DNA of 64,000 nucleotides from Pavona decussata. Lineage: Eukaryota. A model generated the notes under the pieces. The model saw only the letters and a program-made list of their open reading frames with translations, ran no database searches and was not told where the DNA came from. This document shows, one piece after another, positions 1 to 64,000 of this stretch. A program made the translations under genes and the position numbers. The stretch covers positions 3,348,001-3,412,000 of the forward strand of contig CDRNST010000060.1 in NCBI GenBank assembly GCA_977016875.1, in the 5' to 3' direction. Within the stretch, counting starts at the first letter, position 1; every line of letters starts with the position of its first letter.

Positions 1-466
1 GCAGTGGTAAAAAACCCTACAAATTTGCAAAAAGCTAAGAATCTGTCTATGTAACTCCTACCTGTTTTGCTCGTAAAAGATATTCTAGGTGAGGTTCCAT
101 CCGTTGTGAAAATTTCAGAAGATTTCAGAGAAGGGAATTGAAGTAAATTAATATCGAGCCCAATACACACTGACACACGCCAGTATTTGAGTCGTTAAAC
201 GCAAGCCTCAAAGGCTTTATTTTACCAGCGACGGTTTGAGAACACAGTTCGTTCTTGATTATTACATTTTGAGGGATTTCAATGAATTGGTAGCAAGAAA
301 ACAAGAGAAAACTGGCTTTCGATGTGTACCATATTGCGCGCCATATTATGAATGATAACCGTATCGAGCCACCTTAAAAACCAACTTTAAAAAGACAATG
401 GTGTAAGTTTGACCTTTGTACGATTATGTAGCGAATTTCTTTTAATGTATTATTTCACGACTTTAC

Positions 467-2222
467 CTGCAGAGAAGGACGATAATTATCCCCATGGCAA
501 CAGTCACAGCAATAGAAACACCAATTATGATCCATTTCGTCTGTGACTCATCCATCCAGGACTCAAAGGGAGGGGGACTTCCTTCATCCTTGTGATATGC
601 CCGGATGTTGTAAATTTCCTTTTTGATCCTGGCAGACACCTTTCCAGATAATTCTTTCAGAGCTTGTAGCAATATATCCTGATTCATAACATAGTTTTGC
701 CCTTGACTGGTGTGCAGTACAACGTAGAAAGCTACGAGCAGATCACGACCACGCTCTTGAGGGAATTGGCTGAGGATATGAACACTTCCCTTGTGATCGC
801 TTTCTCCACTGATGGATCTGTGTACAATTTGAGAAAAGAATCGTGAGAACAATAACGTGAAAGAAAATTCAAAACGTATTTAAAGTTACCACTTACAAGA
901 GATTCTACAACATGACCTTCTACGTTTTATAAAAAATTTGATTGATCAGATAGTGATCAATGCAATTAAGGTTTGGTTAATATAGTAAGTCTTTACTGAA
1001 CACTACAAAAGTAAGGCGATATGCTAGTTATTGGAATTCGGTATTGTTTACACATGGTGCTGGGAGGGAAATAGGAAAAGAAGGGAAGGAAATAAGCTGA
1101 ACAATCTTAGACTTATTTCAGAGAAGAAGGATGATTTTTATTAATTATTAAAACGCACTGCAGAGGGTAATTTTTCTTACGCCCTCTTCAAGACGGGTGA
1201 ATACTATAAATCACACTTAGCTGCTTTTTTCTACTACTTTTTTTACAGGACGAGTTTTTTTTCTTGAGAACTGCGTAATGGTGAAAACCTCGAAAGTCCT
1301 CGAAACGTAGGTGATCTTGTCGTTTTGGAATAAGAAAATCCGGCTTGAATATCATCATTCAAAACAACTGCGTCAAATTCGTCGCTCACAAAGAGTTAAA
1401 TGAAGCTTCCTGGGATATATCAGTTCTTACTACTTCGCTAAAAACTTAAAGTCAGTTCTCGTATTCGTAGTCGTACTTATACTAGAGCCTGGAGGTCTCT
1501 TCTGTAATTACCTTTACTTTAGTTGAACAGGTTTTAGTGTAAGTAAGTAAGTAATCTTTATTTATACATGGTAAAAATTCATCAAGTCTAAAAAAGTACA
1601 GGGCCCAGTTGTTCAAAGCTCGATTAAGCTAATCCTGGATTAACGCAAACTCTGACTTGAGTTTAATTGCTAATGAACAAAGATTCTTCCTAATGATTCT
1701 CGGCCCTCAGTTTAAAGCCTCGATTAACTTTTAATCGGCTTTCGAACAACTCGGCCCAGAAGTATAAAATGTTAATATCTAAGTCTTAAATACATCATAT
1801 AACTAGTATATATGCTAATTACAATGTTAAGTGACTTATTTTCAGGGGACAATAACAGTCCTACATGACTCACCTTTTCGCTACGCTTGCACTATTATAA
1901 CAGGTGTCCCTTTCGCCGGTTAGGCAATAATCTACAGCAAGCAGGGCAACAATGTCCTTAAAATCGTGTGAAAGTCCAGTTTGCCACTGTCAACAATAAA
2001 TCAATGTGTTAGGTCTTTTAGGAACATCAAACATAAGATCTCTTACTTTTAAGGTTGTTGGGTACTTCACATAACAATAGTAAGAGTTACTTACTTGAAG
2101 TAAAGTGGCATTCCTTATTGTCAGAGCAACAGCATTGTTGATGCCGTCCGGGAACACGTCGGTTTTGACTGAGGTAGCTGGTGTGCTTGTTATTGACGGA
2201 TCGTCCGTTGTTGGAACAAATT
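467..2222 (-). CDS. Juxtamembrane SEA-like domain and transmembrane helix
   Basis: Exons 2222-2095 (short Thr/Ser linker..[15 protein letters not shown]), 1986-1874 ([25 protein letters not shown]), 817-467 (..LLVAFYVV..; [24 protein letters not shown]). Donor at 466 shows further exons lie left of the window. Confidence 0.88.
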
Positions 2223-3233
2223 CTGAGTCAAAGAGAAAACGTTTGTTAGCTTTAGCTGATACAAGTACTGATGGAACATGACCAAGATCTATAAGGTTAT
2301 TGTAAAACATGTGGCCACTTTTTAAAATGAATGGCTTGATTAGTATTTAGATTTTTTTTGCATGGTAAAGGGAGCTGAAAGAACCCTAATGTGTGACCAT
2401 GCAAATGAAAGCTACTGAGCAGCACTTTCCTGTGGTGCTGTTTATTATGTTGTACGAGGTGGTTTCAACTTTTCAGCCTCAGAGGGTAGAATCATAAACT
2501 GTGACCATTCAAATGAAAGCTACTGAGTGGTACTTTCCTGTAGTGCTGTTTATTATGTTTATTAAGGTGGTTCTAACTTTTAAGTCAGTGGATGAAATCC
2601 TCAAGTATGACTATTCAAATAAGAGTTATTGAGAAGTGCTTTTTAGCGGTTTTGTTTATTATGCTGTTTTTTGTTGTGGTTCAGCCCGAGTAGAGACTGG
2701 ATGAAATCTTCTAATTAATCAGCGTGCTGCACGGGGTTTTCGTATTTCTAGCGTATGAGTCTGGATGAGACCCGTCAGGGGTAGCCAAAGAGAACATTAC
2801 AGCAAAATAGTTCAAATATTGTTTCCTAAATTCCCAAATCAATTTATGGCCCTTGAAAAGAAAATTTGTGTAAGCCAAGACAGTTTGATTTGTTCAGACT
2901 CTTTAGCTGAAAATTTTAGGGAACGGAATCTTTACGAGCTCCTGTTGGCTTTCCGAAAATGCCAGTTGGCCTTTTAGCGAAGCAGGGATGGCACAGTGGT
3001 GAGAGCACTTGCCTCCCACCAATGTGACTCGGCTTCTCATATGGGTTGACTTTGTTGTTGGTTCTCGTCTTTGCTCCGAGAAGTTTTCCTCCGAGTACTC
3101 CGGTTTTCCCCTCTCCTTAAAAACCAACATTTCCAAATTTCAAATCGATCTGGATTATTGTCAAGCACTTTATCATGAGCCTCGGGCTCGGGAGATTGCG
3201 CAAGCACTCCCCGTGTTATTCACATTAAATTTA

Positions 3234-3270
<37 letters not shown>

Positions 3271-6200
3271 TTAATAATCGGATTAAAAACAGTTACCTTC
3301 GCAGGTGTTGTTGATGCGCTGGAATCCTTCTTGACACTCACAGTGGAATGATCCCAAAGTATTAATACAGAGCTCCAACGAACCACCGCAGAAGACTTCA
3401 TCGACAAGATCACATTCATCGATGTCTAAAACCAACCAACAAACAGACAAATATCATGTGGTTTATTACATTATTGAAGACTCGTGAGAAAATTCCTAGG
3501 ATTCAGATATGGCTTCGGGGTGTAAGAGGCGAAAATTACCCAGCGGAGGCCTATAGTTTCCCCAAAATTTAGGCTATGACATTCAGTTAAAATTGGTCTT
3601 AATGTAATTGTAAGTTAACCAGACATCTTTTTTGTGGCAATGATAACAATGGTGAGGTTGAAACTGCGTCATTTCTGCGTCGTGATTTACATAAATCCGG
3701 CATCTGGACCGGATTCCTTATTGGAGCCGACATCTTGACCTGGATCGCCGTTTTTACAATATTCACTTTCCCGAGAGAATTGCGAATTGCCATGAGCCGA
3801 GTCGGTCTGTATTTTTTCAGCTTTTCCTTTTGCAACTGCTTTTAAAAGTTCAGTGCATATATAAACTGTGTATGAATGTCATAGATTAACAGTAATCGCA
3901 GGAGAGATGTATCTGTGCATCGTTGTGGGCTATAGTTTTATTAATTAACAATTTTACCGTTGCATCCCATTCGGTCTGGAGACAGATCGTAGCCGGAAAG
4001 GCAGGAGCACGTGTAACCTCCATCCATGTTGTGGCACAACTGTGAGCATTTGTGTTTATGTGTTGTACATTCATTGATATCTGGTGATGAAAAACGAAAT
4101 GTTAACGATTGTTATGACAGAAAATAATAATTACACTTACCGAACGTTTCAACTAAACAATTTTTTCTTTTAGGCCTTGACATGTCGGTTGCTATCAACT
4201 GTTGTTGTTGTTGTTTTTTGATCGACCATTTCCTTTCCGCCAAACCCGGTTAAGAGTAGCCTGCCATGAAATGACAACCCTTGAGTGGATTTTGTCAAAG
4301 AGAAAACAAACGAGCTTTTTCCCTTATTATTTTAAAAATTTGTCTTCTCAGTTTAAAGGGAAACGGGAATCATTAAGACGCAGAGGAGAAGACTTAAAAT
4401 AGATCCTGGAAGGAAAGATCGATGGAAGAGTCAAGGATTTTTCCTCAATTTTCTGGTCCATTTTTTTTACGATCCGCGAGAGCTGAATAGTGAAGATGGA
4501 ACTAAAACGCCTCGAGGGTTTTCTTTTTAATTCAATTCTTCAGTACACATTGTTGAAACGTTTCGAACAGGATTCAAATCTTTGGGAAAGTGCCTTAGTA
4601 GCGAAGCATGTACAATACACAAGATTTTCATTTAGTAACACTTGATTACCATGGCAAGTTCGGCCATCAGCGTTCAGTTGGTATCCTTTGTGGCAGGAAC
4701 ATCTTGGTTGACCATGATCCTCGCGACAAACATGCTGACATCCTGCTTCGGATGCATTACAGCGTGAAATAGCTGAACATAGGGGAAAAATAAACTAGAA
4801 TTAAATGCGCATACAAACTGAAAGTATGTTCAAACAAATTTAAATTGGTTTAAACTTTCATTCATCATCTATTCAACATTTTCTTTGTTAAATGGCGTTG
4901 AAACCGTTTGAACACTCCGTTCATCAAACATTTGCCCAACATCCGTCCAACTTTTGTTCAACAAATGTTGGGCAAATGTTGAAACCGTTTAAACGGGCCT
5001 TTACGCTTGCCGTGTGAGGACTCCTTCAATGGTACTTACGGACACAGGCGGTATTATCACTCGGGTCAACTTGGAATCCCTCGAAACACAAACAGTTACG
5101 GCCACCAGGATAGTTTGTGCATTTCTGCATGCAGTCATTGGATACCGCACACTCATCCACGTCTAAAACCAAAAAATCATTACACTATTAAACCAAGAAA
5201 TGAAATCCTCTACTTGCGTCATCGACAAATTCAGTGAGCTCTTGCGCACCTGGAGGATTCAGGAATTTGACTCCCCCGGATGGAAAGAAATTCTATTTGT
5301 TCGCCAACAGTAAAATTTTCATGAAAAAGTTGCCGTTCTGTTGAAAAAGGTCGGACATTGGGAAAACAAAGCGCATGATTTCTCTCAGCTTTATGGTATC
5401 CCACGAGGCTAAATTCATAAAGTTTCCTTAGGCTAAGATGAATCATCCGAATCTTACCTGTACAGCTAACGCCATCACTGTCCAGGGTATACCCTGGGTT
5501 ACAATCACACACATAGGAGCCCGGAGTGTCGATACATAACTGGCTACAGTTCGACAAAAGCTCAATACACTCATCGATGTCTGCGGAGTTGTAAAAAAAA
5601 ATAATACAAGTTAATTGATCGACTGATCGGCTGACAAAATGAATGGTTTATTGATTGACTGATCGGTTGGTTGGTTATCTTATTGAAAGAATGATTGCAA
5701 TTGAATAACTGACTAACCTGATTATAAGTAACAGACTGTTGCCTCTCTGATTGACTGACTGACTGACTGACTGACTGACTGACTGACTGACTGACTGACT
5801 GACTGACTGACTGACTGACCGACCGACTGACCGACTAACAGACTTACAAAGAGGTAAACTGATTGACTGAAAGACAGACCGACTGATTCATTATTTGACT
5901 GACTGGCTGATTGACTGACTTGCCGTCTAATTGTTTGACTGAAGAGCTAACGACTGTATGAGAGAAAAACACTTCCAGTAGCTGTAGATATTTTAAACAA
6001 CCGTTTGGGCATTTCAACTCTACAGAGTTTTTTAAACACTGTCTTAACCGGAAATAGAGTTGGTGATTAGGGTTAGAAATTATCTGTGTAGCAAGTTGTT
6101 TAGTATATTTAGCTATTTATTTATTTGGTTATTTATTTCTTTATTTATTATATAATAATCTATCTTTTGGCTTCTTTTCCCCTATTAAATGTATGTGTAA

Positions 6201-9200
6201 GCACTGTAAATATTAGTAGTATAGCGTGATATCGTAAACCAGATAGTGTAAGTATTGCAAAAACTGTAAGAATTGTAACTTTGTAAGTACTATAAGTGTT
6301 GCGTAGTACTGTAAATATTGTGTGTCTTAGGCTAATAAAAATTTTAAAAAAATTGTGTAGCAAACTACGGAAGATGTCAAACAATGGGATACGGCTGGTT
6401 CAGCCTCATACTTTCCCAGCCCCTTTGAAATAAGATGTGGGGTTCTCTGCTCTTACCATCACAGACTGTTCCATCTCCACTGTAGCCCGCGGGACACGGG
6501 CCGCATTGGTAGCCAGTTCCATTGGATGAAGATCTAAGATCGGTGCACTTCACACCTGGATAACAAGGCTGAATGTTTCTCCAGCATGCATCAATGATAT
6601 TTTCACAGTATTGCCCGGTGAGACCCGTGGGACATGCGCATGACAACAAGATAAATCTAGTACCGCTGTCCCGTTGCCTGTGAACGTCGTCGTCATCGAT
6701 GCAAATACTGCCATTTGTACACGGACACAGTTGAACAATTGGGTGGAGCTCTGATGACGCGTTCTTGCTGTCAGTCACGATAAACACAGGCTCAAACTGT
6801 TAATCAAATAGGAAAAAAAACTTAAGCTTTAACTAACTCGATCACATCCAAGGACGCCTCAGTAAGGAACTTTCAAACATAACGGACAAAAAGTATTCCT
6901 CTTCAAAAATCTTTGACAAATGAAGTGTCACTTAAAAACCTGTAGTTGAATGATTTGCACTATTTGGGGTCTCATCTATTAACTCAAAGGTCCGAAAGTA
7001 AATCTTATGAACCGTGATTTGACTGTTAATGTAAAAGGGGTTACTGTTTCTGCTTGGCTGAAGTCAAAAACTCGAAATCACATGACTTTTTGAGACCCTT
7101 TTGAGTCTGTGAAGGGAAGCCATTGTGGTGTTGTTTATTAAGCTGTGCAATGAGGCAGACACTAATAACCTTTGGTGTAAAAACACAAGAATGTTACTGT
7201 GTATCCAAGGCCATTTATGCAACCTGTAGCTTCCCGACATAACGTTTGAAAACGTTTTGAAGAGAATCCCCAACCCGTGATTTTATATACAGTATTGACC
7301 ATTGACAAACCTTTTGTGCTGAGGTCGGATGCCATCGAATGACGAGGTATTTGGATGTATTGGCGACAATTTCTACATTTGGGAAGTTGTTTACTGTAAA
7401 CACAAAATGGTCGCTCGAGTTGTGCTGTGCTGTGATGTTCACTTCCACAGCTTGGTTTATTGTGGCGCGGATCACTTTTGGCCCATGTATTCGAGGCGGG
7501 AAATTTGCTGTGGAGTAAAAAAAACAATTGTGTCAAGGAAATGCTGGCTTTTTTATTTGATTTGATGCTAATGTAAAGTGGCACGCCATGGTCGCTATAA
7601 AGTTTGTCCGGGTACATTTCTTGGCATTCTCTGCAAAGCCACTCCGTGAAATGATCAAATTTAACGGCTTTCTGTAGAACCTGAGCACACAATGGTGAAC
7701 TTCTGCAACTGGAAAGTACTGTTGTTGGATTTTTAACTCTTTCGACTTCAGTTAAAATTAGTGGGTAGGACCTTTCGGTTAATATCTGATGGGAAGACTT
7801 TAATCGTCTCCGAAGTTGGATTGAAAAACTGACGTTTCATTTGGTGTTTTGTTTGCCTAAAACTTTGCTTACATGGAAACATTATTTCTTTTCCTCACCC
7901 GGAAAGGACGAAAAACGTGGTTAAGAGGGTGCAATAACGCTAGATAGGATTTTCGGAAAGCCAACAGCAAATCGTAAATTTGGGGGATAGTTATATGTTC
8001 TTAAAATTTCCTGCCCCTTGAAAAATTCTGTAAAAGAATCCGAATACAAAAAAACTGTGTTTGCTTACTCAAATATCCCTTCCAAAGGCCTCAGATATTG
8101 GAGGACAGAAAACGACATTGGAACAGTTTTTCTCAAACGTATAAAAATTCATCAAGAGAAAACAAAGAAAATCACTGCTGTGACCGTGGTTTGGATATGT
8201 GTTCCTAATTACCATAAAATTTGGCCTTTAGCCTTGAATTTCTCCAAGAATTATTGATCATTTGAGAAGGCATATAGTAAACACTCGAAAATGTGTTTCA
8301 TCTGATATCCAAAGACCTCAAAAACGTTTAAAAAATTAAAAAACTCGGCTGCGCATCGTTTTTCAACCTACTTCTCAGTGTTTGGATATTTGATGAAACA
8401 CGCTTTCTCGTGTTTGATATCTTACTTCTTAATTTTTCTCAAGGGTTGTCTCCGGTTGATAATGCAAATGGTAAGGGTTAAAAAACTTCATGACATGGGA
8501 TAAAATTAATACAATAGCGTTATTTTACCGAGCTCTCTGTTTATCTGATTGTTTTTTTCCTCCAGCTTTCTCGTTGTCACTCCGTAAGATGTGTCTTCTG
8601 TAACCGCCGCATCAAACAAACAATTGATATTGTTACCACAGGCCTTCTCAGCTTGAAGTCTGAACGAGTCATTTGCCCATGCAATGTTGTCAATGAACAT
8701 TGGTACATAGCTCAGATCCATGAAGGTATAAGGGCTTTCCTGATCACTATATGTGAACAGTGATTGAGAAACATTGATCTGCCCTGGAAGACGGAAAGAG
8801 GAAGATGGTCTATTTACCTAATAGCATAAAACAGATGAGAAAAGCTTATAGCCAGAGAGGCAAAGTTATTGAAGTTTTTTCGACGTTTCATAAATAACAT
8901 ATTTTTGAACCCACAATCGATAATTTTCGTATATGGTTTTTCGAAGGCACAACATGCACATGTTAAAGGGGAAGTATCACAAAAATTTGATGTAATTTCA
9001 AAACCGAAAAATGTTTGTCTGACAATAGAAACAAAACAATTGGTGGCTAGGTTTGTTATAAATTATCACCTCAGTGCAAGAAAACTGTCGATTAGTGCCT
9101 CTGGCCAGGGACAGAGTAGGTTGCAATGGATTGAAACGTGAAAAATATCAGGCTAATGTTTTTCAAGTTCTCGTATTTTTGTTTCCAAAGTGTGCTAGAA

Positions 9201-12200
9201 CAAATCACAAGTCGTTCCTGTCAAGAATTGAGTTGATTTTTCTCCTCTGATTGTTCTAGAATTATTTTGTAGTAAAGTGAAGATCTTATTTCACCATTTT
9301 CAACAAAAGAGGTCAATTAAATGATACTTCCCCTTTAAGTTGATATGCCAAGTAATAAGTTAATCGTACTGAATGGCCAAATGGTAATAGGTCCATATCT
9401 ATTCCTTATAAAATTAAACGTTTTGAAAGAATGTAAGGGGACTCACATTAGGGTAGGACCTAGGTATATTTAAAAATACCAAGTAGGCTGGTCTAGCCGT
9501 AGCATTCCTCTATGAACTATATCGGCGAAATGGCATCACCTCATGGTCGATATGGATTTTAAATGAACCATGCAAACTATCCATTTTCGTAAAAAAAAAA
9601 AAAAAGAACCATTAGTCACAGGCACCGACTTTTGGTCCCACCAACTTGTACCACGAATTTTAGCTGGTTTAAATTGAAGGTAAAAGTTCCCGGAACTTGT
9701 CCCTCAAAGTTATGTTTATTAATTTCTGCCTTTGCGCGAACTAACGGACAAGTCACTGCGACCAGTCCTCTAGTGTAAACACGACCAGGGACTTGTCCTA
9801 GAGAAAGGCCCTCTCGTGTGTGCACACCTTAATAATGTAAGAGAACTCACATACATTTTAACCCAAAATCATAATGGATCTGCTGAGGTGATGCATTAGC
9901 CGGAAGCAACGTCCCATCCGGGGCTACGAAATCGTCAGAGGGGTCGTCATTCCATGTACCCAGAAGTCCCTTGGTCCTATTTTTGAATTCTTCTGGGCCC
10001 TCAAATGAAATGTCTAGAGTCCTTTCCACATTGGTGAATGTTAAGGAGATTCCTGTGGGGAAAAGGGCCGTGATTGATCCGTCGGACTCTAGGATAAGCG
10101 TGATGTTTCCATCTGGGATGTATGTTCCCATTGCTGATATGGCTGAGATGTTATACGGATTACCCGCCAATAGCACTTCAAGACCACCTGCGAAAAATTT
10201 TATATTCAACAAGGAAATATGTCAGTAATAAATAAATAGGGTATTAAAATCCAGGAAGTTTACATTAAATCCCTTTTGTGTGAACGAGTATGTTTTCGCC
10301 CAAGTCCAAACGGGCGACGGGTAAGGCGTGGTAAGCTATCTGGGAATTTAGGCAACAATTACGGCGACGGCCACGAGAACGTCACAAAACATTACAATTT
10401 AATGAGAAAACAGTGGGCCTGCAAGTGCATTATAAATGATTCATTTCTTCGCCGTCCTCGTCAAAACAACAACGTGAAATGACCAAATTGAAGGTTTTCC
10501 GGAGAACGTGAGCACACGACGGTGAATTTTTATTCTTTGTCTTAACTTGAATGCTGTTCCTACCAATTCTGTTCCTGGATAATTTTGCCAGATTGTACAA
10601 GTTTAACGAATTGGAATAATGGCGATTAATATAAGGAAGCAGTTCAACTGAACGCGAACGAAAGTGACATATCCGTTGGCGGTGCCGTCCGGGTGGCCTA
10701 AAATCCGTAATGGTTCCGGGTGCAGTTGCACGGGATACTTTTACCAAGGCAGATGCTGGTTTCACTACGGTGACCGTTCTTTCCTGAGGGAACTAAAGGA
10801 GTACTGTCCATTCAATGTTGTTGCTCGTGTACTATGGTCCGGAGGGGTTATGTTTTTACTTTCCATTCTGTGGGAGAAACCGACACAGCGGCAAAATGAG
10901 TGCGCATGCTCGTCACGCGTGAGCAATCTTACTCGGCAAAATGGCGGCATTTTTAAAATTCCCATTGCTTGTTCTCATTTCCCGTGGATAAGCCCAAATC
11001 AAAATAGATAAGGTTGTCGCTTTCAGGAAAGGTTCCTTCGAACTTCCTCCATCACATTTTATTCAACAAAAAAACATATTGTGGCAACAGGTGTAAGTTT
11101 GGCGATTGAAGTGGAGAATTCGTAATCGATTCACGCTTGAATCACAAACCTCCGGAGCATGCGCACTCATTTTGCCGCTGTGTCGGAGAAACGACTGTTT
11201 GCTGAATTTAAAGGGGGCACTGTCACCTATCTGTAGTGTCCCTTTGAATAGAAAAGAAAACTTCTGTAACGATGGAAACATTAAAGGAAACCTCCACTGT
11301 TGAAATAAATGAACGTTAAATTGTTGAAAATACAATCTCATTTCAAATTTTGTTGGAAAACATGGAAATAAGATTTTTGTGTCTGACAAAACATGATTTG
11401 ATTATCACATATTTTCCTTTTAAATTTCCCGGGTGCGGCCATCTTGGATTTCATGACGTGATACGGTTGCTCTATTGTTTCACACAAAAGAACTTCTTCT
11501 TACTGATAATAGCGGCAACCGCATGACGTCATGAAATCCAAAATAGCGTCGCCCGGGAAATTTAAAATCGAAAATAGACGACAATCATATCTTACTTAGC
11601 ACACTTGAACTTTTTTCTACTTTTTTAACTAAAATTTAGAATTTAGACACTATTTCCAACAATTTACCGTCCATTTGCTGTCGGAGTGGAGGTTCCCTTT
11701 AAAATGATGGTTCAGTTTTGTTAACAATAACCCTACTAGTAGACATAAACTAGTGTTAATAATCTTTGGCTGCGGGTGGCTGGGATTGAAATGGATTGCA
11801 ACTTGAACAAAAATCGCCCAATATTTTCAAGTTCTTCCTTCCTTTTTTCGGAGAAATCCTCACAAAAAAAAACTAATGATAGTTTGTTCTTCCCTTTTCT
11901 CGGTGCTCTAACAGCAATTTGATGTTAGAGAAAAGATACCATGTCAAATTGAGCAGTTTTGCCCAAAACAGAGAGAAAGCTCCGTGACAATACCCAATTT
12001 AAATGAAAGCTACGGAGTTGCACTTCCCCGTGGTGTCTCATATAGTATATATGCTTTTCAGACTACATCGGTACTTTCATAGAAAGCAAAAAAAATCCAG
12101 GTTACCGTTCTCGTTTATTCTTGCTTCAACTACAACAGTGTTCTGTTCTTTAGCCGCTGCAGCAGAAAACACAGTCCCAAGTCCTCTACCAGTGGTTCTG

Positions 12201-15200
12201 ACGGTACGGGCCTGCATCTCAAACGTACCATTGTCAATGGTAATCATTGTGTATTCACCGAGTCCGTTGAACGTAAATGTTGTATTGTCAAGAGTAATGA
12301 AATGTGGATCGCCAAATATCAATCCTGAAATGAAATTAAACGTAAAAAAATTTCAGGAGTGGTTGCGTAAGCTATAACCATAGCCTTTGAAACAAGCAAA
12401 GTGGGATGACTGGGGCCCGGTTATACCCTGGTATCCCTGGTTAGTTGCAAAACCAGTCTTAGCCAGACTTTTGCACAAAGCGTTCAGGCCTGGTAAGTCT
12501 GGTTCAAGAACCAGGGACGAGTTGCATAAAACTTAACGGCGGGCGTAAATGGTATTTTCAGGCGTTAAAATACTGAATGTGACTGGGCTGAAGGTCTGGC
12601 GTTAGCAATTATGCCCGACGTTAAATTTTATGCAACTCACCCCAGGATACCCCGGTATTTTAATCAGACTTTAACCAGGCTTTTGTCGCCAGGGAGTCCA
12701 TCCATAACATTCCACACATTCGTTTGATCGACACCGGAGAGCCAACAAAAACGGACCATGATGGAATATCCAGCGTCCAGGCATGCTTTCGGCCTCAAAT
12801 GATGGATGATACAAACAGACATTATTATTACAGATGGGCACCCAGTGATTATCATTGGTAAATCAAACCGTCACAGAAATGCGGATTTTATTCTGGTGAA
12901 AACACTACACCTTAAACATTCGGAGGCCTGAAACGATTCCTTTAGATAGAAAGTGAAATAAAGCTAGCTGTGGGATGTTCTGAATACTAACAGCAGCCGG
13001 GAGATTTGAGGGACAAGATCAGTTCCTTTTCTCATAAACTATGCTGGTATTTACAGATACAGTAATAATTAAATTAAATATAAAACTTTCTGGAAAGACT
13101 GGAATCGACTTTAAAATTCTATTGTTCGGGCGCCCTTTAATAGTGAGGAATTTTTTCCAAACATTTCTCTTTTCGAAATAAATTTGATGGTATATTTCCA
13201 GCATGGTGAATGAATGAGAATAATGTTTTATTCTAGAAAGTAACACAGGCATACTCGAAAGAAAGAATTCCGAGTGCTCCTGTCAGGAGTCGAACCTAAG
13301 ACCTTCCGATTGCTAGTTCGGATGCTCTACTACTGAGCTACAGGAGACTCGTGGGAGCTAAGACCATTACACTAGGTACATGGGACAAACATCCTGCTTA
13401 CTGAAAGGATTTGAATGTCGAACATGTGGTGTATGAAATAAATGTGATGGTATATTTCCAGCCTGGTGAATGAATCAGAATGATGTATTATTCTGCTCAT
13501 GATAGGAGCACTCGGATTTCTTTCTTCCGAGTATGCCTGTGTGTCTTGCTAGAATAATACAATACCTTTTAAAAAAAGAAAGCTTAAGTCAACTTCACAC
13601 CAGCGAAAGATATTTACCTCTACGTCTTAAAGTGTAGCCAGTACAATCACGTGATGGACGCCGCTGGTAAAACAAGTTACAAAGAGGTGTTTGACAACAA
13701 TACTCATGAGCCTGGAGGTCACTTATTCCAGGTAAACCAGCTAACGGAATTAAAAACGGACTTCCTCCTTGCGTTGGACCATAAACGGGTCGCCATCCTC
13801 CCCCTGCTTCCTCAGTGTAACAGCATTGCTGGACCCAGCGGCTTGTTACCAAGGGAATAGAATACGCACATATTGTATCGTTGCTTCTCTTTGCCAAGGT
13901 TCTGTTATAATCCACGTAAAAGCGTTTATCCAAGGTAGCCTGGTTGAACTGACAGGGACAAGGCGTTAACACGGGTATTGTGATGCCGGCTTGCTTATTA
14001 AACCACTCACTACACTTCTTGCTTGGTAGATCCAAGACTGGGTTAACATCCAGTCGGAAGAACCACTTCCCCGCTTCGTTTCTATTTCCAACCCGCTGGT
14101 CTAAGTTGTCGACATCGATGGTTCCTGAACTAATATATGTATGAAAAAAAAAACAAAAAAAACAAAGATCTATCAGTGCAATACATATATCCAACACTGA
14201 TAACACTTCATGTCGCAACACGATCATATACTTAGTTACTCGGACGTAACAAAGGCTTATCATATCGAGGTGGATAAGTAATACGTAGAACAATTAAAAT
14301 GACTCAAACGATAATAAATTAAAGCAATGGTATACTCTCTTCGATAGGTTCGTCTTCTCAGCAGTTTTGGCAGTGTTGCCATCAGCCGGTTCATGCGAGT
14401 AACAAGAAACTGTGGCTCACACAATCTAAGTAACATTCAAACCGGCATTCAAATGAAACCTACTAAGCATGCGCAGTTCTCCCTTGTATTACTCTTTATA
14501 GGTATTCGGTAAAAGGTGTCTCTAGGGTTTTTTCTTTTGTTTTTAATTGTTGTTAAGAAAAGGTCATCCTTACTTTGGCAAATTCTAAAAACTTTGCGGT
14601 TTCGACAGGATGGATCTAACGTTTTAATATGTGGATAAAATCCCAACGAGCAGTTATTTGTCTTTTGTAGGTTCATTCTTTCTTTCATTTGTAGCTTTGC
14701 GCTGTTAAGGAAAGGTTATCCTTACTTTGGTAAATTGACGAAACGTAACGCTCCTCTGTCTCCTGCATTGTATCCAGCGACCGGAAGTCCAGGGGTACCC
14801 TGCCACAATTGCTTGTTTCCCCTGGAGAACAAGTCATGCAGTTCTTAGATCAGTAGAGAGTTAAACATGTTTTTAGTCAATACAAAACAATACCAGAAAA
14901 CCGCAATTGCATAGCGAATACAGTTATGTTGCTTCGAAGTTCTCTCGATATGGAAGCTTTCTACTGGGTATTCTTATACCGGTCAGGAATAAAAAGAACA
15001 TACAGAATATCAGTTTCCAGAAGAACACAATTCCGCCTGTTCCCATATTAAAGTGAGAACCTTCCCCAAAAACACAATTCTTTTCATTCTGAGTAATATA
15101 GCAGAATGAACGGAATACTATATTGTTCATTTCGAAAAAAGAATAATAGATGCCAACATGAATTCCATCAAGTCGCGAGAGAGACTTGGAGTGATAAGGC

Positions 15201-18200
15201 GGAGAAAGAGCTACAGGAGTCTAATATCTTGGGGGTAAGGCATCCACTGTTGCACGGGGCAGAGATTGGTGGAGGCGAGCTAATTTCCTGTCAAATTCCC
15301 CACACGGGAAGAAGGAACTGATCATACAACGTTCAAAGTTAAGTGCGCGAAAAATTGTTTGCTCATCTGATACAAATTTTGGTAAAAAAAAAATACTTGA
15401 CTTACGCTCCTGTAGGTGTCGACCACTCAAGTCCATTTTCAGGATAGTTAAACAAGGAGAAAGTATGCTGACCATCAGTAATGACGACTGCCTGAAATGT
15501 GTTCACCTGACAAATGATACGATATTAAATCACATTTACGATCTTCGGTCTAACCAGCCTAATACGCTGTTCTCTATAATTATGTTTACGTTTCAATCAA
15601 GTAGTTTTATCCGAGAAGACAACCTCAATATATGGTTATTTCTAAAAGGAAGTGAGGGTTCCATGATTGCCTAAATAAATTTTAGTAGTATGGTCTGGTC
15701 TTACGCGGGTCGGTTAGCGGGAAGGGAGGGGGGGGGGAGGGGCTTCAATACAAAATGACGGGGTGATCGTTATACCCTTTAGGGGAGAAACATTTGTGGA
15801 TTGGTACTGCTTGTCTGATTCTGCACTGCCGTGAGAGTAAAGGGTGAACGATAAACTTACCGAAGTTGTTAAGGGATATCTGATCGGATATAGTCGAACC
15901 CAGGTAACCACCAGCATCCACCTCGCTTTAAACAATGGAATACTGGGATTCGTTTGGTAGCGTTGCACGTCAGCGTTGGCTCGATTTAAGACTTCCTTGT
16001 CGGCCTTTGCGTACTGATCATACACGTGATAATAAACCACTGATGCGTTGCTGGAAGCTAAAAAACCTAAGTTGTTGATGTAGCCCCAAAAGGGCGCCAG
16101 GAGGAAAGAGTTCTGGAATCTGAAAATGCGATCCTCGTTAAGGGGGCCCGGGAAGCGCTGAGGAAATCGGATGACAGGCGAGGACGCAAATTTTAGCACC
16201 CCATTCCGGCACACCTTAAAAGAATTGTGACGCAGTTAGTAAAAATAAAGCAAATGGAGCATACAATATCAAAAGGTTGACTATAAAACCATGTCAACCG
16301 CTCTTCAAAACAACTTCTCAAACTCATTAATAATTCATCAACAGAAAACAAAGAAAATCACTACCGTGACCGTGGTTTGGATATGTGATTCTAATTACCA
16401 TAAAATTTTGCCAACCAGTTAGCCTTAACTCTTGATCATTTGAGAAGCCATATCAAACACTCGAAAGTGTGTTTTATCAGATATCCAAACACCTCGAAGT
16501 CGTTTAAAAAAAACTCGGCTGCGCCTCGTTTTTTCAACCTACTTCTCAGTGTTTGGATATGTGATGAAACACGCTTTCTAGTGTTTGATGTAATATATCA
16601 AACACGATGAAGAGTGTTTTATCAGATATCCAAACAGTGAGAAGTAGGTTGGAAAAAACGAGGCGCAGCCGAGTTTTTCTAAACTACTTCGAGGTGTTTG
16701 GATATCTGATGAAACACACTTTCGAGTGTTTGATATGGCTTCTCAAATGATCAATAATTCTTGGAGAAATTCAAGGCTAAAGTTCGCAAAATTTTATGGT
16801 AATCAAGATCACATATCCAAACCACTGTCACAGTAGTGGTTTTCTTTGTTTTCTCTTGATGAATTATTTACGAGTTTGAGAAATATTACATCCAAGTTTG
16901 TTACCACCCTCATAGCAAATATGCGACTTATTTCAGGAAGGCTCATCTCGTCCAATCATAACTTGCGTTAAGTCACGCATGTCATATCACGCCATGTCAC
17001 GTTTAATAATGTTGTGTCCTAATCTTAACTGAAATCTCTAGACTGCAAGACATAGGGTTTTTTTATATCCACGGAGGGAGTAAAAGGTGAACTCGGAAAC
17101 GAACGAACCAACGCAAAAAGAAATACGGACTAATTCTGGACTGATGTCAAAGAAAGCATTAGTCAAGTCGCGGACACACGATGCAACATCGCACGCAACG
17201 TTTCAAATCACGGTGGGGCACATGATCCAAAATTACGTCAGTGCAATGTTGGGTGCACCTTGCATGCAACTTTAACATGGTTTTGAAGGTGTTGAAGTCA
17301 GTCTGATCTCTAATGTTTGCCCGGCAGGGCATTCCAAGTCTTAAGGGCAGACGCTGAAAAAGCCTTATCTCCTAATGTGCACTTAATCTTAATGAAGGAT
17401 CCTACAGCAATACCCCTAAATGCATTGAACGCAATGAATAGCGTTCATTATGTCTAAATTGTAAATTTAAATAAATAAATAAATAAATAAACTAGTTTCC
17501 GAGATCTCGCCTCGCCACTCTTTTCTTTACAAAAATTTCGGTGTGTTCATATGAGAAGGCGGGCTGGCCCGGTCAACGAGATCTCGGTAACCCGGATACC
17601 GTGACTGACCGTGACGAAACATTTCAACTGCGCATGGCTTCTTATAAGGTCGCTGACAAGGCGAAACGCGGTTCCACGGGTATTTTGGGGACCTTTTGGA
17701 CATTTTTCATCTCGGTTACTGGGCTCATATGAAGAGGCCCTTAAAAAGTTTCATGAAGTCTTTCAAAGAAAGCTTTTCTTAAGTTATAACAGACCCAGGG
17801 AGGTTGCCCTTGTATCTGTTACCAGAATGGCGGAAATAGCTAACATACTTACATAAACCTTTCTGTGTTTCCTGAGGAAGAAAGGCAATTCTTGACTACC
17901 AAGATTTATCCTACCACAAAAGTTTATGAAGGCTGCGAAATTTGGTAGTGTGTCGTCATTAGCTCCCGGTCCGTAAGGATATAACCGAGCTATAATTAAA
18001 GAGAAAACCAAAGACGGTTTGTTCAAGCTGAAATAAACATTTTCCTTAAAAACTCTAAGTTGAATATCCCTGAACTAGCTTAAGGCCCGTTTACATTTAT
18101 TTAATGAGACTTTTGTCGCGCCAAATTGCAGTTTTAAATCGCGTGTGTAAACTGAAGTAGCGGTGATTTCAGCGCAATTTATTGCGGTAATATCGAAGGT

Positions 18201-21200
18201 GTTTCGAGAATGTTGAAAAGAATTGGCAGGACTTCTACGTACAAGAATGTCGCGATATTAGCGCGTACAATTTGGCGCCGCAGCCCAGGAAGAAAGATTG
18301 AAAGAAAGAAAGAGTGCGCAAGAAAGATTGCAGTGAAGCAAACGTGTAATGTGTAAACGGGCCTTGGCCTTTAGAAAAAAAAATGAAATTTTTGTTACAC
18401 TATCCTCTGTTTGTTTCCTTTGTTTTTCTCGTATTGCCTTGTGGAAAAATACAAAACAATTATTCCACTGAATTAACTCATAGGCTACTTGGCGCTGCTT
18501 GCCTTGTTTGCCATTAAACTGGATTGTTATGAACTTCTAATCGCCTCTACTTACGGACACAAGGCGTAATTTGGCACTGCTGTGTTTCATTTCTTGGTCC
18601 CGAGCAGTCTTTTCCGCCATTTGCGGGTGCTGGATTGATGCAAGACCGGAAGCGTGTCTGAATACCAGGTCCACATGTTTTACTGCATTGGCCCCAGGGT
18701 GTCCACACAGTAAAGTTTCCATCAACTGAAAATGGAAATATAAGAATGCTACTCAGAACAAATGCTACTGTCATGTTGGCAGTATGGTGAAAAACTTGGA
18801 ATGCTGAGGATTTGAAGGCGGAAGTAGAATATAAGCAGCCTCTTATTATTCTTAGGGAAGATAGAGTGATTGACGGAAGTTGTATCGGTCTGTACCACTG
18901 GTATGACTGCAATGGGTATATCACTTCTCTAGAACTAGAGGAGCTACAGAAGAAACTTTAAGTTAGCCTTTTAACAATTACCAGAAAATATCGATCAGCC
19001 AAATTCTGATGCCAGTGAGGGTGGCAAAATGGCGTCAGCGGATTTGCATAGTCAGCAAGTTTACTTCGACTGTTTGCAAGCCAGCTTTCCAAGTGTTTGA
19101 GTAGTAAGCTTAAACGCTCTCCCCGCCCCCCCTCCTCTTCCATAACTTCGCAAAGCTGGACTTGGGGGATATGACAATGAGACTAGGAGGACAGAGACTG
19201 TGTCCAAAGATGTTTCCTTTGAGGTCCACAACGGGAAGTGATGAAGTCATATGACGCGGAAATTAGTTGCTCAAAACCTCAGAAAAAATGGTTGCCATGG
19301 TAACATTACATTCCCTGACTTATCACACCATAATGTTTCCAGATAAATTTTTGAAAGTATTGTTTCGTTTGCAAAACTATTAAAAAGTTATAAACTTCAA
19401 ACCGGCGCGAGCAGAATCCGGCCTCCTCGGTGTAGATAGTTAAAATGGAGGATAGAGGAAGGGTGTAATTGTGTGAATACCATGGTATTATAGCACTTGG
19501 TGGGGAAAGTGATAGTCTGTTCTTGATACCTAGTGCTCTGCTGATATTGTAATGGAATAAAAGTGTAAGTGCTCATACAAAATACAAGACGTAATAGTTT
19601 TGTGATATGCAGTAGATTGTGGTGGTCACTTGGTAAAGCTTTTCTCTAATGCACAGTGGGGTTGTCCTTGTATGCTTGACTAATGACGAAGGAGTGTGAA
19701 AGCAAGAGTACTGCAGAGCGTTGAAGGTAGTATAGTGGCGATGTACTAGATAATGGGAAGTTGGGCTAGTGTAGGTTTTCTGGCATGGTTGTGTGGCGAT
19801 GGTCTTGTTGTTTGAATAAGTGTTGTGAAATAGGCCAGTTCCGAGTTGCTGTGAACCTCATTATGAAAGTTAGGCTAAGTCCAAAGTTTTTATTATGAAA
19901 ATTAGTTTTCATTCATATGCAAACAAAACTAATTTTCATATCAAAAGCTTTTGCACTTAGCCTCGCTTTCGTAATGAGGTTCACATCAACTCGGAAATGG
20001 CCTATTATGTTATATATCATCCTGTTCTTTTTCATTCGTTACCTGGACATAACCCGTTAAAACATTCACGTGATTCTTTACTCGGTCCAGTGCAGTTTTT
20101 ACCACCAAATGCCGGTGAGGGATTGGTGCAGTTCCGCACGCGAGTCTCGGTTCCATTCCCACACGTCTTACTGCATGCTCCCCAGGTCCCCCATTCGGTG
20201 AAATTTCCATCAACTGAGAACGAAATGAAATGATAAGATTTCTGCCAGGAGAGCATTACCCGGATAGTACAACTGCTATATCTTCGTGTGACAGCGTTTT
20301 TACCGACCTATTCAGTTATTTTTAGATTGACATTCCCACAAATCCAGTCTTCCACGGGAGCCTTTCTGACTAGTCTCAAGCTTTGCATAATTCTCACGTG
20401 AACCGGAATTTAAATTTCCGCGGGAAATACTATTCCCGTGCGCGTATCTAAGAATAGACTGATCTGTGAAAACGAGGTAGCAAAGGTATAGCATGGCTGT
20501 TGTACGCTCCGAGCAACGGGCTCCTGTTTCTGTGAGGAAATAACTGAAGTCTGGTTCAGACGCTGTACCACTGTTATGCCTCATCATTATCAGAACACAG
20601 TTGTCAGTTCGGCAGACTAGAATTAAAAGTCACGATCACATTCAATCATTGCTGGCTAGACGTGCATTTCTCAAAAGTTCTTAAACATTTCGGGTCCCGA
20701 AAAACTATCTTACGTACAACACACAATGTTCATTACCATTAATTCGATACTTAAATACTTTTGAAAAGGAAATGTGGAAAACATTTCCGGCTTAGTCTAA
20801 ACAAAAACCTAATTACCAGCGCCGAGTTGTTCGAAGCCCGATTAGCGCTAGTCCTGGGTTACCTGTGAACACAACTTAATTAAAAGTTGTCACGATAGTT
20901 AACCCGGATTAGCGTTAATCCTGTTTCGAACAACTCGGCTCAGTGGATAGAAAACAGACTGAAAAACATCTTTAGGGCACCAAAACTCTATGGATTGTTC
21001 TAGAAAACGGACCCTGTTCACGTGATACATAACAAACAACACAACCAACCAACCTGGACAAGGTCCTTCATAGCAATCTTGGGTCTCATTCCGAGGTCCG
21101 ACGCAGTCTCTCCCCCCTGCCTGCGAAGGGGGATTGGTACAGTTTCGATATCGTGTCTGAGTCCCGTTTAAACAGGTTTGGCTGCAAGGGGACCACGCTC

Positions 21201-24200
21201 CCCACTCTGTGAAGTTACCATCAACTAAAAACAAAGAGTAAGTGGAGACACAACAATTAAAGGCTGGTTTCCATATGATCACGGATCGCAGATCGCAATA
21301 AGCTCTGCGATCGTCTGCGATCATATGGAAATCAGCCTTTAGATAGAACATGGTTCTATCTTCTGCGATCGTCTGCGATCGCGATCGCAGGATCGCAGAC
21401 GATCGCAGAAGTAGTTTCCATATGATCGCAGACGACCACAGACCTTATTGCGATCTGCGATCCGCGATCATATGGAAACCAGCCTTAAGAATTAATCCTC
21501 TGGGGATGCGTTCTTGTACTGTTCTCGAACTTGCGCATTAAAAGTTAGAAATTGAGAAAATCGGCCCTCTCCCCTCTCCCATTAAAGAAAATGTCCCTCT
21601 CTCGATAGTTTCAGTGTTACAGTATTCAAACATATCATTAATGGCTTGGAGGCATTCTCTGACGACACCAAAATTATCGGTAAATATAAAAGCTCTTTTG
21701 AGACAGCTGAGCTCGTTGTAATCCGGGTTTGAGCGAAATTCCTTAAGATTCATCTAGAAGGTAAATGTGGGCATAACATGATCCAACGATTGCCATAGAT
21801 TTCTATGCGTGTAAGTATTATTAGTATATTTCCTCGTTTCAATGTTATCCCTTTTCAAATAATTTTACTTATCCCTTGTACTCGAATCTTATCAATTAGT
21901 TTGTCATGTCTCCAACACAAATTACGGATAGAAGTTGCCTGATTTACCTGGACAAGGCTTAATCTGACAATCCTTGGACTCCACCCTGCTACCATTGCAA
22001 TCTCGGCCACCGTTGGAAGGAGGGGGGTTAGAACAGCTTCTAAAACGTCTTTGTACTCCAGGACCGCACGTAGTTGAGCAACCGCTCCAACGTTCCCATT
22101 CAGTAAAGTTACCATCAACTACAATTGTATGCAAGCAGTAAATGAGATTCACAAAGCGATTAAGGAGGGAATTCCTGAGGCGGGGAGGTCCTTCGATTGG
22201 ACGGTGGTTTGAGGCTTAGGTTGCTCGCTTTATTGCCATGTTACTTTGCCCCACATTGTCTCTCTTGAGAAGATCTGCCAAAAGTTAACACGACTGAATA
22301 TATGGTGTCAAATCATGGAGATATTTGCCCCAAAGATATGGAACGAGCTAACAAATGCTATTAGAATAAAAGCCGGCACTAATAAAGTGAAGAACAAAAT
22401 CCGATCTCTTAAGTTTTGACTGCTATCAGAATTTTTCTCCATCTTATTCTTAGTTCTTAGCTTTTACAGTTTTTATACCATGAATTGTTGTTCATTTCTT
22501 AGTTTCTGATTTTTAGTTTATACTTGGCCGTGGATTACCTGTAAACTAGCTGATTAAGCTAAGCGTAAATCCCACGTTAAACAAAGTATCGTTATCGTCA
22601 TCGTTCATCCGACATACTGCTGGGATATTAGGTAAAAATCGTTCTCTGGTTAAAATTTTTAAAAACATGAGCTTTCGGCTATCAGTCTATAGCCTTTTAA
22701 CGAATGAAAAAATGTAGCGCGTAAACGGAAATATATACAGAAAGGGTGATGGGTTACCCTGCCTACAATGGACTAGAAACCCATCCATGGGGGAGTAGCA
22801 ATCCTCCAAGTTGTTTGATGCTACGGAAACCAGGTTAAACTCCGGCCTTGGGGATCACTCAGGCTGGTAGTGCGACTTTACCTTTACAGTGTATTCAAGC
22901 TACATGTAGTTTGACAGGACTATCCACGACAACTGGGCTACTCCCGAAGGATTTCAACCTCTGACTTTCTGCACACCGGGGGCATACTCTAATTACTAGG
23001 CCATAGAGTGACCTTTGACGACCTAAGCCATTTACTGAACTTTCGTGGATTTCATGACTTAGATAAAATCAAAGAACAGGCAACGACAGTTCCCTTCTCC
23101 CCCCTCCCTCCTCCTCAGCTACCGTCATCAAACAAAACTGCATTTTGGGTTCATAGATATGATACTTAAAATCTTCCTTTTCTTCAAATAACTAACATTG
23201 AATTGTCAGTTTGCCGATTTTTCCTATTAATATTATCCTCNNNNNNNNNNNNNNNNNNNNNNNNNNNNNNNNNNNNNNNNNNNNNNNNNNNNNNNNNNNN
23301 NNNNNNNNNNNNNNNNNNNNNNNNNNNNNNNNNNNNNNNNNNNNNNNNNNNNNNNNNNNNNNNNNNNNNNNNNNNNNNNNNNNNNNNNNNNNNNNNNNNN
23401 NNNNNNNNNNNNNNNNNNNNNNNNNNNNNNNNNNNNNNNNNNNNNNNNNNNNNNNCGATGATCTCGATCCCAGGTTCTGTCTCCTTTGCCAAGTTGGTGA
23501 TGATGTCATCGCCCCTGCAAAAGCTGCGGGGGATGCCAGATACGCGTCCCAAGATCCATTCATTCATTCATTCAGCGTTGTCCCATGCAATCTCGACTCC
23601 AATCTGTATTAGGAGTGCGTTCTTCTACATCGAACGTAATTAAGCTACTTTAAACACTAAAACAAAATAACTATCTTGTACAGAAGGGAGGCAACATTAT
23701 ACCAATGAAAGGAAGTCTGAGAACACTTTGCTATTACCTGGGCAGGCACCTAAGTTGCACACTTGAGTGTCGTTCCTAGGTCCCACACAGTCTGAACCAT
23801 TGTTGATTGGAGGAGGATTAGTGCAGTTACGATATCGTACCTGGATTCCAGGCCCACAAGAGGAACTACACGGTCCCCAAGGACCCCAATTTGTGAAGTT
23901 GCCATCGACTGTTACAAGGAAGAAAAGAAAGTGTTCGTATAAATTGAAGGAGTAGAAACCCACAAAAGTTACCTACAAATACCTCAGTAGTTCTGCTCCA
24001 ATGTATATTGATGATATGATAAACCATTGCATTCACTGTCGTTCTTTGCGCATTGGTAAAAGATCCTTATCACACGGCGGCCATGTTGGGTCTCAGGAGA
24101 AAAAAAGCTTTGTTTTTGCACGGTAAGTCTCGAACTGAATTCGCATCTGGCCGAGGCTTGCCGTGCGAAAACAAAGCATTTTATTTCCCCGAGACTCAAC

Positions 24201-25192
24201 ATGGCCGCCGAGTGATAAGGGTCTATTCCAACCATTTGGTTGTTCTCAAGTCAAAAACAATCTTATTGTATTGCTTGGGAGACTTTGCTTGAACATTAAC
24301 CTTCTTTGCATTTGGTGATCATTTTCGTTATTCTCATGAACTACACGTTTGATCAAGTAGCCGATTGTTGTAAGGAGAAAATAGATTCATGTCACTATTG
24401 AGGCTAGAAGGATATGTAAATGAGAAACTTAAAGGGTCAGTTATTAAAAGACAGTTTTAGACGGTGTTTAACAGAACCACGTTCTAAGCCATCTTCAATT
24501 TTGCCAACAATCATATCTAAACATTGTCTACGGCCGACGATAATAAGAAGGCTTTCATCACAGACATGAAAACTATTTATCTACTTAAAATAAACCACTT
24601 ATGACCAGATTTAGAGGCCCATACCCACTGATTGTCTTAAGCCGGGGCTTAAGTTAGACTCTGTTTAAATAACTGGCCATAAAGGTTTGAGTTTCCCAAT
24701 AAGACTAACTCTATTTTTAGCCAAAGCTTTAACGCCAAATTTGTGATCTCGTTTTCCCGCCAAAAATATCAAAATACGAAAATAAAACGTTGTTGAATTG
24801 TAGACCTTTATAATACCAAGTATGCTTCAAACTTTGAGAATAATTGGATAAAAAGCAAAAATATTACTACTAAATGGCTCACAATGGCCGGAAATTTAAT
24901 TTTACAAAAGTTGTATGATGTTGCCTTCCATATTCTCAGGGNNNNNNNNNNNNNNNNNNNNNNNNNNNNNNNNNNNNNNNNNNNNNNNNNNNNNNNNNNN
25001 NNNNNNNNNNNNNNNNNNNNNNNNNNNNNNNNNNNNNNNNNNNNNNNNNNNNNNNNNNNNNNNNNNNNNNNNNNAAGCAAAGACATGCAAAAATAACAGA
25101 GAGATCTAAGGCTTTTTTTTATTTTTTCTCTTGATAATGGAGTCAAAATGACTCCGAAACGTCGAGCCTTAAATCTCTCTGTTATTTTTGCA

Positions 25193-25271
<79 letters not shown>

Positions 25272-28200
25272 TTATATTTAATGAGGGGGTCCAACTCGCC
25301 AAGGCGGCTTTCAGTAGACCATTTTACAGTTGTGTGCTTAGTGACGTGGCCTTGGATTGGAAGCGAGGCTGGGTGTGACCTTGTTTTGATATAGACCTCA
25401 CTGCTTTACATATGTAAATCATGCTGTTCTTATGCTAACTAGAGTGCATTTACATATGAACAGCAGTCAGGTTTGTATCAAAACAAGGTCACCCTCAGCC
25501 TCACTTCCAATCCAAGGCCAGGTCACTAAGCACACAACTGTAAAATGGGCTATTCACAAAAGGTACCCACCCGTGATTTGTACACCAAGCGTGCTGCTAA
25601 CGTTACTCAAGAAGGTTTCGAAGATAATTAACAGGAGATCTTTATCCAGCGTTAGATGAGTACTTGGACCAGTTTTCAAACGAACATAGAATCTGACCTC
25701 TACAGGATTATATTGAATGGGATAGTTCGGAAGGACATTTATGAGATCTTCATCTGATGGTATAACTGACCTGAGAGGACAAAAAGATTTAAAAGATGTT
25801 AGAATTAGGAAGAACGTATTTCATATCATCATCTTCGGTTGCGTGAAACCTGTCCGACCTCATAGGCTTAAATCGCTAGAGAACAAATTACAGATTCTGA
25901 AAGTTCTCTTTCATGGTATGGGACCACGGGAAAAAGGAGGTGCGGAAAGGGGGGGGGGGGGGTGGTTAGAAATTGCCCATATCGGGGCAATGTCGAATAG
26001 TTACTCGCTTGTGCTTGAAAAAAGTAACCTTCTCAATTGATTATGACGTTTCATAATGGAAAAATTCCATCATCAGCCATCTTGGTTTCAGCCATTTTCC
26101 CCCATAATTACGACCACAATAATCAAGGAAATTGACTCGGAAGTAATCGGGACGTGTAAGACTGCTTTTCCCGCACAATCATAAACCGCACAAAAAGACT
26201 TTTGTATCAGTAGGCATCGACCTTAAGAAACCCAGTAACGAAAGGAAGCACTGTCATTAATTCTTAATTATATTCATGTATGACGAGAAATTCCACTTAC
26301 ATGTTCGCACACCGTGAAGAATTTCCGGCGCAGAAATCGGTGACAAAGAGAGCAAGCTGCTGTTTAAATCGACTCTCTAACAAGCACCACTGAAAAGTAA
26401 CAATATTCAGCAGTTATGTTATAAATAGATACTTTAAAAACCCATTAATAATTCATAAGTCCATTGACCTATCAAATGGTCGATAAACATCACGTGCAGT
26501 GGTTTTAAAACACGATAAAACCTCCTCTTCATTAGTATGCGGTGTTTTATGTTTTTCTCTTATGCTAATTTACAAACACGCTTTTCCAGGAATGCTTTTG
26601 AAGCCGTTCAAAAAACTCGCAGCACGTGTTTTATCGCGTCTAAAACCACTCGGCTAAGCCTCGTGGTTTTAAATCCCGATAAAACACTGCTGCTCGTGTT
26701 TTAAACGTTACAAAGTTTAAAAGTAACTCCCCTTGGGGCTTTTTAGTAACTGTTTACATCATTAGTGAACTAAATAAAGTCTCGAGTAAAAATGTAAAAA
26801 CTATCTATTATAAATACAGAAATCTAAACAGCTAAAAGCGAGAATACTACATCTGGGCGAGTAAATGTTCCTCCACCGATTTTTGAAAACTTTAAAAGAA
26901 CTGTATAACCAACATCATAAAACAACCTTTAGTTAGCGCGCACTCTTTTTGATTCAGTCATGCACCATGTGACCTTCTCGAAGATATTAGGCAATAATCT
27001 ACGCTGTAAATTCAAGGTTAAAGTAAGTCTATTTATGTATGTAAGGTAAATGTTTCAAGAGTTATTTAAATTATAACGGAAATTTAGAAGATTACTTTGT
27101 ATTTCTACTGTGTTACTAGAATTTCACAGAAGTTTGAGAGAAGTCGACCCAGCAAAGGAAGAGTCAAATTCCAATACACAAAGTTCCACTCTGATCACAC
27201 TTCACCAATTACGCGTCTCCAAAGCAAAGAAAAACAATAACGATACAAAATCGACCACAAACCTGTTGAATATCGATATTACGAATGATGATAGAAACAG
27301 AGTTATTGAATTCCTCTTCCGATGGAGTCCTACGCGTTGGAAAAACGCAAGGTGGTACGCTGGTTGGTGATACACTGAATGATGCGGTCGTGGTTGGTCT
27401 AACTGTGGTTGGGACACTTGTAGTAAATGGTACCGCTGTAACTGATGTCGTTGAAGTTGGTAATGGTGTGGTTGGTGTTCCTGTAATCAGTAGAGCCGAA
27501 GAAGATGTCACTGTTGAAGTAAACAGAGGTCACATAACAGAGAATACTTTCGCTAGTAATTATAATTATTTAGTGAAGCATGAATAAGGAAGTAAAAACA
27601 AGGAGCCGATTGACAGTTGGACAAAAGGAATAAATAAAATATGCCATCGCCTTTATCTCACATCTGTCAGGTGATAAGTCTAGTCGTGCCTTTCTATTTT
27701 AATTTCTAGTTGTGTTTGATCATAAAAAAACTCCTTCTGCGAGAGCCTTCATAACGAAAATGTTGTCTGATCTATCACTCAGCAAACGCAAATCATTCAA
27801 TTAACCAATCAGATCACGATATAAATGATATGCAAGAGGCCCCATGTGCTGAAAAAAAAATTAATCATTGCGGACTACTAGATGTCTACAATCGGTCCTA
27901 AAGAAGGCAAAACCTTCGATGAACCTGTATTTAAAAAAACGCATAACCGACACAACGAAAACGTTTTTTCGGGTAATTGGTTTCAAGCGCGGTTTTAAGC
28001 CATTGTTAGCAGCATAGTTACATGAGGGACTGGTTAGGAAACCTTGCCATGAAAACAATCAGGTGCTGCAATTTATGTTGCAAGGGCCGCGACCCTGCAC
28101 AATCCCTTGCTTTAACGTTCACACCACAGTTTAATATCTTAACAAAAACGTTTCCATTGGTCAGTTGCTCCAACACATTCCAAATTCTATTGCTGTTTGT

Positions 28201-31200
28201 GCAGGGTCAAGGCCAAAAAGGCAAACAAAAACATATAACACAGAAGTTGTCAGGTTTCATAACCATTGCCTTTAATTAACTATGTTAGGAGCGACTGAGC
28301 GTGCAACTGATGGCACGCGCGAGAAAGCAAGTAAAGATATCTGAACACGGGTTAAACGTGCGCAAACAAAGTCACGATTGATTTTTGCTTTGCTTTTAAT
28401 TGGTCGAAATTAGCATCTTGTTTGGTGTGATCACAGGTCCCAGAGAAGTTCTGTTCAATCGTACAAGACAGATCTCACCTTATTAATTCCAAAAACATGT
28501 TTACTTTGTACCAAAAACATTGCCTAAACAAACTTCTTTTGAATTTTAAACGTTTTCTGGTTCCATTTCCTTCTATATGGAACGGTTTCCGCCTTGTTTA
28601 CCTGCATATACCGCGGACCAAAAGTACTGTGGGCTCACAAGGTTACGAAAGGTTGGCTTATTGTGAAAGAGGAGTCTTATTTTTCTTGCCGATTCGTTTT
28701 TCGTTAGGAAAGCTTCCCTTTCCGAAGAAAATTCGTTGCCCTTCGGACAAGGATTATCGACTGTAAAGTAAACATGAAGGAAATCGTACCAGGAGCCAGA
28801 GGGATATAGAAGCAGAAATCGTATACAATACAGAAGGATTTCATTTTGGCAATCTTTATTCTACAAAGTAAACATGTTTTGGAATTTCCAATAATGTGTC
28901 AGGTGTCTTGTACGTTGGAAGTAAATTCTCTGAACTCTGTAGTATGATTGGTGAGAGCAAGCTAGCGAATTTTTAGCCAATTAAAGTCGGCATAGCAAAC
29001 CTAAACCAACGCAAAACAGCAATACTTTCGGTTTTAAATTATTATCTCATTACTTCACCCAATCGACTCGGAAAGTTTAATGCTTTAGTCAAAATCAATA
29101 TTTCAAGATAAAATAAGTCTCCTGCAAGTTTGAATTTTTAAACGATTTCACGTTATTTTCTCCCATTTGGAGTGTATTCATTGTTAAATCTTACAGTCAA
29201 CCCAGGTCACGCGTGAACGATATTTTTGAAATTTGAACGGAGTTTTGAAATTTACATGTCAGTTTTTAAAATCGCCAACGAGATTTCAGAGTTCCCGTAT
29301 AAATTTCCCTAGTTTATTGACAGTATAAAGCTATGAATTTTTCTTTACATTGCAAAATTGAATATTTCAAGAATAACAATTGTTTCCCAAGTATTTTGAA
29401 TCTTTTTTTCAGTTAATGCGTCTTTTTCGGAACGATTTCCAGAGAGATGTCCAACATTTCATTCACACGTCGGACATTTAATACAAAGAGAAACTCGAAT
29501 GTTCATTTCATTCTTGGAATTACTGTTTACGCGTGACCTGGATTGACTGTAAGTACTTTCATGTTCAAGATATTAAAACTTAAACAGTGATCTCAAAGTA
29601 ATCCATTTTTTTATTACCTGGGCAGGGGTCTAAGTTACATGGCCGTGTCTCGTTTCTAGGTCCCACGCAGTCTGAACCATTGTTGATTGGAGGAGGACTG
29701 GTGCAGTTCCGGTATCGTACCTGGGTACCATTCCCACAAGTGGAACTACACGGTCCATAGGAACCCCAGTTTGAAAAGCCACCATCGACTATGAAAAGCA
29801 AAAGGAAATATTACAGATTGATTTGCAATGCTATCAAAATGTATTTGCTCTTCAATGTTTTTTTTTACAAAGAAGACCAATGAAATCAATATTCACGCCG
29901 TTTTTCCTGATTCTTTAATATTTCGCTTCAGTGTTTGTGGGAGTTAGTTCTCCAGAGTGGGAGCCATTGTACTTTCATTTAAGATGCATGGATAATAAAT
30001 AAAATTGTTTGTTATTATTTAACGTCGGCGGCCCAGGTTACCAAACACGCCTTTTATATAAACTCATCTTAAACCGTCTGAGTACATCGATATACCGTAA
30101 TTATTCTATGGTGTTCATGCAACAGATAAAATTAATTAATTACTTAAATAATTAATTAATAAACAAACAAGTAATAAATTTTCTTTAATAACGTTGACTC
30201 AAAAAAATGCACTGCTTACCTGCCAACTGCACTCCAAACGTATCACTGATGTTTTGCACGAAAGATGGCACAACGTTTGTTAACACAGTTCTGTTCAGTG
30301 TAACAGAAGTGTTTCCATCGGCTGGCAAGCGAACGTAGAACTTAATTTGCAGCGGACTGTTCACCAATGGAAATCCCGGAAGAAGATATACCCGAGTTTG
30401 ATTTGACCTAAACAAGGAAGAGTAGCAGGACAAAATATTATTTAGGCTATGTGGTAAGTCGGTGGTTTTCTAAAAAATCAACAACTTCAACTACAACTTT
30501 ATTGTAGTTTTTGGTAAATTTTACGTAACATTTTCGCTATCCGAAAAAGCGAAAAGTGCATAATCCAGGCGTGCAGCAAGGGAAGAAAGTCAAGATGTCA
30601 AGTATATGTGTGTAGTTTAAAAGTGTTACAAAGACAGATCATTTTTAAGGTAAACCAAAGTCCTCAAAAACACCCTACCGTTAAGCTAAAAGATGAATAT
30701 TTTAACTTACCCGTCATCACATAATCCAGATGAGCGGCAGAAAGCGTTGACGAACTCAATCAGTACTCTCTTAAACTCTTCTTCTCGTGCACACCACTGA
30801 AAGATTTAATTGATTTTTTCGTTTTCAGTTTTTAAGCATTTCAGTCCTTTTTTTCTGTACAGTGAACATAGACTAAAACGTCTTCAAAACGGTTGTTTAG
30901 TAAGGCGCTAACAGTTTGTCTTATCGTTCTACAAATTCCCTCGTGCACTGAAAACGTTTGTGAGGCGTCGCAGGACCATTAAAAGATGACGCCTTCTTTT
31001 AAACTATACCCTAAGTCACTGTCGACAGTTGCACTCCTCAGAGGTCAGGGTGCCAAACGGATGGAGGGAGTTCCAGGAACCCGAAATGTTTCGCCATAGC
31101 GCCCAAAATGCGAATCCTTTCTTCTCGGATCCCGAACAAAATTGCTCATTCAGGTACGAAGGATTTTCTCCGCCACTTTATTGGATCACTCGGCTGAAAC

Positions 31201-34200
31201 GAGTTTACTGAGGATAGGGAACACCAAAACAAGACCCTATGAAAATCCTTGGGAATGCAACAAACGACTGCAAAAATCTCCTACTGATCTTAAGATTCTT
31301 CATGGCACCAGGGGCTAGATTCACAAAGACCTTCTAACTTAACATGTATCTTAGATATTGTTTCTTAACAAAGGCCTTTTCTTGGAATAACAAGAGACTA
31401 CTGTTCAAAACCAATACTTAGGATACATGTTAACTTAGTAAATCTTTGTGAACAGGTCCTGGAGATAGATTCATGAAACTCTCCTAAGTTAGATATATCC
31501 TAAGTATTGTTTCCTGACAGAAGTGTAGTGTTGGAATAACAATAGCATATTGTTAAGAAACAATATTTACGATACATTTTAAGTTAGGAGGGCTTCATGA
31601 ATGTGGCCCCAGGAGCCATAAACTCCTAATTGGGACCATCAAAGTTGATGCCAAAATATGTCCTTTCAGAAAGTTTTAAAACACTGGCCAAAACATACCA
31701 TTTCAACGTGTAATTTAACATTTTACAGGTTCAATCACTGATTAGTTGCACACGAAAGTTAAATTTAAGTTCAAATATGTGTCTAACCCGATTTCAACTT
31801 CACCAGTAAGGTTTGAAATTGTTGTGATTAACGTGCAGTTTGGAAAGTGAGCAGAATGTTACGCCGCTCTTTTGTGAATCCGAGTCACGTTTACCATCAT
31901 AAGCGCACTTAAGAAAATGAACAATAAGGACAAACCTCTGTAATAGTGAAATTTGAAAAAGTAAAAGTAAAAGCATTATCGGTGTCCTCTTGTGATGGAA
32001 TGCGACGAACAATGCCACAGGGCGGTGGTGGGGCTGTTGCTGACGGAGCTGGTGTGCTTGACGGAGCTAGTGTGCCTGACGGAGCTGGTGTGCCTGGTGG
32101 AGCTAGTGTGCCTGACGGGGCTAGTGTGCCTGACGAGGCTGGTGTGCCTGACGGAGCTGGTGTGCCTGGTGGAGCAGGAGTGCTTGATGGAGCTGGTGTG
32201 CCTGGTGGAGCAGGTGTGCTTGATGGAGCTGGTGTGCCTGATGGAGCTGGTGCGCCTGACGGAACTGGTGTACCTGACAGAGCTGGTGTGCCTGACGGAG
32301 CTGGTGTGCCTGGTGGAGCAGGTGTGCTTGATGGAACCGGTGTGCGTGACGCAGCTAATGTGCCTGGTGGAGCTGGTGTGCCTGACGGAGCTGGTGTGCC
32401 TGGTGGAGCTGGTGTGCCGGACGGAGTTGGTGTGCCTGGTGGAGCTGTTGTTGGAACTGTTGTTTTTGATTAGAAGTATTAAAGAGGTATAAAAGAATGA
32501 ATTTAAAAGAACTCAATCTATCACCACGACATTTATCACTAAGTGACAATATCCTCAATAATATCCCTAAGAATGCAATTACAATCTATAACTTGTTTAA
32601 TTGTGGAAAGTAACGATGAGAGAAATCGGGAGATCTCTCTACTAAGTAAGAACGAATGAATGGACAGACGGAGAAATGGACGATGGATGCCGGAATGGAT
32701 GGATGATGGATGGAAGACTGACTAGTTGGATGGAAGAACAGACGGAAGCAAAATACCCTAAAAAACAAAACAAAACAAACGAACACTCTGCTAAAGGAGG
32801 TACTCGGTTTTCTTCCGCTCAAAAAAATGTTAACTGCTTGAGATTGACGTGATACCTAAAATTATCTCAAAAAACCGAGAGCAAGATAGATGATCCTTAG
32901 TACTTGATGACTCGTGATCTTCGTAGAAAATAAATCTACTGCCATTTTTAATATTAAAATCACCATGAAGGAAAACGACAGTGAAACTATTAACATCTTC
33001 ATAACTTTCTTCGATGCTCTTGTGTAGGCGTCAGACGTTCGCCGATACTCGTTGTCTATAGATTAGAAGGTAGAGTTTCTGTGCTTTTTTGGCCGGTCTA
33101 CTGGCAAGTGAGTTGAAGATGGCATTCAGGAGGGAAACCGATGTTAAATGAAACAGGAATGGCTAAACGGTTTACCTGGGCAGGGGTCTGGGTTACATGG
33201 CCGTGTCTCGTTTCTAGGTCCCACGCAGTCTGAACCATTGTTGATCGGAGGAGGACTGGTGCAGTTCCGGTATCGTACCTGGGTACCATTCCCACAAGTG
33301 GAACTACACGGTCCATAGGAACCCCAGTTTGAAAATCCGCCATCGACTATGAAAAGCAAAAGGAAAAATTACAGATTGATTTGCAATGCTATCAAAATGT
33401 ATTTGCTCTTCAATTTTTTTTTTTACAAAGATGACTAATGAAATCAATATTCACGCCGTTTTTCCTGTTTCTTTAATATTTCGCTGCAGTGTTTGTGGGA
33501 GTTAGTTCTCTAGAGTGGGAGCCATTGTACTTTCATTTAAGTTGCATGGATAATAAATAAAATTGTTCGTTATTAGTTAACGTCTAAGGGCAAGGATAAT
33601 AAGAACGCCTTTTACATGAACTCATTTCAAACCGTCTGAGTACAACGATATACCGTAATTATTCTATGACGTTCATGCAACAGCTAAATTAATTAATTCA
33701 TTCATTAATTAACAAATAAATAATAAATTTCCTTTAATCACGTTGACTCAAAATAATTCACTGCTTACCAGCCAACTGCACTCCAAACGTATCACTGATG
33801 TTTTGCACGAAAGATGGCACAACGTTTGTTAACACAGTTCTGTTCAGTGTAACAGAAGTGTTTCCATCGGCTGGCAAGCGAACGTAGAACTTAATTTGCA
33901 GCGGACTGTTCACCAATGGAAATCCCGGAAGAAGATATACCCGAGTTTGATTTGACCTAAACAAGGAAGATTAGAAGGACAAAATATTATTTAGGCTATG
34001 TGGTAAGTCGGTGTAGTTCTAATAAATCAACAACTTCAACTACAACTTTATTGTAGTTTTTGGTAAATTTTACGTAACATTTTCGCTATCCCAAAAAGCG
34101 AAAAGTGCATAATCCAGGTGTGCAGCAAGGGAAGAAAGTCAAGATGTCAAGTATATGTGTGTAGTTTAAAAGTGTTACAAAGACAGATCATTTTTAAGGT

Positions 34201-37200
34201 AAACCAAAGTCCTCAAGAACACCCTACCGTTAACTTAAAAGATGAATATTTTAACTTACCCGTCATCACATAATCCAGATGAGCGGCAGAAAGCGTTGAC
34301 GAACTCAATCAGTACTCTCTTAAACTCTTCTTCTCGTGCACACCACTGAAAGATTTAATTGATTTTTTCGTTTTTAGTTTTTAAGCATTTCAGTCATTTA
34401 TTTCTGTACAGTGAACATAGACTAAAACGTCTTCAAAACGGTTGTTTAGTAAGGCGCTAACAGTTTGTCTTATCGTTTTACAAATTCCCTCGTGCACTGA
34501 AAACGTTTGTGAGGCGTCGCAGGACCATTAAAAGATGACGCCTTCTTTTAAACTATACCCTAAGTCACTGTCGACAGTTGCACTCCTCAGAGGTCAGGGT
34601 GCCAAATGGATGGAGGGAGTTCCAGGAACCCGAAATGTTTCGCCATAGCGCCCAAAATGCGAATCCTTTCTACTCGGATCCCGAACAAAATTGCTCATTC
34701 AGGTACGAAGGATTTTCTCCACTACTTTATTGGTTCACTCGGCTGAAACGAGTTTACTGAGGATAGGGAACACCAAAACAAGACCCTATGAAAATCCTTG
34801 GGAATGCAACAAACGACTGCAAAAATCTCCTACTGATCTTAAGATTCTTCATGGCACCAGGGGCTAGATTCACAAAGACCTTCTAACTTAACATGTATCT
34901 TAGATATTGTTTCTTAACAAAGGCCTTTTCTTGGAATAACAAGAGACTACTGTTCAAAACCAATACTTAGGATACATGTTAACTTAGTAAATCTTCGTGA
35001 ACAGGTCCTGGAGATAGATTCATGAAACTCTCCTTAGTTAGATATATACTAAGTATTGTTTCCTGACAGAAGTGTAGTGTTGGAATAACAATGGCATATT
35101 GTTAAGAAACAATATTTACGATACATTTTAAGTTAGGAGGGCTTCATGAATGTGGCCCCAGGAGCCATGAACTTCTAATTGGGACCATCAAAGTTGATGC
35201 CAAAATATGTCCTTTCGAGAAGTTTCAAAACACTGGCCAAAACATACCATTTCAACGTGTAATTTAACATTTTACAGGTTCAATCACTGATTAGTTGCAC
35301 ACGAAAGTTAAATTTAAGTTCAAATATGTGTCTAACCGGATTTCAACTTCACCAGTAAGGTTTGAAATTGTTGTGATTAACGTGCAGTTTGGAAAGTGAG
35401 CACAATGTTACGCCGTTCTTTTGTGAATCCGAGTCACGTTTACTATCATAAGCGCACTTAAGAAAATGAACAATAAGGACAAACCTCTGTAATAGTGAAA
35501 TTTGAAAAAGTAAAAGTAAAAGCATTATCGGTGTCCTCTTGTGATGGAACGCGACGAACAATGCCACAGGGCGGTGGTGGGGCTGTTGCTGACGGAGCTG
35601 GTGTGCTTGACGGAGCTAGTGTGCCTGACGGAGCTGGTGTGCCTGGTGGAGCTAGTGTGCCTGACGGGGCTAGTGTGCCTGACGGAGCTGGTGTGCCTGG
35701 TGGAGCTGGTGTGCCTGACGGAGCTGGTGTGCCTAACGGAGCTAGTGTGCCTGGTGGAGCAGGAGTGCTTGATGGAGCTGGTGTGCCTGGTGGAGCAGGT
35801 GTGCCTGATGGAGCTGGTGTGCCTGACGGAACTGGTGTGCCTGACAGAGCTGGTGTGCCTGACGGAGCTGGTGTGCCTGGTGGAGCAGGTGTGCTTGATG
35901 GAGCTGGTATGCGTAGTGTGCCTGGTGGAGCTGGTGTGCCTGACGGAGCTAGTGTGCCTGACGGAGCTGGTGTGCCTGGTGGAGCAGGTGTGCCTGACGG
36001 AGCTGGTGTGCCTGGTGCAGCTGGTGTGCCGGACGGAGCTGGTGTGCCTGGTGGAGCTGTTGTGTTTAGTGGAGCTGGTGTGCCTGATGGTGCTGGTGTT
36101 CCTGGGGGGGCAGGTGTGCTTGATGGAGTTGGTGTCCCTGACGGAGCTGGTGTGCCTGGTGGAGTTGTTGTTGGAACTGTTGTTTTTGATTACAAGTATT
36201 AAAGAGGTATAAAAGAATGAATTTAAAAGAACTCAATCTATCACCACGACATTTATCACTAAGTGACAATATCCCCAATAATATCCCTAAGAATGCAATT
36301 AGAAAGTATAACCTGTTTAATTGTGGAAAGTAACGATGAGAGAAATCGGGAGATCTCTCTACTAAGTAAGAACGAATAAATGGACAGACGGAGAAATGGA
36401 CGATGGATGCCGGAATGGATGGATGATGGATGGAAGACTGACTAGTTGGATGGAAGAACAGACGGAAGCGAAATACCTAAAAATCAAAACAAAACAAACG
36501 AACACTCTGCTAAAGGAGGTACTCGGTTTTCTTTCGCTCAAAAAATTGTTAACTGCTTGAGATTGACGTGATACCTAAAATTATCTCAAAAAGCCGAGAG
36601 CAAGATAGATGATCCTTAGTACTTGATGACTCGTGATCTTCGTAGAAACTAAATCTACTGCCTTTTTTGATATTAAAATCGCCATGAAGGAAAACGACAG
36701 TGAAACTATTAACATCTTCATAACTTTCTTCGATGCTCTTGTGTAGGCGTCAGACGTTCGCCGATACTCGTTGTCTATAGATTAGAAGGTAGAGTTTCTG
36801 CGTTTTTTTGGCCGGTCTACTGGCAAGTGAGTTGAAGATGGCATTCAGGAGTGAAACGGATGTTAAATGAAACAGGAATTGCTAAACGGTTTACCTGGGC
36901 AGGGGTCTGGGTTACATGGTCGTGTCTCGTTCGTAGGTCCCACACAGTCTGAACCATTGTTGATTGGAGGAGGGTTAGTGCAGTTGCGGTATCGTACCTG
37001 GGTACCATTCCCACAAGTGGAACTACACGGTCCATAGGAACCCCAGTTTGAAAATCCGCCATCGACTATGAAAAGCAAAAGGAAAAATTACAGATTGATT
37101 TGCAATGCTATCAAAATGTATTTGCTCTTCAATTTTTTTTTTTACAAAGATGACTAATGAAATCAATATTCACGCCGTTTTTCCTGTTTCTTTAATATTT

Positions 37201-40200
37201 CGCTGCAGTGTTTGTGGGAATTAGTTCTCTAGAGTGGGAGCCATTGTACTTTCATTTAAGTTGCATGGATAATAAATAAAATTGTTCGTTATTAGTTAAC
37301 GTCTAAGGGCAAGGATAATAAGAACGCCTTTTACATGAACTCATTTCAAACCGTCTGAGTACAACGATATACCGTAATTATTCTATGACGTTCATGCAAC
37401 AGCTAAATTAATTAATTCATTCATTAATTAACAAATAAATAATAAATTTCCTTTAATCACGTTGACTCAAAATAATTCACTGCTTACCAGCCAACTGCAC
37501 TCCAAACGTATCACTGATGTTTTGCACGAAAGATGGCACAACGTTTGTTAACACAGTTCTGTTCAGTGTAACAGAAGTGTTTCCATCGGCTGGCAAGCGA
37601 ACGTAGAACTTAATTTGCAGCGGACTGCTCACCAATGGAAATCCCGGAAGAAGATATACCCGAGTTTGATTTGACCTAAACAAGGAAGATTAGAAGGACA
37701 AAATATTATTTAGGCTATGTGGTAAGTCGGTGTAGTTCTAATAAATCAACAACTTCAACTACAATTTTATTGTAGTTTTTGGTAAATTTTACGTAAAATT
37801 TTCGCTATCCCAAAAAGCGAAAAGTGCATAATTCAGGCATGCAGCAAGGGAAGAAAGTCAAGATGTCAAGTATATGTGTGTAGTTTAAAAGTGTTACAAA
37901 GACAGATCATTTTTAAGGTAAACCAAAGTCCTCAAAAACACCCTACCGTTAACCTAAAAGATGAATATTTTAACTTACCCGTCATCACATAATCCAGATG
38001 AGCGGCAGAAAGCGTTGACGAACTCAATCAGTACTCTCTTAAACTCTTCTTCTCGTGCACACCACTGAAAGATTTAATTGATTTTTTCGTTTTTAGTTTT
38101 TAAGCATTTCAGTCATTTATTTCTGTACAGTGAACATAGACTAAAACGTCTTCAAAACGGTTGTTTAGTAAGGCGCTAACAGTTTGTCTTATCGTTCTAC
38201 AAATTCCCTCGTGCACTGAAAACGTTTGTGAGGCGTCGCAGGACCATTAAAAGATGACGCCTTCTTTTAAACTATACCCTAAGTCACTGTCGACAGTTGC
38301 ACTCCTCAGAGGTCAGGGTGCCAAATGGATGGAGGGAGTTCAAGGAACCCGAAATGTTTCGCCATAGCGCCCAAAATGCGAATCCTTTCTACTCGGATCC
38401 CGAACAAAATTGCTCATTCAGGTACGAAGGATTTTCTCCACTACTTTATTGGTTCACTCGGCTGAAACGAGTTTACTAAGGATAGGGAACACCAAAACAA
38501 GACCCTATGAAAATCCTTGGGAATGCAACAAACGACTGCAAAAATCTCCTACTGATCTTAAGATTCTTCATGGCACCAGGGGCTAGATTCACAAAGACCT
38601 TCTAACTTAACATGTATCTTAGATATTGTTTCTTAACAAAGGCCTTTTCTTGGAATAACAAGAGACTACTGTTCAAAACCAATACTTAGGATACATGTTA
38701 ACTTAGTAAATCTTCGTGAACAGGTCCTGGAGATAGATTCATGAAACTCTCCTTAGTTAGATATATACTAAGTATTGTTTCCTGACAGAAGTGTAGTGTT
38801 GGAATAACAATGGCATATTGTTAAGAAACAATATTTACGATACATTTTAAGTTAGGAGGGCTTCATGAATGTGGCCCCAGGAGCCATGAACTTCTAATTG
38901 GGACCATCAAAGTTGATGCCAAAATATGTCCTTTCGAGAAGTTTCAAAACACTGGCCAAAACATACCATTTCAACGTGTAATTTAACATTTTACAGGTTC
39001 AATCACTGATTAGTTGCACACGAAAGTTAAATTTAAGTTCAAATATGTGTCTAACCGGATTTCAACTTCACCAGTAAGGTTTGAAATTGTTGTGATTAAC
39101 GTGCAGTTTGGAAAATGAGCACAATGTTACGCCGTTCTTTTGTGAATCCGAGTCACGTTTACCATCATAAGCGCACTTAAGAAAATGAACAATAAGGACA
39201 AACCTCTGTAATAGTGAAATTTGAAAAAGTAAAAGTAAAAGCATTATCGGTGTCCTCTTGTGATGGAACGCGACGAACAATGCCACAAGGCGGTGGTGGG
39301 GCTGTTGCTGACGGAGCTGGTGTGCTTGACGGAGCTAGTGTGCCTGACGGAGCTGGTGTGCCTGGTGGAGCTACTGTGCCTGACGGGGCTAGTGTGCCTG
39401 ACGGAGCTGGTGTGCCTGGTGGAGCTGGTGTGCCTGATGGATCTGGTGTGCCTGACGGAGCTGGTGTGCCTGGTGGAGCAGGAGTGCTTGATGGAGCTGG
39501 TGTGCCTGGTGGAGCAGGTGTGCTTGATGGAGCTGGTGTACCTGATGGAGCTGGTGTGCCTGAAGGAACTGGTGTGCCTGACGTAGCTGGTTTGCCTGGT
39601 GGAGCAGGTGTGCTTGATGGAACCGGTGTGCGTGACGGAGCTAATGTGCCTGGTGGACTTGGTGTGCCTGACGGAGCTGGTGTGCCTGGTGGAGCAGGTG
39701 TGCTTGATGGAGCTGGTGTGCGTGGTGTGCCTGGTGGAGCTGGTGTGCCTGACGGAGCTGGTGTGCCTGGTGGAGCTGGTGTGCCTGACGCAGCTGGTGT
39801 GCCTGGTGGAGCTGTTGTTGGAACTGTTGTTTTTGATTAGAAGTATTAAAGAGGTATAAAAGAATGAATTTAAAAAAACTCAATCTATTACCACGACATT
39901 TATCACTAAGTGACAATATCCTCAATAATATCCCTAAGAATGCAATTACAATGTATAACCTGTTTAATTGTGGAAAGTAACGATGAGAGAAATCGGGAGA
40001 TCTCTCTACTAAGTAAGAACAAATGAATGGACAGACGGAGAAATGGACGATGGATGCCGGAATGGATGGATGATGGATGGAAGACTGACTAGTTGGGTGG
40101 AAGAACAGACGGAAGCGAAATACCTAAAAAACAAAACAAAACAAACGAACACTCTGCTAAAGGAGGTACTCGGTTTTCTTCCGCTCAAAAAAATGTTAAC

Positions 40201-43200
40201 TGCTTGAGATTGACGTGATACCTAAAATTATCTCAAAAAACCGAGAGCAAGATAGATGATCCTCAGTAATTGATGACTCGTGATCTTCGTAGAAAATAAA
40301 TCTACTGCCATTTTTAATATTAAAATCGCCATGAAGGAAAACGACAGTGAAACTATTAAAATCTATATAACTTTCTTCGATGCTCTTGTGTAGGCGTCAG
40401 ACGTTCGCCGATACTCGTTGTCTATAGATTAGAAGGTAGAGTTTCTGTGCTTTTTTGGCCGGTCTACTGGAAAGTGAGTTGAAGATGGCAATTAAGAGGG
40501 AAACCGATGTTAAATGAAACAGGAATTGCTAAACGCTTTACCTGGGCAGGGGTCTGGGTTACATGGCCGTGTCTCGTTTCTAGGTCCCACGCAGTCTGAA
40601 CCATTGTTGATCGGAGGAGGACTGGTGCAGTTGCGGTATCGTACCTGGGTACCATTTCCACAAGTGGAACTACACGGTCCATAGGAACCCCAGTTTGAAA
40701 AGCCGCCATCGACTATGAAAAGCAAAAGGAAAAATTACAGATTGATTTGCAATGCTATCAAAATGTATTTGCTCTTCAATTTTTTTTTTACAAAGATGAC
40801 TAATGAAATCAATATTCACGCCATTTTTCCTGTTTCTTTAATATTTCGCCTCAGTGTTTGTGGGAGTTAGTTCTCCAGAGTGGGAGCCATTGTACTTTCA
40901 TTTAAGATGCATGGATAATAAATAAAATTGTTCGTTATTAGTTAACGTCTAAGGGCAAGGATAATAAGAACGCCTTTTACATGAACTCATTTCAAACCGT
41001 CTGAGTACAACGATATACCGTAATTATTCTATGACGTTCATGCAACAGCTAAATTAATTAATTCATTCATTAATTAACAAATAAATAACAAATTTCCTTT
41101 AATCACGTTGACTCAAAAAAATTCACTGCTTACCAGCCAACTGCACTCCAAACGTATCACTGATGTTTTGCACGAAAGATGGCACAACGTTTGTTAACAC
41201 AGTTCTGTTAAGTGTAACAGAAGTGTTTCCATCGGCTGGCAAGCGAACGTAGAACTTAATTTGCAGCGAACTGTTCACCAATGGAAATCCCGGAAGAAGA
41301 TATACCCGAGTTTGATTTGACCTAAACAAGGAAGAGTAGAGGGACAAAATATTATTTAAGCTATGTGGTAAGTCGGTATAGTTCTAATAAATCAACAACT
41401 TCAACTACAACTTTATTGTAGTTTTTGGTAAATTTTACGTAACATTTTCGCTATCCGAAAAAGCGAAAAGTGCATAATCCAGGCGTGCAGCAAGGGAAGA
41501 AAGTCAAGATGTCAAGTATATCTGTGTAGTTTAAAAGTGTTACAAAGACATCATTTTTAAGGTAAACCAAAGTCCTCAAAAACACCCTACCGTTAACCTA
41601 AAAGATGAATATTTTAACTTACCCGTCATCACATAATCCAGATGAGCGGCAGAAAGCGTTGACGAACTCAATCAGTACTCTCTTAAACTCTTCTTCTCGT
41701 GCACACCACTGAAAGATTTAATTGATTGTTTCGTTTTCAGTTTTTAAGCATTTCAGTCATTTATTTCTGTACAGTGAACATAGACTAAAACGTCTTGAAA
41801 ACGGTTGTTTAGTAAGGTGCTAACAGTTTGTCTTATCGTTCTACAAATTTCCTCGTGCACTGAAAACGTTTGTGAGGCGTCGCAGGACCATTAAAAGATG
41901 ACGCCTTCTTTTAAACTATACCCTAAGTCACTGTCGACAGTTGCACTCCTCAGAGGTCAGGGTGCCAAACGGATGGAGGGAGTTCCAGGAACCCGAAATG
42001 TTTCGCCATAGCGCCCAAAATGCGAATCCTTTCTACTCGGATCCCGAACAAAATTGCTCATTCAGGTACGAAGGATTTTCTCCACCTCTTAATTGGTTCA
42101 CTCGGCTGAAACGAGTTTACTGAGGATAGGGAACACCAAAACAAGACCCTATGAAAATCCTTGGGAATGCAACAAACGACTGCAAAAATCTCCTACTGAT
42201 CTTAAGATTCTTCATGGCACCAGGGGCTAGATTCACAAAGACCTTCTAACTTAACATGTATCTTAGATATTGTTTCTTAACAAAGGCCTTTTCTTGGAAT
42301 AACAAGAGACTACTGTTCAAAACCAATACTTAGGATACATGTTAACTTAGCAAATCTCCGTGAACAGGTCCTGGAGATAGATTCATGAAACTCTCCTAAG
42401 TTAGATATATCCTAAGTATTGTTTCCTGACAGAAGTGTAGTGTTGGAATAACAATGGCATATTTTTAAGAAACAATATTTACGATGCATTTTAAGTTAGG
42501 AGGACTTCATGAATGTGGCCCCAGGAGCCATAAACTCCTAATTAAAACACTTGCCAAAACATACCATTTCAACGTGTAATTTAACATTGTACAGGTTCAA
42601 TCACTGATTAGTTGCACACGAAATTTAAATTTAAGTTCAAATATGTGTCTAACCGGATTTCAACTTCACCAGTAAGGTTTGAAATTGTTGTGATTAACGT
42701 GTAGTTTGGAAAGTGAGCACAATGTTACGCCGTTCTTTTGTGAATCCGAGTCACGTTTACCATCATAAGCCCACTTAAGAAAATGAACAATAAGGACAAA
42801 CCTCTGTAATAGTGAAATTTGAAAAAGTAAAAGTAAAAGCATTATCGGTGTCCTCTTGTGATGGAACGCGACGAACAATGCCACAGGGCGGTGGTGGGGC
42901 TGTTGCTGACGGAGCTGGTGTGCTTGACGGAGCTAGTGTGCCTGACGGAGCTGGTGTGCCTGGTGGAGCTAGTGTGCCTGACGGGGCTAGTGTGCCTGAC
43001 GGAGCTGGTGTGCCTGGTGGAGCTGGTGTGCCTGACGGAGCTGGTGTGCCTGCTGGAGCAGGAAAGCTTGATGGAGCTGGCGTGCCTGGTGGAGAAGGTG
43101 TGCTTGATGGAGCTGGTGTGCCTGATGGAGCTAGTGTGCCTGACGGAACTGGTGTGCCTGAAGGAGCTGGTGTGCCTGGTGGAGCAGGTGTGCTTGATGG

Positions 43201-46200
43201 AGCTGGTGTGCGTGACGGAGCTAATGTGCCTAGTGGAGCTGGTGTGCCTGACGGAGCTGGTGTGCCTGGTGGAGCAGGTGTGCTTGATGGAACCGGTGTG
43301 CGTGACGGAGCTAATGTGCCTGGTGGAGCTATTGTGCCTGACGGAGCTGGTGTGCCTGGTGGAGCAAGTGTGCTTGATGGAGCTGGTGTGCGTGGTGTGC
43401 CTGGTGGAGCTGGTGTACCTGACGGAGCTGGTGTGCCTGACGGAGCAGGTGTGCCTGGTGGAGCAGGTGTGCCTGACGGAGCTGGTGTGCCTGGTGGAGC
43501 TGGTGTGCCGGACGGAGCTGGTGTGCCTGGTGGAGCTGTTGTTGGAACTGTTGTTTTTGATTAGAAGTATTAAAGAGGTATAAAAGAATGAATTTAAAAA
43601 AAACTCATTCTATCACCACGACATTTATCACTAAGTGACAATATGCTCAATAATATCCCTAAGAATGCAATTACAATGTATAACCTGTTTAATTGTGGAA
43701 AGTAACGATGAGAGAAATCGGGAGATCTCTCTACTAAGTAAGAACAAATGAATGGACAGACGGAGAAATGGACGATGGATGCCGGAATGGATGGATGATG
43801 GATGGAAGACTGACTAGTTGGATGGAAGAAAAGACGGAAGCGAAATACCTAAAAAACAAAACAAAACAAACGAACACTCTGCTAAAGGAGGTACTCGGTT
43901 TTCTTCCGCTCAAAAAATTGTTAACTGCTTGAGATTGACCTGATACCTCAAATTATCTCAAAAAGCCGAGAGCAAGATAGATGATCCTCAGTAGTTGATG
44001 ACTCGTGATCTTCGTAGAAAATAAATCTACTACCATTTTTAATATTAAAATCGCCATGAAGGAAAACGAGAATGAAACTATTAACATCTTCATAACATTT
44101 TTTTCGATGCTCTTGTGCAGGCGTCAAACGTTTGCCGATACTCGTCTATAGATTAGAAGGTAGAGTTTCTGTGCTTTTTTGGCCGGTCTACTGGCAAGTG
44201 AGTTGAAAATGACATTCAGGAGGGAAACCGATGTTAAATGAAACAGGAATTGCTAAACGCTTTACCTGGGCAGGGGTCTGGGTTACATGGCCGTGTCTCG
44301 TTTCTAGGTCCCACGCAGTCTGAACCATTGTTGATCGGAGGAGGACTGGTGCAGTTCCGGTATCGTACCTGGGTACCATTTCCACATGTGGAACTACACG
44401 GTCCATAGGAACCCCAGTTTGAAAAGCCGCCATCGACTATGAAAAGCAAAAGGAAAAATTACAGATTGATTTGCAATGCTATCAAAATGTATTTGCTCTT
44501 CGATTTTTTTTTTACAAAGAAGACCAATGAAATCAATATTCACGCCGTTTTTCCTGTTACTTTAATATTTCGCTTCAGTGCTTGTAGGAGTTAGTTCTCC
44601 AGAGTGGCAGCCATTGTACTTTCATTTAAGATGCATGAATAATAAATAAAATTGTTCGTTATTATATCACGTCTAAGGGCAAGGATAATAAGAACGCTTT
44701 TTACATGAACTCATCTCAAACCGTCTGAGTACAACGATATACCGTAATTATTCTAGGATGTTCATGCAACAGCTAAATTAATTAATTTATTTATTAATTA
44801 ACAAATAAATAATAATTTTTTTTTAATAACGTTGACACAAAATAATTCACTGCTTACCAGCCAACTGCACTCCAAACGTATCACTGATGTTTTGCACGAA
44901 AGATGGCACAACGTTTGTTAACACAGTTCTGTTCAGTGTAACAGAAGTGTTTCCATCGGCTGGCAAGCGAACGTAGAACTTAATTTTCAGCGGACTGTTC
45001 ACCAATGGAAATCCCGGAAGAAGATATACCCGAGTTTGATTTGACCTAAACAAGGAAGATTAGAAGGACAAAATATTATTTACGCTATGTGGTAAGTCGG
45101 TGTAGTTCTAATAAATCAACAACTTCAACTACAACTTTATTGTATTTTTTGGTATATTTTACGTAACATTTTCGCTATCCGAAAAAGCGAAAAGTGCATA
45201 ATCCAGGCGTGCAGCAAGAGAAGAAAGTCAAGATGTCAAGTATATGTGTGTAGTTTAAAAGTGTTACAAAGACAGATCATTTTTAAGGTAAACCAAAGTC
45301 CTCAAAAACATCCTACCGTTAACCTAAAAGATGAATATTTTAACTTACCCGTCATTACATAATTCAGATGAGCTGCAGAAAGCGTTGACGAACTCAATCA
45401 GTACTCTCTTAAACTCTTCTTCTCGTGCACACCACTGAAAGATTTAATTAATTTTTTCCTTTTCAGTTTTCAAGCATTTTAGTCATTTATTTCTGTACAG
45501 TGAACATAGACGAAACCTTCTTCGAAACGGTTGTTTAGTAAGGTGCTAACAGTTTGTCTTATCGTTCTACAAATTCCCTCGTGCACTGAAAACGTTTGTG
45601 AGGCGTCGCAGGACCATTAAAAGATGACGCCTTCTTTTAAACTATACCCTAAGTCACTGTCGACAGTTGCACTCCTCAGAGGTCAGGGTGCCAAACGGAT
45701 GGAGGGAGTTCCAGGAACCCGAAATGTTTCGCCATAGCGCCCAAAATGCGAATCCTTTCTACTCGGATCCCGAACAAAATTGCTCATTCAGGTACGAAGG
45801 ATTTTCTCCACCACTTTATTGGTTCACTCGGCTGAAACGAGTTTACTGAGGATAGTGAACACCAAAACAAGACCCTATGAAAATCCTTGGGAATGCAACA
45901 AACGACTGCAAAAATCTCCTACTGATCTTAAGATTCTTTATGGCACCAGGGGCTAGATTCACAAAGACCTTCTAACTTAACATGTATCTTAGATATTGTT
46001 TCTTAACAAAGGCCTTTTCTTGGAATAACAAGAGACTACTGTTCAAAACCAATACTTAGGATACATGTTAACTTAGTAAATCTTCGTGAACAGGTCCTGG
46101 AGATAGATTCATGAAACTCTGCTAAGTTAGATATATCCTAAGTATTGTTTCCTGACAGAAGTGTAGTGTTGGAATAACAATAGCATATTGTTAAGAAACA

Positions 46201-49200
46201 ATATTTACGATACATTTTAAGTTAGGAGGGCTTCATGAATGTGGCCGCAGGAGCCATAAACTCCTAATTGGGACCATCAAAGTTGATGCCAAAATATGTC
46301 CTTTCAGAAAGTTTTAAAACACTTGCCAAAACACACCATTTTAAGGTGTAATTTAACATTTTCCAGGTTCAATCACTGACTAGTTGCACACGAAAGTTAA
46401 ATTTGAGATCAAATATGTGTCTAACCGGATTTCAACTTCACCAGTAAGGTTTGGAATTGTTGTGATTAACGTGTAGTTTGGAAAGTGAGCACAATGTTAC
46501 GCCGTTCTTTTGTGAATCTGAGTCACGTTTACCATCGTAAGTGCACTTAAGAAAATGAACAATAAGGACAAACCTCTGTAATAGTGAAATTTGAAAACGT
46601 AAGAGAAAAAGCATTATCGGTGTCCTCTTGTGATGGAACTCGACGAACAATGCCACAGGGCGGTGGTGGGGCTGTTGCCGACGGAGCTGGTGTGCTTGAC
46701 GGAGCTAGTGTGCCTGACGGAGCTGGTGTGCCTGGCGGAGCTTGTGTTCCTGACGGAGTTGGTGTGCCTGATGGAACTGGTGTGCCTGACGGAGCTGGTG
46801 TGCCTGATGGAGCTGGTGTGCCTGACGGAGCTGGTGTGCCTGGTGGAGCAGGTGTGCCTGATGGAGCTGGTGTGCTTGATGGAGCTGGTGTGCCTGACGG
46901 AGCTGGTGTGCCTGGTGGAGCAGGTGTGCCTGATGGAGCAGGTGTGCTTGATGGAGCTGGTGTGCCTGACGGAGCTAATGTGCCTGATGGAGCTGGTGTG
47001 CCTGACGGAGCTGGTGTGCCTGGTGGAGCTGTTGTTGGAACTGTTGTTTTTGATTAGAAGTATTAAAGAAGTAGAAAAGAATGAATTTAAAAGAACTCAA
47101 TCTATCACCACGACATTTATCACTAAGTGACAATATCCTCAATAATATCCCTAAGAATGCAATTAGAAAGTATAACCTGTTTAATTGTGGAAAGAAACGA
47201 TCATAGAAATCGGAAGATCTCTCTACTAAGTAAGAACGAATGAATGGACAGACGGAGAAATGGACGATGGATGCCAGAATGTATGGATGGTGGATGGAAG
47301 ACTGACTAGTTGGATGGAAGAACAGACGGAAACGAAATACCTAAAAAACAAAACAAACGAACACTCTGCTAAAGGAGGTACTCGGTTTTCTTCCGCTCAA
47401 AAAATTGTTAACTGCTTGAGATTGACGTGATACCTAAAGTTATCTCAAAAAGCCGAGAGCAAGATAGATGATCGTTAGTAGTTGATGACTCGTGATCTTC
47501 GTAGAAACTAAAACCACTGCCATTTTTGATATTAAAATCGCCATGAAGGAAAACGACAGTGAAGCTATTAACATCTTCATAACTTTCTTTGATGGTCTTG
47601 TGTAGGCGTCAGACGTTCGCCGATACACGTTGTCTATAGACTAGAAGGCAGAGTTTCTGTGTTTTTTTGGCCGGTCTACTGGCAAGTGATTTCAAGATGG
47701 CGTTCAGGAGTGAAACCGATGTTAAATGAAGCAGGAATTGCTAAACGGTTTACCTGGGCAGGGGTCTGGGTTACATGGTCGTGTCTCGTTCGTAGGTCCC
47801 ACACAGTCTGAACCATTGTTGATTGGAGGAGGGTTAGTGCAGTTGCGGTATCGTACCTGGGTACCATTCCCACAAGTGGAACTACACGGTCCATAGGAAC
47901 CCCAGTTTGAAAAGCCGCCATCGACTATGAATAAACAGAACGACGAAAAGGTTTAAAATGCTATCAAAATTTTTACAATAACTGTCCAAATTCCCGCGCG
48001 CTGATTGGCTCGTAGCTATTGTCTATAAGAGTACAGACAATAAAAATGACGTCAGATGTAACGCGCGCGCTTTCTCAACGAAAAAAATAGCCAATTCCGC
48101 TCGTACTTTTTCCATGTTATTGTAAAAAACAAATCGACGGCATTTTTCTATGGTCTATACTCTTATAGACCATAAAATGACGCCATAAAATGTCCAAAAC
48201 TTGGCAGTGAAACCACTCGCCTGCGGCTCGTGGTTCCACTTGAGTTTTGAACATTTTTTGACGTCATTTTATGGTCTATAAGAGTATAGACCATAGGAAA
48301 GTGCCGTCGATTTGTTAAGTAATTGTTTTTGAAGACCTATACGTTAAGAAGACCTATACGTAATTAATATCCAAAGTCTTGATCCTGGTTTGTTTTTTTC
48401 TAGTTTCGCTCCAGACCAGTGTTTCGGAGAGTTACTTTCTCTAGAGTGGGACCTTTTTGGCCTAGAATTCGATAGAATAACAAGAACGTGTTTGGTATGA
48501 ACTCATCTCAACCGTTTTAGTGAAAAGGTATAGCTTAATGATTCTGTGCTGTTCATGGAACAGATAAAATTAATAAATTAATGACCAAAGAAAAAGTAAA
48601 CTTGATTTAATGACGATGACTCATTTAGTGAAACTATAAAAAATATTTACTGCTTACCAGCCAACTGCACTCCAAACGTATCACTGATACTTTGCACGAA
48701 AGATGGCACAACGTTTGTTAACACAGTTCTGTTTAGTATAATAGAAGTGTTTCCATCGGCTTGCGAGCGAACGTAGAACTTAATTTGCAGCGGACTGTTC
48801 ACGAATGGAGATCCTGGAAGAAGATATACCCGAGTTCGATTTGTCCTAAAGAAGGAAGAGTAGAGGTGCAAAATATTATTTAGGCTATGTGGTAGGTCGG
48901 TGTAGTTCCAATATATAGACAACTTAAACTTTCAATTTTGTTATTTTTTCGTAAATTTTACGTAAAAGAGATCATTTGTAAGATAAACCAAAGTCCCCAA
49001 ACTGACCTAACGCTACAATGTAGCCTAAAATATGAATATTGTAACTTACCCAGCATCACATAACCCACTTGAGTTGCAGAAAGCGTTGACGTCCTCAGTA
49101 ACTACTTTCTTAAAGTCTCCTTCTCGTACACACCACTGAAAAATTTAATTTTTTTTTTCTTTTCAGTTTGTAAGCATTTCTGTCACATTTCTGTATAGTT

Positions 49201-52200
49201 AACATCAACAAAGATTTCTTCAGACTGGTTTCTTTGGCAAGCCGGCGGAGAGTTTGTCTTTTAGTCTTACCAATTCCCACGTGCATCGAAAACGTTTTTG
49301 AGGCGATGCAGAGCTCTAAAAGAAGATGCCTTCTTTTCATCTATCATCTTAAACACTCTCCACAGTTTTCATTCTCGAAGTTCAGGGTGCTCTGAAGCCC
49401 CAAAAATGGCTGGTTGTGAAGGGGCCAGATCCCAAGGCTTTTCTCCGCTAGGAGGTCCCACCAAAATGGCTATTCTGGCTGAATGGAGCCCTGGAGTAAA
49501 GCCACGAAGCCTAATAACACTGAACTTAGGATACTTTATGAAATCAAGCCCTGGAGCCCTAATCTTCTTTGCGACCCCTCAAGTTGTTGCAAAATATTTC
49601 CTTTTATTACGTTTTAGAGCACTTTATTATTTTAGAGGTTCAAACACTGACTGGTTGAAAACTGAAGATTGATTTAAGGTAAAATATGCGTCCAATTTTT
49701 ACTTCACCACTAAGGTATGAAATTGTCGTGCGCAACATGCAGTTTGGAAAGTGAGGAAAATGTTACACCGTTTTTCGAAATCCAAGTCTCGTTACCATAC
49801 CAAGTGCACTTGTAAGAAAATTAACAATAAGGACTTACCTCTGCAATGGTGAAATTTGAAAACGTAAGAGAAAAAGCATTATCGGTGTCCTCTTGTGATG
49901 GAACTCGACGAACAATGCCACAGGGCGGTGGTGGAGCTGTCGTTGGAACTATTGAGGATAAGTTGTTGCAACATGTCAATAATATAACACAGACCATTTA
50001 CTTTTCGGTAAGACGCATGTATGCATCCTAGTCTGTCGTTCAGCTGAAGACACCCTTAAGGCTTTTCGAGCCCGAAAAGCAGGGCAATGCCGGGAGGTCA
50101 TATAGCAAACACCTTTCGGATTTTAAGTAGCCAATTAGCTACGGTGCACAAAAAACACCGTGACTATCCACCGTTTTGGTATATACTGATATGCACAAGA
50201 GACGTACCTGAACATGGTCCCTCATAGCATTCTCGAGTTTCATTTCTAGGTCCCGAACACTCATTTCCTCCAAACTGAGGAGGAGTACAGTTTCGATAAC
50301 GTATCTGAGTTCCATTTCCACAGGTTAGGCTGCATGGAGACCAAGCACCCCACGCTGTGAAGTTGCCATCAACTAGATATTGGCAAAAACAAAGACAAAA
50401 GTGAGTTTAAAGTCCGCATCCGAGAGAACCAGATTGCAGGACGATGAGACACAATATATTCATTTGAAACGATTCGTGACCACATACTTCGTCAAATGTC
50501 CGGTAGGGTTTGGGTTCCAGGCTTTGGACATGGAAAACAAAGCGACCATTTTACTAGTTGCGTGGCATGGTTAATACACCCCTTTATTATAGGCAGAATT
50601 GGTAGTAAAGGACATTGAATTTAAAAGGATTTGGCAAGTTCTTGAATGAACATAAAAAATCGTTTCCATTTTGTGAGTTCGAAAGATATCGGGCCTTAAC
50701 TAATACCTGGGAATTAAAAAATTCCCAAATCTCCTTGGATTATTGAATAGTGTAGGTAAACCTGTTTGCCTGACAGATTTTCAGTGAAACCGCTGAGATT
50801 GTTCATTGAGTCATGCGGCCTGCCCTGTACCTCATTAACCGAATCAAAAAAAAAAAACGTTCAACACCAACGCACTGTATGTCAGTTTGTGAAATACTAC
50901 AAACTAAACGCTATAACAGGCTCTCGTGTGAACAAAAATCGCTGTTAAGGCCAAGTAATACGGTCAACGATTGTTTGTCACATAAAAGAATACTAATTAT
51001 GCCTGCCATTATGAAAGAAGTCTATTACATTTGCTGCGCGACAAGTTGTAAAAAAAAGCTTCCCGTATTACTTGACCTTAAAGCTTAAAAATTTCGACTC
51101 ATATTGACAGTCAAAACCTTCTTCAAACAAAAAAAAAAATTATCGGAATTATCAATAGTATAAAGTTTCACCAGCGCCTTGCTATATATGCTTCTTCAAA
51201 AAAGTAAAGAGATTTTGAAATCGGTAGGCTGTAGTCATGAAGTATAAACCCAACAGCAGCACGAAAAAGCAGGGTTCAAGTACCTTAAACATTTTCAAAG
51301 AATATGCCACACTTTCTTCGTCTCTTCCCAAACTCATTAATAATTCATCAAGAGAAAATAAAGAAAATCACTACTGTGACCGCGGTTTGGATAGTGAGTG
51401 TTCCTAATTACCATAAAATTTTGCCAACTTTAGCCTTGAATTTCTCCAAGAATTATTGATCGTTTGAGAAGCCATATCAAACACTCGAAAGTGGGTTTCA
51501 TCAGACATCCAAACACCTCGAAGTTGTTTAAAACAACTCGGCTGCACCTCGTTTTTTCAACGTACTTCTTAGTGTTTGGATATCTGATGAAACACTCTTC
51601 CTCGTGTTTGATTTATTACATCAAGTTTACAATTCCCTGCCTTATCGAGGTGTGTACGTGAATGGGACATTACATGTACCCCCAACCCCCCCTCACCTCT
51701 TTCTCTATCCAATGATTCATTAAAGCACCGCTGAAGCTTTAACTTTCCATTTATGCTTTTCCGCTGAAACAGTATGGAACGTCGTTCATTTCCAAAGAAA
51801 ATTAGCGCCTTTTTGTGTTGGCATTGGTTTCCAGTTCAACGTGATTTTAAGGTAAATTTTTCGCTGCTATTTTGAAGAGGATTCTATCTCACAACAATTG
51901 TATCCACAAACCTGGCTGCGGGGGTGCAACTTCCCTTAAGAAGTCGTCAGCATTTCCTTCATTTCCTCTAGGATCATAACGAGCCACAACATAGTGTGCA
52001 TTTCCTCCCGAGGCCACCCCTACACCAAGCCGAAACGAAATTCGCCACACCACCTGGGTAAAGTGAAGCCACTGCTTGGTTGGGTCGATTGGTACCCCAT
52101 AACTAAAATTGTAGTTTGATATCTCGTTATACCAAGCTTCCACAATTGAACTGCAGCGAAAACATGACGATTGAGATGCATTGATGCATACGGGTCGGCT

Positions 52201-55150
52201 TGGAGAAAACGATTGAAATCCAAGATTTTCTCCAAGATTGTGGCTGCTGTCGTGTATGAAAGTTTGGTTCTGCAGAAGAAACTGAGACCAGTTTCGTGCG
52301 CCAGCGGCGACAGACTCACTCCAGGTCAAGGCTCTAACTCCATGCCGCAGTCGAAAGATGTTGTGTGAATCCAAACAATCTTGTTCAAAGAACGTCAGGC
52401 CTGCTGTTTAGGGAATTTCGCGAAAAAGACACAGCACATTACAACTGAATGCTGCAATTTTTGTCTGGCTCATGGCCATTATACCGCGAAGTCCTTTGTA
52501 TTTTATGTTCAAGATCACATTCTCAAAGTACCAGTCACAGCTAAGACTTATAAACACAATAAAGACTTTATAAGACTTATAAACACGACGGAAAGGTACG
52601 TCGACGTAACGTCCACTAACCGCCGTAAATTCTATTACCAACACTGTACGAGGATTACATTTGGATTAATTCAAGAAGACTGATGTTCTTATGGTAAAAC
52701 AGTAATCTCCTTTTCTATAACTATATTTTCAGTGAAATTCTTAATGTCTTCAATTTTCGACTTTTTGTTAAATTTTTCAGTCATTGAGTCTAGTTCCAAG
52801 TTTACGACGGGTGTAATTTTTTTTAGAACGTAAACACTCAAACATCGTTAAGTCGCTATCATTTTGCTGGCTGATTTTTTGGATGTCCTGATACATAACC
52901 AACAGATTTCTATTTGTTTGTTGTATTTAATAATATTTTCAATTTCAGCTAAAAACGTGGTACAAACTGCTTTACAAATAGCATATGAATTCTTGCAATA
53001 AATATTAGCCTTCTTACACCTGGCTATCCAAGTGGTTAAACATTTTTGCCTGCGCTAAGGCTACGAAAGACCATGTAATGTCTCTTGTAAACCAAAGCTT
53101 GGAAATTGCAATGTTTGTCACACTGCACGTTTTACAATACGAACATTAATATTCCTGACATTTTTAACTAAATGGAACTGAATATTGAACGCATCTATAA
53201 ATCATAGCAGGCGCGAGTTCTGTCATTCGTTTAGTCTCCTGAAAAACCTAGTGGGCAAGTTTGTCGGATGCAGATGTAGCAGACTAAATAACTGAATCAT
53301 TGTTTAAATTCAGACTAAACAAACTGTAAACTTTTTTTTTTTAAACTGTAGTTCTTCAATGTAGGTGGGACAAGACAAGTAAAAAGAAAAAAATGAACAT
53401 TGTGATTAAACTTTTTAGGCAAGAAGGAGGTCGCCAAGACCCTTAATGCTATTACTTTAGAGATACGCCTAGCCAAACTCGGTTTCTTACTTCAATAAAT
53501 TGGCCTGTGACATCTTAGTTATATTTGTGGTAGACAGATTACACACAAAGAAGAACCAAAATAACTTATATGAAATGTCTGGCCATGTTGTGTGCTTTTG
53601 TAGCGCGCATGATATAGCTTAAGTTCAACGACTTTGATTAGAAAACATCAGAATAATTCTGTTGAAGCAAATTCTAAAAGGTGATGTTTCACAGCACAGA
53701 CAGACAGCTTCTGCTCAAAGGCCAGAAACACATTTACTGACTCATAAGGTCCTGAAAAATACTCGAAATGGCTCTGCATTAGTTCACGTTGTTTTAACAT
53801 TGCAAAAATGCAGCAATATTGTCGACGAAAGCCAAATATATTAAAATAATAATCACCTTTGCACAAATAATCGTGGTTAAGTTATGCAATTAAATTTGCA
53901 CCCGATGAAGTTGCAAGATAACAGTTGTTAACCTACAACTAAGGTGAAATCTCTGCGACCCTCACATGTACAGCAACCTGTCACATAGTGCATACTCAGT
54001 TGATCCGAAACGAAGTGTAGGCTAAAAGCGAAACAAAACCAGCTCCAATATTTAAGAGCTCAGTAAAACACTTACTAAGGAATCTTTTAATTCCGTCTTT
54101 ATAAAGGCAATATAGCAGAAAACAAAACAGCCATTAATATGTAGAATTTTTGAAATAAATTTTTTGTAAGACAGTTGAACAAAGTACTTCGATATTTTCG
54201 TGGATAAGTTCAAAAAGTAAAATGCTTCATTCTCTGTCATCAAAATTCTCGAGGAAAGAGCCGAGTGCAGAATGTTATTTGAAGTTGTTAGTCATTTATC
54301 TCAGGAAAATAATAGACAGTAAACATTCATGATCCGATACATGGATTATATTGATCAAACGAAGCTTGCATCTTTCGGTAATTTTTTCTTTCTAATCTTA
54401 ATGTGGGAGTACAAAATACAATTAGAATTTTCATGTATATGCTATCAATAAAAAAAACAGCTGAAACTAAGCGAGTGGCCGTCCATATTTCTTCCTGTTT
54501 GAGTGCGACCACTCAAGTTAGGGCCACTTTAATGCAATTAACGTTGACTCCGAGGATTAGAAATAGAAAGTATGACTTGAGATAACAAATTAGCAAGATG
54601 AGCAAGGAGTAATGTTCATCATGATCAAGAGCTGTCTCCGGAATCGATGACCTGCTGTTTACTGGTTAGTTGTTTTAACCATTGAGCCACTCCGAGACTC
54701 ATGGCGACCACGGACATTTACTATGTTCATATATGACGAACGTACTGCGTACTTCTAAGATCACGAATGTCGAAAGCGTCCCGATATGGTGATAAATAAA
54801 GAAAGATTGCGAGAGGTTTATGTGTTGTAAAATAGAGATATAACGAGGACACTTTAAAGACGTAAAATGAAAAGTTCGATCAACTTAATTCGCCTATAAA
54901 TAGCAACATAAAAAATTCAAAAAAACAAGGCCAAAACTGACAACATGTTTATGTTTAAACGAATTAAGTTTCCAATGATTATTGACGATCTTATTACATC
55001 ATTAACTGAACTTCGTCCTGTTTTTAACACATATCTATCAAAACTGCAATAATCTCAAGAAACACACAAAAGCTACTTACCAACTTGAACAGAATTTCTG
55101 CAAGCCAACGAGAAAAAGAGTACGATCAAAGAAAATTTACTGGGCGGCAT
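467..55150 (-). CDS. Giant MUC4-like type I transmembrane mucin (SP-CAP-[TSP1-PTS-SEA-like]x7-TSP1x5-NIDO-AMOP-VWD-EGFx7-SEA-like-TM), 53 coding exons, ~3,900 aa, 3' end outside window
   Basis: Manual spliced model, all introns GT..AG, all phases compatible. Exons 5'->3': 55150-55081, 52400-51912, 50372-50208, 49948-49839, 49135-49050, 48845-48658, 47924-47754, 47040-46574, 45434-45349, 45045-44858, 44436-44266, 43547-42802, 41708-41623, 41321-41134, 40712-40542, 39823-39204, 38064-37979, 37675-37488, 37065-36895, 36176-35485, 34345-34260, 33956-33769, 33346-33176, 32456-31936, 30796-30711, 30407-30220, 29788-29618, 27510-27263, 26389-26301, 25770-25571, 23908-23738, 22118-21948, 21224-21054, 20213-20043, 18725-18555, 17989-17853, 16214-15861, 15506-15406, 14821-14726, 14129-13618, 12324-12106, 10187-9855, 8783-8529, 7507-7311, 6796-6457, 5580-5458, 5162-5040, 4772-4650, 4080-3958, 3425-3297, 2222-2095, 1986-1874, 817-467 (sum 11,699 nt). 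NIDO-AMOP-VWD-EGF-TM is the MUC4-type core. That all exons lie on one transcript is inferred from phase continuity. Confidence 0.85.
1601..1758. mobile_element. MITE with TIRs (related copy at ~20818-20942)
   Basis: GGGCCCAGTTGTTCAAAG ... CTTTCGAACAACTCGGCCC. The second copy has GCCGAGTTGTTCGAA ... TTCGAACAACTCGGC. Confidence 0.75.
2385..2670. repeat. Degenerate ~110-bp tandem repeat (GTGACCATTCAAATGAAAGCTACTGAG..TACTTTCCTGT..TTTATTATG)
   Basis: About 2.5 copies here, and a fragment near 11995-12040. Confidence 0.75.
2980..3270 (+). mobile_element. tRNA-derived SINE-like element with (TAT)n tail
   Basis: A-box-like TGGCACAGTGG at the 5' end, body GTACTCCGGTTTTCCCCTCTCC, and a (TAT)n tail at ~3237-3269. 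Confidence 0.65.
3297..7507 (-). CDS. Linker exon plus seven EGF/cbEGF-like domains
   Basis: Exon 7507-7311 (NFPPRIHGP.., beta-rich linker), 6796-6457 (two EGF-like), and 5580-5458 (DIDEC..), 5162-5040 (DVDEC..), 4772-4650, 4080-3958 (DINEC..), 3425-3297 (DIDEC..): six-Cys EGF pattern, phase 1-1. Confidence 0.92.
5750..5835. repeat. (GACT)n microsatellite with degenerate flanks
   Basis: Direct reading. Confidence 0.95.
8145..8425. mobile_element. Hairpin-ended dispersed repeat, family H1 (other copies 16316-16589, inverted 16590-16882, 51330-51620)
   Basis: Shared AATTCATCAAGAGAAAACAAAGAAAATCACT..GTGGTTTGGATATG..AAACACTCGAAA..CTCGGCTGCGCCTCG..GTGTTTGAT sequence in four places. Confidence 0.85.
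8529..12324 (-). CDS. VWD domain (with GDPH) and following Cys-containing segment
   Basis: Exons 12324-12106 ([30 protein letters not shown]), 10187-9855 (..[24 protein letters not shown]), 8783-8529 ([22 protein letters not shown]). Confidence 0.93.
8967..9334. mobile_element. MITE with TTAA target duplication (Kolobok-like termini)
   Basis: ttaa|AGGGGAAGTATCA ... TGATACTTCCCCT|ttaa. TTAA plus purine-purine termini fits Kolobok better than piggyBac (inference). Confidence 0.8.
10879..11180. repeat. Inverted repeat pair (~32 bp arms), probable MITE interior
   Basis: CCGACACAGCGGCAAAATGAGTGCGCATGCTC at ~10880 and its reverse complement at ~11156-11187. Confidence 0.7.
11285..11698. mobile_element. 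MITE with TTAA target duplication and internal palindrome
   Basis: ttaa|AGGAAACCTCCACT ... AGTGGAGGTTCCCT|ttaa. Internal inverted arms TTTTAAATTTCCCGGG..GGATTTCATGACGT / ACGTCATGAAATCC..CCCGGGAAATTTAAAA. Confidence 0.8.
12514..12645. mobile_element. Short MITE
   Basis: GAGTTGCATAAAA.TTAACG.CGGGC ... GCCCGACGTTAAATTTTATGCAACTC inverted termini. Confidence 0.7.
13187..13557 (-). mobile_element. tRNA-derived repeat with direct and inverted terminal segments
   Basis: Minus strand TAGCTCAGTAGTAGAGC (A box)..GGTTCGACTCC (B box) at ~13280-13345. Direct repeat at 13187/13447, inverted repeat at 13228-13281 / 13504-13557. Confidence 0.7.
13618..14129 (-). CDS. End of NIDO plus AMOP domain exon
   Basis: [11 protein letters not shown] then [39 protein letters not shown], the AMOP cysteine pattern. 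Phase 2-1. Confidence 0.92.
14726..17989 (-). CDS. NIDO domain exons
   Basis: Exons 17989-17853 ([18 protein letters not shown]), 16214-15861 ([31 protein letters not shown]), 15506-15406 ([25 protein letters not shown]), 14821-14726 ([13 protein letters not shown]): typical NIDO motifs. Confidence 0.9.
16316..16882. mobile_element. Two inverted H1 copies forming a ~570-bp imperfect palindrome
   Basis: TTCTCAAACTC..AATTCATCAA at the left, TTGATGAATT..GAGTTTGAGAA at the right, junction GTGTTTGAT|GTAATATATCAAACAC near 16589. Confidence 0.88.
18082..18365. mobile_element. MITE
   Basis: AAGGCCCGTTTACA ... TGTAAACGGGCCTT terminal inverted repeats. Confidence 0.7.
18555..23908 (-). CDS. Five single-exon TSP1 (thrombospondin type 1) domains
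   Basis: 171-nt phase 1-1 exons at 23908-23738, 22118-21948, 21224-21054, 20213-20043, 18725-18555. Each reads VDGNFTxWxxWxxCSxx CxxG..R.R.C.NP.P..GG..C.G......C....C. Confidence 0.93.
19829..20006. mobile_element. Palindromic MITE
   Basis: AATAGGCCA.TTCCGAGTTG.TGTGAACCTCATTA ... TAATGAGGTTCACA.CAACTCGGAA.TGGCCTATT. Confidence 0.85.
21260..21485. mobile_element. MITE with TAA flanks and internal GATCGCA repeats (Harbinger-like)
   Basis: taa|AGGCTGGTTTCCATATGATC ... GATCATATGGAAACCAGCCT|taa, with an extra internal terminus at ~21323-21340. Confidence 0.8.
22190..22890 (+). mobile_element. Fragmented SINE-like element interrupted by a decayed LINE 3' fragment (~22285-22605)
   Basis: SINE-like pieces CACATTGTCTCTCT, CGACATACTGCTGGG, GGGTTACCCTGC..ATGGACTAG..CCCATCCA..GGAGTAG..TGCTACGGAAACC. 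The insert has frameshifted [18 protein letters not shown] similarity to CR1/L2-type RT C-termini and a TAAACAAAG(TATCGT)n tail. Confidence 0.55.
23241..23455. other. Assembly gap (215 N)
   Basis: Run of N. Confidence 1.
24060..24227. mobile_element. Palindromic MITE
   Basis: AGATCCTTATCAC.CGGCGGCCATGTTG.GTCTC ... GAGACTCAACATGGCCGCCG.GTGATAAGGGTCT. Confidence 0.85.
24942..25074. other. Assembly gap (133 N)
   Basis: Run of N. Confidence 1.
25198..25268. repeat. (AAT)n microsatellite
   Basis: Direct reading. Confidence 0.97.
25313..25554. mobile_element. Palindromic MITE immediately 3' of a splice donor
   Basis: TAGACCATTTTACAGTTGTGTGCTTAGTGAC ... GTCACTAAGCACACAACTGTAAAATGGGCTA. It ends ~16 bp from the donor at 25570. 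Confidence 0.85.
25571..29788 (-). CDS. Cassette G (divergent): TSP1 + Thr/Ser-rich linker + SEA-like domain
   Basis: Exons 29788-29618 (TSP1), 27510-27263 ([47 protein letters not shown]), 26389-26301 ([30 protein letters not shown]), 25770-25571 ([38 protein letters not shown]). Same phase pattern as A-F. The last two exons are missing from the ORF track. Confidence 0.85.
26415..26710. mobile_element. Hairpin-ended dispersed repeat, family H2
   Basis: CATTAATAATTCAT motif shared with H1. Long hairpin GCAGCACGTGTTTTATCG..AAAACCAC-TC-GGCTAAGCC-TC-GTGGTTTT..CGATAAAACACTGCTGC. Confidence 0.7.
29190..29553. mobile_element. MITE
   Basis: CTTACAGTCAA.CCAGGTCACGCGT.AAC ... GTTTACGCGTGACCTGG.TTGACTGTAAG. 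Confidence 0.82.
30220..33346 (-). CDS. Cassette F: TSP1 + (TPAPSG)n linker + SEA-like domain
   Basis: Exons 33346-33176, 32456-31936 (521 nt), 30796-30711, 30407-30220. Confidence 0.88.
31308..31612. mobile_element. Compound MITE carried in every cassette intron (also ~34857, 38577, 42221, 45946)
   Basis: CCAGGGGCTAGATTCACAAAG..CTTTGTGAA..CCTGG followed by GATTCATGAA..TTCATGAATGTGGCCCCAGG. It was duplicated along with the array. Confidence 0.65.
33769..37065 (-). CDS. Cassette E: TSP1 + (TPAPSG)n linker + SEA-like domain
   Basis: Exons 37065-36895, 36176-35485 (692 nt), 34345-34260, 33956-33769. Confidence 0.88.
37488..40712 (-). CDS. Cassette D: TSP1 + (TPAPSG)n linker + SEA-like domain
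   Basis: Exons 40712-40542, 39823-39204 (620 nt), 38064-37979, 37675-37488. Confidence 0.88.
41134..44436 (-). CDS. Cassette C: TSP1 + (TPAPSG)n linker + SEA-like domain
   Basis: Exons 44436-44266, 43547-42802 (746 nt), 41708-41623, 41321-41134. Confidence 0.88.
44858..47924 (-). CDS. Cassette B: TSP1 + (TPAPSG)n linker + SEA-like domain
   Basis: Exons 47924-47754 (171 nt), 47040-46574 (467 nt), 45434-45349 (86 nt), 45045-44858 (188 nt). Canonical splice sites, in frame. Confidence 0.88.
47978..48318. mobile_element. Hairpin-ended dispersed repeat, family H3, unique to the A/B intron
   Basis: Arms AACAAATCGACGGCA..TATGGTCTATACTCTTATAGACCATAAAATGACG / CGTCATTTTATGGTCTATAAGAGTATAGACCATAG..TGCCGTCGATTTGTT around the tip AACCAC-TC-GCCTGCGGC-TC-GTGGTT. 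Confidence 0.8.
48658..50372 (-). CDS. Cassette A (4 exons): TSP1 + short linker without VNTR + SEA-like domain
   Basis: Exons 50372-50208 ([28 protein letters not shown]), 49948-49839 ([37 protein letters not shown]), 49135-49050 ([29 protein letters not shown]), 48845-48658 ([31 protein letters not shown]). Phases 1-1, 1-0, 0-2, 2-1. Confidence 0.88.
51912..52400 (-). CDS. Exon encoding a CAP/SCP (GAPR-1/PR-1-like) domain
   Basis: 489-nt phase 1-1 exon: [55 protein letters not shown], the CAP family signature motifs. Confidence 0.92.
54630..54800 (-). mobile_element. Degenerate relative of the tRNA-derived repeat at 13.2-13.5 kb
   Basis: CATTGAGC..GAGACTC.TGG.GA..CATTT.ACTA.GT.CAT..GAC.AAC.T.CTGC.TACT..GAT..GAATGTCGAA matches 13333-13422. 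Confidence 0.55.
55081..55150 (-). CDS. Putative first coding exon, signal peptide [23 protein letters not shown](G)
   Basis: ATG at 55150 (alternative in-frame ATG at 55192, in-frame stop further upstream), hydrophobic core [12 protein letters not shown], strong donor G|gtaagt. Phase 1 matches the CAP exon acceptor. Confidence 0.7.
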
Positions 55151-57619
55151 AATAAAAATTTTCCAAAAACGTGAAGAAAGAGAAGGTTTCATCTCATATT
55201 GGTTTTCATTACACTCCCGAAATCAAGATGACTTCTGCCCTACTGAAAGTGAAAAAACTGGTGATTTGATCAAGGATAATGTTTGCTTGTGGAATAGAGC
55301 TAAGGAAAGTCTGACAGCCAATACAACACTGTAATATTGAAAACAACTGATATTGTTCCTTCCAGCAAATGCAATTTGCAAGACTTCCAGGACTTGATCT
55401 TACTAAACATCCCCAACCTCGCGCGCAAACTGAAACATGTCGTGTTGAATTAATATACATGTAAAGTATGATTGTTACCATGGTAATCAATACTATCGAC
55501 TCGTCAATGTAGAGTTGTGGTTTTTTCAGTCAGGCATGATTTATGGCTTTGTCAGCACGAGAGAATATCAGTTGCTAAGTTTCTGTTTTCTTAGAAAACA
55601 GAAACCAGCCTCTCTTTTTTATCACCTGAAGCTGTCGTTAGAAACAACTTAATCTGTAATGTTGTTTTCTTTGTCAGAACTCATTATTGGCGAAAAATTT
55701 GTTCTGTGTTGGCAATAATTTAGTTTTTAAGAAATTTCTAGATAAAATCTAACTTCCACTAAAAGAAACTTCTTTAAAGGCATGGCATTTGCCCAAAAGG
55801 ATTCTTCGTTATATCGGATGCCAGCACAAACCACGGAAGTAATATCCGTTTATATTGGTAGTTTTAGCAGTTCATAAATAAATATTTCTGCCAGTTAAAA
55901 CAACTGTTTCAAAAGGACCTTCACGTTTAATCCTAAAAATGAGTACTTGAATTACGATGAAAGAGAATGTGACAAGCACATTTCTCATATTGTTAGTAGA
56001 AAACAAAGAGGCCAAAAATTAAGAAATACAAAAAAGGGAAATGAGAGCATCTAATATGACCTCCCATCTTAACCATTTATATATTAATTGACTGAAGATT
56101 TAACTCGAAATTAATTAGCGGCTTCTTTATTCTAAAACCACAATACTTCCTAACGGAAGGTGACTTCAGTTAATAAACCCAAATCGGCAATTTTTTCCCT
56201 TTACAAAAGAAGCGTCGAAAATAACTATGTGAACAATAAATTCACGCGCCATTAACGGAAGAGAAGCTTGAAAAGAGAGTAGAATACTCAGTTCAAAAAT
56301 AATCTCTTATTGTGGTTATAGCTGAACATTACTGCTTTAAATTACTAGAAAATGTAGTTCATGTCAAATTAAATCACCTTAAACATTTTGAGGCTTGACT
56401 GTTTATTAAGTCACTGTAGAAAGGTTATTTCGAAACAAAAACAACCTTTGTACGCGTCCGCCATTTTGACGATAAATTCCTGTCCGCATCGGACAGGGCA
56501 AAATGTTGGTCAAATAAACAACGGCGTAAAGGAAAAAGGTGATAAATTATAGTTTTTTTGCTTATATAACATTACTGTGTATTCGTATTTCAAATATGGA
56601 ACTTTCCTTGAGTAATTTTGAGAGAACTGAAACTTTGAAAGCATACATGCCCGCGTAATCGGCCAGGCATACCCACCAACGCTAGAAGAGATTCGAAGGA
56701 TGGTACTAGACTAGAAGGCGTGGAGAAAGCTTGTGACCGACTGCAGTGCAGTTGGCTGATGATGATGATAATGATGTTTAACTACAGAGCCATCTTAAAC
56801 AACAAAACGCAGTAATATCTTACAGGAAAGAAGTCTGGTGTCATGAGAGTTTGAACGTTTTCACTACTTATATAAGCTTGTAAAGTGAGCATTATTACTA
56901 GATTAACAGCTGCCCTTGAGTTAAAAATCCGAGTAAACAGCGACTGATTTCGTAATAAGCTGCTCTCTGTAAGATCACGGTTCAACTTCAGACAAAACAC
57001 CGAGCAACCAGCTCTCGCTTCGTCGAAAATCTCTTCGCACCGAAAATGACTAATCAGCAACAAAACTGAAAATCGCTGCTATCCTTACAACAATTCATTG
57101 AACGACTAATTGATTTTATATAAGATTCGGTAATCTTTTGTGTAACATTTAGATTCAATGTTGCTTGCAGATCAGAGGTTCGTCGATTTCCTGTGATCAT
57201 TGATATACATAAAGAAGTCTTAATTGCTTAAGATATCTCCAAAGTAAGGATCGAGATTCGTTGCTCATGTCAATTAATGTCCATTGTAATGGAAAACCTA
57301 GCTTTTACTCCCCTTCTGTAAATGTCATTCCTATTGTTTTTTATGTAAAAATTGTAGTATGTTTCTATTATTGCACTTTTATTATTCTTTAATTTTTTTG
57401 CTCTATTTAGTTGCACGCTATACGCCAGTTAGTTGCACGTGGCAGTGACCAACTCGAAAGCCTAAGCTCCTTTGGTCACTGCGCACATTTTACTTTTCAC
57501 ATTTATGTAATTTAATGCTATCTTTATATTACTTTTCTTATATATTGTAATTTCCTTTTGTATGTTGTGAGCCATTGAAATAGTGCACAATAATAAAAAA
57601 ATAATAATAAAAAAAAACC

Positions 57620-58282
57620 TTCTTGTGAAGATTTTCGAACCTTATAATCTCACCACACATTAGATGATTCTATGATCAAGCGCCATATAGATATCATAAA
57701 AGCGAAATAAGTCGTTCATTAGAGACATACCCTTCAGCATTCACAGGAACTAGAATTTTATTGACCCTCTGTTGATCTGGATTTGACCAGAAAAATTTCT
57801 GAGAGAAGCTCGTTAGTGAGATTAAGAGTAGGCACCCACAAACTCAAGATAGAGACAGGTAGATACGAAAAAGTATCGAACGACTTTGCTCTCTCTGCGA
57901 GCTCAGTACTATCAAGGATGAAATTAATTTTCTATTTCATTGTCTTGATTATTCATCCATTAGAAATGACTTTTCTGATAAAATAGGTACTAAGTTTCCA
58001 ACTCACAAATCACAAAATTTATTGTAGCGTTGATGAACACCTCTGATTATGTTGTTAATAACCAGGTGGGTAAGTTCATTTTTTCCTGTTTTGGTTTAAG
58101 AAACAATTTGTTGCCAAATAATTTCATCTAATGGAGTTTAATTCTCTTCTCTACCTTCTTTTTGTAGCAAGTACTTTGTATTTTATGTTTCTGTTACTTA
58201 GCAGAATGTTGGGACTCTTTTGACGCTTTTGCAATACTGTAACAATTTATGTGGTGATGCAAATAAAGCTTATTGTTGTTGT
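57620..58282 (+). mobile_element. Decayed LINE 3' end (CR1/L2-type ORF2 C-terminus)
   Basis: LVRLRVGTHKLKIETGRY followed, after a frameshift, by C..DEINFLFHCLDYSSIR. Ends AATAAAG..(TTG)n. Confidence 0.7.
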
Positions 58283-58801
58283 AATGTATCAGCAATAAAT
58301 AAAGATGGTGGTGATATGGCGCTCGTTTACGTAACACTGGTAGATTACATAAATTCAACGATACATATATGCGACGAGTGACTGGGACAGGAAGGGAGAA
58401 AAATTCTAGTTTAATTCTCGATGGATATCAAGCCCTTGACCTTTCCCGGCGCCATCGATATGTTGTTTTCCTCCGTAAAAAGCAATTTCAGATGAAATTA
58501 GTAGAATTTGATAAACTGATCTTGAAATCGATATTCTGACCGCATGCCACAAATCGGAGATATTTTTAAACTATTTTTCCTGGTTTACTTTTCCGAATAG
58601 AATGTTTTGTTTCCTTTTAAAGGTATTTTTTTATTGAATTTTTGTTTTATTATCGTTGTTATGTAATGTCTTTTTGTAATTTTACTTAGGTTTTAGCTTT
58701 AATGCGCTTTTGATTATATTCATATAAAATTATTATTATATACAGTATACACGACTGTATGCTAAAAACGTAACTAGCAAAGCGGGGCGCTGGCGTGACC
58801 T

Positions 58802-58802
<1 letters not shown>

Positions 58803-58875
<73 letters not shown>
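58803..58875. repeat. (TAT)n microsatellite
   Basis: Direct reading. Confidence 0.97.
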
Positions 58876-58877
<2 letters not shown>

Positions 58878-61304
58878 AAACTGAAGTCTACTTCTTCCAC
58901 AACAACGTCAATACGTCCAGGCACGCTTCGCAATCCTAAGTATTTCCACGAATTTACAGCAATTTAATTTAAGTGCCAGGCTTTCGTGATAGACAATTTG
59001 ACCTTGGAGCAGCCAACAACACTTACTGGTGCCAACACCCTGGTTATTTTTAAAACAACGCCTTTGTAATCTCTAAACAAACGGCTACTTTACAACTGGT
59101 ATGAGATTTGTACTTAAAGACCACTCAAACGACCATGATCTTCAGTGGCTTGTTCCAAGTGTTGTAGCAAATATAACGACACACTACATAGCAACAAGAC
59201 CAAAGATAATTTTATTTTCGTGTTAAAAGAATTACAGGCAGTATTTTTAGAGGCACCTTTTCGTGTTGGGCAATTTGCCTAAAGTTGTAGTACTTAAAGA
59301 AACTGCGCCAACACATTTGGCATTTTTAACTCTATTGATCGAATACACGTAATCTCTTTAATTTACAGGCGTTTTACGCTTTCTCTTGAAACTACCTATC
59401 CAACTCCTTTAACTTCAATGGTTTGTTCAAAATACAGATAAAACTGGCTAACAATATTTCATGGCAAGGAGACCAAATATGACTTATTTTATTTTGTTCT
59501 TATTATTATGTTGTGGTTTAGCGATGGGGCAGATATTTGTCAGAGATAGCCAATTAGAAAACTGCTAAAAACGACTTTGTAAATAAAAATTTCAATACCC
59601 AACACAATTTATCTGATGTCTCAAATTCATTGAGTTGGAGAAATGTTTTCAGTGTGGTCTTTCACCCCCTAAATAGGTAAACTAAAAGTACTCAAAAGTG
59701 TCTTTTATCGACGATTAAATTTATGAGATTTAGAGCTACTTTATCTTTAAGGTTAGGCTATATTTTTTATAGCCTGTAGTAAGGCCTAATTTCAGCGTCG
59801 TCCTTTCTCGCCCTTATGTCGTCGGTCGCCAAAATTGGGGCTTAAACAAGCGTCAAAGAGAGTTCGCGTTGATGTGATGTTCGGCCAAACTTTGGTTACG
59901 CGAACTTGCAATCTTATTGGTTGCTACACAATGACGGCTAGCAACAGAAGCAAAAGGCGCCTTAAGATCATGAACGATTCCATCCCCTTACAAACTCCCC
60001 CGGCATTTTATAGAAAGGAGAAAATCTCAAAAGGCTCAAAACGATTCAATAATAATAAAGACAACACACGTGGTGTTATAGTGTACTGAAGCCATACAGA
60101 TACTCGAGTTCGTTGTAATGTGTATGTTGTGTGTTTAAAACAGGCCTGAGGTTTCTTTAAGCTAGACTGTTTGTAGACGGACAACGCTGTGAAAAATTGC
60201 CTGAAACGGAAACGGTGATGAGTTATACGTTTCTTCTGCACGACCAAAGTTTTAAAACACGACAGCAGCCCGACAAAGATCACTCAGTAGCCAAAATTAC
60301 ATGCAGCCGTCCAGCTGAATCTTCTGGTCTTCGATGAGGCTTGGTACATCCTACCATCCAACTACAATATTTTTGAGTGAACGAAGACCACAAGAAGTCT
60401 TTTTGTTTTACCCTGTAGTTATCAGTTGTGGCAAAGTTCAGATGAGCTTAAACAGGAAGTTCCGGTATAAAGGGGGGCCTGGCCTGGCCGTTCTCACCTT
60501 CAGTTGTCAATCAACCATCAGATCGTAAACAAGTGACAAACAACACGTGTCTTTTTCTTCGGCTTTTACCGATAAAATCGGCTTAGTTTTCAGAATAACC
60601 CTTGTTAAACATATTAGAGCTTGATATCTTATATTGCTGTTGTGATATTATAATATTTTGAGGCATATTTTTCAGAAGACGTTTGAGTCAACAAATTGCC
60701 ACGACTGAACAGCGTCTAAATGTGTATCTCACGCCCACAAATATTATGTAATAGTGTTATCTGCACCAGGTAACATAAATATTACATAATGTTAATGAAA
60801 AGTACATACTGTTATTTTCATGATGCGTGCATCCAAACTTCAGACAGCAACATACAGAAAATAACAAACAAATGTAGCATATTTTACAATCAAAATGATC
60901 GTAATTGTATTCTGTAAGTACTCGTCGCACTCTATTAGATGAGGGCTGCCATTTATAGGGATTTTGTTCCATAAAATCTGTTCAGAACATGGACCATTGC
61001 AACGCCCTCTTAAAATGCCTCCACATGACATGCTAAATTTTTAAAACTCAAGGTGGCAAATACAAGCTCGCGTAATAAGCGTCGCAGCTTCACACTTTCA
61101 CTGTTGACAAACATGTTAGAACAACTGTTAGTGAGAAATAAAACGAGACTTAGACACGCCAAAAATTTTCCGACAAATGTCATTCCGAGGAAAGTTGCAT
61201 TGCACGTAGGGATGTTTGCCAACCAATAATTTAAGAACAAGAAATCTAAATGGAAGGTAACGAAAAGCGTCTACCAACTAAACTGAGATAGAAAGAAAAT
61301 TTAC

Positions 61305-61387
61305 CATCTGTAGAATTTTCTTCTGTGCGCGAGAGATTCTCCTAACCTTTTCGAGTTTGTCAACACAAGTTTCCAATACAGTATATC
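61305..61387 (-). CDS. Possible next exon of the right-hand mucin gene (GYTVLETCVDKLEKVRRISRAQKKILQM)
   Basis: Acceptor tttcatag|, phase 1 compatible, open, donor ATG|gtaaat. No recognisable domain and no convincing downstream exon found. Confidence 0.35.
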
Positions 61388-61848
61388 CTATGAAAGGCGG
61401 CCCTAAACAAATAAGTTAGCTTTCGACAACTATTACCTGTTCCAAAGTTCATAAAGGGACTGGGCCCCAGTTTACACATTGTTCAAACTGCGTCTTTTAA
61501 AGAAATGAATCCAATCGCGATAAAGATCACACAAAAATTACTAGGTTTACCAAGTTTGGTTACGTTTCATTGCGTAGTAACCAGACTGTAACCTTTCAAA
61601 GGTCCCCCAAATCCATGCAATATAATTCTCTAATTTTTAAGATTTTAGATTTCCTTCCACGTAATTTCAATCTAACAACAGAGCAATAAACTTAGTAAAC
61701 GGACTAATTTTAATGTGATCTTTCTTGCCATGGACACCAATTTCTGACTAAATAAAAATTTAAAAAAAACGGGTCGCCAATCTCTTTGAAATTCGGAACG
61801 GGCAATTGGCTACGAAAGGGTTAGTTTCAGGTTTAAGAAATGGCATAC

Positions 61849-64000
61849 CTGGTGCGGAAGTTGGTGCTGGTATGGAAATTGATGCAGCTGTTGACGAGGA
61901 TACTGAAACTGGTGCAGACGTAGATGGTGACACTAAATCTGAAGAGACAACTGAAAATGATACTGTTATCGATGGAGACGTTGATACAGAAACCGCATCT
62001 GAGGCAGTAGCTGACATTGATAATGTCACTGATGCAGACGTTGACAGCGATACCGTCTCTGGTCCAGAGGTAGATGCTGACACTGACTCTGAGGTAGAAG
62101 CTGATAATAATGGTGCTACTGCTTCAGACGTGGATACAGATACTGTTCCTGGTGCAGAGTTAGATGCTGACACTGACTCTGAAGTAAAAGACGATAATGA
62201 TGGTGCTACTGATTCAGACGTCGATACAGATACTGTTCCTAGTGAAGAGGTAGACGCTGACACTGACTCTGAGGTAGAAGCTGATAATGATGGTGCTACT
62301 GATTCAGACGTGGATACAGATACTATTCCTGGTGCAGAGGTAGATGCTGACACTGACTCTGAAGTAGAAGCTGATAATGATGGTGCTACTGATTCAGACG
62401 TCGATACAGATCCTGTTCCTAGTGCAGAGGTAAATGCTGACACTGACTCTGAGGCAAAAGCTGATAATGATGGTCCTACTGATTCAGACGTTGATACAGA
62501 TACTGTTCCTGGTGCAGAGGTAGATGCTGACACTGACTCTGAGATAGAAGCCGATAATGATGCTGCTACTGATTCGGAGGTCAATACAGATACTGTTCCT
62601 GGTGCAGAGGTAGATGCTGACACTGACTCTGAGGTAAAAGCTGATAATGATAGTGCTACTGATTCAGACGTTGATACAGATACTGTTCCTGGTGCAGAGG
62701 TAGATGCTGACACTGACTCTGAGATAGAAGCCGATAATGATGCTGCTACCGATTCAGAGGTCAATACAGATACTGTTCCTGTTGCAGAGGTAGATAATGA
62801 CACTGACTCTGAAGTAGAAGCTGATAATGATGGTGCTACTGATTTAGACGTCGATACAGATACTGTTCCTGGTGCAGAGGTAGATGCTAACACTGACTCT
62901 GAGGTAGAAACTGATAATGATGGTGCTACTGATTCAGAGGTGGATACAGATACTGTTCCTGGTGCAGAAGTAGATGCTGACACTGACTCTGAAGTTGAAG
63001 CTGATAATGATGGTACTACTGATTCAGACGTCGATACAGCTACTGTTCCTGGTGCAGAGGTAGATGCTGACACTGACTCTAAAGTTGAAGCTGATAATGA
63101 TGGTGCTACCGATTTAGACGTCGATACAGATACTGTTCCTGGTGCAGAGGTAGATGCTAACACTGACTCTGAGGTAGAAACTGATAATGATGGTGCTACT
63201 GATTCAGAGGTGGATACAGATACTGTTCCTGGTGCAGAGGTAGATGCTGACACTGACTCTGAAGTTGAGGCTGATAACGAAGGTACTACTGATTCAGACG
63301 TCGATACAGATACTGTTCCTGGTGCAGAGGTAGATGCTGACACTGACTCTGAAGTAGAAGCTGATAATGATGGTGCTACTGATTCAGACGTTGACACAGA
63401 TACTGTTTCCGGTGCAGAGGTAGATGCTGACACTGACTTTGAGATAGAAGCCGATAATGATGCTGCTACTGATTCAGAGGTCGATACAGATACTGTTCCT
63501 GGTGCAGAGGTAGATGCTGACACTGACTCTGAGGTAGAAGCTGATAATGATCGTGCTACTGATTCAGACAAGGATACAGAAACTGTTCCTGGTGCAGAGG
63601 TAGATGCTGACACTGACTTTGAGGTAAAAGCTGATAATGATGGTGCTACTGATTCAGAGGTGGATACAGATACTGTTCCTGGTGCAGAGGTAGATGCTGA
63701 CACTGACTTTGAAGTAGAAGCTGATAATGATAGTGCTGCTGATTCAGACGTCGAAACGGATACTGTTCCTTCTGCAGAGGTAGATGCTGACACTGACGCT
63801 GAGGTAGAAGCTGATAATAATGGTCCTACTGATTCAGATGAGGATACAGATACTTTTCCTGGTGCAGAGGTAGATGCTGACACTGACTCTGAAGCTGAAG
63901 CTGATAATGATGGTACTACTGATTCAGACGTCGATACAGATACTGTTCCTGGTGCAGAGGTAGATGCTGACACTGACTCTGAGGTAAAAGCTGATAATGA
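61849..64000 (-). CDS. Large Ser/Thr/Ala/Val-rich mucin-like exon of 30-aa repeats (5' end outside window)
   Basis: Open frame over >2.1 kb of (SVSASTSAPGTVSVSTSESVAPSLSASTSE)n, ending at donor CCAG|gtatgc (61849/61848), phase 1. The ORF-track tail after APG is intronic. Confidence 0.8.
62050..64000. repeat. Coding 90-bp tandem repeat, about 21 copies in the window
   Basis: Unit GATACAGATACTGTTCCTGGTGCAGAGGTAGATGCTGACACTGACTCTGAGGTAGAAGCTGATAATGATGGTGCTACTGATTCAGACGTC recurs every 90 bp. Confidence 0.97.

What the first reader, a model, noticed from the sequence alone, without database searches (positions are those of the whole stretch)
467..55150. A ~3,900-aa MUC4-like membrane mucin that carries a CAP domain at the tip of a long modular stalk
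Seen: 53 phase-consistent exons linking a signal peptide, a CAP domain, 12 TSP1, 8 SEA-like domains, NIDO-AMOP-VWD, 7 EGF and a TM helix. Known: NIDO-AMOP-VWD-EGF-TM is the MUC4 core, and a TSP1-bearing mucin-like protein of this type has been reported from coral skeletal organic matrix. CAP domains (PR-1/GAPR-1/CRISP) bind lipids, sterols or metals and are mostly small secreted proteins. Inference: this protein displays a CAP head far from the membrane on a glycosylated beads-on-a-string spacer, a possible surface sensor, adhesin or defence tether. I do not recognise this full architecture, and automatic annotation would probably split it into several genes.
Basis: partly seen in the sequence, partly recalled or inferred. 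Interest (0 to 1): 0.88.

Follow-up and report, generated by a model that had tools for sequence, protein, structure and literature searches.

The report
CAP-headed membrane mucin of a coral
This coral gene encodes a roughly 3,900-residue membrane-anchored mucin, the counterpart of a known coral skeleton-matrix protein, and its previously unknown front end turns out to be a small CAP (GAPR-1-like) domain on a long glycosylated stalk.

Summary
Confirmed. The minus strand holds one expressed gene with 53 GT-AG exons in the window (55150 down to 467). A last exon lies about 1.2 kb beyond the window start. The CDS is 11,688 nt (3,895 aa) with no stop.

Domain order: signal peptide, GAPR-1-type CAP, TSP1, seven cassettes (TSP1, Pro/Thr/Ser repeat, 120-aa ferredoxin-fold domain), four further TSP1, NIDO, AMOP, VWD with GDPH, C8-3, seven EGF, an eighth ferredoxin-fold domain, TM, and a 44-aa tail.

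- **Transcript support, this species:** an RNA contig joins 5'UTR/signal peptide to CAP, TSP1 and cassette A exactly at the predicted sites.
- **Transcript support, relatives:** one transcript contig of another coral runs from 5'UTR/signal peptide/CAP into NIDO. Two more reach the TSP1 after the last cassette.
- **Genomic ortholog:** it is colinear from CAP to the tail exon.
- **Assembly gaps:** both lie in introns, and the frame holds across them.

The gene is the ortholog of the coral skeletal "mucin-like/mucin4-like" protein, whose published sequences are cut at the N-terminus. The CAP head is the new piece. The "SEA-like" domains match cadherin MAD domains best (Z 10.8) and canonical SEA only weakly (Z about 5). 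Function is untested. A giant Ser-rich exon upstream may be a neighbouring gene or an alternative 5' part.

The parts
55081..55186 (-). Exon 1: at least 36 nt of 5'UTR, ATG at 55150 (an in-frame ATG also at 55192), signal peptide, donor G|GTAAGT, phase 1.
   Evidence: The RNA contig X1 record 1 covers 55186-55081 and joins it to 52403. An in-frame TGA sits at 55225-55223. The exon and about 500 bp upstream are conserved in the ortholog.
51912..52403 (-). Exon 2: CAP domain of the GAPR-1 type, with the His-Glu-Glu-His tetrad and four extra Cys.
   Evidence: Pfam CAP E 1.3e-17. Best solved relative is human GAPR-1 (1smb), E 8.5e-17 over the full length. RNA contig borders are exact. Conservation is shown.
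50208..50372 (-). Exon 3: first TSP1 repeat, phase 1/1.
   Evidence: Pfam TSP_1 E 6.4e-16. RNA contigs X1 and X5 join it to 51912 and 49948.
48658..49948 (-). Cassette A ferredoxin-fold (MAD/SEA-like) domain. Exons 49948-49839, 49135-49050 and 48845-48658.
   Evidence: Gene model. Joint 50208/49948 appears in X1 and X5. It is 82% identical to cassettes B-F.
44858..47924 (-). Cassette B. TSP1 exon 47924-47754; Pro/Thr/Ser repeat plus domain part a 47028-46574; part b 45434-45349; part c 45045-44858.
   Evidence: The 18-bp tandem repeat spans 46676-47035. S+T+P content is 60%.
41134..44436 (-). Cassette C. Exons 44436-44266, 43535-42802, 41708-41623 and 41321-41134.
37488..40712 (-). Cassette D. 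Exons 40712-40542, 39811-39204, 38064-37979 and 37675-37488.
33769..37065 (-). Cassette E. Exons 37065-36895, 36155-35485 (the acceptor is less certain), 34345-34260 and 33956-33769.
30220..33346 (-). Cassette F. Exons 33346-33176, 32444-31936, 30796-30711 and 30407-30220.
25571..29788 (-). Cassette G (divergent). TSP1 exon 29788-29618; short Pro/Thr/Ser stretch plus part a 27480-27263; part b 26389-26301; part c 25770-25571.
   Evidence: It is 32-34% identical to the other cassettes, E 1e-23. Orthologous exons occur in the same order in the other coral and in transcripts L037, L041 and L042.
24942..25074 (.). Assembly gap inside intron 30 (25570-23909).
   Evidence: Phase is 1 on both sides. 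The letters were not looked up.
23241..23455 (.). Assembly gap inside intron 31 (23737-22119).
   Evidence: Phase is 1 on both sides. The letters were not looked up.
18555..23908 (-). Five TSP1 exons, all 171 nt and phase 1/1: 23908-23738, 22118-21948, 21224-21054, 20213-20043 and 18725-18555. The first of them follows cassette G as every other cassette is followed by a TSP1.
   Evidence: Pfam TSP_1. The order is conserved in the ortholog.
14726..17989 (-). NIDO region. Exons 17989-17853, 16214-15861, 15506-15406 and 14821-14726.
   Evidence: Pfam NIDO E 9.8e-9 and 5e-11. Splice sites were read. Conserved in the ortholog.
13618..14129 (-). AMOP exon.
   Evidence: Pfam AMOP E 2e-5. It is single-copy in this genome; the next best match is 35-37% identical. 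It is 66% identical in the ortholog.
8529..12324 (-). VWD and C8-3. Exons 12324-12106 (starts with GDPH, residue 3020), 10187-9855 and 8783-8529.
   Evidence: Pfam VWD E 3.5e-9 and C8-3_MUC4 E 6.7e-12. GDPH is conserved in the ortholog. The exons are 79-82% identical in the ortholog.
6457..7507 (-). Exon 7507-7311 (unassigned, probably beta-rich) and exon 6796-6457 (two EGF-like Cys patterns).
   Evidence: Gene model. They are 74% and 69% identical in the ortholog. Pfam EGF is only weak, E 0.19.
3297..5580 (-). Five EGF exons, phase 1/1: 5580-5458, 5162-5040, 4772-4650, 4080-3958 and 3425-3297. Four hit Pfam EGF_CA; 4772-4650 hits only the EGF-type families FXa_inhibition and cEGF.
   Evidence: Pfam EGF_CA, FXa_inhibition and cEGF. 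The borders of 4080-3958 were read. Conserved in the ortholog.
535..2222 (-). Eighth, membrane-proximal ferredoxin-fold domain and juxtamembrane stretch. Exons 2222-2095, 1986-1874 and the first part of 769-467.
   Evidence: It is 28% identical to cassette G over 132 aa, E 1.3e-11. Conserved in the ortholog.
467..534 (-). TM helix (534-472), then Cys-Arg and the donor CAG|GTAAAG at 467/466, phase 2. An in-frame TAA at 465-463 applies only if the intron is retained.
   Evidence: The ortholog has CAG|GTAAGT at the same place. A conserved tail exon lies 1.17 kb downstream, outside the window.

Best explanation
**Shown.** This is one gene for a type I transmembrane mucin of the MUC4 family. It is the ortholog of the coral 'mucin-like protein' (MLP, 'mucin4-like' SOMP) found in Acropora skeletons. 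In this lineage the mature N-terminus is a GAPR-1-type CAP domain.

Behind the CAP come a TSP1 and seven cassettes. Each cassette holds a TSP1, a Pro/Thr/Ser tandem repeat and a 120-aa ferredoxin-fold (MAD/SEA-like) domain. Then follow four more TSP1, NIDO-AMOP-VWD-C8-3, seven EGF, an eighth ferredoxin-fold domain, a TM helix, and a 44-residue tail ending in T-S-L.

**Inferred.**
- The Pro/Thr/Ser repeats (about 1,000 residues, 60% S+T+P, 106 N-x-S/T sites in the whole protein) are heavily glycosylated and hold the CAP head far from the apical membrane.
- The conserved GDPH at the start of VWD is an autocleavage site, as in MUC4. It would give a shed alpha part (CAP, stalk, NIDO, AMOP) held to a membrane beta part (VWD, EGF, TM, tail). 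That would explain how a membrane protein reaches the skeleton matrix or mucus.
- The CAP head keeps the His-Glu-Glu-His tetrad and would bind divalent cations or lipids, or drive self-association.
- TSP1 repeats would bind matrix components.
- The tail (an RRIS site, and T-S-L at the end) would link to cortical scaffolds.
For: **Gene model.** It has 53 GT-AG exons in phase with no stop, plus a conserved tail exon.

**RNA of this species.** Contig X1 (807 nt) equals 55186-55081 + 52403-51912 + 50372-50208 + 49948 onward. A contig in X5, from another study, joins 50374-50208 to 49948-49839 and runs 272 nt further.

**Transcripts of relatives.**
- L042 is one ORF holding 5'UTR with a stop, SP, CAP, CAP, PT repeats, domain, TSP1, G-type domain, TSP1, TSP1 and the start of NIDO.
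- L037 and L041 hold SP, CAP, two cassettes, the G-type domain and TSP1.
- They align to model residues 1986-2443 with E around 1e-143 to 1e-146.

**Published sequence.** MLP B3EWY9 reads PT linker, cassette domain, three TSP1, then NIDO.

**Genomic ortholog.** ENA contig ctg90535 is colinear from CAP to the tail exon. At the exons checked the splice borders match. The TSP1-to-cassette introns predicted there are only 371-476 bp.

**No extra exons.** Only model exons are conserved between the two species in the 13-30.5 kb stretch.

**Domains.**

**CAP.** GAPR-1 is the best solved relative, and the tetrad is conserved.

**GDPH.** It is conserved in the ortholog.

**Literature.** Coral mucin4-like SOMPs carry N-terminal TSP1 and are truncated at both ends in the published models.
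Against: - No single transcript of this species spans cassettes B-F, which are near-identical and defeat short-read assembly. The link from cassette A to cassette G in this genome therefore rests on phase logic and on relatives.
- The A. millepora RefSeq model listed for MLP starts with a different signal peptide and a Ser-rich region. A matching Ser-rich exon lies upstream here, so a second, longer isoform or a different 5' end is possible.
- GDPH cleavage, glycosylation, ligand binding by CAP, cellular location and presence in the skeleton are all untested here.
- The cassette copy number could be mis-assembled, and a TSP1 exon could hide in a gap.
Confidence: 0.8

Rival explanations
1. There are two adjacent genes. 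One encodes a secreted CAP-TSP1-cassette protein, like the paralog on contig C204 or the red-coral CAP-like matrix protein. The other is a separate MLP gene that starts somewhere before NIDO.
For: - A paralog in this genome has CAP, one cassette, TSP1 and Sushi, with no NIDO within 78 kb.
- C. rubrum CR_3-4 is a free-standing CAP + TSP1 + PT-rich protein.
- No transcript of this species was laid across cassettes B-G.
Against: - L042 carries CAP and NIDO on one ORF, and L037 and L041 carry CAP through to the G-type cassette and the next TSP1.
- B3EWY9 bridges the cassette domain to NIDO.
- Every exon in between is an internal phase-matched exon.
- No first or last exon is conserved there.
- The ortholog's introns at the candidate boundary are 371-476 bp.
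Confidence: 0.06
2. The gene is longer at its 5' end. An upstream signal-peptide exon (extended coordinates 69882-69810) and a giant Ser-rich exon (66514-61763, about 1,550 aa) would be spliced in phase 1 into exon 2 or a later exon. In that isoform the CAP is not at the tip, or is skipped. Exon 1 would be an alternative first exon.
For: - The upstream exons lie on the same strand. The signal-peptide exon has a phase-1 donor, and the Ser-rich exon has an acceptor-like site in phase 1.
- The upstream signal peptide closely resembles the start of A. millepora XP_029211660.1, which is followed by a Ser-rich region and is listed as the GenBank counterpart of MLP.
- A Ser-rich exon also lies upstream in the ortholog.
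- No conserved downstream exon for a separate Ser-rich gene was seen.
Against: - Four transcript contigs, one of this species and three of relatives, start with a 5'UTR carrying a stop, then the signal peptide, then CAP.
- Exon 1 and its upstream 500 bp are conserved like a promoter.
- The apparent donor CCAG|GT is part of the repeat motif A-P-G-T and occurs in every unit.
- The Ser-rich ORF stops 31 aa (here) and 2 aa (ortholog) after the repeats, as a last exon would.
- The ortholog has a retroelement gag ORF and another gene-like ORF in between.
- The RefSeq model is a prediction and may merge neighbours.
Confidence: 0.12
3. The gene is real, but the number of cassettes (five near-identical 3.5-3.7 kb units, B-F) is an assembly artefact. 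The true protein would then be shorter or longer.
For: - Cassette domains C-F are 98-99% identical in protein.
- Two assembly gaps lie just downstream.
- The ortholog has only three cassettes.
Against: - The five units differ in length (3,488-3,724 bp), in repeat number (20-36 copies of the 18-bp unit) and in point changes. That is not expected of one collapsed or duplicated unit.
- Cassette number varies naturally between species.
Confidence: 0.1

Closest known systems
Coral skeletal 'mucin-like protein' (A. millepora MLP, UniProt B3EWY9) and A. digitifera 'mucin4-like' SOMP (aug_v2a.09809)
   Same: - Both have a cassette-type domain, then TSP1 repeats, NIDO, AMOP, VWD and EGF, and a TM helix is reported for the A. 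millepora protein.
- The printed start of B3EWY9 matches cassette G, exons 31-33 and the NIDO exons here motif by motif.
- The papers note that TSP1 repeats in front of a MUC4 core are special to corals.
   Different: - Published sequences are cut at the N-terminus, so no signal peptide, CAP or cassette array has been described.
- B3EWY9 has 3 TSP1 before NIDO, against 5 here.
- The RefSeq model for A. millepora starts with a Ser-rich region instead.
- Presence of this protein in a skeleton was not tested here.
Vertebrate MUC4 (sialomucin complex)
   Same: Both have a NIDO-AMOP-VWD core, a GDPH motif at the VWD start, a C8-3_MUC4 match, EGF domains, a single TM helix, a short tail, and a large O-glycosylation-type tandem repeat region N-terminal of the core.
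   Different: - MUC4 has no CAP, no TSP1 and no ferredoxin-fold cassette domains.
- Here the repeat region is split into five blocks between folded domains.
- There are seven EGF here rather than two or three (own knowledge of MUC4).
Corallium rubrum CR_3-4 'CAP-like' skeletal matrix protein
   Same: Both have a signal peptide, a GAPR-1-type CAP, TSP1, and Pro/Thr-rich repeats. [quoted passage not shown]
   Different: - As published it is about 720 aa (2,166-nt cDNA), with no NIDO-AMOP-VWD and no reported TM helix.
- It is listed there as a protein separate from the mucin (CR_2).
- In this stony coral both kinds of part sit on one polypeptide.
Human GAPR-1 (GLIPR2; PDB 1smb, 4aiw)
   Same: It is the best solved relative of the head domain over its full length, E 8.5e-17. 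Both are a minimal CAP fold without a C-terminal extension, keep the His-Glu-Glu-His tetrad, and have the V-V-A-R-Y motif in place of the Cys-containing CAP2 motif.
   Different: - GAPR-1 is cytosolic, lipid-anchored on the Golgi, and has no signal peptide.
- The domain here is extracellular and has a 14-residue insertion with three further Cys.
- It is fused to a mucin.
Membrane-adjacent domains (MAD) of protocadherin-15, cadherin-23 and CELSR1; SEA domains of MUC16 and MUC1
   Same: - All share the beta-alpha-beta-beta-alpha-beta ferredoxin-like fold in extracellular, often membrane-near positions.
- MAD12 of PCDH15 gives Z 10.8, rmsd 2.2 A over 99 residues; CDH23 MAD28 gives Z 8.5; CELSR1 gives Z 8.8.
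- MUC16 SEA5 gives Z 5.4.
   Different: - Sequence identity is only 12-16%, and there is no Pfam SEA match.
- There is no G|SVVV-type autocleavage motif.
- The domain occurs eight times along the stalk, not only next to the membrane.

Membership tests
MUC4-type transmembrane mucin | NIDO, AMOP and VWD in this order | tested here: met
   Pfam NIDO (E 9.8e-9 and 5e-11), AMOP (2e-5), VWD (3.5e-9) and C8-3_MUC4 (6.7e-12) lie on consecutive exons.
MUC4-type transmembrane mucin | EGF domains, a single C-terminal TM helix and a short cytoplasmic tail | tested here: met
   There are five EGF exons (four passing Pfam EGF_CA) and two EGF-like patterns. A 21-residue hydrophobic helix lies at 534-472. A 44-residue tail exon is conserved in the ortholog.
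MUC4-type transmembrane mucin | Large Pro/Thr/Ser tandem-repeat (mucin) region N-terminal of the core | tested here: met
   An 18-bp repeat occurs in 20-36 copies in five exons. That is 994 residues with 59-62% S+T+P. Glycosylation itself was not tested.
MUC4-type transmembrane mucin | GDPH autocleavage into alpha and beta subunits | tested here: inconclusive
   The GDPH motif is present at residue 3020, at the VWD start, and is conserved in the ortholog. Cleavage cannot be tested with these tools.
Coral MLP / mucin4-like SOMP (ortholog) | Sequence correspondence to B3EWY9 across cassette domain, TSP1 and NIDO | tested here: met
   I compared the sequence printed with exons 28-37 by eye. The AMOP exon is single-copy in the genome.
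Coral MLP / mucin4-like SOMP (ortholog) | Protein found occluded in the skeleton | not testable with these tools
   No proteome of this species was available.
CAP superfamily (GAPR-1-like) | CAP fold profile and the CAP1, CAP3 and CAP4 motifs (HFTQ.VW, HN..R, GENL) | tested here: met
   Pfam CAP E 1.3e-17 covers profile positions 1-116 of 117. The motifs are visible.
CAP superfamily (GAPR-1-like) | His-Glu-Glu-His tetrad of the central cavity | tested here: met
   All four residues align with those of GAPR-1. They are kept in the window, P0160 and P0170. Two paralog-type sequences have lost the last His.
SEA domain (PF01390) | Match to the SEA profile | tested here: not met
   There was no SEA hit at E up to 10 on single exons, nor at E up to 0.01 on whole domains in transcripts L037 and L042. 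The only sequence-level hint is a language-model lead, score 0.82.
SEA domain (PF01390) | SEA fold and G|SVVV autocleavage site | tested here: inconclusive
   The model (pLDDT 78.5) has the same fold class. SEA chains score only Z 5.0-5.4, against 8.5-10.8 for cadherin MAD domains. No G-S-V-V-V-like motif is present.
Thrombospondin type 1 repeat | TSP_1 profile with the W..W and C-S-x-T-C-G motifs | tested here: met
   All 12 exons pass Pfam TSP_1, E 8.9e-12 to 6.4e-16.

The most novel reading that the evidence does not exclude
The CAP head would be a working module that binds metal ions or lipids, or self-assembles. After GDPH cleavage it would be shed together with the mucin stalk. It would then organise the extracellular layer at the tissue-skeleton or tissue-seawater interface. 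In stony corals, the 'CAP-like' and 'mucin' components known as separate abundant skeleton-matrix proteins in red coral would thus be delivered as one membrane-born precursor. The number of CAP, TSP1 and cassette units varies between coral lineages.
Probability: 0.25. Interest if true: 0.7.

Novelty: new variant of a known kind. Interest (0 to 1): 0.55.

Why it matters
The coral mucin-like skeleton protein has been listed in skeletal proteomes since 2013, with both ends missing from the published sequences. This locus and its relatives supply a complete model.

- **New N-terminus:** it is a signal peptide and a CAP domain with an intact cation-binding tetrad, on a stalk of alternating mucin repeats, TSP1 repeats and ferredoxin-fold domains.
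- **New C-terminus:** it is a conserved tail ending in T-S-L.

This gives concrete peptides to look for in skeleton and mucus proteomes. It also gives a testable route (GDPH cleavage) from a membrane protein to a matrix protein. It links to the CAP-TSP1 protein that is abundant in red-coral skeleton.

The locus also shows that gene models for this region are likely to be split or merged. One warning is the five near-identical cassettes. The other is the neighbouring Ser-rich exon, which one RefSeq model appears to attach to the gene.

Tried and rejected
**Exon choices**
- A candidate exon at 20529-20398 from the first automatic model was dropped. It has a weak score, no domain, and is not conserved in the ortholog.
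- A 19-nt exon and a shortened NIDO exon from that model were replaced after I read the sequence.

**Searches that gave little**
- A protein search with the cassette G part c ORF found nothing.
- A search with the exon 31 ORF found only single-exon genomic ORFs and no junction.
- The representative search with CAP gave no long single-CAP relative.
- Earlier notes of this scan held nothing on this place.
- Pfam gave no SEA hit on single exons at E up to 10, nor on whole transcript ORFs at E up to 0.01.

**Readings I revised**
- I first read the loci L001, L023 and L031 as a 'short type' gene. The transcript L037 matches their exons at 87-91% and runs on into a G-type cassette, so that label is unsafe for those loci. 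It still holds for the paralog on C204 of this genome.
- The apparent phase-1 donor of the Ser-rich exon turned out to be part of its repeat motif, so it is no evidence of splicing.

- The joined, spliced protein of the window was built only inside scripts, for length, phase and internal comparison. It was not sent to any search or folding tool.
- Whole-domain searches and the fold used transcript contigs of relatives, by reference.
- B3EWY9 and XP_029211660.1 were compared by eye only.
- The letters of the two gaps were not looked up or filled.
Full report
**1. What is in the sequence**

The window (G000:C60:3348001-3412000) is AT-rich eukaryotic DNA with two N runs, 23241-23455 and 24942-25074. 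Minus-strand open frames carry clear domain signals. Pfam confirms the following:
- CAP at 52407-51892, E 1.3e-17
- TSP1
- NIDO at 16235-15717 and 15524-15405
- AMOP at 14293-13598
- VWD at 12352-12080 and 10221-9850
- C8-3_MUC4 at 8817-8509
- five EGF exons: four pass Pfam EGF_CA, and 4772-4650 hits only the EGF-type families FXa_inhibition and cEGF

I wrote a small exon-chaining program using splice-site weights, codon log-odds and phase continuity. I corrected its output by reading the sequence.

The result is 53 exons from 55150 to 467. All have AG and GT borders, and the 3,851 codons carry no stop.

Five exons carry an 18-bp (six-residue) tandem repeat in 20-36 copies. Together they hold 994 residues with about 60% Ser+Thr+Pro.

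**2. The gaps**

Under the model, 24942-25074 lies in the intron between 25571 and 23908. The run 23241-23455 lies in the intron between 23738 and 22118. The phase is 1 on both sides of each.

In a genomic ortholog and in transcripts of relatives, the same exon types follow each other with nothing else in between. Nothing is visibly missing. A further 171-nt TSP1 exon of phase 1/1 could still hide in a gap, because TSP1 number differs between species. I did not look up or fill the gap letters.

**3. Expression and the CAP junction**

Runs holding the CAP exon were found in seven studies. I laid four runs on 49800-55200.
- One 807-nt contig of run X1 consists of 55186-55081, 52403-51912, 50372-50208 and then 49948 onward. 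Three introns are removed at GT..AG sites, exactly at the predicted borders, with at least 36 nt of 5'UTR.
- A contig of X5, from another study, joins 50374-50208 to 49948-49839. It carries 272 further letters outside the laid stretch, which fits exons 5 and 6 (274 nt).

So signal peptide, CAP, TSP1 and cassette A are one spliced RNA. An in-frame TGA at 55225-55223 closes the frame upstream.

**4. One gene or two**

A paralog on contig C204 has CAP, one cassette, TSP1 and a Sushi exon, with no NIDO within 78 kb. A two-gene reading therefore had to be tested. Four lines speak against it.

- **(a) Genomic ortholog.** I walked along an ENA contig of another coral (ctg90535; CAP 72% identical). 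It gives the order CAP, three TSP1, cassette, TSP1, cassette, TSP1, G-type cassette, TSP1, then orthologs of exons 32-35, NIDO, AMOP, VWD, C8-3, EGF, last domain, TM and tail exon. All lie on one strand and are colinear over about 50 kb. At the exons checked the splice borders and phases match. The TSP1-to-cassette introns predicted there are 371-476 bp.
- **(b) No extra conserved exon.** Between 13 and 30.5 kb, only model exons are conserved between the two species.
- **(c) Published sequence.** The A. millepora MLP sequence B3EWY9, as printed in a paper's supplement, reads Pro/Thr linker, cassette domain, three TSP1, NIDO.
- **(d) Transcript contigs of relatives.** JGI contigs that read as spliced transcripts, with homologs of consecutive exons abutting, gave the strongest support. 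L042 (3,702 nt) is one ORF with a stop-closed 5'UTR, signal peptide, two CAP domains, Pro/Thr repeats, cassette domain, TSP1, G-type domain, two TSP1 and the start of NIDO. L037 and L041 carry signal peptide, CAP, two cassettes, the G-type domain and TSP1. They align to model residues 1986-2443 at 51-64% identity, E 2e-143 and 9e-146.

What remains unproven in this species is a single molecule across the near-identical cassettes B-F.

**5. The 3' end**

The last exon in the window ends with the TM helix, Cys-Arg, and CAG|GTAAAG. The following TAA is in frame only if the intron is kept. The ortholog has CAG|GTAAGT at the same place.

A block 1.17 kb downstream, outside the window (C60:3347301-3347169), is 81% identical in DNA between the species. 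It reads in phase as a 44-residue tail with R-R-N-R-R, an R-R-I-S site, and T-S-L before the stop. The ortholog ends in T-T-L.

The complete CDS is 54 exons, 11,688 nt and 3,895 aa. It would be 14 aa more if the ATG at 55192 is used.

**6. The parts**

- **CAP head.** Its best solved relative is human GAPR-1 over the full length, E 8.5e-17, with all four residues of the His-Glu-Glu-His tetrad aligned. The tetrad and four extra Cys are conserved in the orthologous lineage.
- **Cassette domains.** They never match Pfam SEA. A language-model search gave SEA clusters only as a weak lead, score 0.82.
- **Fold of the cassette domain.** I folded a whole domain from transcript L037, with four homologs as its alignment. 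The model has pLDDT 78.5, pTM 0.73 and beta-alpha-beta-beta-alpha-beta order.
- **Structural matches.** PCDH15 MAD12 gives Z 10.8 (rmsd 2.2 A over 99 residues). Nup54 gives 9.1, CELSR1 8.8 and CDH23 MAD28 8.5. After a gap come MUC16 SEA5 at Z 5.4 and 1ivz at 5.0. The fold class is the one SEA belongs to, but the nearest known domains are cadherin membrane-adjacent domains.
- **Eighth domain.** It sits next to the membrane and is related to cassette G, E 1.3e-11.
- **VWD.** It begins with GDPH, conserved in the ortholog. In MUC4 this is the autocleavage site (own knowledge).

**7. What is known**

Acropora skeleton proteomes list a mucin-like or mucin4-like protein with TSP1 repeats in front of NIDO-AMOP-VWD-EGF. 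The papers call this arrangement special to corals and note truncated ends.

Red coral has an abundant matrix protein made of a GAPR-1-type CAP, TSP1 and Pro/Thr repeats. It is listed there beside a separate mucin.

No paper combined AMOP, NIDO and a CAP domain. The representative search found no long protein with an orthologous CAP. I therefore file this as a new variant of a known kind: the known coral MLP with a newly seen head and stalk, plus a newly seen tail.

**8. Open point**

Upstream on the same strand lies a stop-to-stop ORF of 1,584 aa made of Ser-rich repeats (66514-61763, running past the window end). Further up is a signal-peptide exon. That signal peptide resembles the start of the A. 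millepora RefSeq model named as MLP's counterpart. A Ser-rich exon also lies upstream in the ortholog.

Several observations favour a neighbouring gene:
- transcripts start at exon 1;
- the promoter-like region upstream of exon 1 is conserved;
- the Ser-rich ORF ends soon after its repeats.

An alternative long isoform is not excluded.

Noticed in passing
window 61763-64000 and beyond (extended coordinates to 66514; signal-peptide exon at 69882-69810, i.e. C60:3417882-3417810): A giant Ser-rich repeat ORF (1,584 aa stop to stop) lies on the same strand, 6.6 kb upstream of exon 1, and is preceded by a signal-peptide exon. That N-terminus resembles the start of A. millepora XP_029211660.1. It is either a neighbouring mucin gene or an alternative 5' part of this gene.
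   Followed up: partly
window 51248-51790 (intron 2): A high-copy repeat. RNA-run contigs pile up to summed depths of thousands to tens of thousands, with many loose ends and internal joints. It looks like a dispersed element present in many transcripts.
   Followed up: no
G000:C204:2330353-2334950 (L010, L011): A paralog with a CAP exon (74% identical), one Pro/Thr plus ferredoxin-fold cassette, TSP1 and a Sushi exon. No NIDO, AMOP or VWD lies within 78 kb downstream.
   Followed up: partly
L042 (JGI Ga0099809_10222659) 182-3700: In another coral the same kind of transcript has two CAP domains in tandem before the mucin repeats. Its repeat unit (T-T-G-P/Q-P-D-I) is different. The head and stalk vary between lineages.
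   Followed up: partly
C60:3347301-3347169 (outside the window) and L029 18194-18323: The conserved cytoplasmic tail has an R-R-I-S site and ends in T-S-L or T-T-L, which fits a class I PDZ-ligand pattern.
   Followed up: no
L035 5985-7523 and 9820-10218: In the ortholog's upstream region there is a retroelement gag ORF (PEG10_N-capsid) and a gene-like ORF with a signal peptide, TSP1 and an EGF-like pattern. The latter is absent from the window.
   Followed up: no
window 25172-25323 and 5574-5946: A long trinucleotide run lies next to the first gap. A 12-bp repeat (reading S-Q-S-V in one frame) lies inside the intron between exons 45 and 46.
   Followed up: no

Follow-up and report, generated by a model that had tools for sequence, protein, structure and literature searches.

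This locus raises the question of whether a run of nearly identical exon groups, found in the 64,000-nt stretch of Pavona decussata DNA analysed here (the window), is genuine, which kind of protein it encodes, and whether that protein varies in length at two levels, through the number of exon groups and through an in-frame minisatellite that each of them carries. Our results point, with good confidence, to the modular stalk of a scleractinian coral MUC4-like transmembrane mucin, in which a minisatellite-bearing cassette has been amplified; on this reading, alleles most probably encode extracellular stalks that differ in length by hundreds of residues, and also in how many TSP1 repeats and alpha/beta modules are spaced along them.

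Five tandem repeat-bearing units (cassettes B-F) of 3.5-3.7 kb each (3,488-3,724 nt) lie at 29618-47753 on the minus strand, and direct-repeat families are spaced 3.49-3.80 kb apart, with 93-100% identity. Each cassette is composed of four exons: a Pro/Thr/Ser linker exon, two exons of an alpha/beta module (86 and 188 nt) and a TSP1 exon (171 nt). The last three are constant in length in all five cassettes and the linker exon is variable (Table 1). All exons of B-F have AG acceptors, GT donors and zero stop codons, every coding total is a multiple of 3, and the intron phases run 1 to 0, 0 to 2, 2 to 1 and 1 to 1, with outer borders in phase 1. The earlier note had described five such phase-1-to-phase-1 cassettes with fixed and variable exons, as well as a 110-nt repeat-free linker in cassette A, and both descriptions are matched to the base. 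It had placed the block at 29630-47930; the five-cassette array is real, but its limits have to be redrawn, since 47930 includes the TSP1 exon of cassette A. Cassette A is older and devoid of an array, and cassette G, old and diverged, follows the same plan; a run of N (24942-25074) falls in the last intron of the latter. The four-exon plan is old, as it is found in cassettes A and G and in other coral species.

The minus-strand domain order of the gene is CAP, TSP1, cassettes, NIDO-AMOP-VWD, EGF and putative membrane anchor, and the Pfam families matched are CAP, TSP_1, NIDO, AMOP, VWD, C8-3_MUC4 and EGF_CA. A spliced relative, P0013, bears the NCBI name 'mucin-like protein isoform X2 [Oculina patagonica]'. 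The TSP1 exons lie above the curated family cut-off (56 bits against 21.6 in cassette E, with three others at the E-values of Table 1), and the AMOP match is barely over its own (25.2 bits against 25). EGF-type models match four exons, three of them as EGF_CA; the signal peptide is outside the window. The large Ser/Thr-rich exon at the other end carries a tandem array at 61998-64000, in which a 90-bp unit (30 residues) recurs at least 22 times (Tandem Repeats Finder: 22.3 copies, 88% matches); this is the gene's mucin domain in the classical sense. Pro/Thr/Ser-rich tandem repeats are thus found both in this array and in the five 18-bp arrays of the linkers (34-36% Pro, 29-34% Ser+Thr). Judging from this composition, the linkers are presumably O-glycosylated, and composition and domain order together suggest a glycosylated protein located at the surface.

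Table 1. Features of the mucin gene in the window, in descending order of position (E, Pfam E-value; TRF, Tandem Repeats Finder).
Feature	Position	Strand	Parts	Evidence
Large Ser/Thr-rich exon	61763..64000	-	746 residues; runs off window end	open stretch
CAP (cysteine-rich secretory protein family) exon, same gene	51892..52407	-		CAP E=1.3e-17
TSP1 exon ahead of cassette A	50208..50372	-	165 nt, phase 1 to 1	TSP_1 E=2.2e-16
Cassette A, older, without array	47754..49948	-	linker 49839-49948 (110 nt); exons 49050-49135, 48658-48845; TSP1 47754-47924	
Cassette B, 3,488 nt	44266..47753	-	linker 46574-47040 (467 nt, 20 units); exons 45349-45434, 44858-45045; TSP1 44266-44436; coding 912 nt	TRF 46676-47035
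Cassette C, 3,724 nt	40542..44265	-	linker 42802-43547 (746 nt, 35 units + 9-bp insert); exons 41623-41708, 41134-41321; TSP1 40542-40712; coding 1191 nt	TRF 42906-43542
Cassette D, 3,647 nt	36895..40541	-	linker 39204-39823 (620 nt, 28 units + 9-bp insert); exons 37979-38064, 37488-37675; TSP1 36895-37065; coding 1065 nt	TRF 39308-39818
Cassette E, 3,719 nt	33176..36894	-	linker 35485-36176 (692 nt, 32 units + 9-bp insert); exons 34260-34345, 33769-33956; TSP1 33176-33346; coding 1137 nt	TRF 35589-36164; TSP_1 E=4.4e-15 (33177-33344)
Cassette F, 3,558 nt	29618..33175	-	linker 31936-32456 (521 nt, 23 units); exons 30711-30796 (86 nt), 30220-30407 (188 nt); TSP1 29618-29788 (171 nt); coding 966 nt	TRF 32040-32451
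Cassette G, old, diverged	23738..27510	-	linker 27263-27510 (248 nt, non-repetitive Pro/Thr/Ser); exons 26301-26389 (89 nt), 25571-25770 (200 nt); TSP1 23738-23908 (171 nt); coding 708 nt, in frame	TSP_1 E=3.6e-14
Four more single-exon TSP1 repeats	18559..22116	-	~22116-21949, 21222-21055, 20211-20044, 18723-18559	tblastn; TSP_1 E=1.1e-13 (18550-18957)
MUC4-like C-terminal part	466..18074	-		Pfam
NIDO	15717-16235	-		E=9.8e-09
AMOP	13598-14293	-		E=2e-05
VWD, two matches	12080-12352, 9850-10221	-		E=3.5e-09, 1.7e-04
C8-3_MUC4	8509-8817	-		E=6.7e-12
Calcium-binding EGF (EGF_CA), three exons	5234-5647, 3944-4111, 3286-3453	-		Pfam
EGF-like exon	4543-4794	-		Pfam FXa_inhibition and cEGF models
Putative membrane anchor	in 466-879	-	hydrophobic stretch, ~23 residues	read by eye

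The end of the linker exon and the two fixed exons, which had been labelled 'SEA-like', together encode the module, of about 115 residues and with a predicted alpha/beta structure. This label is unproven, the structural model of the module being of low confidence. SEA (PF01390) gave no match at E up to 10, either with the separate exons or with spliced P0013, which holds the whole module, and a sequence search of the module profile against solved structures found none. The AlphaFold2 model of P0013:62-188 (mean pLDDT 54) has the order strand, helix, strand, helix (a SEA sandwich being strand-helix-strand-strand-helix-strand); with this low-confidence model, Foldseek retrieved nothing from the PDB below E=0.1, the weak rows being ferredoxin-like domains and a chain of MUC16 appearing at rank 39. 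In a language-model feature search, SEA clusters came at ranks 2 and 3 with a score of 0.77, under the level for more than a lead. The autoproteolysis motif G/SVVV, which lies between the second and third strand and concerns cleaving SEA domains only, is absent, nor is there anything GSVVV-like; every cassette has [12 protein letters not shown] at that turn. As the module had only 20 matches among 1.8 billion representative proteins, and all those whose source was looked up were coral or coral-associated records, the module, which has no named family, may be a coral-restricted domain.

The first level of length variation is the 18-bp in-frame minisatellite of the linker exons, which encodes [12 protein letters not shown]. 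Tandem Repeats Finder reports 20 to 36 copies in the five arrays, and the counts obtained by parsing, with one 9-bp (3-residue) insert in each of C, D and E, are the same as those previously proposed, all in frame. Once this insert is removed, the linkers differ in length by multiples of 18; the array of cassette C also shows a 90-bp higher-order period.

The second level, cassette number, is revealed by a second haplotype carried by a long contig (loci L018 and L021 of ENA ERZ25073751 ctg101865). Introns included, identity to the window is 98.7-99.05% in its upstream flank (about 9 kb) and 99.0% in its downstream flank (about 3 kb), and between the two flanks stand three repeat-bearing cassettes instead of five, all intact and in frame, with linkers of 467, 431 and 518 nt and arrays of 20, 18 and 22 units. 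The repeat-bearing cassettes encode 917 residues in this haplotype and 1,757 in the window, a gap of about 840 residues. Each structural form is present on two contigs of the collection, the five-cassette form being 100% identical over A to G in ENA ERZ25073805 ctg131933, a contig probably derived from the reference specimen itself, which so gives no independent biological confirmation. In a related species (L013; 88-92% identical in unique parts, a congeneric level), three cassettes are likewise present at the orthologous locus; their linkers, of 284, 482 and 446 nt, carry about 9, 20 and 18 copies of a different 18-bp unit, TTAPPD. This comparison, which the earlier note had called for, and the second haplotype both speak for its proposal of a length-polymorphic surface protein in which cassette number and array length change independently, and two-tier length variation is supported as real, with the polymorphism itself resting on two haplotypes, of which the second may come from a sibling species and so not be an allele.

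These patterns suggest a history in which the linker gained its 18-bp minisatellite in this lineage, and the whole 3.5-3.7 kb unit was amplified into five tandem copies. In a more distant coral (L014/L015) the linker is non-repetitive, and cassettes group by species, B-F together with 100/99 support. Introns diverge by 1.7-4.9% among B-F, in a mosaic across the array, and they can fairly be called 'almost identical', even though each copy has private variants throughout. A single nucleotide out of 171 separates TSP1-A from TSP1-D, against 9-12 nt between D and its neighbours, and their near-identity is limited to a patch of about 0.2 kb, whose bounds lie 8 nt upstream of the exon and 23 nt downstream, which points to gene conversion between non-adjacent copies. 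The probable causes are unequal crossing-over between cassettes, gene conversion, and gain or loss of units within the arrays through slippage, all read from patterns rather than observed. Array lengths differ among paralogues, haplotypes and species by whole 18-bp units or by the 9-bp insert; it is from paralogues and species that slippage between alleles would be deduced, as the one clearly allelic pair of arrays, B and its counterpart B2, has 20 units on both sides.

A tandem array of 18 kb, made of units 95-99% similar, is what an assembler may expand falsely, and two three-cassette alleles of the colony could in principle have been chained into one, all the more as the runs are kept as contigs only, with no raw long reads spanning the array. 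We nevertheless consider such an artefact highly improbable. The private variants extend along the full length of all five copies, and no cassette of the second half resembles an allele of B: in the pre-linker intron, B and E differ by 4.6%, whereas B and its true allele B2 differ by 0.6%. The sole long-range identity, between TSP1-A and TSP1-D, is a short patch and not a join. Finally, the separate assembly record is identical over A to G, another contig has the same arrangement, and within its contig the window occupies the stretch at about 3.35-3.41 Mb. If the array is genuine, the difference could still be one between species and not within one, should a sibling species, or a lineage that diverged deeply, be the source of the three-cassette contig. 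The two forms are 3-5% apart inside the array, far above the divergence of the flanks, the last linker of the second haplotype has a tail absent from the window, and the samples are metagenome assemblies. We regard this as unlikely, since the flanks, with their introns, are close to 99% identical, against 88-92% for L013, the 110-nt linker of cassette A is the same in both forms, and the array of cassette B shows 3 nt differences in 467.

Length could also vary at the RNA level, by skipping of whole cassettes, as suggested earlier, or of register-shifted exon blocks. The phase-1 borders and the coding totals of the cassettes permit this without a frameshift, but no reliable RNA joint for it was seen among contigs of three runs labelled 'RNA?' (a guessed label; up to three studies), which are unable to resolve near-identical cassettes. 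In these contigs four predicted introns are spliced, two in cassette A or its border and, depending on the run, two or three in cassette B; the TSP1-to-linker joint is also seen. The joints are 47924/48658 for cassette A, where one contig spans both module exons with zero mismatches, and 45434/46574, 45043/45347 (cut +2) and 44436/44858 for cassette B, with CT..AC ends, which are GT..AG on the minus strand. In run X13, one contig does connect the linker A donor (49839) with a module exon further on, the first of a later cassette (45434), a joint that would keep the frame. This contig has, however, 5 mismatches in 112 nt with linker A, and stretches of 32-33 nt are identical between linker A and C-F; as these exceed the 31-letter words of the assembly, contigs could cross from one copy to another, and a chimera is the simpler reading. 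The remaining joints listed within exons of the gene connect adjacent exons or reflect repeat register, and additional variation of length by skipping appears quite unlikely.

Several known systems resemble this stalk in part. In LPA, kringle IV-2 is a tandem, two-exon, in-frame cassette whose allele-variable copy number sets protein size; LPA is a plasma protein and not a mucin, and its cassettes hold no nested minisatellite. MUC16 (CA125) is a membrane mucin with repeats of 156 residues, five exons each, comprising a SEA module and a Ser/Thr-rich stretch (PMC3431878). The coral stalk is similarly a long series of repeats, each with its own small exon set, a folded module and a Ser/Thr-rich stretch; it differs in that its units add a TSP1 repeat and an 18-bp minisatellite of their own in the linker exon, its folded module has no detectable SEA signature, its C-terminal part is MUC4-like, and its copies are few (five recent and two old) and 95-99% alike. 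DMBT1 (salivary agglutinin, gp340) has 7 to 20 SRCR domains per molecule according to the allele, with a high mutation rate in the copy-number variable region (PMC4851238). Here too, repeated exons of allele-variable number encode by turns a binding domain and a short Ser/Thr/Pro spacer, the domain being TSP1 in the coral gene and SRCR in DMBT1. To our knowledge, the SID spacers of DMBT1 are not themselves variable minisatellites. The C-terminal NIDO-AMOP-VWD-EGF order (PMC3748352, PMC9080433) and a large Ser/Thr tandem-repeat exon are shared with MUC4 and with B3EWY9, a 'mucin-like protein' of the skeletal matrix of the coral Acropora millepora, the likeness to B3EWY9 being one of architecture. 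Human MUC4 lacks the CAP domain, TSP1 repeats and internal alpha/beta modules, all three of which are present in the coral gene.

For vertebrates, length polymorphism of mucins and variation in domain copy number belong to the textbooks; for corals, in which loci of this kind are collapsed by short-read assemblies, we know of hardly any documentation. Two long-read haplotypes here reveal an 840-residue difference, at two nested levels, in one surface or matrix mucin, with a third repeat array in the same gene; the locus also calls for caution in coral gene annotation and copy-number calls. The variation could be selected ('tuning') or neutral. It is conceivable, though we would give it little weight, that selection maintains the stalk polymorphism and that the number and spacing of TSP1 repeats, borne by a membrane mucin of variable length and heavy glycosylation, set how the coral colony binds dinoflagellate symbionts or surface bacteria. 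By analogy, DMBT1 domain copy number is reportedly under balancing selection in humans (PMC9038570), and TSR domains promote symbiont colonisation in a sea anemone (PMC5446238). If so, the coral gene would be a cnidarian counterpart of DMBT1, and its cassette number a heritable, fast-mutating determinant of host-microbe specificity as well as a practical marker. Relatives of this protein family are part of the organic matrix of coral skeletons. In view of these relatives and of the role suggested for TSP1 in symbiont uptake by the anemone, the fast-evolving, allele-specific number of TSP1 repeats is a concrete candidate for explaining variation among colonies in adhesion, calcification or microbe binding.

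The repetitive part of the gene resolves, on the minus strand, into five consecutive four-exon cassettes, B to F, each composed of a Pro/Thr/Ser linker exon, two exons encoding an alpha/beta module and a TSP1 exon. The borders were obtained by reading one unit on the minus strand and then locating them in all units with short anchors. Long direct repeats are spaced 3.49-3.80 kb and are 93-100% identical, and Tandem Repeats Finder detects, within 32040-47035, five arrays with an 18-bp period, ranging from 20 to 36 copies. The linker exons of B to F measure 467, 746, 620, 692 and 521 nt and are followed in each cassette by exons of 86, 188 and 171 nt. AG and GT sites are present at 20/20 exons, stop codons are absent, the phases run 1 to 0, 0 to 2, 2 to 1 and 1 to 1, and the coding total of each cassette is divisible by three. 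Parsing of the arrays gave 20, 35, 28, 32 and 23 units, with one 9-bp insert each in C, D and E, the length differences being otherwise whole units; in the maps of unit types the arrays have terminal blocks in common at either end and differ in internal blocks. The linker of the older cassette A is 110 nt long and repeat-free. All the features of this anatomy claimed in an earlier note made from the sequence alone are found: its linker lengths, fixed 171-, 86- and 188-nt exons and open frame match our exon parsing, and its approximate unit counts and 9-bp inserts have the same values in our array parsing. The block itself spans 29618-47753; the upper limit of 47930 given in the note also covers cassette A's TSP1 exon.

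Positions in the window, or exon lengths, of the features of the gene and its surroundings
Feature	Position or length	Strand	Remark
Ser/Thr-rich exon	61763-64000, runs off window	minus	first of the gene's domains in the window, 5' to 3'
90-bp (30-residue) array in Ser/Thr-rich exon	61998-64000	minus	at least 22 copies, 88% identity
Five-cassette block B-F	29618-47753	minus	from exon borders
Cassette G exons	248, 89, 200, 171 nt	minus	old, diverged; four-exon plan as in A-F
Splice joints	44436/44858; 45043/45347 (cut +2); 45434/46574; 47924/48658	minus	'RNA?' contigs
TSP1-to-linker joint	44266 going back to 47040	minus	'RNA?' contigs
N runs	23241-23455 and 24942-25074		left unfilled

The cassettes are embedded in a larger gene, whose domain order was established by Pfam scans exon by exon and whose frame continuity was followed from exon lengths and phases. 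The 90-bp array of its Ser/Thr-rich exon reads as a third repeat tier of the same gene and is a classical mucin domain. CAP, a TSP1 exon, cassette A, cassettes B to F and cassette G come next, 5' to 3', followed by four TSP1 exons, NIDO, AMOP, VWD and C8-3_MUC4, then by four exons matching EGF-type models (calcium-binding EGF for three of the four) and a putative hydrophobic anchor. Judged from its sequence, this is a MUC4-like architecture. Its coral representatives go by the name 'mucin-like protein', which in Acropora belongs to the skeletal matrix (PMC3748352), and those of sea anemones are termed mucin4-like (PMC9080433). The cassette is confined to this locus in the genome (602 Mb, 1,180 contigs), and the stretch is present in sequencing runs labelled coral metagenome.

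Other repeats lie in the introns. An element of about 320 bp (34848-35171, approximately) occupies the intron after the linker exon, at the equivalent place in each of B-F; it matches itself on both strands, is thus palindromic, resembles a miniature inverted-repeat element and has dozens of genomic copies, 71-85% identical, on many contigs. The intron of cassette A between the 188-nt and TSP1 exons is longer than its counterparts (733 nt vs 421) because a very high-copy dispersed repeat sits there, at 47970-48400, with a summed contig word depth of up to 6e5 in the DNA run and of thousands in the 'RNA?' runs (a guessed label), and with many internal joints and loose ends. In cassette G, the last intron has an AAT microsatellite (28 copies, 25192-25276) beside an N run. 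The contigs of run X3 have a greater word depth on the cassettes than on cassette A, a measure that does not report copy number.

To find relatives of the cassette, a profile-free HMMER search was run with the 188-nt exon against 1.8 billion representative proteins. Only 20 proteins matched, 18 of them short ORFs or gene models; two long matches, P0017 and P0020, were discarded as unrelated repetitive proteins. Every looked-up match originates from a coral or coral-associated record, and exact look-ups of the matched ORFs led to long contigs of ENA metagenome assemblies. One of these, ERZ25073751 ctg101865, carries a second form of the locus. Identity to the window is 98.7-99.05% in the upstream flank (about 9 kb) and 99.0% in the downstream flank (3 kb). 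Cassette A of this form is as in the window, and its first array, with 20 units and 3 nt differences, is allelic to that of B. Only three repeat-bearing cassettes stand between A and G, with linkers of 467, 431 and 518 nt and all exons intact; the difference from the window form amounts to 7.7 kb in DNA and to 840 residues in protein. The five- and three-cassette forms were each found on two contigs of the collection. Cassette number therefore differs between the two haplotypes seen and the locus is probably length-polymorphic, as the earlier note had proposed, with five versus three repeat-bearing cassettes between flanks of about 99% identity.

Some peculiarities of this second haplotype can be mentioned. 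The linker exon of its last repeat-bearing cassette (10541-11058 of its locus L021) has a tail reading ..VTTAPPPLSTPQPTIPPPCGTVRR.., which is like the tails of the related species and unlike that of any window cassette, and may be an ancestral segment retained in one haplotype only. The TSP1 exon of the same cassette has a CNLDPCP ending in common with cassette F. Further along, at L021 17772-18125, a simple-repeat ORF overlaps the place homologous to an N run of the window.

Divergence among cassettes B-F is 1.7-4.9% in introns, in line with the 'almost identical introns' of the earlier note, and 1.1-3.8% in exons, every copy bearing private variants over its full length. This divergence is mosaic: D and E are nearly identical only in the part that extends from linker tail through last intron, where the three introns, about 1,860 nt together, show 13 differences (5, 7 and 1). 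Between the TSP1 exons of D and A, which lie 11 kb apart, there is 1 difference in 171 nt, against 9-12 between that of D and its neighbours. A misjoin was considered for this near-identity and ruled out, as the similarity extends past the exon by just 8 nt on the upstream side and 23 nt on the downstream side; the patch is, on this sequence evidence, attributable to gene conversion and not to a join. The same data bear on whether the five-cassette array could be an assembly artefact, which, on the assembled contigs compared, we consider highly improbable. Chaining of two three-cassette alleles could in principle yield five distinct copies, but no cassette of the distal half looks allelic to B: the intron divergence is 4.6% between B and E, against 0.6% between B and its allele in the second haplotype. 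The sole long-range identity is a 0.2-kb patch. Moreover, the identical arrangement is found in a separate assembly record, ERZ25073805 ctg131933, though probably of the same specimen as the reference; between window positions 58802 and 23456 it shows 100% identity outside the N runs, with the five arrays unchanged.

The comparison was extended to orthologous loci. In a related species (ERZ26692669 ctg61294), 88-92% identical to the window in unique parts, there are three cassettes plus G. The linkers of the three, of 284, 482 and 446 nt, consist of a different 18-bp unit, TTAPPD, present about 9, 20 and 18 times. By position, the first of these cassettes is orthologous to A, which is devoid of units in the window: about nine TTAPPD units lie at 1744-2027 of its locus L013 between the same flanking letters as at window 49839-49948, where there are none. 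Either the units of cassette A have collapsed to zero in this genome or they have arisen later in the relative. In a more distant coral, the Pro/Thr/Ser linker is non-repetitive. Array lengths and unit types thus vary among paralogues, haplotypes and species. In trees of two segments, the cassettes group by species, with a support of 100/99 for the B-F clade, indicating that amplification or homogenisation postdates the species split.

The orthologous region of the distant coral is present on two contigs of ENA ERZ25071797 (L014 and L015), which diverge by 1.6% over 2.8 kb and probably represent two haplotypes. In both, the module exon is followed after 1-2 kb by an inserted transposon-like ORF (DUF8422, HTH_animal), and no TSP1 exon was detected within 10 kb. 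Two short NCBI models of Oculina patagonica 'mucin-like protein' (P0013, isoform X2, and P0021, isoform X1) contain a single linker, in which there are four PPDTTT units, together with the alpha/beta module and either one or two TSP1 repeats; the cassette therefore exists in a distant coral family too, apparently annotated as a separate small gene.

The cassettes are transcribed and spliced. When contigs of three runs labelled 'RNA?' were aligned to window 44200-50199, the joints with CT..AC ends (GT..AG on the minus strand) fell exactly on predicted exon borders, and one contig spans both module exons of cassette A with 0 mismatches. The contigs aligned on cassette B carry C-F letters at all three variant sites covered. 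At 30/30 listed sites, a DNA run of another sample agrees with one or more of C-F: with all four at 26 sites, with three at 3 sites and with one at 1 site. Taken together, these results indicate that C-F-type copies are expressed and are present in a second sample. In one further contig, a later cassette's first module exon directly follows linker A; this joint is a probable chimera, since linker A and cassettes C-F have identical runs of 32-33 nt in common and the contigs are built from 31-letter words. Skipping of whole cassettes, as suggested in the earlier note, is thus permitted by intron phase, but the sole contig joint of this type is the probable chimera. Separately, an RNA contig of run X8 has a joint (46891/47754) in which the donor of the cassette A TSP1 exon is followed by TGGAA, the five bases with which a linker exon begins, and then by sequence lying 149 nt into array B; this reflects either repeat register ambiguity or a shorter first array in that sample.

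The folded module had been labelled 'SEA-like', which is not established by our results. No SEA profile matched the module exons or the spliced Oculina relative, and the module sequence matched no solved structure. Its AlphaFold2 model is poor (mean pLDDT 54); the predicted strand-helix-strand-helix order is compatible with SEA and also with many other alpha/beta sandwiches, and Foldseek returned nothing significant with this low-confidence model. SEA clusters appear in a language-model search, at sub-threshold scores only, and the turn at the site of the G/SVVV motif of cleaving SEA domains reads otherwise. Four conserved cysteines suggest two disulfides. We therefore refer to it simply as an unassigned alpha/beta module, which may be a distant SEA domain of the non-cleaving kind.

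Among known arrangements, that of MUC16 is the closest: five exons encode its 156-residue repeat, in which an SEA module is joined to a Ser/Thr-rich stretch (PMC3431878). Next comes DMBT1, with exon-encoded SRCR domains separated by short Ser/Thr/Pro spacers and numbering 7 to 20 per molecule among alleles; one variable region mutates at a rate of 0.7-2.7% per generation (PMC4851238). The coral gene differs in the variable minisatellite nested in every copy-variable cassette, in its folded parts, TSP1 and an unnamed module, and in its MUC4-like chassis with a CAP domain. Our full-text literature search found no paper describing such a nested cassette array in corals, which does not in itself prove that none exists.

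Cassette number could be altered by unequal crossing-over between cassettes, and unit number by replication slippage or unequal exchange inside the arrays, while gene conversion would homogenise the copies. An adaptive 'tuning' of the stalk can be hypothesised, and neutral turnover explains the data equally well. The linkers may act as O-glycosylated stiff spacers and the TSP1 repeats as binding elements, the number and spacing of which would change along with the cassettes and their arrays.
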